This document shows positions 1 to 64,000 of a stretch of 64,000 bases of DNA, piece after piece; the stretch's first letter is position 1, and the number at the start of each line of letters is the position of its first letter. Source of the stretch: Ranitomeya imitator. Its lineage: Eukaryota. Location: positions 602,950,001-603,014,000 of the forward strand of contig NC_091283.1 of NCBI RefSeq assembly GCF_032444005.1. The letters are read 5' to 3'. A program made the translations under genes and the position numbers. Below the pieces are notes generated by a model. It ran no database searches. It was given only the letters and a program-made list of their open reading frames with translations, and had not been told where the DNA came from.

Positions 1-948
1 TATGTTTAGGATCATTATCCATTTGTAGATGCCATCCTCTTTTCAACTTCAGCTTTTTTACGAATGGTGTTATGTTTGCATCAAGATTTTGTGGAAACTT
101 CATTGAATCCATTCTTCCGTCTACCCATGGAATGTTCCTGTGCCATTGGCTGCAACACAACCCCAAAGCATAATTGATCCACTCCCATGCTTAATGGTTG
201 GTGAGATGTTCTTTTCCTGAAATTCTGTGCCCTTTTTTCTCCACACATACCTTTGATAATTGTGGCCAAAGAATTCTGTTTTGACCTCATCGGTCTTGTT
301 TCCAAGATGCACCAGGCTTGATTAGATGTTCTTTTGCATACTTCTGAAGCTGAATTTTATGGTGAGGACATAGGAGAGGTTTTCTTCTGATGACTCTTCT
401 ATGAAGGCCATATTTGTGAAGATGTCTCTGAACAGTAGAACAATATACCACAACTCCAGAGTCTGCTAATTCTTTCTGAAGGTCTTTTGCAGTCAAGCGG
501 GGGTTCTGATTTTCCTCTCTAGCAATCCTATGAGCAGCTCTCAATTTTGCTCAGTTTTCCAGACCTTATCTTGACCTGCACTGTTCCTGTTAAACTGTCA
601 TTTCTTAGTTGCATTTAAAACTGAGGTAAGGGCAACTTAAAACCACCTTGCTATCTTCCAGTAGCCTTCCCCTGCTTTGTGGGACTCCACCATTTTTATT
701 TTCAGAGTGCTAGACAATTGGGTAGAAGAACCCATGGCTGCTGTTTTTTAGCACAAGATTAGCGGAGGCTCGGTTTTTATAAAGCTGGGAAATTTATAAC
801 ACAATATTTTGCGGGGGGGCCTAAAATACAAAGGAAATGTGTTATAGTTAACTTTAGCCCCTTTAGAGATCATTTCATCTTCAACTTGCTAACTCTTTAT
901 AATAACAGCAATATTGACCACGAGTGCCCAAACTTTTACATGCCGCAG
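1..948 (-). mobile_element. Degenerate Tc1/mariner transposon fragment running off the window start
   Basis: Minus-strand ORFs 287-544 (NPRLTAKDLQKEL...TVQRHLHKYGLHRRVIRRKPLL, Tc3-type HTH) and 121-312 (PTIKHGSGSIMLWGC) are frameshifted Tc1 transposase pieces. A degenerate Tc1-type TIR (reverse complement CTGCGGCATGTAAAAGTTTGGGCAC) ends at 948, next to TA at 949-950. Confidence 0.85.
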
Positions 949-1546
949 TAGTTTTGTTGGGAAAGATTCAGTATAACATGATCTTTATTGAATGAAATCT
1001 CAGCACCTTCTGGGCTTCTGGTCCAGCGGACGGTCCTATTAGTGACTGACAGGCTTCCTTGTGTAAGGGAGGACAGCAGTCAGACGGTGATTAGGACCGT
1101 TTTAATTGGTTGTTGGTCAAGCAAGTCGAAACTGTTCTCACTGGAATGCTCCAAAATCCAGGATACTGGATCTATGTGACAGAATTGAAGGCAACTTCAT
1201 TGGTTTTGATACATCCAAATGGCTAAATAATAGCATGTCGGAGAGTCAGAAAATACTTTATAGCTTATGTAAAGGACACAGTTGTGGGAACATTTTTAGA
1301 TCCTGTAGAAAACTGCATCACAATAAAATACATAGTTGCACTTGCAGTTCTCAAAGCACTTCAGTGCAGAAAAATTCCTCAAATAGGGTACAGTATACAA
1401 TCTGCATGATAAAATCCTAAATGCACAACAAATTACATCCTAAACGTTCGGGGAATGGGTAACAAAGTACAAGACCCAACAATAGAGCCTAATAGTAATC
1501 CCCACCATTCATATGGACAATAGCAGGACAAGCTGCAAAATTCACT

Positions 1547-1946
1547 AAGAAATAAACCAAAAAGCACCAACAACAGCTTTTATGTCCAAAATATCAAACA
1601 ATACTTTATTAATATTAAAGAGTAAAAAACAGGTACAGGGGGAGCATGGGGAGACATGTAACAATGCAATACAAAACGTGCCCACTACAAGCCGTGGACG
1701 GCATATATAAAATGTATGAGTACACAATCCACAGATAAAATAGACATATCACGGCGTAGCCAGATGTATAGCCATGGTCGGCTATCCTGGTGACAATACA
1801 ATGTAAGGCATACAACAATATAGTATACAAATTATAATAGAGACATACTGAGATATATGTGCCCGTCACCACGCCGTCCACCGCTGACCCCGACGCGCGT
1901 TTCGGTAATGAAACCTTCCTCAGGGGTGCTTTTTGGTTTATTTCTT
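1547..1946 (-). mobile_element. Short non-autonomous PLE-derived (retrozyme-like) element with hammerhead motif and 22-bp terminal inverted duplication
   Basis: Hammerhead at 1887-1927. Minus-strand AATAAA at 1605-1610. Perfect 22-bp inverted repeat at 1547-1568 / 1925-1946 (AAGAAATAAACCAAAAAGCACC). No coding capacity. Confidence 0.65.
1887..1927 (-). ncRNA. Minimal type I hammerhead ribozyme motif
   Basis: Minus strand reads ACCC-CUGAGGA-A-GGU UUCAUU ACC-GAAA-CGCGCG-UC-GGGGU: intact core, 3-bp helix II, palindromic helix III (ACGCGCGU), GUC cleavage triplet, 3-bp helix I. Confidence 0.75.
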
Positions 1947-2073
1947 CATGATAAAATCCTGTAGATCACAAGTATGATTGTACCTTGACAGGGGATCTGA
2001 AAACAAAACTCACTTTACAAAGTAAATCTCAATCTTTTTAAATAATGGGGCCGATTTATTAATACTTAATTAA

Positions 2074-2948
2074 AGGGAATCTATCAGTAGATTTTTGCTA
2101 TGTAATGTCAGAGCTCTAAAATGTAGAAGCAGAGACCCTAAATACAGTGATGTGTCACTTATTGGGCTGTGATTTGTGATGTATTGTGTTTTATCTGCAG
2201 GATTACTACAAGACAACTGGCCTTGTGCCTCCTTGTCCAATCACTAACCACACCCCCATCACTGATTAGCAGCTCTCTGTCACTTTACAATGTACACAGA
2301 AAGGTGTGGCGTCCTCAGGGCTCAACAAGTGAGCTCTGCTAGATCTGCAGTAGAGAAGACTGATTTTATCAAATCTTCTGCACCTAGTAAACTAAGTGAT
2401 ACATCACTGGAATCAGGGTCTCTGTCCCTAACTTATGCTGCTCTCAGACTCCCTTTTGGGTGGTTTTCTTAGTACAACTGCCATAGTCCAGTTAAATGAC
2501 TACAGCAGTGATGACTGTTGTCAACGTGACATCACCAATGAGAGACAGCACTGGACCCAGAGAGGGTAAGTAGCTGATATGTTTGTTATTTTAGGTATTT
2601 TACAGCATTTGGTGTCCACTTTACAGACTTGGAAAACCCTTTTAAAGGGGTTGTACTTAGAGAGCAGGCTATCACATATCTACAGCATACATGAGTCCTG
2701 ATTTCTTGGTGTCACACTTTTGAGACCCCCAACGATCCAAAGCAGTAGGTCTGCAGTGCCAAATCTGAATGGAACAGCAGTTGTGCATGAATATCACTGC
2801 TCTATTCACTGACCATCACTCCAGACGGGTCACTAAAAAAGCCTGGTTTGGAGATCATTGTAGTCCCTGCAGTTAAACACGAAACACCAGCCATCAGCAA
2901 CACATCACCTAACCACAGGACAAATTGCTAACTTCATATGACCTCTTT
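2074..2948. mobile_element. Cluster of old TTAA-target (T2/Kolobok-type) MITE remnants
   Basis: TTAA|AGGG start at 2070-2077 and a CCCT-TTTAA-AGGGG junction at 2637-2650, typical termini of amphibian T2-family MITEs. Internal boundaries are uncertain. Confidence 0.45.
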
Positions 2949-3477
2949 ACATTTAGACAGCTTATAACTAGACTAGATGTGCCAGATGTATGAGTGTATA
3001 AGACATGTTGTGCTTTTTTGACACCTGCCTTACTTTATGACACCACTGACGTTAGGTTAAATCTTTTACCAAAAATGTTGGTATAATATGACACAAGTCA
3101 ACTGTCCTCTACTCCATAATTCCTCTTTTATAAGGTGCAAAACATGTCTAAAGCAGATAATTGTGGGGTACACATTTGCCCCCATTTTTAGTTCATTTGA
3201 CACCAGTACAGCCACGCAATATTCTTAGTAAACCTGCCCTAATGTCCTTTCTGAGTGGCTATTTTTTTATTTCTTTATAGTGGTCAGGTCTCTGTCCTGA
3301 TACGGAGCGTGAAATCCTTAGCACTTAAATATATTAAAAAACAAAATGTTGGTTGCCTGCAGCCCTAGTGAAGCCTATTGCCTACTACCTAATTAATGAG
3401 CTCAATATATGCAATAATCATGACTAAGCTCCCCCATTACTTGTAGTGGCATTCCAGTTAGAAAATCCAAAAACTAA

Positions 3478-3900
3478 GGCCTCATTCAAACAGTTTTTTG
3501 GAAACTAGTTCTATCCACGGTTTTCACAGATAGAACTCCTACCCATTAGTCTTTGGGGCTGTTCACATTTCTGTGTAATTTTGCCAACTGAGAAATACCG
3601 GTATGCAGAAAATCATGAAAACATGTCTGATTTTTGATTGGAGTCTCAGATCCGTTTCACCCATGCAAGTCTATGGGGCTGTGGAAAAATTGGACACTTC
3701 TCGTATGCTATCCTTGTTCTATCGATTTTCACAGACTTTTTGATATGAGAAGCCTGAAAAAACTTCATATTTATTTTTTTCAGTCAAGAAAAACTAATAA
3801 CACTTTGGTAGTAAAAACTGACATCCTGTGTAAAATCTGATGGAACTCTGATAAAAACATTTAGGAAGCGCAAGAGAAAATCTCTGATGTCCGAATGAAC
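3478..3900. mobile_element. Degenerate MITE
   Basis: Starts TAA|GGCCTCATTCAAACA and ends GTCCGAATGAACTC|TAA (imperfect TIRs). Contains internal CAAGTCTATGGGGCTG / CCCATTAGTCTTTGGGGCTG motifs typical of this MITE type. Confidence 0.45.
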
Positions 3901-4411
3901 TCTAACAGGAGAATTTATCAACACATACAGGGCCCGATTCATTAAAATTAGCGCTTTACACCTCCAGTCTTAATAAATTCGGTGCATCATACTCCAGAGA
4001 GATGTGTGCTTCTTTAATGAATTTGTCACATCTTTCCACTGCCATGCACGACAAGTAGAAATGTACAACAGCGAGGGTCTGGAATACATTTCTGATGTAA
4101 TTTACACTACTTTACTGGCGTAAATAATGATGAATTTGGCCACTCCATGTCCCACCGCAGCTCTGCCAGCTTCGGTGATGCTGTCCAAGATTGGCGTAAA
4201 AACGCTTACGTTTTTGCACAACTTTGACTTTTGAGAAGTCCTACCAGCTGTTTAGAAAAGTACCTTGCACCAAATTTTGTTACTTTTTGACAACAGAAAA
4301 ATAGCAGAGAGGGATGATAACTTGACCTTTTGATTCTTCATTTGTTTCATCTAGGTTTTTCTTTTGAGACATTGTATTTTAAAGTTAATTTATTTTCTGA
4401 TTTCATTTTAG

Positions 4412-4586
4412 AGTGAATATTCTCCAGGACAGAAGTTATCGGCAGCTAAGGAAAGCAATTTATTAAGTGTGAAAAAGCCCCTGGTGTGCAGAACCCACTC
4501 ACTGCCAAATGACAGCTATATGTTAAGGACAGAACACGTGTGCGCAGAGTGCCAAGCAAAAAGAAATCTCTCTTACCGGAAATCAG
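4412..4586 (+). CDS. T-type (Cav3) calcium channel alpha-1 subunit, C-terminal cytoplasmic exon (third from last)
   Basis: Acceptor tttcattttAG|, donor |GTactc. 175 nt, phase 0 to 1. Translates SEYSPGQKLSAAKESNLLSVKKPLVCRTHSLPNDSYMLRTEH...RKS, matching the Cav3.1/3.2 motif LLxVRKxxVSRxxSLPNDSYM as recalled. An alternative acceptor at 4427/4428 cannot be excluded. The paralogue (CACNA1G vs CACNA1H vs other) is not resolved. Confidence 0.85.
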
Positions 4587-6210
4587 GTACTCTATAGGCA
4601 ACGTACTGTGTAAAATAGAGAAAAACAGAAAACTGAGCCGGAGTATCACTTGGAAACATGCATGATGTAAAAGCATGGAAACAAACAAAACCAAAGAAAA
4701 GACAATATGTGCATATATCCTATAGAAAATAAGTAAAAAAAGCAAGTGCATTAAATAATTAACATAGGGTACTTAGTAAACACCATTTTTGATTAAAAAA
4801 AAAAAGCATAAAGCTGTTCCACCGTGACAAGGTGTACCCAAATGGGACAGTAACTACACTCTCTAATGTTAAAGCCTCCCTAGTGAGAATAATGGCAGAG
4901 AGTCACAGGGTCCCAACCGGACACCCAGCTTTGGAGGGACTATGTAAACTAGTTGTAATAAATCATAAGATATCAAAGGAGCTTATGAACTTAGTTACTT
5001 ACTTGGCCAAAGTAACATAGCAGGGTGGTTAGGCCTTCTAGGGTACCTGTATGGGGCGAGAGCCAGGGTTGGATTACGGTATCTGATTTTATAGATAAAT
5101 TGTAAGTAGTTCTTTCCCCAACACTTCTTACCATAGACCCTATTGCACCTCTTTATTCCCAAACAGTCAAAGGTATACACATTATATAGGAAGACCATGC
5201 TGAAATGTGGCCTTTCTAGGGAGGACCAAGTCCATGTTCATCTCATGCGTTTTGTTAAAAAGTGGTGAGATCCTGTGCAGGACTCCCCGCTCTAGAGTAG
5301 GAAATGATGCCTGTGGATTATAGGAAGGGAGTTGAAGGGGACACATTCCTTCTTCTCAGCGGCAAAATATGCACTATAACTGGACTCAATTTTTCCCGTC
5401 TTGTCACTTTAGGCTATAATTGATTTTCAGCTAATTTTGCACTACAAGATACTGTATCTATGTAACTAATGAATTACTTTCTCTTTTCATTATTCTATTC
5501 GATTTGAGCCCATTTTAATCCTAGCTAATCTGAAAAAAATGTAATTCAGTTAGTTTTTTTAAAAATTAGTAGTAGTACCAATCTATCGTCTAATTTGAGG
5601 GAAACAGAGTTTGTCCTGAGATGATTCCAACCTTAGTTACTTGGCATAACTGAATGCTTTATTCAAACTTTTAGCAGGCCCAAATATCCTGTTCTACCTC
5701 ATGAAACAAATAAAGTTGTCAACCTTACTGACAGAAATTGGAAAATGCAAATGTACATATCACACCAGTCATGCCTAAGAAAGGTCTGTTGCTGCCCATC
5801 TTTGCATTGTGTAAACACTCCGATCTCTGTGTCCATATGATGAAGATGGTGGGGTCACTTGATTATAATATGTGATGACCTCCTGACTGTCCCCATCTTT
5901 TACACAGGCTCTGTACATGTCCCCCTCTTAAACATGTACAGGATATTTTTCTGGTGCTTGAGAAGGTTTCCAGTTATTTTCTGCAAATTTGAAATCTTAG
6001 CTGTGAAAAAAAAAAAATCACAATTAACAATTGTGATCTGACTCAAGCATTTAATGAATTAGGACTGGACTCTTGAATTCACCATAAATTCTATATTGCA
6101 ATATGAATAAAGTGCCAAGGTTAGTAGGTATCTACTTGTAAAGACTTGATTAGAATTTCACACTTTCAAAAAAAGGTATAAGGCAAACAGATGCAAATTT
6201 ATGTCAAGTA

Positions 6211-7336
6211 TACTGATCAGAAATAACATTAAAACCACCCACCTAATAATGTGCTGCCAAAATGGCTGACTCATCACGGCTTGTTATTCTCCCCTGTGAT
6301 GGTGTGCTTTTATCTGTCACCAAAATGATGTTATAATATGTGGTCTCAATAGATTAAACTTTTGCTGAAGCACATCCAACAGATATTCGATTGATCGGAT
6401 ATAATTTCAAGACCAAGTTAACTCGTTGAACTCTTGGCAATGTTCCTCAAACCATTTCTAAAGAATTTTTGCAATGTGGTAGGTTGTGTTATCCTACTGA
6501 AAGAGACCACTGCCATTTGGGCATACTGTTAACATGAAGGAATGTCTAAGTATCATCCACATGAATAGAGCATCATAGTGAGATCTCCATCCCCCAGATT
6601 AGGGACACACGTTCCCGTCATCTACTTATGTAAAGGTAAACAAACTGTTAAATCAGGCCATCTGCTTCTCTTGTTCAATGGTGTAGAATTGATGCTCACT
6701 TGCCTAATGTATTAAACAAAAAGACATGATATCACTCATGGCTTGTGACCATTCTCAAAGCCTACTCTACAGAAAAAAAGCTTGAAGATCATTGTGCACA
6801 TGACTTGATATGCCCATTGTATGCACTTTTGGCAGTCGACACAGATTAACATAGTCACTCTGACTGGTCTGTAACTATGCCTCAGGCAGTGATGTGCTGG
6901 GTGTTCTGACACCTTTCTATTATAGCCAGCTTTATTGTTTTCACTAATATCTTATTCAGTTTTACTTTTTTTTTTAAATTGAACCAGGAGGGCTAGTCTT
7001 CACCTCCCATGTCCACCAGTGAGCTCTAGGCACACATGACCCTGTTGTAAGTCCTTCTGTTACCACTGGTAGTAGTTACCAACCACTGAATACTACATGC
7101 ACCTCACAAGACCCAGCATTTTGGAGATGCTATGACAAGTTGTCTAGCCATCATAATTTGGCCCTTGTCAACATTACTCAGGTCATCTTTTTTGCCCATT
7201 TTCTTGCTTCCAACACATTTACTTCAAGAACTGACTGTTCACTTGCTGCCCAACATATAATGCAGTTATTGACAGGTGCCATTGTCACAACATATTAAAT
7301 GATATTCACATTATGTTTAATGTTATGGCTGGTCTG
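6211..7336 (-). mobile_element. Old, internally deleted Tc1/mariner element
   Basis: Termini (T)ACTGATCAGAAATAACATTAAAACC and TTTAATGTTATGGCTGGTCTG|TA are imperfect inverted repeats of the CACTGATCAGCCATAACATT type. No intact ORF. Strand is inferred. Confidence 0.6.
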
Positions 7337-7916
7337 TATGTCTGCTTGTTTTAACAGATTTGTTTGCTTTTTATTTTTTTATAATATGAAGATTTCTTTT
7401 ATCCTTTTCTTAGTTTGGCAAAGGCAAACATATTCAATGGAAACATACGTTTGGATTTGTTTTCTACTATGCAAAACAATGTACCTTAACAGTTAAATGG
7501 TTTAACCGGAGTGTGTAAATATTTTAAGAACATAATTGCCTAGCCAAAAAAATGAATCTGCAGATATAATATGCAACAAATTACCATTATCTTGATGTAG
7601 ACTAAGACCCCCATACACATTACACTAGCGTTGGCCAAAACAGCCGATACAGTCGAGTTCGGCTGACAATTTAATGTACGTGGAGGTCTCCCGACAGATG
7701 GGAGATAAAGATCCAACGTTTCCGATTTCAGACTGCCATATCCTGTATATGATATGTGCGCCAGATATATTTGAGGAAGGTATTTGTTGGCTTTATAGTT
7801 AGAGGTGTTTTAGAAACCAGATCCCATTGAAGATGATATACTGTATACCCTAATATATCAGAATGGATATACATATTAGTCCTCACAACCTAACTGACCT
7901 AGGTCACACTCCAAAC

Positions 7917-8610
7917 ATAGCTTTTCATAACAAGAACCAATGAAGGCACATGGAGTGTATAGATAAAATCAAAGAATATTATTATACACAAAATTATACA
8001 TAAAAAATCACGTCATTAATATATAATGAATGCCTCAAGAAATGACCAAGGACCTCAGCAAAACAACACACAACCATTCACATAGAGTAGTTTGTAACAC
8101 TAGATGATGTGGTCAAGCGGAATCTATGAAAAACGAAACTAGGAGTAGTCACAGCAAAAATTAATGCAAAATGCCAATCATCGAACCTGAATAATTCAAC
8201 CTAGCAAAATCAATTTCCCATGTTACCACCTATAGACCTCAATCATTAAAGTGCCCATGTGCACAGTGCTAGCTTTATCAATATAAATAAGTAAAGTGCC
8301 AGTAATCACATAATACCTGAATGTTGTGTGAATGCTGCTGTGTCTCACCCCCTCACGTGTTTCGCCAAGTCTTCTTCCGGGGGCGTGTATTGGTGAGGAG
8401 GCTAAATGGCCTTTTAACATATCCATTGTCCAATCAGAAAGCCGATGCGATAACTCGGCAAATTAGTGCAGCTGTGCTCATAGAAGCCGAAATCGGAAAC
8501 GTTGGATCCTTATCTCCAATCTGTCGGGAGACCTCCACGTACATTAAAATTCTTTGATTTTATATATACACTCCATGTGCCTTCATTGGTTCTTGTTATG
8601 AAAACCTATT
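7917..8610 (-). mobile_element. PLE-derived non-autonomous element with decayed hammerhead and 61-bp terminal inverted duplication
   Basis: 7917-7977 and about 8549-8610 are reverse complements (2 mismatches). A hammerhead-like relic lies at 8348-8384. Confidence 0.55.
8348..8384 (-). pseudogene. Decayed hammerhead ribozyme relic
   Basis: Minus strand GCCCC-CGGAAGA-AGACUUGGC-GAAA-CACGUGA-GGGGG. Layout matches the intact copies, but the core is CGGA instead of CUGA, the helix III palindrome is broken and the cleavage triplet is non-canonical. Confidence 0.45.
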
Positions 8611-8970
8611 ATATCAGAAGCTGCAGAAAATTATCAGCTAACTAAAACATATGGGGGGCTTACCTTAAAAATACTTCAGAGGGTGTGAAGATTTTAATAT
8701 TCATGACCCAACCACAGCAAAGGCCAACAATATTTAATTGGTGGGCGTTCAAGCCTCGGCTCCACCATCAAGTAGCTATTTAAAGGGGCTGCAGTACTAC
8801 TTCTATTGCTTTAATCAACAAATGGTTGTAAGAACTTAATGTAAAAGCACTTTTATTCATATTGCCTGCTAAATAATTGACATATATATTCATGTTGTGG
8901 TTTTATTTATATCTCTTGAGATCGTTTATAGTAAATTTCAATTCTCTTTTTTACTTTGACATCCATGTAG

Positions 8971-9104
8971 GTTCTAGCACCCATGTTGACAGCAGCTGCC
9001 TTCTACAAGAAGCTGTGCTGAATGATGTGAAATCGGAATTAGTGATCCCAAAAATCACTGCCCCCCTACGATCACCAGCTACACATAGAATGCTTCGAAG
9101 ACAG
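8971..9104 (+). CDS. T-type (Cav3) calcium channel alpha-1 subunit, penultimate exon
   Basis: Acceptor catccatgtAG|, donor CAG|GTacgt. 134 nt, phase 1 to 0, matching both neighbouring exons. Translates (G)SSTHVDSSCLLQEAVLNDVKSELVIPKITAPLRSPATHRMLRRQ, similar to recalled Cav3.1 ...DTSYILQ...[20 protein letters not shown]. Confidence 0.85.
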
Positions 9105-9456
9105 GTACGTATAGCATATGCCTGTGCTAGGAATGTCTATAACAGCTTTTACTAAATTGTTTTTTGTTAAAGATTTTTTTTTAAAGAAAGCCACCGTGAT
9201 GATCAGCTTATCACAGTGGATGTGGCTCTTGTAAGCTGATGAGAAGTGTTAATATTGTTGGGCCACTACTGGAAAAATATAGTATTGCAGGAGTCAATTG
9301 AAATACATGTAATACAAAGCTTCGTCAAATTCTTTCTAGAGCCTTTCTACCCATAAAAATTAATATTTGATTATTTTTTATTAGTTGACATTTTATTATT
9401 TATCCTGTAATGTATAATATAATTTGATGTACTTGTCATTATTTTTGATATTACAG

Positions 9457-10221
9457 AAAGCGGTCCAGAATGATTCATTTGAAATGTTTTCGGATAACAA
9501 GGAAAGTGACCAAGATGAAGCAGCAGAAAATCTTGTAATCTTACCAGTTTGCCAACTGACTACAAATGTGCCAACCATCCTAAAGCCTATGGAACCTGAA
9601 AGGAATTTATGTGAGATGGAAAAACAAACTGTTTACACACAACATTGCCATGATACTGTTCACTGTCCAGGTGCTTCCCAGACAAATAGAAACACTTTCA
9701 TCGAGTCAACAGGAGATCAAGAACGGACACATTTATTGAATACATCTCAATGTAAAAAACATTTCAATCTAAAAACTTGTGAGACACTAAGATTCTACTC
9801 CGCTGCTTACTCATTAAGCCAGAAAGTAAAACTGGAAAACAGTAACAATGTAGTTTTAAGAGACATGAAGAAGTTCTACAGCATGGATGCTCACGGTGCC
9901 CTTAAAAAAACAACTTCATGGCTTGAAGACTCCAGAAGACATTCTATTGAAGTGTGTTCAATGGAAAACACTATATCTCACTACCCAGCTTCACGTTCTT
10001 GTGGCTTCATTAGCCATATACTCAATGAAAGAGAAGACTTCCAAACAGTACATAATAAAAGTGGACATATCCCTTACTGCCCAGACTGCGTGCCCTCGGG
10101 TGTGACACATGGACATCCATGCTTAGAGGCAGAAGCTTTAAGAAGACAATCGTACTCATTAGATTCAAAGGACCTCCCTAAAATTGTTGATCCCTTAGTT
10201 CCAGAGATGTCAATATCTTAA
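9457..10221 (+). CDS. T-type (Cav3) calcium channel alpha-1 subunit, terminal coding exon
   Basis: Acceptor tttttgatattacAG| in phase 0, open to TAA at 10219-10221. Contains KAVQNDSFE, RDMKKFYSMDAHG..TSWLEDSRRHSIEVC and LRRQSYSLDSKD, matching recalled Cav3 C-terminal motifs (Cav3.1 RDLKKCYSVEAQ..TSWLDEQRRHSI, LRRRAPSSDSKD). Confidence 0.88.
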   Translation, partial: KAVQNDSFEMFSDNKESDQDEAAENLVILPVCQLTTNVPTILKPMEPERNLCEMEKQTVYTQHCHDTVHCPGASQTNRNTFIESTGDQERTHLLNTSQCKKHFNLKTCETLRFYSAAYSLSQKVKLENSNNVVLRDMKKFYSMDAHGALKKTTSWLEDSRRHSIEVCSMENTISHYPASRSCGFISHILNEREDFQTVHNKSGHIPYCPDCVPSGVTHGHPCLEAEALRRQSYSLDSKDLPKIVDPLVPEMSIS

Positions 10222-10461
10222 TTTCTAATAATAATTTTTCTATCAATTCAATTGAAAAGAAAAAAGCGCCTATTTTTGATTCAGTGTGAACATTTGTTAC
10301 AAAATGATGAGCTGCTCAGTGGCTAAAAATGGAAAAACTTGAAGGTCGGCAGCTCTGGGGAAATACTTGAACACCTGTTCTATTTGGACAAAAAGCAATA
10401 CAGTTTCAAAAAGGATTTTCACATTTCTCTAGCTAGTAAACTCATTATGTTATTTTTATTA

Positions 10462-10467
10462 AATAAA
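10462..10467 (+). terminator. Candidate polyadenylation signal of the Cav3 gene
   Basis: First canonical AATAAA seen, about 240 nt after the stop codon. Usage is unverified. Confidence 0.35.
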
Positions 10468-11235
10468 CTCTATAGAGTGTCAGCTATACTCAAAGTGTCA
10501 TATGGTCTTTAAGTTAAAGATGTATATCATATTCAGTATAGCACACATAGGATACCTTTCAGATTGAGGGTATAGGGATTGGTATTGCTATAGATCCTGT
10601 GAGAAAAACCTCTACATAATGGAATAGGGGCAGAACATATTTACCATGGGAAAAAAGGGCTAGAAAGAGATAGAAAAGTGTCAAATAGTATACATAGTAT
10701 ACCAAGAAGCAAAAAATATGCTAATATTGTATTTAGAAAAAATTACATTAATTCCATTACAAAGCTCAGTATTGCTCAAAATGTCGTGAAAGTCTAAAAT
10801 TAAAGAAACACTCCTATTTACTTATTTTTCCCCCTAAACCTATGTATATAGTGTAAGGTCAATATGTTAATATACTCACCATTCACCTCTTCTCCGGTAT
10901 CCAGTGTCGTTCTGCTCCTCTTCTGAGTCACGTGACGGCAATTCTGACTGTCCACATCACACTACGCTCTATGTGTGACCTGGAAGTCTCTCTTACAATG
11001 TAAGTCTATGGAGCCTTGTTCGGGTTCTCCATAGGCTTATATTGTAAAAGCCGCTATAGAGCATAGTACATAGAACAATTACCCAGGTATAGGGGAAAGA
11101 AGGTCATGGGAATGCTTCTTTAAGGAAATCTCCCAATAGTCTAGATTGTCTATCTGCACATTTCTGTTTCTCCATGGTAACAGACTACAAACAAACCCTA
11201 ACCAAATGTAAATCAGCAAGAAGTTGTGGACTAAA

Positions 11236-11977
11236 GGCCCCTTCACATTAAGCGACGCTGCAGTGATACCGACAACGATCCGGATCGCTGCAGCGTCGCT
11301 GTTTGGTCGCTGGAGAGCTGTCACACAGACAGCTCTCCAGCGACCAACGATCCCGAAGTCCCCGGGTAACCAGGGTAAACATCGGGTAACTAAGCACAGG
11401 GCCGCGCTTAGTAACCCGTTGTTTACCCTGGTTACCAGCGTAAAAGTAAAAAAAACAAACAGTACATACTTTCCTACCGCTGTCTGTCCCCGGCGCTCAG
11501 CTTCTCTGCACTCCTCCTGCACTGGCTGTGAGCACAGCGGCCGGAAAGCAGAGCGGTGATGTCACCGCTCTGCTTTCCGGCTGACCGACGCTCACAGCCA
11601 GTACAGGAGGAGTGCAGAGCACAGCGCCGGGGACAAACAGCGGTAGGTAAGTATGTAGTTTTTTTTTTTTTACTTTTACGCTGGTAACCAGGGTAAACAT
11701 TGGGTTACTAAGGGCGGCCCTGCACTTAGTTATCCGATGTTTACCCTGGTTACCAGTGAAGACATCGCTGGATCGGTGTCACACACGCCGATCCAGCGAT
11801 GTCCACGGGAGATCCAGCGACGAAATAAAGTTCTGGACTTTGTTCAGCGACCAACGATCTCCCAGCAGGGGCCTGATCGTTGGTCGCTGTCACACAGAAC
11901 GATTTCCTTAACGATATCGTTGCTACATCACAAAAAGCAACGATATCGTTAATGATATCGTTATGTGTGAAGGTACC
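11236..11977. mobile_element. Near-palindromic TTAA-target MITE (T2/Kolobok-type), about 740 bp
   Basis: TIRs GGCCCCTTCACA / TGTGAAGGTACC flanked by TAAA and TTAA. Contains long internal inverted repeats (GGTAACCAGGGTAAACATCGGGT..., GTCACCGCTCTGCTTTCCGG). Confidence 0.85.
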
Positions 11978-12773
11978 TTAATGTAATAGAATGTGACTGC
12001 AGATTACACAGGGTTTGTTTATAGTCTGCCCTTATGGGGACGCGCAAGTCTGAATAGAGAAAATTGTAGATTTTAAATAAAGATTATCTGCAACTTGCCT
12101 AATTTTTAATTTTAGATGGAATACATCAATAAAAACTATTGGTTGATAAGGTGGACATTACCTTGTTGATTGGACAATGTTTAAGGTTGGGTGTACACTT
12201 TCGTGGTGCCATAGCAATAATGTTTAAGTGTAAGTGAATCATCAGATCCACATCGGCATGAATATTTTAAACCATCAGGAAAAATACATCAAATCAGACC
12301 ACTGTCATTGCTGTAGCATTAGCCTAGGCTGGCTGTACACATTAGATAGCTCTTCACCTACAGTTCTCTCCTGAACTTTCTGTATCCAAACGCTTGGCCC
12401 GGCAGAAGATACAGTAGGAAGAGTAGAGCAAACTACTGCTAGACTCCGCTAGTGGTGGCTTATCTCACTGAAATCATATGGATCTTACAGTTGAAATCCA
12501 ACTGTCCAACCAATATTTCCCTGCAGTTGGGGGGAGACTCGGGAGGCCATTCTACACATTAGATGGGGTTCAGACAATATACATGTAATGTGTCTGGCTA
12601 GCTTTAGGACTTATTCTCATGGCCAAATATTTTATCCACTTATAGATTGTTGTGGCCCCATATTATATCGCCATATGCATCCAGTTTTATACAAAAGGAC
12701 CATATAGACAGGGTAGTGCCCCAAAGCCCATAGGCACGTGGTGGCCATCAGCCTTCCTTGTTACTTAAAGCTA

Positions 12774-14379
12774 CAGTGGGGCAAAAAAGTATTTAGTCAG
12801 TCAGCAATAGTGCAAGTTCCACCACTTAAAAAGATGAGAGGCGTCTGTAATTAACATCATAGGTAGACCTCAACTATGGGAGACAAACTGAGAAAAAAAA
12901 ATCCAGAAAATCACATTGTCTGTTTTTTTAACAATTTATTTGCATATTATGGTGGAAAATAAGTATTTGGTCAGAAACAAACAATCAAGATTTCTGTCTC
13001 TCACAGACCTGTAACTTCTTCTTTAAGAGTCTCCTCTTTCCTCCACTCATTACCTGTAGTAATGGCACCTGTTTAAACTTGTTATCAGTATAAAAAGACA
13101 CCTGTGCACACCCTCAAACAGTCTGACTCCAAACTCCACTATGGTGAAGACCAAAGAGCTGTCAAAGGACACCAGAAGCAAAATTGTAGCCCTGCACCAG
13201 GCTGGGAAGACTGAATCTGCAATAGCCAACCAGCTTGGAGTGAAGAAATCAACAGTGGGAGCAATAATTAGAAAATGGAAGACATACAAGACCACTGATA
13301 ATCTCCCTCGATCTGGGGCTCCACGCAAAATCCCACCCCGTGGGGTCAGAATGATCACAAGAACGGTGAGCAAAAATCCCAGAACCACGCGGGGGGACCT
13401 AGTGAATGAACTGCAGAGAGCTGGGACCAATGTAACAAGGCCTACCATAAGTAACACACTACACCACCATGGACTCAGATCCTGCAGTGCCAGACGTGTC
13501 CCACTGCTTAAGCCAGTACATGTCCGGGCCCGTCTGAAGTTTGCTAGAGAGCATTTGGATGATCCAGAGGAGTTTTGGGAGAATGTCCTATGGTCTGATG
13601 AAACCAAACTGGAACTGTTTGGTAGAAACACAACTTGTCGTGTTTGGAGGAAAAAGAATACTGAGTTGCATCCATCAAACACCATACCTACTGTAAAGCA
13701 TGGTGGTGGAAACATCATGTTTTGGGGCTGTTTCTCTGCAAAGGGGCCAGGACGACTGATCCGGGTACATGAAAGAATGAATGGGGCCATGTATCGTGAG
13801 ATTTTGAGTGCAAACCTCCTTCCATCAGCAAGGGCATTAAAGATGAAACGTGGCTGGGTCTTTCAACATGACAATGATCCAAAGCACACCGCCAGGGCAA
13901 CGAAGGAGTGGCTTCGTAAGAAGCATTTCAAGGTCCTGGAGTGGCCTAGCCAGTCTCCAGATCTCAACCCTATAGAAAACCTTTGGAGGGAGTTGAAAAT
14001 CCGTGTTGCCAAGCGAAAAGCCAAAAACATCACTGCTCTAGAGGAGATCTGCATGGAGGAATGGGCCAACATACCAACAACAGTGTGTGGCAACCTTGTG
14101 AAGACTTACAGAAAACATTTGCCCTCTGTCATTGCCAACAAAGGATATATTACAAAGTATTGAGATGAAATTTTGTTTCTGACCAAATACTTATTTTCCA
14201 CCATAATATGCAAATAAAATGTTAAAAAAACAGACAATGTGATTTTCTGGATTTTTTTTTCTCAGTTTGTCTCCCATAGTTGAGGTCTACCTATGATGTA
14301 AATTACAGACGCCTCTCATCTTTTTAAGTGGTGGAACTTGCACTATTGCTGACTGACTAAATACTTTTTTGCCCCACTG
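12774..14379 (+). mobile_element. Full-length Tc1 (DD34E, IR/DR type) transposon, 1606 bp
   Basis: TA target duplication at 12772-73 and 14380-81. About 207-bp near-perfect inverted repeats starting CAGTGGGGCAAAAAAGTATTTAGTCAG, with an inner direct repeat AAATAAGTATTTGGTCAG. Encloses an intact transposase ORF. Confidence 0.96.
13141..14163 (+). CDS. Tc1 transposase, 340 aa, uninterrupted
   Basis: Paired-like HTH N-terminus, GAPRK AT-hook-like linker, [15 protein letters not shown] and [11 protein letters not shown], with 34 residues between the second D and the E. Confidence 0.96.
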
Positions 14380-15891
14380 TATGTAGGTGCAGGGCCTCCA
14401 ACAAATTGCATAAATATGACAAGTACTATTTAAATGCAAATTTATCCAAAAAAATTGGGTCTTTTAGCAGTGCTCCTCTTAGAGAATACGGTGCCTAAGC
14501 ATGTATATTTTATTGTATAGACTGATAAGGACCCCATGTTCATAGACATAAAATTGGACCTATATATTTAGAGATACAGTTCTAAATTCTTTTGAACAAG
14601 AAGTGTAATATAAATACTAATAGCAAAAACAACATAAAGTCCACAGAATTCTAATAATTAAGGATAGAAGTTATTGAAACAATACATTTCGAATGGTCTT
14701 CATTTAATGCATTACATCTGGAATTATACTGGAAGTCTCGTAGTGTAGTTGAAAAAAAAAATAATTTGTCTGTCAAGCTCGGTATGGAAAATATGAAGGT
14801 TGGGTTGTGTAGGAAGATGAAAAAAAAAATTATAAAAAAGTAAAATATTTCCTGAACCAAAAATGGCTATACAACTGGGCCAACATTCCATGAAGTATTG
14901 GTATATACGGTATTTACATATTTTTGCATTTATTGTCATAGCAGTAAAGGAGTTGTCTGACACCACATACTCCAACCTGAATAATCTATACTGTGAAGCA
15001 TTTTTGTTATTTCCATCTATTAAAACGTATGTACCAGTGCTCCTATACAGTACACTTTCGGCTGTTATTTTTTTGTTTACTTCCAATTATGTTGTAAACT
15101 CCCACCATGCCTAGTACAGAACGTTATCACTGATGAGTGCTCTTCTATGACACCGTGAGCATGCTTTTCAGACACATGCTCCATTCACTTACCACTAATA
15201 CTAATCTTCAATGTGCATGCAATGATAGCAGAGTGAAGATTAGAAGTCAGCACTAAGCACAGATCTCCATACAAAGCCTTTATAAATAATATATTTCCTT
15301 GTGGAAATTTACATTTATATCTCAGTTGGAATACATGGGACAGACCAGACCAAATGGTGCCCATATACTTCAGAGAGCTGTCAGCCAACAGCTGCAATCT
15401 CTCTCCTGACTCCCCTATACATATGACCAATGGGCTCGCCTGAGCGTATATGTGTTCTGTATTGTGAAATCATGGTAAGACCTCAACAAATATTTTAGGA
15501 CAGACAACTTATCTACCTGGAGAATAAAAGGATAGGGCATTTGAATTCAAACTTCCTGATTCTTCACTCTCCTGATATCATCTGCAAGAAGTGGAAGCCC
15601 CTCCTCCAAAATAGAGGGTTAGTCATTCCCACCTGTAATGTTGTGTGTATGGGGGCCTTCAGCCTAAAGCAGGACCACTTCAGATTTTTGAACATACCCA
15701 AAGTGTTGGGCAGGATAAATCTACTGCAAATGAGCAATCCATGTGCTCCAAAGACAGGCTCAAGGACTCATGGGAAGTTGTGTTCAAAAAGAGCAAGGCT
15801 AATAGACATGTTCCAGATAAATTAGAAGACAGAGATTATTTTCATGTTCCTGACCAGGCCAAATTTTACATTTCAGACAAGTGTCACTTTA

Positions 15892-18195
15892 TCTATAATA
15901 TAACGCTGGGAGCGTCACTCTGTCCGAAGCCTTTATAGACTGCGCAAGCGCAAGCGCAGTCTGGACCCCACAGAGTGACGCTCCCAGGAGATCGCGGTAT
16001 GCGTAAACACTGAACGCACACTGCGATTTCCACCGGAGAGGCAGTGACCGTGGACGCGCCAGGAGGGTGAGTATTATATTCACCTGTCCCCCGCTCCAGC
16101 GCTGCGTGCGGCTCCGTGTCCCGGTCCTCTGCTGTGACGTTCACAGTTCAGAGGGCGCGATGACGCGCTTAATGCGCGCCGGCGCCGCCCTCTGACTGAA
16201 CAGTCACAGCTAGAGGAGCCGAAACATGGAGCGGACGCAGCGCTGGAACGGGGGACAGGTGAATATAGCAAGTGCTGGGGGGCCTGAGCTAGCGGCGATA
16301 CCGGTACCTGACCCCCACAGCGCGTCGGTGTCCCCGCCTGCTCAGGCCCTCCAGCACTCGGCGCCCAGCGACGATAGGTGAGTATGGTATTTTTTTTTTA
16401 TATATCGCAGCATACGGGGGCATATACAATGGAGCATCTTATGGGGCCATAAACCATAATGGAGCAGTGTATGGGGGCATACACTATGGAGCATCTTATG
16501 GGGGCCATCAATCATAATGGAGCAGTGTACGGGGGCATACACTATGGAGCATCTTATGGGGGCCATAAACCATAATGGAGCAGTGTACGGGGGCATACAC
16601 TATGGAGCATCTTATGGGGCCATCAACCATAATGGAGCAGTGTACGGGGGCATACACTATGGAGCATCTTATGGGGGCCATAAACCTTTATGGAGCACTG
16701 TACGGGGCATACACTATGGAGCATCTTATGGGGGCCATCAACCATAATGGAGCAGTGTACGGGGCATATACTATGGAGCATCTTATGGGGGCCATAAACT
16801 ATAATGGAGCAGCGTACGGGGGCATACACTATGGAGCATCTTATGGTGGCCATAAACCATAATGGAGCAGTGTACGGGGGCATACACTATGGAACATCTT
16901 ATGGAGGCCATAAACCATAATGGAGCAGTGTACGGGGGCATACACTATGGAGCATCTTATGGGGGCCATCAACCATAATGGAGCAGCATATGGGGCATAC
17001 ACTATGGAGCATCTTATGGGGGCCATAAACCATAATGGAGCAGTGTACGGGGGCATACACTATGGAGCATCTTATGGGGCCATCAACCATAATGGAGCAG
17101 TTTACGGGGGCATACACTATGGGGCATCTTATGGGGGCCATAAACCTTTATGGAGCACTGTATGGGGCATACACTATGGAGCATCTTATGGGGGCCATCA
17201 ACCATAATGGAGCAGTGTACGGGGGCATATACTATGGAGCATCTTATGGGGGCCATAAACTATAATGGAGCAGTGTACGGGGGCATATCCCATGGAGCAT
17301 CTTATGGGGGCCATCAACCGTAATGGAGCAGTGTACGGGGGCATACACTATGGAGCATCTTATGGGGCCATAAACCATAATGGAGCAGTGTACGGGGGCA
17401 TACACTATGGAGCATCTTATGGGGGCCATAAACCATAATGGAGCAGTGTACGTGGGTATACACTATGGAGCATCTTATGGGGCCATCAACCATAATGGAG
17501 CAGTGTACGGGGGCATATACTATGGAGCATCTTATGGGGGCCATCAAACATAATGGAGCAGTGTACGGGGGCATACACTATGGAGCATCTTATGGGGCCA
17601 TAAACCATAATGGAGCAGTGTACAGGGGCATACACTATGGAGCATCTTATGGGGCCATCAACCATAATGGAGCAGTGTACGGGGGCATACACTATGGAGC
17701 ATCTTATGGGGGCCATAAACCTTTATGGAGCACTGTACGGGGCATACACTATGGAGCATCTTATGGGGGCCATCAACCATAATGGAGCAGTGTATGGGGG
17801 CATACACTATGGAGCATCTTATGGGGGCCATAAACCTTTATGGAGCAGTGTACGGGGCATATACTATGGAGCATCTTATGGGGGCCATAAACTTTTATGG
17901 AGCAGTTTACGGGGCATATGGATGGGAGAAGCAAATTAAAGAATGGTGGCGCAGGATGGGAGCAGCACATGACAGAACGGGGGCGCAGGATGGGAGCAGC
18001 ACATGACAGAATAGGGCAGCACATGACAGAACGGGGGTGCAGGATGGGTGCAACACATGACAGGATGGGGGGCGCAGGATGGGTGCAGCACATGGCAGGA
18101 TTGGGACGCAGGATGGGAGCAGCACATACCAGGATGGAGACCATATACCAATATAAATGCTCGCCACCCGGGCGTAGAACGGGTTCAATAGCTAG
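15892..18195 (+). mobile_element. Non-autonomous Helitron, 2.3 kb
   Basis: Inserted between host A (15891) and T (18196). 5' end TCTATAATATAACG, 3' end CTAG (18192-95), preceded by an ACCCG-N9-CGGGT hairpin (18166-18184). No TSD and no TIR. Confidence 0.8.
16416..17905. repeat. 57-59-bp minisatellite, roughly 25 copies, inside the Helitron
   Basis: Unit GGGGCATACACTATGGAGCATCTTATGGGGGCCATAAACCATAATGGAGCAGTGTACG. The period shows in ORF offsets (16517 vs 16575). It is followed by a looser GGATGGGAGCAGCACATGACAGAA repeat to about 18125. Confidence 0.95.
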
Positions 18196-18564
18196 TGTAA
18201 TAATAACCCTGGAATGCTTCAACGAATCCCAGTGATTCTGAGATTGTTTTTTGGGACACATTGTACTTTAAATTAGTGGTAAATTTATGTTAAAATTGTA
18301 TGCATTTATTTGTGAAAATATCGGCATTTTGGTGAAAACGTTGAAAATTTTGCAATTTTCACTTTCAGTTTTTATATCTTAAAACCAGTTGGTAATGCTA
18401 TAACGCAAAAAAATCAGCCAAGGATTAGCAGAGTATCTAGAGATATTCAGACAATTGTCATATATACAATAATATTATATGCTAACTAAATTGCATGGGA
18501 GGGAGTAGTATTATAATAAAGACAGGAGGCAGAGATTTCTTCCAGGCACCGCAGCCCCGGAAAA

Positions 18565-20204
18565 AACGAAGAAAAAAACATAACAAAGTCCAAAATGCAG
18601 TTTAAATTACAATATTTATTAGAATATATATAATATAGTGTAACGGTGGGAAAAAAATACCAAAAAAAGCACAACGCCAGGGACATATAAATGGCAGCAC
18701 TAAAAATAAATTAAATATATGACCACAGTGTAAAGACAACATATATGTGCATACCTTTGTCTATAAGCCATAAAATATATAGCAAGCAGATTTACCAAAT
18801 GAATATTATAAAGTGCATGTGCAAACTTAATTAATTGGTGGCAAAAAAAGACCAAATAGAGATGCTGATAGTAAATATTGGTCCAAACTATTGGCGCTAA
18901 ATCTGGCCAGTATATAGTATAATAGTCATAGTGACCAGTGAGCTATAAGGCACCCAGCGGGCAAGCAAACAAAAAATGCCCCCCAAAAAAACAAAAAAAA
19001 CAAAATAAAAAACGGAGTAAAGGTAACAAAAGAAGCCACCTGGTATACCTGCTGAGTGGGATGAACGTCCCTTGGATGTGCCAAACCCCGACGCGCGTTT
19101 CGGCGTCTGCCTTCGTCAGGGGGTGGCTACATCCAAGGGAAGCTAGGTATTTATGTAATGGGCAGCCAATGAGAGGGGGAGCGGGTGTGGAGTGACGCGC
19201 GCCGACATAGGAGATCACCAGAAGGCGCCGACCCACAAACCCATGCAGCCCCGGCGCCGCGATCAGCTGACGCGACACAGGGGAACATGGGAGATGGGGC
19301 AGGGCCAACCGGAACGCAATGCCAGCGTGCGTTCCACCCGGCCCACTGTCATTGGATAAAAGAGACCATGTGATGCCGCAGGTCCTGGAAGGGTAAAGTA
19401 AATCTAGACGGAGTATGGGAACTAATAGGAAAGATGAAACCATGTGATGTGACAGGTCCTGAAAGGAAAAAGGGGAAAATAGCGGAGTATTGGGATAACA
19501 AATAAATGCAAATATAGTGGTAATAATCGGTAAGTGAATATACAAAACAAAATTGGCAGAAACTGAGGTGAAATGTGGAATAAATAATATAGAAAAATTA
19601 GAAATGAGATTAATATGTATGAATACAAAAATAATAAATATGAAAAATAAAAATATAAGATTGACTATGATGAAAATACGGGGACCAAAAAAGTGCCTAA
19701 ATCATAAGAATAATAATGTGTAAACACACGATTAGGCTTCTTTTTGACCTTTACTCCGTTTTTTAGTTTGTGTTTTTTTTGGGGGGAGGGGCACTTTTTG
19801 TTTCTTGCCCGCTGGGTGCCTTATAGCTCACTGGTCACTATGACTATTATACTATATACCGGCCGGATTTAGCGCCAATAGTTTGCACCAATATTTACTA
19901 TCAGCATCTCTATTTGGTCTTTTTTTGCCACCAATTAATTAAGTTTGCACATGCACTTTATAATATTCATTTGGTAAATCTGCTTGCTATATATTTTATG
20001 GCTTATAGACACAGGTATGCACATATATGTTGTCTTTACACTGTGGTCATATATTTAATTTATTTTTAGTGCTGCCATTTATTTGTCCCTGGTATTGTGC
20101 TTTTTATGGTATTTTTTTCCCACCGTTACACTATATTATATATATTTTAATAAATATTGTAATTTATACTGCATTTTGGACTTTGTTTAGTTTTTTTCTT
20201 CTTT
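18565..20204 (-). mobile_element. Fold-back PLE-derived element: about 470-bp inverted arms around a 700-bp spacer containing a hammerhead
   Basis: 18565-19037 is the reverse complement of 19735-20204 with scattered mismatches. Hammerhead at 19068-19140 lies just inside the left arm. No ORF with recognisable domains. Confidence 0.75.
19068..19140 (-). ncRNA. Type I hammerhead ribozyme with extended helix I
   Basis: Minus strand UCCCUUGGAUGU-A-GCCA-CCCC-CUGACGA-A-GGC AGAC GCC-GAAA-CGCGCG-UC-GGGG-UU-UGGC-ACAUCCAAGGGA. Intact core and GUC triplet (predicted cut between 19090 and 19089). Helix I has about 20 bp, including a perfect 12-bp distal segment. Confidence 0.88.
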
Positions 20205-20214
20205 TCCTTTTTGC

Positions 20215-20670
20215 TTTCCTCTGCACTGTCAGCGCCGGTCAGCCGTAAAGCAGAGCGGTGACGTCACCGCTGTGCTTTCCGGCTGGCCGGCACTCACAGC
20301 CAGTGCAGAGAAGCACAGCGCCGGAGGACAGACACGGAAGGTAAGTATCTAGTGTCTGTTTTTTTACGTTTACGCTGGTAACCAGGGTAAACATCGGGTT
20401 ACTAAGCGCGGCCCTGCGCTTAGTAACCCGATGTTTACCCTGGTTACCAGTGAAGACATCGCTGAATCGGCGTCACACACGCCGATTCAGCAATGTCAGC
20501 GGGAGATCTAGCGACGAAATAAAGTTTCAAACGATCTGCTACGACGTACGATTCTCAGCGGGGTCCCTGATCGCAGTAGCGTGTCAGACACAGCGAGATC
20601 GTAACGATATCGCTGGAACGTCACGGATCGTGCCGTCCTAGCGATCAAAGTGCCACTGTGTGACGGTACC
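20215..20670. mobile_element. Right half of a MITE of the same family as 11236-11977
   Basis: Shares GGTAACCAGGGTAAACATCGGGTTACTAAGCGCGGCCCTGCGC and ends TGTGACGGTACC|CTAA. The left half is absent. Confidence 0.8.
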
Positions 20671-20739
20671 CTAACCCATATGTGGTTGTACACTACTGTT
20701 TGCATGCACAGCAGGGATCGTTTGGAAAGGAGCGCTACT

Positions 20740-22500
20740 TATACATTTCATTTGAATAGAGTCTGGGCTCCATTAGCTGAGCCTCTGAGGTGCCAAAACA
20801 ACAGAACCCCCACAGGTGACTCCATATTAGAAATTTCACTGCCTAAGGAATTCATTTAGGGGTGTAGTGAGTATTTTTAACCCATAGGTACCTCAGAATT
20901 TTATAACATTGAGACATGGAAGTATGACGTTAGGGGTAAAAATGTATTTTTTTGTATTTGCTGCAAATTTGTTAGGTACACAAGGGTTAATAGGTGAAAC
21001 TAAACCCCAAAATTTATTTCACAGTTACTGTTGTACGCTAAGCACTTATGTCAGGATTTCCGTGTAAATCCTGACGGAACCACTCATCATAATGAGGCAA
21101 ATGGAGACACTTTGGAGTCCGTTTGGCATTTTCTCCAGTTATACCCATCTTTTTAGGCGTGCACAGACCTGTAGTCGTCCACACATGTGCGCTAAAAAGA
21201 CGCCTAAAATGATGGGACACAGTCGGTACACAGACCAGTCCAAAGTGACTCCATTTGCCCAATGAGTGGTTCTGTAGGGGGGTTTTGTCTGAATCGCGGT
21301 TTTGGTGAAAGTACACGGAAACTCAGAATCGCTCAACAGAGATGGTAGGATAAAATTTGAGCCGAGCTGTATTCCGATTTTTGGGAGCAGAAGGAATAAA
21401 CAGACAGCAGTAAAAGAAAAGTTATTATTTTTATTTTTTCACAGTTCACTGTGCGATACAAGTGATAAGGCGGATTTATTCTTCGGGTCGGTGCTGTTTC
21501 AGCTATACCAGATTTATATTGTTTTTTTTTTTAGGTTTTGCTGCTATCACACAGTAAAGGTGCTTTTTCATTAAAAAAAAGTATTTTTTTGTTGCCATAT
21601 TGTGAGAGCTGTAACTTTTTATTTTTTGGCGAACAGAGCTGTGCGAGGGCTTATTTTTTGCGGGATGAGTTGCAGATTTTTTGGTATAATTTTGGGGTAC
21701 ATAGTATTTTTTGATTGCTTTTTATTCAGATTTTTCAAACACTAAACCAAAACCAGCAATTCAGTTATTGTTGTTATTTTTTGTGTTATTCACCGTGCGG
21801 TAAAAGTGATAAGACAGATTTGTTCTTTGGGTTGGTACAATTACAGCAATACCAGATTTATATTCTTTGTGCCAGATTTATAGAGCGAGTTGTTCCGGAT
21901 GCAGCTTTACCAATTATGTGGGTTTTTTTGTTTGTTTTATCACAAATGCTGCATATTGCATGGCAAAACATCTTTAAATGATGTGTGCGCTTTTTAAAAA
22001 AAAAGGTTTCCATATTTTATGTAACTTATTTTCATCTCTGGTCTCATACACTGCAGTACTCATGTACAGCAGTGCATGAAAGCAGTCAGTGTTTCACTGA
22101 CACAACTTCTGGGACCCAGCTTATAGCTGGATCTCACAGGCCACCGTACCCTGGGGTCATCACATGACCTCAGGATACCATGGTAACCAAAAGGACCCAC
22201 GAATGTCATCGCAGGGGTACGATGGTTAGCAAGGGGGTCTTGCAACCCCCTTGCAACCAATTGAACACTGCTGTCATGATTGACAGTAGTATTTAAGGGC
22301 TTAATCGGCCACGATCAGCTTCATGACTGGCTAGGGCCAATACAGAACGGTGTCAGCTGTTATGTATAGCTGACACCTGCAGGAATTACCGCCACCGGGC
22401 AGCACTATTTCCTTATTCCTCAGCGCCACTATTAATGGTGCTGAGGAATAAGGACCCTTAATGACCGCACTTAAAAGGCGTAGCGGCAGTTGTTAAGGGC
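20740..22500. mobile_element. Large non-autonomous TTAA-target DNA element (right part), with a palindromic MITE-like insert at about 21075-21275
   Basis: Ends TGTTAAGGGC|TTAA with a subterminal hairpin CCCTTAATGACCGC...GCGG...TTAAGGG and internal duplicated blocks. The left terminus is not found. Confidence 0.5.
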
Positions 22501-24239
22501 TTAATGCTTTAGCTTCTCAATATCTGTATAAACAGTGCTGAGCCAGAACTTGCTTATACAGATTAGGAAGCAAGGATATTGTTTTCTCCTCAGGAGCCAG
22601 TGATCCTGTGATTGCTTAGTGAAGGGAGGAAACAGTAGGGCTGACTAGGGCTTCTATGATCCAACAGTTCCTATGTAGCCAGGAGGCTAAATTTCACTAC
22701 TACTGGGGCTAATATACAGGTGCGTCTCACAAAATTAGAATACCATCAAAAAGTTAATTTATTTCAGTTCTTCAATACAAAAAGTGAAACTCATATAGAG
22801 TCATTACAAACAGAGTGATTTATTTAAAGTGTTTATTTCTGTCAATGTTGATGATTATGGCTTACAGCTAATAAAAACCCAAAAGTCATTATCTCAGTAA
22901 ATTAGCGTAATTAACAAATAACACCTGCAAAGGCTTCCTAAGCTTTTAAAAAGGTCCCTTTGCCTGTTTCTGTAGGCTCCACAATCATGGGGAAGACGGC
23001 TGACTTAACAGATGATAGGACACACTCCACAGGGAGGGTAAGCCATGAAAGGTCATTGCTAAAGAAGCTGGCTGTTCACAAAGTGCTGTAGCATATTAAT
23101 GGAAAGTTGAGTGGAAGGAAAAGTGTATGTAACAACTCTGCTGGCATCACGGCATGGCCTCTCATCTCTCACACTATCTTACCCACTGCTCCAGGTCATG
23201 TTGCGGTTTCTGTTTCTAGCCAGTGCCATATTCTGTGCCTCTGCCCTCTGCATGCTTCCTGGCTGTGTGTATAATGGGACGGCGTCTGAACTCTCTGGTT
23301 CTTATAGGAATCAGGTGCACCTGTCTAATCTGTTCCTGACTAGTGTTGAGCGATACCTTCCGATATCGGAAAGTATCGGTATCGGATAGGATCGGCCGAT
23401 ATTCAAAAAATATCGGATATCGCCGATACCGATACCCGATCCCAATGCAAGTCAATGGGACCAAAATATCGGAATTAAAATAAACCCTTTCTTGCCTTGT
23501 AGGTTCATTCTACATGAAGGAAAACAACTAAGAATAATGCCGGATGTATTTGGGGAGGTGGCGGAGACATTAAAGTCATAGAGGTTTATCCCAATCAAAT
23601 AGAATAGCATGTTTTTTTTTTTTTTTAAGACGTTCGGAGTGACAAAGATATTGACTATGTACATTTTTTTTTTATTTTGTCAGATATTGATGTTTCACTA
23701 TTCCACGCCCTTCCCCTTCTTTTTTTTCTTTTTTTTTTTCTTTTCCCACACTTTCATCTTCATCATCATCAGCATCTTTGACATCAACTTCTTCTTCACC
23801 TTATTCATCTTCTTCTTCATCCTTTACCTTTTTTTTTTTTTTTATTACATTCTTCATATTCATTTTATTCAACTATTATTATTCTTCCTATTCTACATAT
23901 TCTTTTTATTCCACTGTTATTATTCTTCCTATTCTACTTCTTCATCATATTCTCATTTGTGACAGGCATTCCCGTAGTTGTTATCTATAAAAGTTGGAAG
24001 ATTACACCTTCTGTTCTGCCAGTCACAAAAGTTACATTTGTCCGCGTTCAGTTTGGCCTGCAGCATCAGGCTTTATCCAGGGGCACCACGAGGAGGAACG
24101 GACTCACCCCCATACACTGCTTAGTCTTCTTCTGCATATAATTTAGATAATATCTTTTGCTCTGATATTAAGTCTTATGCTTAATGTTCTTCTGCTCTTT
24201 GTTATGCAGCCTCTTGTTCTTCTGCTTCTCGGTCTTCCA

Positions 24240-24415
24240 TGTCGTCGTCTCCAGGGTCGTCGTCTCCAGTGTCGTCATCTCCGCCGTCGTCGTCTCAGCC
24301 GTCGTCGTCTCCGCCGTCGTCGTCTCCGCCGTCGTCGTCTCCGCCGTCGTCGTCATCGGGGTGGTCTTCCGGGTCGTCGTCGTCGTCATCGGGGTGGTCT
24401 TCCGGGTCGTCGACT
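24240..24415. repeat. 15-bp GTCGTCGTCTCCGCC-type short tandem repeat inside the hAT
   Basis: Tandem GTCGTCGTCTCC(G/A)(C/G)(C/T) units are directly visible. Confidence 0.9.
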
Positions 24416-24469
24416 TTAGGGTCTTCAACTTGGAAATGTAGCAGAAGGTACAAGAAGGCTGAGAAAATG

Positions 24470-27400
24470 CCAAGAACCAGCTGATGGAACTGGAACTCGG
24501 ATGGCTACCCGAAGGTTCAAGAGCCTATGGAACTACCGAGGACCAGCTGACGTTACTGGAACCCGGTTACTAAGCAGGAGGTACCCGTGCTAAAAAGCAC
24601 TACCAAGGACCGCCTGACGTTGGCGGAACTCGGATACCCAGAAGGAGGCACCTAAGCCAAAGGCTCTGCCCGGAACCAGCTGACGGTACTGGAACCAGGA
24701 TGGGGAGCAGAAGGTACAAGAGCAAAAGACACTGCCGAGAACCAGCTGACGGTACTGGAACCCGGATGGGTAGCCGAAGGTCCAAGAGCCAATGGAACTA
24801 CCGAGGACCAGCTGACGTTACTGGAACCCGGTTACTAAGCAGGAGGTACCCGTGCCCGAAAGCACTACCAAGGACCACCTGACGTTGGTGGAACTTGGAT
24901 ACCCAGAAGGAGGCACCTAAGCCAAAGGCTCTGCCCAGAACCAGCTGACGTTGTCAAGGTAAAAATATATGTCTTTATACACTTTTGTACTTTTATATAT
25001 TCTTATGCTGTGAAACAATAAGTTTTTCCCTTCGCTTGCTAATGCAAATTTAACTGTATTTAAGATGGCTGCCAGTATTCACTTTTGCCTTAGTTTTTGT
25101 ACTTGCCAAGAATCTACTTTCGTTTCTGAAGCTAAAGTATCGTTTCTGGAGAAATGGAAACTTAACAAGATGTGGACAAAGGAAGATTCATCAGATGATG
25201 TCATAGCCAATCAGAGGGACTGAATACTAGATACATTGCTTAAACCCCGCCTAACCCCGCCCTCTGCACACCTTCCCCCAATGGACTATATAATGTTATG
25301 TATATGAAATAAACAGTTCAGTTGCTGTGACGTTACACACGAGCGTGCAATGAGTTTGAACCAGCATTGTGTCTGACTCATTCTTATCCGGTACCAACAT
25401 GCTCCTAATCTGATTTGGAATGACTGTTGGATGAAGGGTATTGGCGTGACGACCCCGACAACGTTACTGGAACCAGGATGGGGAGCAGAAGGTACAAGAG
25501 CAAAAGACACTGCCGAGAACCAGCTGACGGTGCTGGAACCAGGTGGTGGACCTGAAGTCCCACAGGAGAGGAGAGAACAGCTAGGCCGCGAGGCAGCCGC
25601 AGTTACCGAACCCCAACAGTCCTACAGGGGGAGCTGGGCCTACTGGCACTACAGAACCAGCCTTGACTACCAGTTCACGCAGCCCACATAGGAAGCTCCT
25701 AAACTGGAGGCACCCTGGAGTTGGCTAACCCGACAGCACCACGACGGGGCAAGCATAGGCGTCTCAGTGAGCTTGACACAACCCGGAAACAGCTGACGGT
25801 GCTGAAACCAGGCTTGGCACGAGGGAGTACCTGTGTCAAAAACACTGCCGAGAACCAGCTGGCGTTGCTGGAACCCAGATGCGTTGCCCCAGTGTGCAAG
25901 AGCCAATGGCACGACCGAGGACCAGCTGGCGGTGCTGGAACCCGGTTACTAAGCTGTAGGTGCCCGCGCTTAAAAGCACTACCAAGGACCGCCTGACGTT
26001 GGCGGAACTCGGATACCCAGGAGGAGGCACCTAAGCCAAAGGATCGGCCTGGAACCAGCTGACGGTGCTGGAACCAGGTGGTGGACCCGAAGGTCCACAG
26101 GAGAGGAGAGAACAGCTAGGCCGCGAGGCAGCCGCAGTTACCGAACCCCAACAGTCCTACAGGGGGAGCTGGGCCTACTGGCACTACAGAACCAGCCTTG
26201 ACTACCAGATCACGCAGCCCACATAGGAAGCTCCAAAACTGGAGGCACCCTGGAGTTGGCTAACCCGACCGCAACACGACGGGGCAAGCATAGGCGTCTC
26301 AGTGAGCTTGACACAACCCGGAAACAGCTGACGGTGCTGAAACCAGGCTTGGCACGAGGGAGTACCTGTGACAAGAACACTGCCGAGAACCAGCTGGCGG
26401 TGCTGGAACCCAGATGCGTTGCCCCAGTGTGCAAGAGCCAATGGCACCGAGGACCAGCTGGCGGTGCGGGAACCCGGTTACTAAGCTGTAGGTGCCCGCG
26501 CTTAAAAGCACTACCAAGGACCGCCTGGCGTTGGCGGAACTCGGATACCCAGGAGGAGGCACCTAAGCCAAAGGCTCGGCCTGGAACCAGCTGACGGTGC
26601 TGGAACCAGGTGGTGGACCCGAAGGTCCACAGGAGAGGAGAGAACAGCTAGGCCACGAGGCAGCCGCAGTTACCGAACCCCAACAGTCCTACAGGGGGAG
26701 CTGGGCCTACTGGCACTACAGAACCAGCCTTGACTACCAGTTCACGCAGCCCACATAGGAAGCTCCTAAACTGGAGGCACCCTGGAGTTGGCTAACCCGA
26801 CAGCACCACGACGGGGCAAGCATAGGCGTCTCAGTGAGCTTGACACAACCCGGAAACAGCTGACGGTGCTGAAACCAGGCTTGGCACGAGGGAGTACCTG
26901 TGACAAGAACACTGCCGAGAACCAGCTGGCGGTGCTGGAACCCAGATGCGTTGCCCCAGTGTGCAAGAGCCAATGGCACGACCGAGGACCAGCTGGCGGT
27001 GCTGGAACCCGGTTACTAAGCTGTAGGTGCCCGCGCTTAAAAGCACTACCAAGGACCGCCTGGCGTTGGCGGAACTCGGATACCCAGGAGGAGGCACCTA
27101 AGCCAAAGGCTCGGCCTGGAACCAGCTGACGGTGCTGGAACCAGGTGGTGGACCCGAAGGTCCACAGGAGAGGAGAGAACAGCTAGGCCGCGAGGCAGCC
27201 GCAGTTACCGAACCCCAACAGTCCTACAGGGGGAGCTGGGCCTACTGGCACTACAGAACCAGCCTTGACTACCAGTTCACGCAGCCCACATAGGAAGCTC
27301 CAAAACTGGAGGCACCCTGGATTTGGCTAACCCGACCGCAACACGACGGGGCAAGCATAGGCGTCTCAGTGAGCTTGACACAACCCGGAAACAGCTGACG

Positions 27401-30400
27401 GTGCTGAAACCAGGCTTGGCACGAGGGAGTACCTGTGACAAGAACACTGCCGAGAACCAGCTGGCGGTGCTGGAACCCAGATGCGTTGCCCCAGTGTGCA
27501 AGAGCCAATGGCACCGAGGACCAGCTGGCGGTGCTGGAACCCAGTTACTAAGCTGTAGGTGCCCGCGCTTAAAAGCACTACCAAGGACCGCCTGGCGTTG
27601 GCGGAACTCGGATACCCAGGAGGAGGCACCTAAGCCAAAGGCTCGGCCTGGAACCAGCTGACGGTGCTGGAACCAGGTGGTGGACCCGAAGGTCCACAGG
27701 AGAGGAGAGAACAGCTAGGCCACGAGGCAGCCGCAGTTACCGAACCCCAACAGTCCTACAGGGGGAGCTGGGCCTACTGGCACTACAGAACCAGCCTTGA
27801 CTACCAGTTCACGCAGCCCACATAGGAAGCTCCTAAACTGGAGGCACCCTGGAGTTGGCTAACCCGACAGCACCACGACGGGGCAAGCATAGGCGTCTCA
27901 GTGAGCTTGACACAACCCGGAAACAGCTGACGGTGCTGAAACCAGGCTTGGCACGAGGGAGTACCTGTGACAAGAACACTGCCGAGAACCAGCTGGCGGT
28001 GCTGGAACCCAGATGCGTTGCCCCAGTGTGCAAGAGCCAATGGCACGACCGAGGACCAGCTGGCGGTGCTGGAACCCGGTTACTAAGCTGTAGGTGCCCG
28101 CGCTTAAAAGCACTACCAAGGACCGCCTGGCGTTGGCGGAACTCGGATACCCAGGAGGAGGCACCTAAGCCAAAGGCTCGGCCTGGAACCAGCTGACGGT
28201 GCTGGAACCAGGTGGTGGACCCGAAGGTCCACAGGAGAGGAGAGAACAGCTAGGCCGCGAGGCAGCCGCAGTTACCGAACCCCAACAGTCCTACAGGGGG
28301 AGCTGGGCCTACTGGCACTACAGAACCAGCCTTGACTACCAGTTCACGCAGCCCACATAGGAAGCTCCAAAACTGGAGGCACCCTGGATTTGGCTAACCC
28401 GACCGCAACACGACGGGGCAAGCATAGGCGTCTCAGTGAGCTTGACACAACCCGGAAACAGCTGACGGTGCTGAAACCTGGCTTGGCACGAGGGAGTACC
28501 TGTGACAAGAACACTGCCGAGAACCAGCTGGCGGTGCTGGAACCCAGATGCGTTGCCCCAGTGTGCAAGAGCCAATGGCACCGAGGACCAGCTGGCGGTG
28601 CTGGAACCCGGTTACTAAGCTGTAGGTGCCCGCGCTTAAAAGCACTACCAAGGACCGCCTGGCGTTGGCGGAACTCGGATACCCAGGAGGAGGCACCTAA
28701 GCCAAAGGCTCGGCCTGGAACCAGCTGACGGTGCTGGAACCAGGTGGTGGACCCGAAGGTCCACAGGAGAGGAGAGAACAGCTAGGCCGCGAGGCAGCCG
28801 CAGTTACCGAACCCCAACAGTCCTACAGGGGGAGCTGGGCCTACTGGCACTACAGAACCAGCCTTGACTACCAGTTCACGCAGCCCACATAGGAAGCTCC
28901 TAAACTGGAGGCACCCTGGAGTTGGCTAACCCGACAGCACCACGACGGGGCAAGCATAGGCGTCTCAGTGAGCTTAACACAACCCAGAAACAGCTGACGG
29001 TGCTGAAACCAGGCTTGGCACGAGGGAGTACCTGTGTCAAAAACACTGCCGAGAACCAGCTGGCGTTGCTGGAACCCAGATGCGTTGCCCCAGTGTGCAA
29101 GAGCCAATGGCACGACCGAGGACCAGCTGGCGGTGCTGGAACCCGGTTACTAAGCTGTAGGTGCCCGCGCTTAAAAGCACTACCAAGGACCGCCTGACAT
29201 TGGCGGAACTCGGATACCCAGGAGGAGGCACCTAAGCCAAAGGCTCGGCCTGGAACCAGCTGACGGTGCTGGAACCAGGTGGTGGACCCGAAGGTCCACA
29301 GGAGAGGAGAGAACAGCTAGGCCGCGAGGCAGCCGCAGTTACCGAACCCCAACAGTCCTACAGGGGGAGCTGGGCCTACTGGCACTACAGAACCAGCCTT
29401 GACTACCAGTTCACGCAGCCCACATAGGAAGCTCCAAAACTGGAGGCACCCTGGATTTGGCTAACCCGACCGCAACACGATGGGGCAAGCATAGGCGTCT
29501 CAGTGAGCTTGACACAACCCGGAAACAGCTGACGGTGCTGAAACCTGGCTTGGCACGAGGGAGTACCTGTGACAAGAACACTGCCGAGAACCAGCTGGCG
29601 GTGCTGGAACCCAGATGCGTTGCCCCAGTGTGCAAGAGCCAATGGCACCGAGGACCAGCTGGCGGTGCTGGAACCCGGTTACTAAGCTGTAGGTGCCCGC
29701 GCTTAAAAGCACTACCAAGGACCGCCTGGCGTTGGCGGAACTCGGATACCCAGGAGGAGGCACCTAAGCCAAAGGCTCGGCCTGGAACCAGCTGACGGTG
29801 CTGGAACCAGGTGGTGGACCCGAAGGTCCACAGGAGAGGAGAGAACAGCTAGGCCGCGAGGCAGCCGCAGTTACCGAACCCCAACAGTCCTACAGGGGGA
29901 GCTGGGCCTACTGGCACTACAGAACCAGCCTTGACTACCAGTTCACGCAGCCCACATAGGAAGCTCCTAAACTGGAGGCACCCTGGAGTTGGCTAACCCG
30001 ACAGCACCACGACGGGGCAAGCATAGGCGTCTCAGTGAGCTTGACACAACCCGGAAACAGCTGACGGTGCTGAAACCAGGCTTGGCACGAGGGAGTACCT
30101 GTGTCAAAAACACTGCCGAGAACCAGCTGGCGTTGCTGGAACCCAGATGCGTTGCCCCAGTGTGCAAGAGCCAATGGCACGACCGAGGACCAGCTGGCGG
30201 TGCTGGAACCCGGTTACTAAGCTGTAGGTGCCCGCGCTTAAAAGCACTACCAAGGACCGCCTGACATTGGCGGAACTCGGATACCCAGGAGGAGGCACCT
30301 AAGCCAAAGGCTCGGCCTGGAACCAGCTGACGGTGCTGGAACCAGGTGGTGGACCCGAAGGTCCACAGGAGAGGAGAGAACAGCTAGGCCGCGAGGCAGC

Positions 30401-31790
30401 CGCAGTTACCGAACCCCAACAGTCCTACAGGGGGAGCTGGGCCTACTGGCACTACAGAACCAGCCTTGACTACCAGTTCACGCAGCCCACATAGGAAGCT
30501 CCTAAACTGGAGGCACCCTGGAGTTGGCTAACCCGACAGCACCACGACGGGGCAAGCATAGGCGTCTCAGTGAGCTTGACACAACCCGGAAACAGCTGAC
30601 GGTGCTGAAACCAGGCTTGGCACGAGGGAGTACCTGTGACAAGAACACTGCCGAGAACCAGCTGGCGGTGCTGTAACCCAGATGCGTTGCCCCAGTGTGC
30701 AAGAGCCAATGGCACCGAGGACCAGCTGGCGGTGCTGGAACCCGGTTACTAAGCTGTAGGTGCCCACGCTTAAAAGCACTACCAAGGACCGCCTGGCGTT
30801 GGCGAAACTCGGATACCCAGGAGGAGGCACCTAAGCCAAAGGCTCGGCCTGGAACCAGCTGACGGTGCTGGAACCAGGTGGTGGACCCGAAGGTCCACAG
30901 GAGAGGAGAGAACAGCTAGGCCGCGAGGCAGCCGCAGTTACCGAACCCCAACAGTCCTACAGGGGGAGCTGGGCCTGCTGGCACTACAGAACCAGCCTTG
31001 ACTACCAGTTCACGCAGCCCACATAGGAAGCTCCTAAACTGGAGGCACCCTGGAGTTGGCTAACCCGACAGCACCATGACGGGGCAAGCATAGGCGTCTC
31101 AGTGAGCTTGACACAACCCGGAAAGAGCTGACGGTGCTGAAACCAGGCTTGGCACGAGGGAGTACCTGTGTCAAAAACACTGCCGAGAACCAGCTGGCGT
31201 TGCTGGATCCCAGATGCGTTGCCCCAGTGTGCAAGAGCCAATGGCACGACCGAGGACCAGCTGGCGGTGCTGGAACCCGGTTACTAAGCTGTAGGTGCCC
31301 GCGCTTAAAAGCACTACCAAGGACCGCCTGACGTTGGCGGAACTCGGATACCCAGGAGGAGGCACCTAAGCCAAAGGCTCGGCCCGGAACCAGCTGACGG
31401 TGCTGGAACCAGGTGGTGGACCCGAAGGCCCACAGGAGAGGAGAGAACAGCTAGGCCGCGAGGCAGCCACAGTTACCGAACCCCAACAGTCCTACAGGGG
31501 GAGCTGGGCCTACTGGCACTACAGAACCAGCCTTGACTACCAGTTCACGCAGCCCACATAGGAAGCTCCTAAACTGGAGGCACCCTGGAGTTGGCTAACC
31601 CGACCGCAACACGACGGGGCAAGCATAGGCGTCTCAGTGAGCTTGACACTACCCGGAAACAGCTGACGGTGCTGGAACCAGGTTTGGCACGAGGGAGTAC
31701 CAGTGACAAAAACACTGCCGAGAACCAGCTGGCGGTGCTGGAACCCAGATGCGTTGCCTATTAAAGATTGTCTTCCTAGAGCCCCAACTA
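24470..31790. repeat. Satellite array of about 533-bp units (about 12 homogeneous units from about 25520, with degenerate 265-bp precursors at 24470-24951)
   Basis: Equivalent positions recur at 25667, 26202, 26734, 27269, 27801, 28336, 28868, 29403, 29935, 30470, 31002 and 31537. Each unit is four about 66-bp subrepeats (CAGCTGRCGGTGCTGGAACC) plus about 267 bp. Confidence 0.97.
24952..25460 (+). mobile_element. Solo LTR (ERV/Gypsy type), 509 bp, inserted in the satellite
   Basis: TGTCAAGG...CCCCGACA termini. 4-bp TSD ACGT (24948-51, 25461-64) splits a CAGCTGACGTTACTGGAACC motif. Contains CCAAT, two CCCCGCC GC boxes, TATATAA (about 25287) and AATAAA (about 25308) in order. Confidence 0.9.
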
Positions 31791-34700
31791 GCGGTGCTGG
31801 AGCAAAGGGTAAGCAGGGGGAGCAGAGTGTAGGCCGAAGCCTGCACTGGAGGCAGCTTTGTGTCAGCGTTGCGTTTGCAGGACACTTTGCCGGCTACACA
31901 GTGTGGGAACAGCTGGCGTTGCTGAACCCCACTAACACAATGGCGGGTGTTTTTCTCTGTGCAGCTAGCACTTGCGGGCAAAAACTTGCGATGTTAGAGC
32001 CCGTGGTGAAGCAGGAGGAGGAGGAGAGGAGCAGAGTGTAGGCCGAAGCCTAGTTGAACCAATTTCAAAGGAAACCTTTAACCCCCCCTCAGGTGTTACA
32101 AACTACAAGAGACACACCTTGTGCAGTATTAATGCTGCACAAGTGAAAGGTTGCTCTATTAATTTGTCTACTTGCACACGCTGAATGAAAGACGTACACA
32201 ATTTAGCCCATTCTACAGTCAAACTGTAGTGGATGCGTGACTTGGCTTTTTAAGGAGACGCAGCACAGGTGTCCCAAATAACGCCTTGGTGCTTGGCGCA
32301 GCTTCCTGAGCGTTGTTATTTGCTGTACAGGAGTCTGCGCTCTTGTGTTATCCCTTGGCAATGCCCTGTTAGAGCTGCCCGTCTTATGACCTCATTTCAT
32401 GTTGGCCGGTGCGGTTAACGATGGCCATAAATCCCAGACCCACAGTGCCTTTTCATAAAGTCACACTGCGGTGCTGGGATTCGTGGCCTTGAGCAGTAAA
32501 TATTTTGGCCGCTCACACACGTCCTTACACCTGCTTCAGACTGGGCGGCCTCTGCTGATCCCTTCTCGCATGCCGCGGCCATGAGGCTGCACAGTCTGAA
32601 GAAGGCGGAAGGAGATGAGTTAAGACAGGCGAAGATATGCACTGCTCGTGCCCATCAATCACACCCTCGCAGTCAAAATATATGAGACAACGAGGGGCGT
32701 TGTGTCGGGCAGGGCGGACGCACAGGCACAGCCAGCCAACCAATGATGTCAGAAGACGGGCAGCGCTAACAATGGGGGTGCTGCGTGTCATTAGAAAGGA
32801 AAGTCACACCTCAGGGACAGTGGAATGGTCTCTAATGAGACACATTTTGTACGTGTTGAGTTCCACGTGGGCAAGGAGAAAAAGTCAGCCACCTTGTACA
32901 AATGCAGCAGTACTGCTGTACAAGGTGGCTGTTATACATAGAAACACCTGGGGGGGTGGGGCCAGGTTCCCTTTAATTTCAGTTCATGTGCCTGCGTGGT
33001 GTTTGCAGGTCAAGTTGCCGGCTACACAGCAGGGGAACAGCTGGCGGTGCTGAACCCCACTGACACATTGTCTGGTGTTTTTCTCTGTGCAGCTAGCACT
33101 TCCGGGCAGAAACTGGAGGTGTTTGAGCCCAGGGTCAGCAGGAGGAGGAGAGGAGCAGAGTGTAGGCCGAAGCCTGCACTGGTGGCAGCTTTTGGTCGGT
33201 TGTGCCAGCGTGGCTTGTGCTGGACACGATGTCGGCTACACAGCAGGGGAACAGCTGGCGGTGCTGAACCCCACTAACACATTGGCTGGTGTTTTTCTCT
33301 GTGCAGCTAGCATGTCCGGGCAGAAACTGGCGGTGTTTGAGCCCAGGGTCAGCAGGAGGAGGAGAGGAGCAGAGTGTAGGCCAAAGCCTGCACTGGTGGC
33401 AGCTTTTGGTCGGTTGTGCCAGCGTGGCTTGTGCTGGACACGATGTCGGCTACACAGCAGGGGAACAGCTGGCGGTGCTGAACCCCACTAACACATTGGC
33501 TGGTGTTTTTCTCTGTGCAGCTAGCATGTCCGGGCAGAAACTGGCGGTGTTTGAGCCCAGGGTCAGCAGGAGGAGGAGAGGAGCAGCGTGTAGGCCGAAG
33601 CCTGCACTGGTGGCAGCTTTTGGTCGGTTGTGCCAGCGTGGCTTGTGCTGGACACGATGTCGGCTACACAGCAGGGGAACAGCTGGCGGTGCTGAACCCC
33701 ACTAACACATTGGCTGGTGTTTTTCTCTGTGCAGCTAGCATGTCCGGGCAGAAACTGGCGGTGTTTGAGCCCAGGGTCAGCAGGAGGAGGAGAGGAGCAG
33801 AGTGTAGGCCGAAGCCTGCACTGGTGGCAGCTTTTGGTCGGTTGTGCCAGCGTGGCTTGTGCTGGACACGATGTCGGCTTCACAGCAGGGGAACAGCTGG
33901 CGGTGCTGAACCCCACTAACACATTGGCTGGTGTTTTTCTCTGTGCAGCTAGCATGTCCGGGCAGAAACTGGCGGTGTTTGAGCCAAGGGTCAGCAGGAG
34001 GAGGAGAGGAGCAGAGTGTAGGCCGAAGCCTAGTTGAACCAATTTCAAAGGTAACCTTTAACCCCCCCTCAGGTGTTGCAAGGTACAAGAGCCACACCTT
34101 GAACTGCAATAATGATGCACAAGTCAAAGGTTGCTCTCTTAATTTTGCTCCTTGCACACGCTGAATAAAACACGTACACTATTTAGCCCATTATACTGTC
34201 AAACAGTAGTGGAGGCGTGACTTGTCTTTTTAAGGAGACGCAGCACAGGTGTACAAATTTACACCTAGGTGCTGGGCGCAGATTCCTTACCGTTGTTATT
34301 TGCAGTACAGGAAACTGCGCTCTTGTGTTATCCCTTGGCAATACCCTGTTAGTGCAGGCCGTCTCATGACCTCATTTCATGTTGGCCGGTGCGGTTAACG
34401 ATGGCCATAAATCCCAGACCCACAGTGCCTTTTCCTAAAGTCACACTGCGGTGCTGGGATTCGTGGCCTTGTGCAGTAAATATGTCCGCCGCTCACACAT
34501 GTCCTTACACCTGCTTCAGACTGGGCGGCCTCAGCTGATCCCTTATCGCATGCCTCGGCCATGAGGCCGCACAGTCAGAAGAAGGCGGAAGGAGGGGAGT
34601 GAAGACAGGGGAACATATGCACTGCTCGTGCCCATCAATCACACCCTCGCAGTCAAAATATATGAGACAACGAGGGGCGTTGTGTCGGGCAGGGCGGACG

Positions 34701-37700
34701 CACAGGCACAGCCAGCCAACCAATGATGTCAGAAGACGGGCAGCGCTAACAATGGGGGTGCTGCGTGTCATTAGAAAGGAAAGTCACACCTCAGGGACAG
34801 TGGAATGGTCTCTAATGAGACACATTTTGTACGTGTTGAGTTCCACGTGGGCAAGGAGAAAAAGTCAGCCACCTTGTACAAATGCAGCAGTACTGCTGTA
34901 CAAGGTGGCTGTTATACATAGAAACACCTGGGTGGGTGGGGGGCAGGCTCCCTTCAATTTCAGTTCATGTGCCTGCGTGGCGTTTGCAGGTCACGTTGCC
35001 GGCTACACAGCAGGGGAACAACTGGCGTTGCTGAACCCCACTGACACATTGACTGGTGTTTTTCTCTGTGCAGCTCGCATGCCCGGGCAAAAACTGGCGG
35101 TGTTAGAGCCCAGGGTCAGCAGGAGGAGGAGAGGAGCAATGTGTAGGCCGAAGCCTGCACTGGTGGCAGCTTTTGGTCGGTTGTGCCAGCGTGGCTTGTG
35201 CTGGACACGATGCAAGCTACACAGCAGGGGAACAGCTGGCGTTGCTGAACCCCACTGACACATTGACTGGTGTTTTTCTCTGTGCAGCTCGCTTGTCCGG
35301 GCAAAAACTGGCGGTGTTAGAGCCCAGGGTCAGCAGGAGGAGGAGAGGAGCAATGTGTAGGCCGAAGCCTGCACTGTTGGCAGCTTTTGGTCGGTTGTGC
35401 CAGCGTGGCTTGTGCTGGACACGATGCAAGCTACACAGCAGGGGAACAGCTGGCGTTGCTGAACCCCACTGACACATTGACTGGTGTTTTTCTCTGTGCA
35501 GATCGCATGTCCGGGCAAAAACTGGCGGTGTTAGAGCCCAGGGTCAGCAGGAGGAGGAGAGGAGCAGAGTGTAGGCCGAAGCCTAGTTGAACCAATTTCA
35601 AAGGTTACCTTTAACCCCCCCTCAGGTGTTGCAAGGTACAAGAGCCACACCTTGTGCAGCATTAATGCTGCACAAGTAAAAGGTTGCTCTATTTAGTTTG
35701 CTCCTTGCACACGCTGAATAAAACACGTACACTATTTAGCCCATTATACTGTCAAACAGTTGTGGAGGCGTGACTTGTCTTTTTAAGGAGACGCAGCACA
35801 GGTGTCAAAATTTGCACCTAGGTACTGGGCGCAGATTCCTGAGCGTTGTTATTTGCTGTACAGGAGTCTGCGCTATTGTGATCCCTTGGCCATGCGCTGT
35901 GAGCGCTTCCTGTCTTCTGACCTCATTTCATGTCGGCCGTTGCGGTTAGCGATGGACATGAATCCCAGACCCACAGTGTGTTTTCAAAAAATCACACTGC
36001 GTGGCTGGGATTCGTGGCCTTGTGCAGTAAATAGGTTTGCCGCTCACACATGTCCTTACACCTGCTTCAGACTGGGCGGCCTCAGCTGATCCCTTATCGC
36101 CTACCACGGCCAGGAGGCCGCACAGTCTGAAGAAGGTGGAAGGAGATGAGTTAAGACAGGCGAACATATGCACTGCTCGTGCCCATAAACCACACCCTCG
36201 CTGACAAAATAAATATGACAACGAGGGGTGTTGTTTCTAGCAGGGCGGATGCACAGGCGCAGCCAGCTAACCATGATGACAAAAGACGGGAAACGCTACC
36301 AAGGGGGGTGCTGCGTATCATTAGAAAGGAAAGTCACACCTCAGGGACAGTGGAATGGTCTCAATGAGACACATTTTGTACGTGTTGAGTTCCACGTGGG
36401 CAAGGAGAAAAAGTCAGCCACCTTGTACAAATGCAGCAGTACTGCTGTACTAGGTGGCTGTTATACATAGAAACACCTGGGGGGGTGGGGCCAGGTTCCC
36501 TTTAATTTCAGTTCATGTGCCTGCGTGGCGTTTGCAGGTCACGTTGCCGGCTACACAGCAGGGGAACAGCTGGCGGTGCTGAACCCCACTAACACATTGG
36601 CTGGTGTTTTTCTCTGTGCAGCTAGCACTTCCGGGCAAAAACTAGCGGTGTTTGAGCCCAGGGTCAGCAGGAGGAGGAGAGGAGCAGAGTGTAGGCCGAA
36701 GCCTGCACTGGTGGCAGCTTTTGTTCTGTTGTGCCAGCGTGGCTTGTGCTGGACACGTTGCCGACTACACAGCAGGGGAACAGCTGGCGGTGCTGAACCC
36801 CACTGACACATCACCTAGTGTTTTTTCTGTGTAGACAACACTTCCAGGTGGCAACTGACAGTGTTGAAACCCAGGGAATCAAAGAGGAGCAGAGTGTAGG
36901 CCGAAGCCTGCAGTGGAACAAGTTGAAAGGGAACCTTTAACTTCCCCCCAGGCATTTGTTGCTGAAAGAGCCATCTTGTACAGCAGTAATACTGCACATG
37001 GAAAATGGTGGCTCCGAAAATTATGCTCCTTGCAAACGCTGAAGTACACACTCATATAATGTGTCCCCTCACACCGTCAAACCATCCCGGAAGTGGGACT
37101 TTCCTTTGTAATGTGACACAGCACAGCCGTCATTCCAACCCCCTTGGTGCCGGGCGCCACCTCCTCAACGTTGTTTGGTTCTGTCACGGAGCCCGCGCTG
37201 TAATGTTATCCCTTGGCCATGCACAGTTAGCGGTGCCCGTCTTCTGACATCATGTAGGTGTCAGGCTGGCAGTGCCTGTTCGTCCAAGCTGCCCTAGATC
37301 CAACCTTGCAGTGTCATCTAATGTAGTCCCACTGCGGGCCAGGGATCCATGGGCATGCGCAGTGCATATCATCGCCTCTCACTCACCTCCTTCCTGCTTC
37401 TTCAGACTGTGCGGCGTCACGGCCGTGGCATGCTATTAGGGATCAGCTGACGCCGCCTAGTCTGAAGAAGCGTGAAGAAGGGGAGTGAGAGGCTAGTATA
37501 TGCACTGCGCATGGCCATGGATACCAGGCCCACTGTGGGATCACATTAGACGACACTGCGAGGTGTGATTTCGGGCAGCGTGGACGCACAGGCGCAGCCA
37601 GGACGACAACAAATGATGTCAGAGGACGGGCAGCGCAAACTGTGCATGGCCAAGGGATAACATAACAGCGCAGGGTCCATGACGGAATCAAACAACGCTA

Positions 37701-39670
37701 AGGAGGCAGCGCACGGTGCCAAGGGGGTAGCAATGACGGCTGTGCTGCGTCACATTACAAAGGAAAGTCCCACCTCCGGGACGGTTGGACGGTGTGAGGG
37801 GACACATTACATGAGTGTGTAGTTCAGCGTTTGCAAGGAGCATAATTTCAAGAGCGACCTTTCCCTTGTGCAGTATTAGTGCTGCACATGGTGGCTCTTT
37901 CAGTAACAAACGCCTGGGGGGGGGGGGGGGACAGGTCCCCTTACATTTTAGTTGTGCCAGCGTGGCGGTCGCATGACACGTTGCCGGATACACAGCTGGG
38001 GATCAGCTGACGTTACTGAACCCCAATAACAGAGGAGCGACTGTTGACTGTGCACACAGCACTTCCAGGCACCAACTGGCGGTGTTAGAGCCCAGGGACA
38101 GCAGGAGGAGCAGATTGGAGGTATTGCTGCACACACAGCTGGGGATCAGCTGATGTTACTGAACCCCAATAACAGAGGAGCGACTGTTGACTGTGCACAC
38201 AGCACTTCCAGGCACCAACTGGCAGTGTTAGAGCCCAGGGACAGCAGGAGGAGCAGATTGGAGGTATTGCCGCACACACAGCTGGGGATCAGCTGAAGTT
38301 ACTGAACCCCAATAACAGAGGAGTGACTGTTGACTGTGCACACAGCACTTCCAGGCACCAACTGGCGGTGTTAGAGCCCAGGGACAGCAGGAGGAGCAGA
38401 GGAACAGAGTGTAGGCCGAAGCCTGATTGGATCAAGTTGAAAGGGAACCTTTAACCCCCCCCCAAGACGTTTGTAGCTGAAAGAGCCATCTTGTGCAGCA
38501 CTAACGATGCAAAAGGAAAAGGTGGTTCTTTTAATTATACTCCTTGCAAACACCGAAGTAAACACTAAAAATGTGTCCCCTTATACCGTTAAACCGTCCC
38601 GGAGGTGCGAATTTCCTTCGTAATGGGACACAGCACAGCTGACATTCCTATCCCCTTGGTGCCGTGCGCTGCCTCCTCAGCGTTGTTTTAAGCTGTCACG
38701 GAGCCTGCTCTGTTCTGTTAGCCCTTGGCCATGCCCAATTAGCGCTGCCTGTCTTCTGACATAATTTGGTGTCAGGCTGTTACTGCCTGTGCGTCCACGC
38801 TGCTCCAGATCCCACCTCGCAGTCTCGTCCAACGTAATCCCACTGCGGGCCTTGGAACCATGGACATGCACAGTGCATATCCTCGACTCTCACTCCCCTC
38901 CTTCCCTCTTCTTCAGACTGTGCGGTGTCACGGCCGTGGCATGCTATTAGGGATCAGCTGACGGCGCACAGTCTAAAGAAGGCGGAGGGAAATGAGCGAG
39001 AGCCCGAGGGGAAGATATGCACTGCGCATGGCCATGGATCCCAGGCCCGCAGTGTGACTCAATCAGAAGACACAGCGAGGCGGGATCTCGGGCAGCGCGG
39101 CCGCACAGGCGCAGCCAGCCTGACACCAAACTATGTCAGAAGACAGGCAGCGCAAATAGGGCATGCCCAAGGGATAACAGAACAGCGCAGGCTCCGTGAC
39201 AGCTTAAAACAACGCTGAGGAGGCAGCGCATGGCACCAAGGGGGTAGGAATGACGGCTGTGCTGCGTCACATTGCGAAGGAAAGTCCCAGCTCCGGGACA
39301 GTATAACGGTATCAGTGAACACATTTTATAAGTGTTAAGTTCTGCGTGTGCAAGGAGCTAAAAAAAAAGAGCTACCTTTTCCTTGTGCAGCATTACTGCT
39401 GCACAAGATGGCTCTTTCAGTAACAAACGACGGGGGGGGGGACAGGTTCCCTTACATTTAGGTTGTTGTGCCAGCGTGGCGGTCGCAGGACACATTGCCG
39501 GCTACACAGCTGGGGATCAGCTGACGTTACTGAAACCCAATAACACTGGGTCGTATGTTTTTACTGTGCAGCCTGCACTTCTGAGCCGCAACTGGCGGTG
39601 TTGGAGCCCAGGAATTGCAGTTCAGGTGGTAGAAAGATGAACACAGCAGGAGACCTGGATGACACCCAAT
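31790..39670. repeat. Long-period tandem array (about 0.9-kb core plus a variable number of 214-bp or 137-bp subunits) inside the hAT
   Basis: Anchor GGCCGAAGCCT... at 32041, 34021, 35574, 36899 and 38414 (spacings 1980, 1553, 1325, 1515). 214-bp period seen at 33075/33289/33503/33717/33931 and 137-bp period at 37948/38085. Confidence 0.9.
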
Positions 39671-39673
39671 TAC

Positions 39674-42600
39674 TTAATCAGGCAGAGGAGTGGCAAATTC
39701 CTGCGAGATCCAGGCCTGGTTCATTTTCAGAAAAGTAAGCCGGTCAACGTTATCGGAGGATAGTTGCATGCGACGGTCTGTTAGTACACCACCTGCGGCA
39801 CTAAAGACACGTTCCGATAAGACACTAGCCGCAGGGCAAGCCAGCACCTCCAATGCATACTGGCTTAGCTCTGGCCATGTATCCAGCTTAGAGACCCAAA
39901 ACTTGAACGGGGAAGAGCCGTCTGGGAGTACAGTAAGAGGGCAAGCCATGTAGTCTGTCACCATCTGACGGAACCGTTGCCTCCTGCTGACTGGAGCCGC
40001 CGGTGATGGTGTAGACATTTGGGGCAGGCACACAAAAGTGTGCCAGAGTTGTGCCATACTGGGCTTGCCTTGGGCAGAGGCACTGCTTCTGCTCCCTCTT
40101 TGGGCAGAGCCTCCCCCACTGCCTCGACGCACTGAGCTGCTTTGTAAAGCACTAGCAGCACTCCTCTCAGTTGGACAGGAGAAGATGATGGAATTCACCA
40201 GTGTGTCGTGGTACTCCCGCAATTTACGCTCCCGGGTCAACGCAGGGATGAGGTTTTGGACGTTGTCCCGGTAGCGAGGATCGAGGAGGGTGAACACCCA
40301 ATAATCAGGCATGTTGAGAATGTGGTCGATGCGGCGGTCGTTTCTCAGGCACTGCAGCATGAAATCCACCATGTGCTGCAGAGTGCCAACTGGCCCAGAA
40401 ACGCTGTCCCCTGCTTGAGACATGATCTCTGCCCGCTCGTCATCACCCCACCCTCGCTGTACACACTGACCACTGGACAATTGTGTCGCTCCCTCCTCTG
40501 GAAGGAGCTCTTCCTCCTCCATTGACTCCTCCTCATCCTCCTCACAAATTGACCCCTGCGTACCCCTTTGTGAGGAACCACGTGGCGCTGACTCTCCAGA
40601 AGCTGATGGAAAAGGTGACTCCTCATCCTCCACCTCTTCCACAACATCATCCCTTAACCCTTGCAAAGTTTGCTGAAGCAGGCAGATAAGGGGGACAGTC
40701 ATGCTGACTAGTGCATCATCTGCACTTGCCATCCGCGTGGAATAATCAAAAGGACGCAAAACCTGGCAGACGTCCTTCATAGTGGCCCACTCTGTGGTTG
40801 TGAAGTCTGATCGGCGCTGACTGCGACTTCTTTGCGCCTGATGCAGCTGGTACTCCATAACTGCTTGCTGCTGCTCACACAACCGCTCCAACATATGTAA
40901 CGTGGAATTCCACCGGGTAGGTAGGTCACATATGATACGGTGTTCCGGAAGGCGGAATCGGCGCTGCAGAGCAGCAATGCGGGATCTGGCCAAGCTGGAA
41001 CGCCGCAAGTGAGCACACTCTAGGCGGACCTTGTGCAGCAGGGCATCAAGATCCGGATAGTCCCTCAGAAAACTCTGCACAAGCAAATTGAGCACATGTG
41101 CCAGACATGGGATGTGAGTGAGGTTGCCAAGGGCCAAAGCTGCCACCAGATTTCGGCCATTGTCACACATTACCATGCCTGGCTGGAGATTCGCTGGCAG
41201 TAACCACACATCGCTCTCCTGCTTGATGGCATTCCAGAGCTCCTGCGCTGTGTGGCTTCGATGCCCCAATGAAACTAGTTTCAAGACGGCCTGCTGACGT
41301 TTGGCCACGGCTGTGCTCATGTCGGTCATAGGTAAACGTTCACGGGTCCATGTGGAGGTGGACTGTGACGGATCCTGCAGAGAGGAATCTGAGGAACTGG
41401 TGTAAGAGGAGGAGTCGATGCGTACAGACTGGATTCCTGCAATCCTTGGAGTGGGCAGGATACGTCCTGCGCCACTCGCACGATCTGTACCTGGCTCAAC
41501 AACATTAACCCAATGGGCAGTGAGGGAAACATATCGCCCCTGTCCATGCTGACTGGTCCACGCATCGGTGGTGAGGTGGACCTTGCTACTGACGGCGTTC
41601 AGTAGCGCATGTTTTATGTTTGCCTCAACATGCCTGTGCAGGGCAGGGACAGCCTGCCTGCTGAAGTAAAAGCGGCTGGGCACCTTGTACTGTGGGACTG
41701 CCAATGCCATCAAGTCACGGAAGCTGTCAGTCTCCACCAGCCTGAACGAGAGCATTTCCAGGGACAACAGTTTGGCAATGCCTGCATTCAGAGCCTGTGC
41801 TCGGGGGTGGTTGGCCGAGAATGCCCGCCTTTTCTCCCATGCCTGTACTACCGATGGCTGTAGAGTAGACTGGGAGTGTGAGGATGACTGGGAAGGTGGT
41901 GCTGTGGGTGGAATTACACTAGGTCTCTGGACAACAGTGGAGGAAGAGGCAACACGAGATGAAGAGGTGGTAGCTGCCGCTGTTGGTTGGCCTACGTCTT
42001 CACTGTGTTTCTGTAACTCCACCACGTGCCTGGTCCGCACATGTTTCCACATATTTGTGGTATTGAGGTTGCTGACACTTTTACCTCTTTTTACTTTCTG
42101 ATGACACAGCTTGCATTTGACAAAACAAATGTCATCTGCAACTGTGTCAAAAAAGGACCAGGCACTGCAAGTCTTGGGAGCGCCCTTTTTGGCTTTGGAA
42201 AGAGACAGGCTCCTAACGGGTGCCAAAGTGGAGGCTACAGGCTCCGCAGTCTTCCCCCTCCCTCTCCCTCTTTGGCCCGTAAGGGGAAGCTCTTCCTCAG
42301 AGCTGCTCCCACCACCTTCCTGTTCCTCACGCCACGATGGGTCAAGGACCTCATCATCTCCACTACCCTCTGCCACCAACTGCTCCTCCTGGGTAGTCTC
42401 GGCAGCACAGTACGCATCAGAAAGCGGCACCTGAGTTTCATCATCAGATGCGTACTGCGCTGTGGTCACCGGATGCACTGGCCCACCTGCCTCTTCAGAG
42501 TCAGAGAGAAAAAGCTGTTGGGCATCACTGCACACTGCCTCTTCTTCCATTTCTCCAATGCTGCTTGGCTGGCCCCCTGTTTCCAAGCCAAGAGATTCAG

Positions 42601-42949
42601 AGAACAGAAGTAGAGACGGCTCCTGTCCTGGGCTCTCTGACTGCCTGGCCAATTTGGGAGGTGGTGAAGAGACAGATGGCTGCTCTCCAGTGCTCTGTGC
42701 CTGAGAGGATGTGGCACTAACTGAAGTCGATGCCGAGGCGTTAGCTGCCATCCACCCGACAACGGCTTCAATTTGGTCTTCACGCAGCAGCGGTGCACGG
42801 CGCTCTCCGACAAAGCTGCGCATGAAGGACTGTTCCCTGCTGAAACTGAGTGACGACGAGTCACCGGCGCCCGCAGCAGGCACAGAATCACCACGTCCTC
42901 TCCCTGCTCCGCGCCCATGCCCACGTGCCTTACTCCCTGCCCTCTTCAT
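39674..42949 (-). CDS. hAT (Ac-group, ZBED-like) transposase, 1091 aa, uninterrupted
   Basis: BED finger (WSFF...CKLC...TTNMWKHVRTRH), catalytic D in HLTTDAWTS, D in CDNGRN, CxxH in PCLAHVLNL, TRWNS, and C-terminal dimerisation region with catalytic E in ASVLSERVFS. Confidence 0.96.
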   Translation of the reverse strand: MKRAGSKARGHGRGAGRGRGDSVPAAGAGDSSSLSFSREQSFMRSFVGERRAPLLREDQIEAVVGWMAANASASTSVSATSSQAQSTGEQPSVSSPPPKLARQSESPGQEPSLLLFSESLGLETGGQPSSIGEMEEEAVCSDAQQLFLSDSEEAGGPVHPVTTAQYASDDETQVPLSDAYCAAETTQEEQLVAEGSGDDEVLDPSWREEQEGGGSSSEEELPLTGQRGRGRGKTAEPVASTLAPVRSLSLSKAKKGAPKTCSAWSFFDTVADDICFVKCKLCHQKVKRGKSVSNLNTTNMWKHVRTRHVVELQKHSEDVGQPTAAATTSSSRVASSSTVVQRPSVIPPTAPPSQSSSHSQSTLQPSVVQAWEKRRAFSANHPRAQALNAGIAKLLSLEMLSFRLVETDSFRDLMALAVPQYKVPSRFYFSRQAVPALHRHVEANIKHALLNAVSSKVHLTTDAWTSQHGQGRYVSLTAHWVNVVEPGTDRASGAGRILPTPRIAGIQSVRIDSSSYTSSSDSSLQDPSQSTSTWTRERLPMTDMSTAVAKRQQAVLKLVSLGHRSHTAQELWNAIKQESDVWLLPANLQPGMVMCDNGRNLVAALALGNLTHIPCLAHVLNLLVQSFLRDYPDLDALLHKVRLECAHLRRSSLARSRIAALQRRFRLPEHRIICDLPTRWNSTLHMLERLCEQQQAVMEYQLHQAQRSRSQRRSDFTTTEWATMKDVCQVLRPFDYSTRMASADDALVSMTVPLICLLQQTLQGLRDDVVEEVEDEESPFPSASGESAPRGSSQRGTQGSICEEDEEESMEEEELLPEEGATQLSSGQCVQRGWGDDERAEIMSQAGDSVSGPVGTLQHMVDFMLQCLRNDRRIDHILNMPDYWVFTLLDPRYRDNVQNLIPALTRERKLREYHDTLVNSIIFSCPTERSAASALQSSSVRRGSGGGSAQRGSRSSASAQGKPSMAQLWHTFVCLPQMSTPSPAAPVSRRQRFRQMVTDYMACPLTVLPDGSSPFKFWVSKLDTWPELSQYALEVLACPAASVLSERVFSAAGGVLTDRRMQLSSDNVDRLTFLKMNQAWISQEFATPLPD

Positions 42950-43139
42950 CTTGGTTGACAGATAAAGATAAGCAGAAAAGTACTAAGGCCTTAGCGTGCT
43001 TATTCCTGAAATGCTCCTTCTAACAGGTGTAAGAAACACTAATGTTGTAAAGTGTGGACTAAACTTTATTATTTTTCAAATATGGCCTACACAAGTGTTA
43101 AGTTGTGTTTGGTGAACTTTACTTTTTTTTTTGTGCAGA

Positions 43140-44250
43140 TCGGGCTACAGAGCTAGTTTAAATCACACGGAGACCGTGCAGACAGCCGTAAACGGCGCTG
43201 CAAGGCCAAGAAACCCTCCTCTAGGTTATCCTATGTAGTGTTTTTCCACTATTTAGCTGGAGACGGGTGGAAAGACACTAATAGGAATTTTTTTTTTTTA
43301 ATTTTAAACAGGCTGCACTATTTGAAAAAAAGGAAATTGTTTTTCAAGGTATGAGGCAGTAACGCACCCTGAGCTGAATCCAACCGGCTATGGCTGCACA
43401 CAGACTACAGGGCGAGCTGCGCTCACACAGAGACCGTGCAGACAGCCGTAAACGGCGCTGCAAGGCCAAAAAACCCTCCTCTAGGTTATCCTATGTAGTG
43501 TTTTTCCACTATTTAGCTGGAGACGGGTGGAAAGACACTAATAGGAATTTTTTTTTTTTAATTTTAAACAGGCTGCACTATTTGAAAAAAAGGAAATTGT
43601 TTTTCAAGGTATGAGGCAGTAACGCACCCTGAGCTGAATCCAACCGGCTATGGCTGCACACAGACTACAGGGCGAGCTGGGCTCACACGGAGACCGTGCA
43701 GACAGCCGTAAACGGCGCTGCAAGGCCCAAAAACCCCCCTCTAGGTTATCCTATGTAGTGTTTTTCCACTATTTAGCTGGAGACGGGTGGAAAAACACTA
43801 ATAGGGATTTTTTTTTTTAATTTTTAAACAGGCTGCACTATTTGAAAGAAAGGAAAATTTTTCTCAAGGTATGAGCCAGTAACGAACCCTGAGCTGAATC
43901 CAACCGGTTATGGCTGCACACAGACTACAGGGCGAGCTGGGCTCACACGGAGACCGTGCAGACAGCCGTAAACGGCGCTGCAAGGCCCAAAAACCCCCCT
44001 CTAGGTTATCCTATGTAGTGTTTTTCCACAATTTAGCTGGAGACGGGTGGAAAAACACTAATAGGAAATTTGAGAAAAAATGTGCAGCAGGCTGCACTAT
44101 GAGCAAAAAATGACAACTGTGTGAGGCAGTGTGAACCCCCCCTGAGCTGAATACAACCGGGTATATGGCTGCACACAGACTACAGAGTGAGCTGCACACA
44201 CACACACACACACACAGAGACCTTGCAGAATGCTGTTAAAACAGCGCTGC
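43140..44250. repeat. 260-bp tandem repeat (about 4.3 copies) upstream of the hAT transposase ATG
   Basis: AGACCGTGCAGACAGCCGTAAACGGCGCTGCAAGG recurs at 43171, 43431, 43691 and 43951, with a degenerate copy at about 44218. Confidence 0.93.
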
Positions 44251-44394
44251 AAGGCAAGAGCAAGGTGAACAGTGAAGAACACACAGCGTTTTGCTAAATT
44301 AGCCTTTGGAAAGGAAAATAAAGCAATTAGCTAGCTCAACTGGCCCTCAGTTAGAACACAGCGTCCTGTCCCTAACTGAAATCACAGCAGAGTG

Positions 44395-44455
44395 AGCGCA
44401 AAATGGCGGCAGCGTTTTTTATAGTGCAGAGTGACATCATTTCAGCAGCCAATCA
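44395..44455 (-). promoter_or_regulatory. Candidate Pol II promoter of the hAT transposase
   Basis: In minus orientation: CCAAT box (44449-53), CRE-like TGATGTCA (44432-39), TATAAAA (44417-23), then a YY1-like GCCGCCATTTT. Located about 250 bp inside the 5' TIR. Confidence 0.5.
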
Positions 44456-47416
44456 CAGCCTTGCCAGTACTTACATGCCCACCATGCTAAACAGGATGTG
44501 CCCACACTTCCAATCATTCCTCATTGGCTGCTGCGTTCTGTTTGAATTCTGGGAACTTCCGATTCCGGTATCCGATACGCGGGAAGTATCGGAATTCGGT
44601 ATCGGAATTCCGATACCGCAAATATCGGCCGATACCCGATACTTGCGGTATCGGAATGCTCAACACTATTCCTGACCAATTATCAAGAGGCCTCCAGTAT
44701 TTAGTGCAGCTCCACCCAGTGGACTGGGCCTGTGCAATGTGTTAGTTCAGTTTGTGTTTAGCTTCTGAGTTTGCCAGGCCTTGCTCTGTGTTACTCCCTC
44801 TCTGGAGGCTTTTCTCTTTGCCTTGATCTTGCTGTCTGCCCTCCAGGAGGCAGAATATCCTGGTCCCTGTGTCTTTGTCCTTGTGTCTTGTTCCATTGCC
44901 TTGTCTGTACTTAGTCTTATTTCGTTCTCCTTATCTGTGGCTTCCTTCCCTGCTGTGTCTTTCCTTGTGTTCTCAGTTTGCTTTTGCTCCGCACTCTTGC
45001 GGCTCTGCCTGCTCTGTAGCTTTGTGGCTTTACCTCTGCTCTGCACTCCTGCGGTTCTGCTCCGTTCTGCTCTGCTGCTACAGTAATCTCTTGCTGCAGC
45101 TCCTCTCCGCATTCCTTGCGGTTCTACTCTGCTTAAGCTTCTGCAGTAATCTCTTGCTGCAGCTCCTCTCCACACTCCTTGTGGCTCTGCTCTGCTTAGC
45201 TCCTGCGGCTGCAGTAATCTCTTGCTGCAGCTCCTCTCCACATTCCTTGTGGCTCTGCTCTGCTTAGCTTCTGCGGCTGCAGTAATCCCTTGCTGTAGTT
45301 CCTCTCCATATTCCTTGTGGTTCTGCTCTGCTTTGCCGCTGCAGAAATCTCTTGCTGCAGCTCCTCTCCATATTCCTTGTGGTTCTGCTCTGCTTAGGTT
45401 TTATTGCTGCGCTATCTCTTGCTGCTATACCGCTCCTGTCTGCAGCCTTGCGGTTCTCTTCCTGTGTGAACAGGTCCCAACCTGTTCCTTCATTCACCTT
45501 TCCTTCTGGCTTGTTTCCTTTCCTGCACCTCCTGTGTGAACAGGTTCCTACCTGTTCATTCATACTACATATCCATACCAGCACCTCCTGTGTGAACAGG
45601 TCCCTACCTGTTCATTCATACACCACACCTTCATACACCGTTCCTGCCAGTCCTGTGTTCTCTGCCATGTTCCTGCCAGCCCTGTGTTCTCTGCCGTGTT
45701 CCTGCCAGCCCTGTGTTCTCTGCCGTGTTCCTGCCAGCCCTGTGTTCTCTGCCGTGTCTCTGCCAGCTCTGTGTCTCAGCCGTGCCAGCCTACTCATCTG
45801 AATCTCATCCGTGCTCATATGCTAGTCCTGCCTGATGCCCGCACCAATCCTAGTGTTCCTGTCTCCCAAATGGGATCAGCAGCCACAGCCAGACACCACC
45901 CTGGAGTAGCACCTGGCAGCTGCCTGCTGCACAAGCCTGACCTCACCATCAGAGGCTCCAGTGAAAACCCAGGCAGCTGTCAAAGTCACGCCCCTTCCAG
46001 GGTAGTCTGGTTTGTGGCACAGTGGGGCCACAGACCCCCCGAGCTCACGCCCACCAGTCAGGGCGTGAACGTGACAGTGTGGTAGAAAAAGGTACACAAG
46101 CAACAGGGATAACAGCAGCCTTGAAAGGATTGTAAAGAAAAGGACATTAAACAATTTGGGGGAGATTCATAAGGAGTAGGCTGCTGCTGGAGTCATTGCT
46201 TCAAGATCCACCACACACAGATGTAGCCAGGACATGGGCTGCCTACAAGTGTTGCATTCCTTGTGTCAAGCCACTCATGACCAAAAGACAACACCAGAAA
46301 GCATCTTACCTGGGCCAAGGAGAAAAAGAACTGGTGTTGTTTTCAGATGAAAGTAAATTTTGCATTTCATTTGGAAATCAAGGTCCCAGCATCTGAAGGA
46401 AGAGTGGAGAGGCCACAATCCAAGTTGCTTGAGGTCTAGTGTGAAGTTTCCACAATCAGTGATGATTTGGGGAGCCATGTTAACTGCTGGTGTAGGTACA
46501 CTGTGTTTTATCAAGATCAAAGTCAGCACAGCCATCCACCAAGAAATTTTAGAGTACTTCATGCTTCCCTCTGCCAACAAACTTTTTTGAGATGGAACTT
46601 ACATTCTCCAGCAGGACTTGGCACCTGTCCACACTGCCAAAGGTACCAATACCTGGTTTAAAAACAGCATCACTGTGCTTGATTGGCTGGCAAACTCGCC
46701 TGACATTAACTCCATGGAGAATCTATGGGGCATTGTCAAGAGGAAGATGAGAGACACCAGACCCAACCACCAGAAGCAACCTGGGCTTCCATAACACCTC
46801 AGCAGTGCCACAGGCTGATCGTCTCCATGCCATGATGCATTGATGCAGTAATTGATGCAAAAGGAGCTCCTACCAAGTACTGAGTGCATTTACTGAACAT
46901 ACATTTCAGTAGGCCAACATTTCAGATTTTAAAATAATTTTTCAAGCTGGTGTTATAAAGTATTCTAATTTACTGAGATAATGACTTTTGGGTTTTCATT
47001 GGCTGTAAGCCATAATCATCCACATTAACAGAAATAAACACTTGAAATAGGTCACTCTGTTTGTAATGACTCTATATAATATATGAGTTTCACTTTTTGT
47101 ATTGAAGAACTGAAATAAATTAACTTTTTAATTATATTCAAATTTTGTGAAAAGCACCTGTATCAGGGAAATCTGCAGTAAAAAGAATGTAATAATACGC
47201 TAAAAAGGTCCCCTAAAGGTCTTTAAGACCTCATGGGGACACAGCGTGTAAAAAAATGAAATAAAAATATTAAGTTCAATGAAAATATTGAAAAAAAAAC
47301 CATATACCTAAATAAAATAAAAGAGAGAAATCACCATCAGATTCGCTGTTTCTGGCACCACCCCATCTAAAAAAATATGTCCAATATATAAAGATAATTT
47401 TTATGGAAAGGGAAAC

Positions 47417-47971
47417 TGTCATGCTGCAGCTCTGTAGGTAAGTGTAGTCTCCACTCGATGGTAGCAGAGTGGAGAGAGGGCTGAAATCCTGCTCAGAGCA
47501 GAACTGCAGCAAGGCTACCACCAGGTGGCAGCAGAGTGGTCAGACAAGCCGGGTCGATACCAGAGTGTAGCATAGTACCAAGGGGAATTCCAAACACATA
47601 GTCAGAGGAGCGCCAAAAGTTTAGTACCAGTCCGTAGCAGAAGTATCGGAAGGAAGAGACAGAATCAGGTCAGAGACAAAGCAGAGTCGAGTACAGGGGA
47701 ATCCAAGCACAAAGGGACACACAGAGTCAGGGCGGGAAGAGAGGAATGAACAGACACGGGCAAAGACAGCTAAATGCAGCAGGACAAATCAGGATTTCAC
47801 CAGAGCCAGCTACACATGCCGTAGGCAGGAAATATAACTGACACTGTCTGCAGGAAGCTGCGCAGATAAATAGCAGACCTGACACTGGAACGAGGCAGAG
47901 AAAGTTGACCTCTGCCATGACCAGACCGGGAAAGGAGAGACAAGACCCAAAACCCAGTCTGGATCATGACA
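47417..47971. mobile_element. Solo LTR, 555 bp
   Basis: TGTCATG...CATGACA termini and a 5-bp TSD GAAAC (47412-16, 47972-76). Confidence 0.88.
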
Positions 47972-48523
47972 GAAACACAATTAAAATGTTTTTAGATGTC
48001 CTTTGTGGTTGTTTAAAAAAATAAATCCTAATTTAGTTTTACATTTTTACACAATAATCGGCAAAAAAGGGAATATAAAATGACAAAAATTAAACCGCAT
48101 ATGTCACTTCCGGTGTCGGCGTGTGTGTGTAATCATGAGGCTTCAGTTCCTTTGTCATCCTGGAACATAGCGCCAGACCGCAAACATTATGTCGGCGTCA
48201 TATCTCCGACATAAGGAACGGGTTAGTTTGCTAACCCCTTCTGGAATTTTTTACATTGGAAGGGGCTACTTATTCAGAAAGTAATAAATACAGCCCAAAA
48301 TAGACCAAGATATATGCCTTGTGCAGGCATGTACTACGGAGGACAAAGAATAAACATTGCCTTGCGCAGGCGTGTACTATGGAGGACAGAGAATGAACTT
48401 CAATCTAATATTGCAGCCAGCATGCAGCCAGCGGGTAAGGAAAGGTTGAATCAAAAACCCCAAAACCCCGCCTCCATGGCTGAAGATTGTTCCCTCCAAA
48501 TTCAGGTGACAGTGTCCCTTTAA

Positions 48524-49324
48524 TTATGAGGTTAGGATCTTTCTCCAGCATTTTTAATGTTTCTATTTCGGATTGAATCTTCCATTCCCAGTTTTATTTT
48601 CCATTTTCTCTAAATCCTTAGGTACCAACTCTACAAACACATCAATGGAGGATTGATCCCCTTGTGTTGGGGACATTTTTTTACTTTTCCTTTTTAAATT
48701 TGTAAATGGTCCCACACCCATAGATTCTGGAGTGGAGTCCGCCAAGCCATATATAAATCTGACTTCTGCTAGAAGGGAGTCTGGGATGTTCATGTCCCAA
48801 CAAACACGTTTATCCTCTTTGATAAAGAATTTTCTCCACTTTAGTTTTCTCACAAAAAGATGGAGATCTTTAATACTTTCAAAGAGTTGAAAATCTGAGT
48901 TGGGCACAAAATTAAGACCTTTATTTAGAACCTGTATTTCTATTGTGTTGAATGCTCTAGAAGAAAGGTTAATCACTTATAACACCACATAACATCCTTT
49001 TTCAGTTTTTCTAATCCTTATTTTCTCTCACATAGGGATATCAAGGGATTGTTTAGGGCGAGCCACCGAGGAGTGGGGGCGCCATCTCTCGTTTTTCTAT
49101 CCTTAGGGTGCCAACCTCTACTGTCAGGTAGGTGACAGAATAGGATACATGGTGTAGGGAGAAATTAGAATGAGAATCTAACATACCTCTGTCCTACTGC
49201 TCTTTTCCATGTATTGTATGTTGAAATCATCAAAAAGTTGCCCCCTCTTTCGGACCAATTCTCCAATTTGTCCAACATTCCTAAGAATTATGACCACCCT
49301 GTTTTCTGAGTGGAGTCTAATAAG
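48524..49324 (-). pseudogene. Penelope-like element fragment (region N-terminal to RT)
   Basis: ORF 48563-48976 INLSSRAFNTIEIQVLNKGLNFVP...DLHLFVRKLKWRKFF matches the INLS...KGLxFxP...FxRKL motif that precedes PLE RT domains. Boundaries are approximate. Confidence 0.7.
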
Positions 49325-49444
49325 TAGAGATGAGCGGTGTTCGAGTCGAACTGTTTGCCAATTTCAAATTTGAGCTGTTTTGGGAGTTGTTCGAGTCGTT
49401 TGACAAACTCGAACAATTTGCTTAAAATTCGACTGTTTTTTTTT

Positions 49445-50110
49445 AGGCTTAGTAGCAGTGTCTGCACGTCAGCGGTGTAGCCCGCCTGTGAAGCTAGCTA
49501 CACCGCCTGTGTATCTAAATTTTTACTGCATTTAACCCAGTAAATCATTTTGGGTGTAGTAGCAACGTCTGCAGATCAGCGGAGAAGCCCGCCTCTGAAG
49601 CAGGCTACACCGCCTGTGTATCTAATAATTTTTTACTGCATCTAACCCAGTGAATCGTTTTGGACTTAGTAGCAGTGTCTGCACGTCAGCAGAGTAGCCC
49701 GCCTGTGAAGCTAGCTACACTACCTGTGTATCTAATAATTTTTTACTGCATCTAACCCAGTAAATCGTTTTGGGCCTAGTAGCAGTGTCTGCACGTCAGC
49801 AGAGGTGCCGCCTGTGAAGCTAGCTACACCGCCTGTGTATCTAATAATTTTTTACTGCATCTAACCCAGTAAATCGTTTTGGGCTTAGTAGCAGTGCCTG
49901 CACGTCAGCGGAGTAGCCCACCTATGAAGCTAGCTACACTTCCTCTGTATCTAATTTTTTTTACTGCATCTAACCCAGTAAATCGTTTTGAGCCTAGTAG
50001 CAGTGTCTGCACGTCAGCGGAGTAGCCCGACTGTGAAGATAGCTACACCGCTTGTGTATTTAATAATTTTTTACTGCATCTAACCAAGTAAATCGTTTTG
50101 GGCTAGTACC
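49445..50110. repeat. 109-110-bp tandem repeat, about 6 copies; related copies at 54730-55010
   Basis: TCTAACCCAGTAAATCGTTTTGGG recurs at about 49531, 49641, 49751, 49860, 49969 and 50079. Confidence 0.92.
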
Positions 50111-50179
50111 ACAGTTTGGACTCTCAGCTCTGCTCGGTTTCCATCCATCATTTTTTGTGCCAACAACTACAGAGTTGCC

Positions 50180-53100
50180 AATTAGTTAAGCACCAACAAA
50201 AGGCATCCTGCTGGTGGAAAGGGGAATAGGCGTGTTGGAAAGGGAAAAAAAGGTTGTGTCCATGGGATAGGTGGTAAAGCAACAGTAACATCTACAGAAA
50301 AAATACCTTCTTCCAGTCAAAGTAAGATGTCTACTTCTTTTTGTGGACAATCTGATATGATCCCTTTCTTACGACCATCGCTACGAGCATCGCTCCAAAT
50401 TCCAGATGAGGCACAAAAAGAGCAGGTGCTTAAACGGATATCAGGTGCTCCTTCAAGTGGGCTCTCCTCCACCTCAACTTCAACATCACAAATAGTCCTC
50501 AGAGGTGTCACCGCAATCGCACTTGCTTCCTCACAGCTCCCAAGTCTCCAGCTGCCCGTCTGAGTATGGGGTAACACAGATGGTTGAGTCTGCAGAGCTG
50601 TTTACTCATACTATAGCCTGGGAATCAAAGGTCTGCTCCAGAGCTTCTGTGAATCCAGACGAGGAAATGATCTGCACTGATGCCCAGAGTCGGATCCAGG
50701 TCCAGATGAAGAAGGTTCTGAGCATAATGTAGACCCTCGTTCCCAAACTGTAACTCCTGTTGGTGGAGACAATGAGGAAGATGATGATGAGACTGAGATA
50801 CTGTCATGTCGGACGCTGTTCACACTAGGGCGTCTGACAGACAGCGGTAATTCCACATTTGTCCACTATACGCTCAGTGGCGCCGGCTAGATTTTATCCA
50901 GGTTATCCCGGGTTAATCTGGCTGGTAATCTGGTTGGAGGCTAGGTCATGCCCATGGCCTTTAAATAGTCATTCTAGACTTTGGTCGTCGCCGATTATAG
51001 CTTGTGTCTTGTGCCTGGTGATTTCGGTCTGGAGTGGTGGTCTAGGAGTTGAAGTATCGTATCTGGTGGTGTATTATCCTTTGTCATATTTCTCCTTCCT
51101 ATATTTGTGTTTATTTTTGCCCTGTGCACATTATAGTGTTTTCCTGTGTGTCTGCGGCGAGGTGCGTTTTTAGTTTTCCCTGTCTGTACTTTCTGTGTAG
51201 GTTGGTCTGAAACAGGAGTCAGGGTCAGGCCTGGCGGCCCAGACAAGCACACCATCAGTGTAAATTCTGGGAGAAGAACAGACAGGGTTTTCCCTAGTCT
51301 GAGGGATATCGCAGGGGCCCGGGTAATCAGCTTTAGTCTACTCAATACCCCCGTGACAGATACCTGATTGGAACGAAAACTTGACTTTTCGGTCAGGGCA
51401 GGAAGAGGTTGGCTCTGAGGACGACGGGTGTGAGAACACACAGGGTGATGATGACGAGATTGGAGACCCCACTTACTGTCAACCCACAGTCCGCCAGTTC
51501 ATGAGGTCAGCAGAGGAGGTGGAAGAGGATGCTAGTGACAACAAGGTTAGGTTGCGCCTTCCTGGACAGAGACGGAGTACTGGAAGCATGTCAACAACTG
51601 CATCCTCAACCACAACTGTGCCTCTGAGCACAAGTCATGGTGGCTCTTCAGGTCGCATTGGGCTTTAAGCCTTGCATAGCCTGGGCATTTTTTGAGATTG
51701 CAAAGGATGACCCAACTTATGTTGTCTGTAAGATTTGTCACCAAAATCTCAGTAGAGGCCAAAAAATGAATAGTTTGAGTACTTCATGCATGAAATGTCA
51801 CATGGATATGAGGCATAAGTTGCAGTGGGAAGCTCACTGTGCTACAATGCGGCCTAGTGGGCCGGGCCAACCACCGTCTGCCCCATCAAGTGCATCCGCT
51901 GCCTCTTCATCCTCTGTGACTGTGGGGACAGCAGTCGCACATGGTTTTGGACGCAGACCTTCCACCTCTTTAGCCACAACAGCCAGTGTGATTGGCAGGT
52001 CGTCAGTACATTTGCAAGTGGAAACACCTGCTGGTGTTGAGCGCTCTACGACATCGAGACCACCACATTTTGATCAAGGCAACATAATATCTTCGCCTGC
52101 ACCTTCCTCACAGACCAGCAGTTTACCGGGGACACCCTACTCAACCCAGTCTAAGCACGGCAGCCATCCCTTGGTCCCTCAGATGTGGACAAGTAAAAGA
52201 CAATTTCCTCCAAGCCATGACAAAGCTAAGAGGTTGAATTTCACCATCTGCAAGCTGTTGGCTACAGAAATGCTGCCTTTCCGCCTGGTGGACACAGAGG
52301 ATTTTCGAGACCTTATGTCCGTCGCAGTGCCCCAGTACCAGATGCCCAGTCGCCACTATTTCTCAAAGAAAGCTGTGCCTGTGCTACACCAGAATGTTGC
52401 ACACAACATCACCGCTTCCTTGAGAAACTCTGTGTGTGACAGGGTGCATTTCACCACAGACACTTGGACGAGTAGTCATGGACAGGGGTGTTACATATCG
52501 GTGACTGGGCACTGGGTAACTGGTGACAGCTGAAGGGGCTGCTGTCCAAGTCTTGCCATCCCCACGATTTGCACGTCGATCCTCTGTATCTATAAGTTCC
52601 TCCACTGCTTCTGCCTCCTTAACCTCCTCTCGATCCTCCACCTGCACCCAAAGCCTGTCTGGTAATGCCACCCGCGTTCTAACTGCGCAGAAGGAATCCT
52701 GCACACCTCCTTACTATGCTGTCATGAGGGCTCAACGGCATCAGGCGGTGTTTACCTTGAAATGTGTGAGTCACACAGCTGAGGATTTGTGGTCAGCTCT
52801 GGAGACCGAGTTCCATCAATCGTTGTCTCCACTGAACCTGCAGCCAGGGAAGGCCGTGTGCGACAATGCTGCAAACGTGGGTGCAGCCCTTTGCCGGGGC
52901 AATGTCTCACACACGTGTCTTGTATGGCTCACGTTTTGAACCTGGTTGTCCAGCAATTTTTATCCCACTATCCCGGACTATATGGGCTTCTGCAGAGGGC
53001 ACGGTCACTGTGTGCTCAGTTCCTACGTTCGCATCCCGCAGCTCAACGACTTACATCTCTACAGAAGTCGTTGGGCCTGCCAGTTCACCGGCTGAAATGC

Positions 53101-54420
53101 GATGTGCCTACATGGTGGAATTCAACTCTGCACATGTTGCAGCGACTGTGGCAGCACCGACGAGCCCTGGTGCAATATGTTATGACATATAGCCTGGTCC
53201 AAGGAGATACAGAGGTGGGGCAAATCACGCTGCAGGAGTGGTCTCAGATCAGGGACCTATGCACCCTTCTGCACAGTTTTGAAATAGCGACGAAGATATT
53301 TAGTGCTGACGATGCCATTATCAGCATGACTATTCCGGTCATTTACATGCTAGAGCACACCTTAAACAGTATTTGGAGTCAGGTGGTGGGACAAGAGGAG
53401 GAGGAGGAGGAACAGGAGGAGTCGTATGCGGAAGGGATAATATCTCCAATGTCTAGATGGTTGGCAGCACCAAGGCGGCTGGCATTGGATGGCGGGGGAG
53501 AGGGATTACTGAGGGTGCATGGTAGCAACCAAACTGCTAAGCAAGGTGCAGGAGCCGAGGAAGAAGTGGAGGACAAACTGGCGCTGGGCATGGAAGACTC
53601 ATCAGATGAGGGAGACCTTGATCAAATTTCTGTTGTGCGAGGTTGGGGGGAGAGGGCAGATGAAGGAAGCATGATTCTCACCTCGCCGCCACCAAGACAA
53701 CAAGGAATTGGTCGTCCTGGATGCGCAAGACACATGAGTGCTTTCTTGCTGCACTACCTGCAACATTACCCTCGGATTGTCAGAATCCGAAGTAATGCTG
53801 ACTACTGCGTTGCCACACTCTTAGATTCCCGGTACAAAAGTAAATTTGGCGAAATAATTCCTGCCATAGAAAGAGATTCACGCATGCAGGAGTATCAGCA
53901 GAGACTGTTACAGAATCTTACATCTGCTTTTCCACAAAACACCAGTGGTGCACGTAGTGAATCTCTGAGTTCTAACTTGCCAACCGTGGGACTGTTGAGT
54001 CATCACTCAAACCATAACAGTAACATCGTATCTGGTGGTAACAGCAATTTTTCCAATCATTTCAACAATTTTTTAGTCCATCCTTTGCAAGGCCACAGGA
54101 GGCAAGAAGTCTGACGCACAGCCAACACCTAGAGAGGATGGTACAGGAGTATCTCCAAGTTAACATCAATGCCATGACTGTGGAACTGGACCCTTGCTCA
54201 TTTTGGGCTTCCAATGTGGAAAAATGGCCTGAGTTCACCACTCACGCCTTGGAGATCTTGTCGTGCCCCACAGCCAGCGTTCTCTCTGAACGTGTGTTCA
54301 GCGCTGCTGGTAGTGTGCTGACAGATAAGCGCACGCAGCTGTCCACTGAGATGTAGACACACTAACGGTCATGAACAAATCCTGGATCCGCAAGGACTTT
54401 TCTACCCCTGTGTAATCCTG
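50180..54420 (+). pseudogene. Frameshifted hAT/BED transposase pseudogene
   Basis: Pieces 51637-52533 (BED finger AWAFF..CKIC..MKCH; RVHFTTDTWTS), 52523-52939 (VCDNAAN), 52789-54114 (CMAHVLNL, TWWNS) and 54138-54356 (ASVLSERVFS) lie in different frames and are interrupted by a solo LTR. Confidence 0.92.
50802..51358 (+). mobile_element. Solo LTR, 557 bp, inserted in the hAT pseudogene
   Basis: TGTCA...TGACA termini and a 5-bp TSD GATAC (50797-801, 51359-63). Removing it restores GAGACTGAGATACCTGATTGG. Strand is inferred. Confidence 0.9.
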
Positions 54421-55109
54421 GGGAGACTAAATGCTTGATGATTTTTGAAAATCAACTCACCAACCATTTTAAGAAACTCTGGGGAATTTGATGCCACTTA
54501 AGTGGTCTCTGTGGCCCAATTTTTGGAAAAAATGGAGACTCTTTTTGGAGTCCCTTTGCTGTTTTTTACATGATGTTGGCATCGTCAATTCCAGGTGGGT
54601 GGGGTCGCTCCCCCCCCCCCTTTTAACCTTTAGAAACTACATACACTATGGTTTGGGGTAACACAGACGGTTGAGTCTGCAGAGCTGTTTACTCATACTA
54701 TGGCCTGGGATTCAGAGGTCTGCTCCAAAGCTTCAGTGTCTGCTAATCAGCAGAGTACCCCACCCATGAAGCAAGCTAGATTGCCTGGAGATCTAATTAC
54801 AAATTTTTACCTGCATCTAGCCCAGGAAATCCTTTTGGGCCTAGTAGCAGTTTCTGCTACTAAGCAGAGTACCCCACCCATGAAGCAAGATACACCGCCT
54901 GTTTATCTAATTACCAATTTTTAACTGCATCTAGCCCAGGTAATACTTTGGGCCTAGAAGCAGTGTTTGCTACTCAGCAGAGTACCCCACCTATGAAGCA
55001 AGCTACACAGCCTTCTTCCGTTCTCAATCTAACCCCTCGGCTCTGGGGTGTCCGCTCTCCCTCCAGCTCTCTCCTTCTTACAGGCGGACTACCGCGTGTA
55101 TTCACACTG

Positions 55110-55583
55110 TGGCGAATCTTTTGGGCCCAGGCATAAGAAGTCATTGAGGTAATGGATAATATGTGCCCCCTTAGAAACGTCCATGATGACCAATTCGAGG
55201 AAGCAACTAAACGCCTCAAATAGTGAGCAGGATATGGAGCACCCCATGGGCAAACAGCGATCTATGTAGTATGCTCCTTCACAGAAGCAGCTCAATAGGC
55301 GGACACTATTTGGAGGCACAGGTAGTAACCGGAACACCCCCTCAATGTCTGCTTTGGCCATTAGGGTGCCCCTTCCCAACTTCTTGACCCGCCTGATTGC
55401 CTCGTCAAAGGAGGTACAGTATATAGTACTGTACTTGGTTCCGTGTCGATGTTGTCATTTTCTGACCTGCCTCTTGGATATGACAAGTGTTGGATTAGTC
55501 TGAATATATTGGGTTCCTTTTTTGGCACGACTCCCAACGGGGATGCCACTACTTCTTCTAAGGAAAGTGATCTGAATGGACCC
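55110..55583 (-). pseudogene. DIRS/Ngaro-type (tyrosine recombinase retrotransposon) RT fragment
   Basis: SPLGVVPKKEPNIFRLIQHLSYPRG, AKADIEGVFRLLPV, DRCLPMGCSISC and HYLNDFL (decayed YLDD) occur across a frameshift. Confidence 0.8.
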
Positions 55584-58199
55584 TGTAACGGGGTTTACTG
55601 TGCTGTAGTACCTCTTTCAGCACCCCCCGTGTTTCAGGAGGTCCACTCTGCTTTTGCTGGATTCTGAATGAAGGACGCTGGCTGGAATTCCGTGATTATG
55701 TGAGAGCATATAAAAGCTGACTGCTACTCCACATATTTCCAGTCTAAAAGAACACACTTTATTCACAGCACACAGAATATATAACACAGATACACAGGGC
55801 AGGCCAATAGAAAAAGCAGACCAGACGTACATTACAATAGACGCAGGGGGCCGGAGCCTGCTGATATTTACTGTGGGAATTACAAAGGTGGGGGAGGTCA
55901 GAAGGAGAATATCTTGTCCCCTCTAACCAGGGGCGCAGCTTGTGGACTGATGCATTTCACATGGAACCTATTATACATAATATATACTGCATAACATATT
56001 CTTGGTGCTGGGGGTTCTGTAACACGGCTCCCCTTTTCAGCGACGCGATCGGCATACACAGTCTGATCCTTAACGGATCGGTTTGGGGATGACCGAAGTT
56101 TATAGGGTTGGCACAAGTTCCGTTTGTCGACTTAGTCCATCGGCATTACCGTTTTGTTTGCCGGGTCTGTAGTGGATGGTGAAGTCCAGAGGTTGTAGGG
56201 CTAAACTCCACCGCAGTAATCTGGCGTTGTCTCCGGAGACCTGATAAAGCCAGACTAGGGGATTATGATCCGTTAGGAGGGAAAACTGTCGTCCATACAA
56301 ATATGGTTGTAACTTTTTGAGTGCCCATAGTATTGCCAGGCACTCCTTCTCGATGGCCGCATAGCTCACTTCACGGGGCAGTAGTTTCCGACTCAGGTAA
56401 GCTACCGGGTGTTCTTGGCCGTCCGGCCCGACTTGGCTTAGTACTGCCCCCAATCCAAACATAGAAGCGTCTGTGTGAACAAGGAAACGTTTAGTTGGAT
56501 CGGGTGCGGCCAATACAGGGGTATTCGTGAGGGCGTCCTTTAGCTGGCGGAAGGCTTCCTCACACTTTGGGGTCCAGGTTACCTGGTGGGGTTGGTTCTT
56601 ACGGGTCAGATCAGTGAGGGGCTTGGCCACGCTGCTGTAATTGGGAACGAATTTCCTATAATACCCCGCTGTCCCTAGAAACGCCATGACCTGGGTTTTA
56701 GTGCGTGGGGTGGGCCATTTGGCTATGGCCTCAATCTTGGCTGGTTCTGGTCTCTGTTTCCCACTTCCCACCCAATGCCCTAAATGCTGAACCTCTGCTT
56801 TGCCCATGTGACAATTGTTTGGGTTCAGGGTGATTCCGGCCTTGTGGATTCTGTCTAATACTGTCTCTAGGTGATTTAGATGCTCTTCCCATGTCTCGCT
56901 GTAGATGGCGATGTCATCCAGGTAAACACACGCATAGTCCTGGAGACCATCCAGAAGCCGGTCAGCCAGCCTCTGGAAGGTCGCCGGGGTAGTCTTCTGT
57001 TATAACCTGGTGGTCAGGACAATAATGGACCTGGTGGTTAAGAGCACACGGAATGACCTGATAGTTACTGATAATAAGGACGAGCTCTGGGACGTGGGAA
57101 CTCTGCTGACCGCAATCCCTAAACCTATCAAACACACTAGAAATAGCCGTGGATTGCGCCTAACGCTCCCTATGCAACTCGGCACAGCCTAAGAAACTAG
57201 CTAGCCCTGAAGATAGAAAAATAAAGCCTACCTTGCCTCAGAGAAATTCCCCAAAGGAAAAGGCAGCCCCCACATATAATGACTGTGAGTAAAGATGAAA
57301 ATACAAACACAGAGATGAAATAGATTTAGCAAAGTGAGGCCCGACTTACTGAACAGACCGAGGATAGGAAAGGTTACTTTGCGGTCAGCACAAAAACCTA
57401 CAAAAAGACCACGCAGAGGGCGCAAAAAGACCCTCCGCACCGACTCACGGTGCGGAGGTGCTCCCTCTGCGTCCCAGAGCTTCCAGCAAGCAAGACAAAA
57501 AATAAATAGCAAGCTGGACAGAAAAATAGCAAACCAAAGAAATACAAGCTGGAACTTAGCTTCTGATGGGAAGACAGGTCACAAGAACGATACAGGAGTG
57601 AACTAGACCAATACTGGAACATTGACAGGTGGCATGGAGCAAAGATCTAAGTGGAGTTAAATAGAGCAGCAACTAACGAATTAACCTTGTCACCTGTGAA
57701 ACTCAGAAACACCCACCAGAGGAAGTCCATGGACAGAACCAGCCGAAGTAACATTCATGACCACAGGAGGGTGCCCGACAACAGAATTCACAACAGTCTT
57801 CATCCCGAATGGCATAACTCGAAACTGAAATAAGCCAAACGGGGTGACAAATGCCGACTTGGGAATAGCATCAGGACTAAGGGGAATCTGCTAGTAGCCT
57901 TTGCATAGACCGATGGTGGTCAAATACTTTGCCCCTGCCAGCCGGTCTAACAAGTCATCCACACGCGGCATGGGATACGCATCCGTCACTGTTTTCTCAT
58001 TGAGCTTACGATAGTCTACACAAAACCATGTAGTCCCATCCTTCTTGGGCACTAACACTACAGGGGATGCCCAGGGACTATCTGACTCTTCAATGACCCC
58101 TAAACGCAACATCTCTTGTATCTCTTGTCGCATCCCTTCTCGTACAGACTCAGGGACGCGGAAGGGGGGTTGTCGCAGGGGGGTCTGATCCTGGCACAT
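55584..58199 (-). mobile_element. Gypsy LTR retrotransposon 3' part (RT-RNase H, PPT, 3' LTR), Gmr1-like organisation
   Basis: RT start 57891-58199 (SPWASPVVLVPKKDG..FCVDYRKLN), YLDD region about 56900, RNase H 56100-56807 (HTDAS..EKEC..TDHNPL..ADGLSR). Purine tract AAAAGGGGAGCCG abuts TGTTACA at 56024. LTR 55584-56024 has TG...CA termini and a minus-strand AATAAA. Confidence 0.9.
56998..57795 (-). mobile_element. Solo LTR, 798 bp, inserted in the Gypsy RT
   Basis: Minus-strand termini TGTTGTG...TATAACA. Flanking duplication GTCTTC (56992-97, 57796-801). Removal restores MPFGMKTTPATFQR. Strand is inferred. Confidence 0.88.
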
Positions 58200-61157
58200 A
58201 AGCTAGGAGAACAACTCATATATATAAATCTAAAATATAACTTTTATTAGACCATGTTAAAATATCTAATGGATAATGACGTCGCTTGTGAACAGTGCAA
58301 AAAAAGTGCTCATATAACCAGTGCTCTATTTCAAAAAATGGTTTTGTCTCACCAAATAGTCCTTTTTCCGGGAGTATCCACTGTAATACCTCGGGGGGAG
58401 GGGGAGAAAAATGTCTCTATGCTACCCCAGTCGTGCCCCTGCGTGGCTCCCGCCCTGACAAGGGCAGTTCCCAAGTCAGTCTAATGTGTTGTACCCACCA
58501 CGATAAGGTAACCGTCCCTACGCGTTTCCTCTCCCATAGGGGAGAATCCTCAGGGGAACTAGCTGAAATATATATGTGGGGAATTTTCTTTTCAAGATAA
58601 CGGAGTCCCTGCGTCGGCAGGTAACATTCGTGTCCAGTGCTCCCAGTTATGGGCACAGACTTATGGTAAGGTGAGACACCGGACTGAAAGCTCCCACTTA
58701 AATAGTTTATCAGGTAAACCCAGCGTCCTACCTCATTTCCGCTCTTGCACGTGCTCCTGCAGGGTAGCTGTTATTCTCAGCAGTAATGGCCATGTGATCC
58801 CCCAATCACCTGCATAGGAGTCCACTATGGTCTGCACACGTGTCCTACCATTATGCATATCTATTGCCGGCGGCCGCGAGTGGCCCGCTCACTTTGGGCC
58901 ACTGCGCATGCGGGACCTAGATTCTGCCCACATATCACCTGCCGTTGTTTATGGCGGCAATGTAGGTGCACCCCGTATATGTTTCCCCCCGCGGCCGGCA
59001 TGGGAGTGCGCACCCAGGCATGCGTGTAAACTACCAGACTGCGTCCTCACCGCGCCGTCCAACTCTTGATATGTCACTCTCACACAGCGTCCTAAATGCG
59101 CCGCTGACATGCACTTATCGCACCAAAAAGGCGCACCTCCGGCACCACAGGTACCATGGCTCCCATTCCAGGTAAATGGAACCATAATACCAATACAGAA
59201 TTTCCGTGGGGCCGGATATAACGTAGTACGGTAACCTGGCAACATACAAGCGTCATGCTATCACTGCCAATACTAAGAACGTGTGAGAGACACATTAGAT
59301 CAATCTACCAGCGCTAAGTATAACTTCACTGGTGTCCATATTGCCAGTAAAGCAATGGGGAGTACATTCAAACCCAAGCGCATAATGTCGGTGTACAACC
59401 ATCAATTTCAACATACCCAGTCACCTGACATAACGCAATAAGGTATACACATCTATATATACCACGGAGGTAACGGTACAATGCTGCACATATGAAAACT
59501 AAGATATACAAAGAGGGAAGCTGGGTATACACACCATTCCTCTCCCGATATCTATGTGACCCTAAAGTAAGGAGTACCATATGTGTTTAAGCATATACTA
59601 TGCAACCAATAATGATGTTAGGTTATAAATTTTAACAGTTATTCATAACTACAAGGTAGGTATTACTTAGTTGTTACGGGGATAGGAAAAACTTTTTCAT
59701 CTATCAACATTGTTATTATGAATATAGATGTTAATATTGCTGGAGAACCCGCTAAAAAATGGAAGATCAGCCCGATTTGTCATTATCCATATATAAAACC
59801 AGAATCTCTGTTTCAAACCATATAAAGTGCAGGTCAGAGAAAAATAGTAACACGAACGCAGCAATGGCTGCCGTGCGTTCAAGGTCATAATAGACCCAGT
59901 ATATCCTGTTTTATTGGCTGGAAGGCATGTACCACGAACTGAAACCGCTCAAACAACATGCAATTATAATACATCAAAGAACATTATGCATAAAATGCAA
60001 AAATAACTAGAAAAAATCACTAGAAAAAATCATATACCTATCTCTGAACACCGATCGGAGGATAAAATAATTTATACATCTATTCATAGGAAGCACCTGT
60101 AACTCAACTGCTCATTTAAGCTATGGGGGTAACAGGTATCCAAGCGAAATATCCATCTTGCTTCTTTCTGAAGCAAGATCCTGTCAAAATCTCCCCCTCT
60201 TCTTGGTGGTTTAACCTTCTCAATCCCCATGAATTGTATGACTTTAAGGTCACCATTATGTGACCCATTTACATGTCTGGCAACAGTAGTGTCCCTCCTA
60301 TTTCGGATATCACCCAGGTGTTCTCCTATTCTCCTTCTGAACTCTCTGATTTTTTTTTCTGAGTTTTTCCAACATAAGACTTGCCACATCTGCAAGAGAT
60401 GCGATAAATGACGCCCTTCGTTTTACAGTTAATGAAATCTCTGATCTCAAAGGACCTGTCGGGGCCATCGAACTTTTTGCATACCGATATGTATTCACAG
60501 GCCACACAACTCCCACAACGATAGCTTCCCTGAGTTCTGACCGGTAACCACATTTTCTCTGTTGTAGGTGCAACAAAATGACTGTGCACCAAACGATTTC
60601 CTATTGTTCTACTCCTTCTATAGTTTATCTGTGGTCTCTCCCCTACAAAGTCCTTTATGTCCTCATCCATCTGGAGAATGCCCCAATGTTTTTGGATAAT
60701 TTCTCTGACCATTTGGGCCCCATTGTCATAAGTACATATGAGCCGTGCCCTACCATCTGCATTCTCCGCCTTCTTTCTGGGTACCATGAGTTCTCTCCTC
60801 TCTTTCTGATTGGCATTTTTGAAAGCTTCTCTCAGTATTTTATCAGGGTACCCCTTAGTTAAAAACCTTTGGCGGAGATCATCCGCCTTCACTTTGAAGT
60901 CTTTTGTACTTGAGCAGTTTCTTTTAAGCCTCAAGTATTGGCCTTTGGGTATTCCCTTTTTTAGAGAGTATGGATGATGGCTTTCCCACCTCAACAAAGA
61001 ATTTGTGGAGGTGGGTTTACGGAAAATGGTAGTCTCCAACGTATCCTTCTTTTCTGATTTAGTAATCAAAACATCCAGAAATGCTAAGTCTCAGGTCCAT
61101 CTCATTAAGATTTAACAAATTGATGAACTCCTGGAATTCCACTACAGTACCTCGCCA
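58200..61157 (-). mobile_element. Penelope-like element, 5'-truncated inverted copy
   Basis: Reverse complement of 61691 onward. ORF pieces 60326-61069 and 60084-60395 are separated by an about 10-bp insertion, with an about 26-bp deletion near 61088. The about 1.9-kb 3' trailer has a hammerhead and AATAAA (58243-48) and interrupts the Gypsy pol at about 58200. Confidence 0.92.
58515..58557 (-). ncRNA. Type I hammerhead ribozyme in the PLE 3' repeat
   Basis: Minus strand UCCC-CUGAGGA-UUCUCCC CUAU GGGAGAG-GAAA-CGCG-UA-GGGA: intact core, 7-bp helix II, 4-bp helix I, palindromic helix III ACGCGU, GUA triplet. Confidence 0.85.
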
Positions 61158-64000
61158 CATTACATAAGGGGATGTGTCCCCTTAAGGGTAGACCTATTGT
61201 ATCGGGTATTGGGAGTATTAGTCATCATGTAGGTGTATATCTCGATGAGATACTCAGACCCTTTGTGAGCTCTTTGCCTTCGTATATTAGAGATACGACG
61301 GATTTGTTGAACAAACTGGATAATATCAGTATTGAACCAGGAGTATATCTAGCTAGTGTTGATATTGAAGCACTTTATTCGTCTATTCCACATAAGTTTG
61401 GGATCATGGGGGTCAAGCACTTTCTGAGTACTAGAGGCTGTCAGTATACCCCCCATAATGAACTGATCATCTATCTCCTCCAGTTTGTTTTACAGAACAA
61501 CTTCTTCAGCTTTGATGGGAAAGTCCTCCACCAGCTCAGGGGCACCGCCATGGGCAATCCATGTGCGCCTAGTTACGCCAATCTGTTCCTGGGCTGGTGG
61601 GAGGACACCATCGTTTTTTCTGATAAATACATGTATCTGACCAACCACATTGACCTTTGGGTCAGATTTATCGATGACGTTTTTATCCTATGGCGAGGTA
61701 CTGTAGTGGAATTCCAGGAGTTCATCAATTTGTTAAATCTTAATGAGATGGACCTGAGACTTACATATGAAATTGACCCCAAGAAATTAGCATTTCTGGA
61801 TGTTTTGATTACTAAATCAGAAAAGAAGGATACGTTGGAGACTACCATTTTCCGTAAACCCACCTCCACAAATTCTTTGTTGAGGTGGGAAAGCCATCAT
61901 CCATACTCTCTAAAAATGGGAATACCCAAAGGCCAATACTTGAGGCTTAAAAGAAACTGCTCAAGTACAAAAGACTTCAAAGTGAAGGCGGATGATCTCC
62001 GCCAAAGGTTTTTAACTAAGGGGTACCCTGATAAAATACTGAGAGAAGCTTTCAAAAATGCCAATCAGAAAGAGAGGAGAGAACTCATGGTACCCAGAAA
62101 GAAGGCGGAGAATGCAGATGGTAGGGCACGGCTCATATGTACTTATGACAATGGGGCCCAAATGGTCAGAGAAATTATCCAAAAACATTGGGGCATTCTC
62201 CAGATGGATGAGGACATAAAGGACTTTGTAGGGGAGAGACCACAGATAACCTATAGAAGGAGTAGAACAATAGGAAATCGTTTGGTGCACAGTCATTTTG
62301 TTGCACCTTCAACAGAGAAAATGTGGTTACCGGTCAGAACTCAGGGAAGCTATCGTTGTGGGAGTTGTGTGGCCTGTGAATACATATCGGTATGCCAAAT
62401 GTTCGATGGCCCCGACAGGTCCTTTGAGAGCAGAGATTTCATTAACTGTAAAACGAAGGGCGTCATTTATCGCATCTCTTGCAGATGTGGCAAGTCTTAT
62501 GTTGGAAAAACTATCAGAGAGTTCAGAAGGAGAATAGGAGAACACCTGGGTGATATCCGAAATAGGAGGGACACAACTGTTGCCAGACATGTAAATGGAT
62601 CACATAATGGTGACCTTAAAGTCATACAATTCATGGGGATTGAGAAGGTTAAACCACCAAGAAGAGGGGGAGATTTTGACAGGATCTTGCTTCAGAAAGA
62701 AGCAAGATGGATATTTCGCTTGGATACCTGTTACCCCCATGGCTTAAATGAGCAGTTGAGTTACAGGTGCTTCCTATGAATAGATGTATAAATTATTTTA
62801 TCCTCCGATCGGTGTTCAGAGATAGGTATATGATTTTTTCTAGTGATTTTTTCTAGTTATTTTTGCATTTTATGCATAATGTTCTTTGATGTATTATAAT
62901 TGCATGTTGTTTGAGCGGTTTCGGTTCGTGGTACATGCCTTCCAGCCAATAAAACAGGATATACTATTATGACCTTGAACGCACGGCAGCCATTGCTGCG
63001 TTTGTGTTACTATTTTTCTCTGACCTGCACTTTATATGGTTTGAAACAGAGATTCTGGTTTTATATATGGATAATGACAAATCGGGCTGATCTTCCATTT
63101 TTTAGCGGGTTCTCCAGCAATATTAACATCTATATTCATAATAACAATGTTGATAGATGAAAAAGTTTTTCCTATCCCCGTAACAACTAAGTAATACCTA
63201 CCTTGTAGTTATGAATAACTGTTAAAATTTATAACCTAACATCATTATTGGTTGCATAGTATATGCTTAAACACATATGGTACTCCTTACTTTAGGGTCA
63301 CATAGATATCGGGAGAGGAATGGTGTGTATACCCAGCTTCCCTCTTTGTATATCTTAGTTTTCATATGTGCAGCATTGTACCGTTACCTCCGTGGTATAT
63401 ATAGATGTGTATACCTTATTGCGTTATGTCAGGTGACTGGGTATGTTGAAATTGATGGTTGTACACCGACATTATGCGCTTGGGTTTGAATGTACTCCCC
63501 ATTGCTTTACTGGCAATATGGACACCAGTGAAGTTATACTTAGCGCTGGTAGATTGATCTAATGTGTCTCTCACACGTTCTTAGTATTGGCAGTGATAGC
63601 ATGACGCTTGTATGTTGCCAGGTTACCGTACTACGTTATATCCGGCCCCACGGAAATTCTGTATTGGTATTATGGTTCCATTTACCTGGAATGGGAGCCA
63701 TGGTACCTGTGGTGCCGGAGGTGCGCCTTTTTGGTGCGATAAGTGCATGTCAGCGGCGCATTTAGGACGCTGTGTGAGAGTGACATATCAAGAGTTGGAC
63801 GGCGCGGTGAGGACGCAGTCTGGTAGTTTACACGCATGCCTGGGTGCGCACTCCCATGCCGGCCGCGGGGGGAAACATATACGGGGTGCACCTACATTGC
63901 CGCCGTAAACAACGGCAGGTGATATGTGGGCAGAATCTAGGTCCCGCATGCGCAGTGGCCCAAAGTGAGCGGGCCACTCGCGGCCGCCGGCAATAGATAT
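61158..64000 (+). mobile_element. Penelope-like element (Neptune-like), 5'-truncated, continuing past the window end
   Basis: Begins inside the RT (LHKGMCPLKGRPIVS). RT plus GIY-YIG ORF ends at 62779 and is followed by a long non-coding trailer that mirrors 58857-60083. Confidence 0.93.
61172..62779 (+). CDS. PLE reverse transcriptase plus C-terminal GIY-YIG endonuclease (partial, 535 aa, 5'-truncated)
   Basis: GRPIVS, SVDIEALYSSI, GTAMGNPCAPSYANLF, RFIDDVF, a cysteine-rich linker RCGSCVAC, and GIY-YIG GVIYRISCRCGKSYVGKT..RIGEH. Confidence 0.93.
   Translation: MCPLKGRPIVSGIGSISHHVGVYLDEILRPFVSSLPSYIRDTTDLLNKLDNISIEPGVYLASVDIEALYSSIPHKFGIMGVKHFLSTRGCQYTPHNELIIYLLQFVLQNNFFSFDGKVLHQLRGTAMGNPCAPSYANLFLGWWEDTIVFSDKYMYLTNHIDLWVRFIDDVFILWRGTVVEFQEFINLLNLNEMDLRLTYEIDPKKLAFLDVLITKSEKKDTLETTIFRKPTSTNSLLRWESHHPYSLKMGIPKGQYLRLKRNCSSTKDFKVKADDLRQRFLTKGYPDKILREAFKNANQKERRELMVPRKKAENADGRARLICTYDNGAQMVREIIQKHWGILQMDEDIKDFVGERPQITYRRSRTIGNRLVHSHFVAPSTEKMWLPVRTQGSYRCGSCVACEYISVCQMFDGPDRSFESRDFINCKTKGVIYRISCRCGKSYVGKTIREFRRRIGEHLGDIRNRRDTTVARHVNGSHNGDLKVIQFMGIEKVKPPRRGGDFDRILLQKEARWIFRLDTCYPHGLNEQLSYRCFL

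Follow-up and report, generated by a model that had tools for sequence, protein, structure and literature searches.

We found that positions 23341-44668 of a 64-kb stretch of the genome of the dendrobatid frog Ranitomeya imitator (hereafter the window, i.e., the whole stretch of DNA that was analyzed) correspond to one bounded hAT transposon of 21.3 kb, ~15.8 kb of which (~74%) is tandem repeat. We favor, at a probability of about 75%, the interpretation that the one copy studied here is a single autonomous BED-finger hAT of a frog-specific lineage, that it inserted whole, and that its interior has been overrun by a satellite born inside the element.

Both extremities of the element consist of perfect 11-bp terminal inverted repeats (TIRs) that begin with TAG, TAGTGTTGAGC at 23341-23351 (+ strand) and its counterpart at 44658-44668 (- strand), complementary at 11 of 11 positions. 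They are flanked by two identical copies of an 8-bp target site duplication (TSD), TTCCTGAC, one at 23333-23340 and the other at 44669-44676. When 100 x 100 end positions were scanned blindly for TIRs combined with TSDs, the 23341/44668 pair alone was returned, and, besides the two ends, TAGTGTTGAGC has a single match in the 64 kb, with one mismatch, at position 52032. The TSD carries T2 and A7, fitting the nTnnnnAn target consensus of the Ac/Hermes type (PMC10368747), which amounts to weak evidence because the fit concerns a single insertion (n=1). An inverted-repeat search revealed no long terminal inverted repeat, the termini sharing the 11 bp and scattered 6-bp motifs, and no paralogous empty site was found within the 64-kb window. 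Elsewhere in the window, a second, decayed hAT was noted at 51.6-54.4 kb, for which we found no convincing TIR/TSD pair.

Furthermore, the motif TATCGG/CCGATA is concentrated next to both TIRs, with nine occurrences, in both orientations, in the left 140 bp (23352-23480) and eight in the right 140 bp (44530-44657), compared to two in the 21-kb interior and ten in the 42.7 kb that make up the rest of the window. Apart from the tandem arrays and an unrelated repeat close to 11.8 kb, both ends were the only places pointed to by an unbiased scan for 6-mer clusters. By analogy with the subterminal repeats of Hermes, the model for such a binding role (PMC10368747), these motifs are presumed binding sites of the BED domain. 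TIR, motif and 6-mer scans revealed no second or extra set of hAT ends inside the element. The initial annotation had proposed matching TIRs, a perfect 8-bp TSD and subterminal repeats, and all three were confirmed, with 17 TATCGG motifs in the two 140-bp terminal stretches combined.

A single ORF devoid of introns (39674-42949, - strand) encodes the 1091-aa transposase. Pfam and an alignment of homologues delineated a BED zinc finger at residues 263-308 (zf-BED, E = 3e-8), a catalytic core, and a hAT dimerization domain at residues 1011-1075 (Dimer_Tnp_hAT, PF05699, E = 7.7e-14, 51.7 bits vs a cut-off of 21.4) that aligns to Hermes residues 435-506, whereas the N-terminus is a 255-aa low-complexity extension. 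Residues C279, C282, H303 and H308 of the BED finger are invariant across 14 homologues, in which D462, D596, C615xxH618, W680 and E1046 are also invariant or nearly so. The second D, the CxxH, the W and the E align to the corresponding motifs of Hermes, while D462 is what we take to be the first catalytic aspartate, given its TTDxWT motif and the context of D180 in Hermes. The transposase described initially as intact was therefore found to possess its BED Cys/His residues, DDE triad, CxxH and RW-type tryptophan. This integrity of the sequence suggests that the transposase is active, and that the element is mobile and autonomous. Taken together, the TSD, short TIRs, dimerization domain, DDE core, and BED finger with subterminal motifs place the element in the hAT superfamily.

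The closest protein, from Ranitomeya variabilis, is 85% identical over residues 21-1091, and a 4.4-kb contig of a relative at 51% identity carries neither the ends nor the arrays, and is thus uninformative. An exact-protein look-up gave no record of further copies of the transposase, and two metagenome scans, querying the transposase and the end sequence, respectively, returned no match. ORFs located within the arrays, including those running across the 15-bp array, had no Pfam match, which led us to reject coding cargo.

The initial estimate of about 16 kb of tandem arrays agrees with the ~15.8 kb that we measured. From the left end inward, an AT-rich, T-run-rich spacer without coding signal (23481-24184, GC 34%) is followed by a 15-bp microarray of ~10 copies of the GTCGTCGTCTCCGCC type (family D15, 24185-24435), and by a founder-type array in which a 66-bp unit is organized in 133- and 265-bp higher-order repeats (24440-24952, autocorrelation peaks at 66, 133, 199 and 265 bp). 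Beyond a unique 0.5-kb spacer (24953-25461, GC 39%) lie 12 monomers of 533 bp (25462-31785), each made of eight 66-bp subunits and paired as a 1067-bp higher-order repeat, in a 6.3-kb head-to-tail arrangement that has the array structure of a satellite. Identity at lag 1067 reaches 0.993, residual peaks occur at 133, 335, 402 and 468 bp, and the register alternates between 535 and 532 bp. The central monomers are 97-100% identical (two are identical to each other), and those at the edges 85-95%.

Five macro-units of 1.5-2 kb together cover the following 7.8 kb (31786-39620). A1-A3 (31786-36757) are 88-91% alike, and each contains ~1 kb of non-array sequence and one 214-bp array (32987-34031, 34968-35584 and 36516-36878, respectively). 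A4 and A5 (36758-39620) are 81% alike and 69-74% identical to A1-A3; each carries a ~1-kb palindrome (36944-37921 and 38438-39456, respectively), and a 143-bp array is found at 37981-38409. Between the right end and the start codon of the transposase gene, a 260-bp repeat forms an array of 3.5 copies (43145-44071, 90-97% identity) that lacks the hairpin core described below. Identity between units ranges from 57 to 92% for the 66-bp repeats, 89 to 99% for the 214-bp repeats, 90 to 97% for the 260-bp repeats, 85 to 100% for the 533-bp repeats and 69 to 91% for the macro-units. Transversions account for 60% of the substitutions between units, and therefore CpG decay does not explain their divergence. 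Among the periods listed in the initial annotation, 15, 66, 214, 260 and 533/1067 bp were recovered, but 137 bp was not found, the real periods being 133 and 143 bp.

The 214- and 143-bp arrays carry the same core as the 66/133/265/533/1067-bp doubling series, a two-tier stem-loop of ~31 nt (4-6 bp, internal loop, 5 bp, 7-nt loop). A covariance model matched 94 copies, all on the - strand and between 24469 and 39619, while a search with the core motif gave 43-81 matches, again on one strand and all within the element; for both, the 42.7 kb around the element were devoid of matches. The hairpin is the most conserved portion of the satellite unit; a like fold was adopted by six of the six divergent units tested, and compensatory changes were observed in 7 of 11 pairs. 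Furthermore, the hairpin pairs better on the transposase-sense strand, where 43 G.U-type cells were counted vs 0 on the other strand. A mutational strand bias of 63:37 was also observed. No match was returned by Rfam, whether at the gathering threshold or at a permissive one; this blank result, together with the misfit of the loop sequences, led us to reject tRNA arms, the histone stem-loop, the IRE and other named RNA motifs as identities of the hairpin.

It is rather doubtful, though worth considering, that the 94 co-oriented stem-loops, located on the sense strand downstream of the transposase ORF, are kept by selection as a working part of the element, acting as either RNA or DNA. Acting as RNA within a long transposase-sense transcript, they could, for example, soak up proteins or small RNAs as a sponge, serve as a decoy for silencing, or give rise to regulatory small RNAs. 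Acting as DNA, the hairpins could recruit a factor that aids synapsis of the ends of a 20-kb element. Such a role would be supported by the compensatory changes, the G.U-type cells confined to the sense strand, the conservation of the hairpin within the unit and the like folding of divergent units. Alternatively, the strand bias combined with template switching at quasi-palindromes could be the source of much of this pattern without any function.

Since the arrays all run in one direction and have no counterpart in the remainder of the window, they look like a single satellite lineage derived within the element from a 66-bp unit, resident rather than a captured block. The term cargo used in the initial annotation is thus misleading for what appears to be one lineage grown within the element along a 66- to 1067-bp doubling ladder. 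We consider it unlikely that the arrays are a captured host satellite, i.e., true foreign cargo acquired as a macrotransposon mobilized via two hAT ends, or by insertion in or beside a satellite that was then picked up. Such an origin would agree with the fact that the arrays resemble neither the ends nor the transposase gene in sequence, and with the decayed hAT of the window being flanked on both sides by one satellite, as insertion into an existing array would give. The 1-kb palindromic modules also resemble a nested fold-back element, suggesting that foreign DNA entered the interior at least once. However, neither the core motif nor the hairpin model has a match in the remaining 42.7 kb, all 94 units share a single orientation relative to the transposase gene, and no internal or additional hAT ends exist; moreover, the perfect TSD indicates that the present unit moved whole, whatever the remote origin of its repeats.

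Whether a resident satellite already filled the element when it landed can be evaluated from the divergence of its repeats. In simulations of ORF survival, the probability that the ORF stays open dropped below 0.05 above ~0.8% neutral divergence when indels were included, or ~2.5-3% with substitutions only, a dating that assumes neutral drift of the ORF since insertion and arrays not mutating much faster than the ORF. Collapsing units at least 98.4% identical leaves 15.9 kb, and collapsing those at least 94% identical leaves 13.3 kb. Since most repeats have diverged beyond what the time since insertion would permit, the copy would already have been ~13-16 kb or larger on landing. The initial proposal that the element moved at its present size is therefore supported in a weaker form, as the internal dating gives a size at insertion of at least 13.3 kb (conservative) or at least 15.9 kb (realistic), and not necessarily the full 21.3 kb. 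At most 4.8-5.8 kb of the 533-bp array, its most uniform part, may have grown in place. It is quite improbable that an ordinary hAT of ~5 kb inserted and that all arrays expanded later at the locus, in which case the giant size would say nothing on the capacity of the transposase. Frog subtelomeric arrays do grow by unequal exchange (PMC10794172), and the 97-100% identity of the central 533-bp monomers, together with the 99.3% uniformity of the 1067-bp repeat, points to very recent expansion or homogenization that could post-date insertion; yet most layers are 3-30% diverged with 60% transversions, the intact 3.3-kb ORF caps neutral divergence since insertion at ~0.8-3%, and 13-16 kb remain once all potentially young repeat is removed. 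Identical and 99.3%-identical copies are also the situation in which assemblers err, and over- or under-collapsed 533/1067-bp repeats would make the 21.3 kb unreliable. We judge such an artefact very improbable, as the window contains no gaps and the diverged edges, uniform center and alternating 535/532-bp register form a natural pattern; besides, an error of this kind would touch ~5 kb only, and not the diverged layers.

A history consistent with a resident satellite can be proposed. The satellite would have arisen in the lineage of the element and taken over its non-coding interior, mostly 3' of the transposase gene. The hairpin-bearing 66-bp unit would have doubled repeatedly (66 to 133, 265, 533 and then 1067 bp) and diverged into the 214- and 143-bp variants, and repeats bundled with a ~1-kb palindromic module would have given rise to the 1.5-2 kb macro-units. 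The arrays probably gain and lose units by unequal exchange or replication slippage, maybe favored by the hairpins, both between jumps and after insertion, and the element as one unit would have reached the present site by cut-and-paste insertion. Because a hAT transposase works on the ends of its element and tolerates a long interior, the arrays could persist as passengers copied at each move. Such tolerance was shown experimentally for Tol2, which carries 10-11 kb at full efficiency and up to ~200 kb (PMC8151067).

The genomes of poison frogs measure 6-13 Gb, with hATs representing ~4% in one case (PMC11152451). An apparently autonomous cut-and-paste element that was three-quarters satellite before it jumped would join two repeat classes that are usually counted apart. 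Every jump would set down an array of several kb, ready-made and able to expand locally, and satellite seeding would therefore be traceable copy by copy. Such an element would also provide a natural test of the maximal size at which a hAT is still mobile, and its strictly oriented hairpin core is a candidate reason for the persistence of the arrays.

The element resembles the hATs Ac, hobo, Hermes and Tol2 by its 8-bp TSD fitting nTnnnnAn, its short TIRs starting with TAG and its asymmetric arrays of subterminal motifs (PMC10368747, PMC8151067), and its transposase shares their architecture, from the BED finger at the N-terminus, through a DDE core bearing CxxH and a conserved W, to the hAT dimerization domain at the C-terminus. 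In contrast, Hermes and Tol2 measure ~3 kb and ~4.7 kb, respectively (PMC10368747, PMC8151067), confirming that the element, at 21.3 kb, is several times larger than typical hATs, as noted initially. It also differs in that ~74% of its length is tandem repeat, and in its long transposase of 1091 aa, which has the low-complexity N-terminal extension and is encoded without introns. Starship, Teratorn, Maverick/Polinton and KDZ were rejected as candidates since the hAT transposase is the only recognizable gene, with no tyrosine recombinase, piggyBac-herpesvirus fusion, or protein-primed polymerase and integrase. The giant size is thus due to repeats, not to gene cargo.

Our literature search found no description of giant satellite-bearing hATs in dendrobatids. 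However, frog transposons with internal tandem repeats are already known, and the general idea is precedented by FEDoR of Rana temporaria and the MITE miDNA4-Xt of Xenopus tropicalis, DNA transposons with an interior of several tandem-repeat motifs, for which the spread of tandem repeats and a gain in genome size were already proposed (PMC12054243). Like the element described here, both have inverted repeats, TSDs and a tandem-repeat interior, but they are non-autonomous, have no ORF, measure ~3.5 kb (FEDoR) and 0.3-0.6 kb (miDNA4), and contain short units (22 bp and similar), FEDoR being assigned to no superfamily. Compared to FEDoR, the R. imitator element is presumably autonomous, six times larger, and organized in higher-order repeats of up to 1067 bp and 2-kb macro-units.

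Older frog precedents of DNA transposons with expandable internal arrays are 1723 and Tx1D. The Xenopus laevis element 1723, attributed to Kay and Dawid in 1983, is reportedly an interspersed repeat of 6-10 kb that has short inverted ends, duplicates 8 bp of its target and varies in length through its internal tandem repeats. Garrett, Knutzon and Carroll are said to have described the composite Tx1D/Tx2D elements in 1989, Tx1D carrying a variable number of ~400-bp internal tandem repeats. Unlike hATs, Tx1D is piggyBac-like and targets TTAA. To our knowledge, an intact transposase, higher-order period doubling or a conserved hairpin has been described for neither 1723 nor Tx1D.

In Drosophila virilis, the internal tandem repeats of the DNA transposon Tetris are likewise building blocks of satellites (PMC4079207). 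In Tetris and Galileo, of the fold-back or P type, the repeats reside in the long inverted ends, whereas here the ends measure only 11 bp and the arrays occupy the center, all in one direction. Membership of this fold-back type was rejected, given termini that share 11 bp and 6-bp motifs and internal arrays in a single orientation. Finally, the satellite is reminiscent of the dyad-symmetric satellites of Kasinathan and Henikoff (2018, PMC5889037), in which every unit contains dyads of less than 10 bp and predicted non-B DNA. Those satellites are centromeric, whereas the dyads described here reside inside a mobile element, and their hairpins exhibit compensatory changes and one-strand G.U-type pairs that DNA cruciforms alone do not predict.

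The 21.3-kb element is delimited by the terminal inverted repeat (TIR) TAGTGTTGAGC at its left end (23341-23351, plus strand) and by its exact reverse complement at the right end (44658-44668, minus strand), both located by sequence match. Identical copies of the 8-bp target site duplication (TSD) TTCCTGAC lie on both flanks (23333-23340 and 44669-44676). No other perfect copy of the TIR 11-mer was found in the 64-kb window, and a blind scan for TIR and TSD pairs around both ends returned the 23341/44668 ends as the sole pair. Furthermore, the motif TATCGG/CCGATA is concentrated at the termini: the outermost 140 bp hold 9 copies on the left and 8 on the right, against just 2 in the 21 kb between them and 10 in the 42.7 kb outside the element. 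An unbiased search for 6-mers clustered in both orientations picked out the two ends; beyond tandem arrays and a small, unrelated repeat near 11.8 kb, it found nothing comparable. Neither the 11-mer nor the 6-mer cluster search detected internal copies of the ends. Because the TIR and the TATCGG clustering are present at both ends, these form a matched pair from one family, and the 8-bp TSD indicates that everything between them arrived as a single unit. With T as its second base and A as its seventh, the TSD fits nTnnnnAn, the target preference reported for Hermes (PMC10368747).

The transposase ORF (39674-42949, minus strand) specifies a protein of 1091 aa in which a BED zinc finger and a hAT dimerisation domain are recognised. 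Its alignment with the Hermes transposase spans the second catalytic aspartate, the CxxH motif, the tryptophan of PTRWNST and the glutamate of SERxFS. In an alignment with 13 homologues, no substitution occurs at D462, D596, H618, W680 or E1046, and C615 is almost invariant; the zinc ligands C279, C282, H303 and H308 show no substitution either. Its relatives are almost all frog proteins. The best match, from Ranitomeya variabilis, shares 85% identity over residues 21-1091, low-complexity N-terminus included, followed at 32-55% identity by proteins of other dendrobatids and of leptodactylids, hylids, hyperoliids, megophryids and Xenopus; this places the host among the dendrobatid poison frogs. 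An exact-protein look-up returned no identical record, and metagenome scans for further copies gave no match. The R. variabilis protein (1296 aa, annotated as ZBED6-like) carries a KRAB domain in its first ~209 residues, fused to a full hAT transposase; this points either to a chimeric gene model that took in neighbouring KRAB zinc-finger genes or to a genuine fusion of host and transposase sequences. Taken together, the ends, TSD, subterminal repeats and transposase uphold the identification of a giant hAT element in the initial annotation, which had listed matched TIRs, a perfect 8-bp TSD, subterminal repeats and an intact 1091-aa transposase, all recovered here by the end searches, the blind scan and the conserved domains, catalytic residues and zinc ligands.

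Read in the orientation of the transposase gene, from right end to left end, the element begins with the right end and its subterminal repeats, followed by a 260-bp array of 3.5 copies upstream of the gene (43145-44071) and by the ORF on the minus strand (39674-42949). Next come five macro-units of 1.5-2 kb, numbered A1 to A5 from left to right: A5 and A4 (36758-39620), each with a ~1-kb palindrome and with a 143-bp array within the stretch (37981-38409), then A3 to A1 (31786-36757), each with a 214-bp array. A 533-bp array of twelve monomers (6.3 kb, 25462-31785) is separated by a unique 0.5-kb spacer from a 66/133/265-bp array (24440-24952), beyond which lie a 15-bp microarray, an AT-rich spacer, the left subterminal repeats and the left end. 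The arms of the palindromes of A4 and A5 (36944-37921 and 38438-39456) are 80-84% complementary. Whichever orientation is compared, the palindromes show 70% similarity to the sequence of A1-A3 outside the arrays, and they resemble a fold-back element absorbed into the repeated unit. Tandem repeats sum to ~15.8 kb, or 74% of the 21-kb element, in agreement with the earlier estimate of about 16 kb; the 137-bp period reported with it is absent, the actual periods being 133 and 143 bp. The array ORFs (the two longest and four shorter) gave no Pfam match and the element gave no Rfam match, and no gene besides the transposase is recognisable.

A 21-bp core sequence was found in 43 copies by a strict pattern and in 55 by a loose pattern in the 64-kb window, all on the plus strand and all between 24 and 40 kb, with none in the window outside the element. 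In the left array, autocorrelation maxima fall at 66, 133, 199 and 265 bp. The large 533-bp array, with periods of 532/535 and 1067 bp, still shows peaks at 133, 335, 402 and 468 bp, and its identity at lag 1067 is 0.993. On the basis of these peaks, a single 66-bp unit doubled repeatedly to give the array periods. A profile of the seven 66-bp units, most conserved over its first 25 positions, found 76 more plus-strand matches, about five per 533-bp monomer. The core is also present in the 214- and 143-bp units, and the 260-bp array upstream of the gene is the only one unrelated to it. These observations suggest that the arrays, the 260-bp one excepted, are one satellite lineage rather than mixed cargo. 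The term cargo used initially was therefore imprecise for a single co-oriented lineage doubled from a 66-bp unit and without copies elsewhere in the window.

The conserved part of the satellite unit is an imperfect inverted repeat whose inner stem variants (CAGC/GCTG, CGCC/GGCG, CACC/GGTG and CAAC/GTTG) are paired changes on both sides. To test covariation, a two-tier hairpin of 11 pairs was scored in 33 distinct windows of 40 nt, selected by a pattern without a complementarity requirement. Paired cells amounted to 87.3% on the minus strand (shuffles 77.7%, with 0 of 500 reaching the observed value) and 75.5% on the plus strand; the covariation score was 0.420 (shuffles 0.241, slid controls at most 0.195) and 0.224, respectively. 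Doubly changed cells numbered 38 on the minus strand (shuffle mean 12.4) and 33 on the plus strand, counts in which cells stand for related sequences and not for independent events. The strand difference in pairing stems from G.U-type cells: the minus strand has 43, spread over 9 of the 11 pairs, and the plus strand has none. Plus-strand substitutions in the arrays include 50 G>A vs 29 C>T, an excess that by itself would favour minus-strand wobbles (0.63 to the ninth power is ~0.016). An independent RNAalifold run predicted a 4+4-pair hairpin for the minus strand (-9.5 kcal/mol) and three pairs for the plus strand (-0.45 kcal/mol), and the minus strand folds the same structure in 6 of 6 divergent units (-13.9 to -18.8 kcal/mol). 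A covariance model made from the hairpin alignment yielded 94 matches at E <=5e-4, all on the minus strand and within 24469-39619, 14 of which were outside the training set, including one additional hairpin per 214-bp unit. The transposase gene has the minus strand as its sense strand; the arrays sit downstream of its stop codon, and the nearest minus-strand polyadenylation-like signal lies 1.1 kb into them. Satellites often contain short dyad symmetries (PMC5889037), and template-switch repair can preserve such dyads even if they have no function.

The repeat layers are of widely differing age. A1-A3 are 69-74% identical to A4-A5, A4 is 81% identical to A5, and A1-A3 are 88-91% identical among themselves. 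Unit identity is 57-92% for the 66-bp, 89-99% for the 214-bp, 92-97% for the 143-bp and 90-97% for the 260-bp repeats, and the 533-bp monomers are 97-100% identical in the middle of their array and 85-95% towards its edges. As 60% of between-unit differences are transversions, fast CpG decay does not explain this divergence. In simulations, the probability that a 3.3-kb ORF remains open fell below 0.05 beyond ~0.8% neutral divergence with indels at a tenth of the substitution rate, and beyond ~2.5-3% with substitutions only. Given the intact ORF, units duplicated after insertion should thus differ by no more than ~1.6%, with 6% as the extreme limit. When units linked at >=98.4% identity were collapsed, 5.4 kb was removed and 15.9 kb left; at >=94% the figures were 8.0 kb and 13.3 kb. 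Assuming neutral drift of the ORF since insertion and a mutation rate in the arrays not far above that of the ORF, these are lower bounds, since gene conversion only makes units look younger. Therefore, when it inserted, the element already had a length three- to fivefold that of a usual hAT. Expansion of the arrays only after insertion, named initially as the outcome that would overturn the transposition of a giant unit, conflicts with most of the unit divergence, which exceeds what an intact ORF permits. Part of the 533-bp array, and nothing else, may have grown at the locus, so that the proposed movement at this size holds for a giant of at least 13.3-15.9 kb but not necessarily for the full 21.3 kb. 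By analogy, such lengths would be within reach of a hAT enzyme, as established for Tol2, which moves 10-11 kb at undiminished efficiency and up to ~200 kb (PMC8151067).

The neighbouring sequence contains a second, frameshifted hAT transposase relic (51667-54412, plus strand), 36-48% identical to the main one. It is flanked by arrays at 49441-50108 and 54734-55013 of one 110/114-bp satellite in the same orientation, the unit of which has its own 10-bp dyad. A scan for its ends found no convincing TIR/TSD pair, and the relic could represent either another hAT with satellite arrays of its own or one that inserted into an array. A 168-bp inverted repeat (91% identity; 22745-22905 and 46965-47132) lies 0.4 kb and 2.3 kb beyond the ends of the main element, which may be nested in another ~3-kb element with long inverted ends. 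Tandem arrays of 68/130 and 29 bp (45053-45784) that start 0.4 kb beyond the right end show no match to the satellites of the element, and a 1.5-kb array of a 57-bp unit (16413-17918; 26 copies as 115-bp dimers, 92-93% matches) is unrelated to the hAT arrays. A small repeat at 11760-11970, in which AACGAT/ATCGTT palindromes are frequent (8 motifs within 150 bp), may be one end of a further DNA transposon or MITE.

The element shows every defining hAT feature that can be tested from sequence. It differs from the known giant transposon classes in having no recombinase, polymerase or viral genes and in owing its size to repeats, and it is not of the fold-back type because its ends share just 11 bp. 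DNA transposons with internal tandem repeats include the Xenopus 1723 and Tx1D elements of the 1980s. Others already known from frogs are miDNA4 of Xenopus tropicalis, a MITE, and FEDoR of Rana temporaria, which has internal tandem repeats as here but is 3.5 kb long and non-autonomous; their authors proposed that such elements disperse tandem repeats and enlarge genomes (PMC12054243). Tetris of Drosophila virilis is another transposon-to-satellite case (PMC4079207). Dendrobatid genome papers give hAT contents of 3.9% for Dendrobates tinctorius and 255 Mb for Oophaga pumilio, and none of those searched describes a giant satellite-bearing hAT architecture. What is new here is the scale, 21 kb with 74% repeat, together with the apparent autonomy of the element, a repeat hierarchy that arose by doubling from a single unit, and an oriented hairpin core with covariation.
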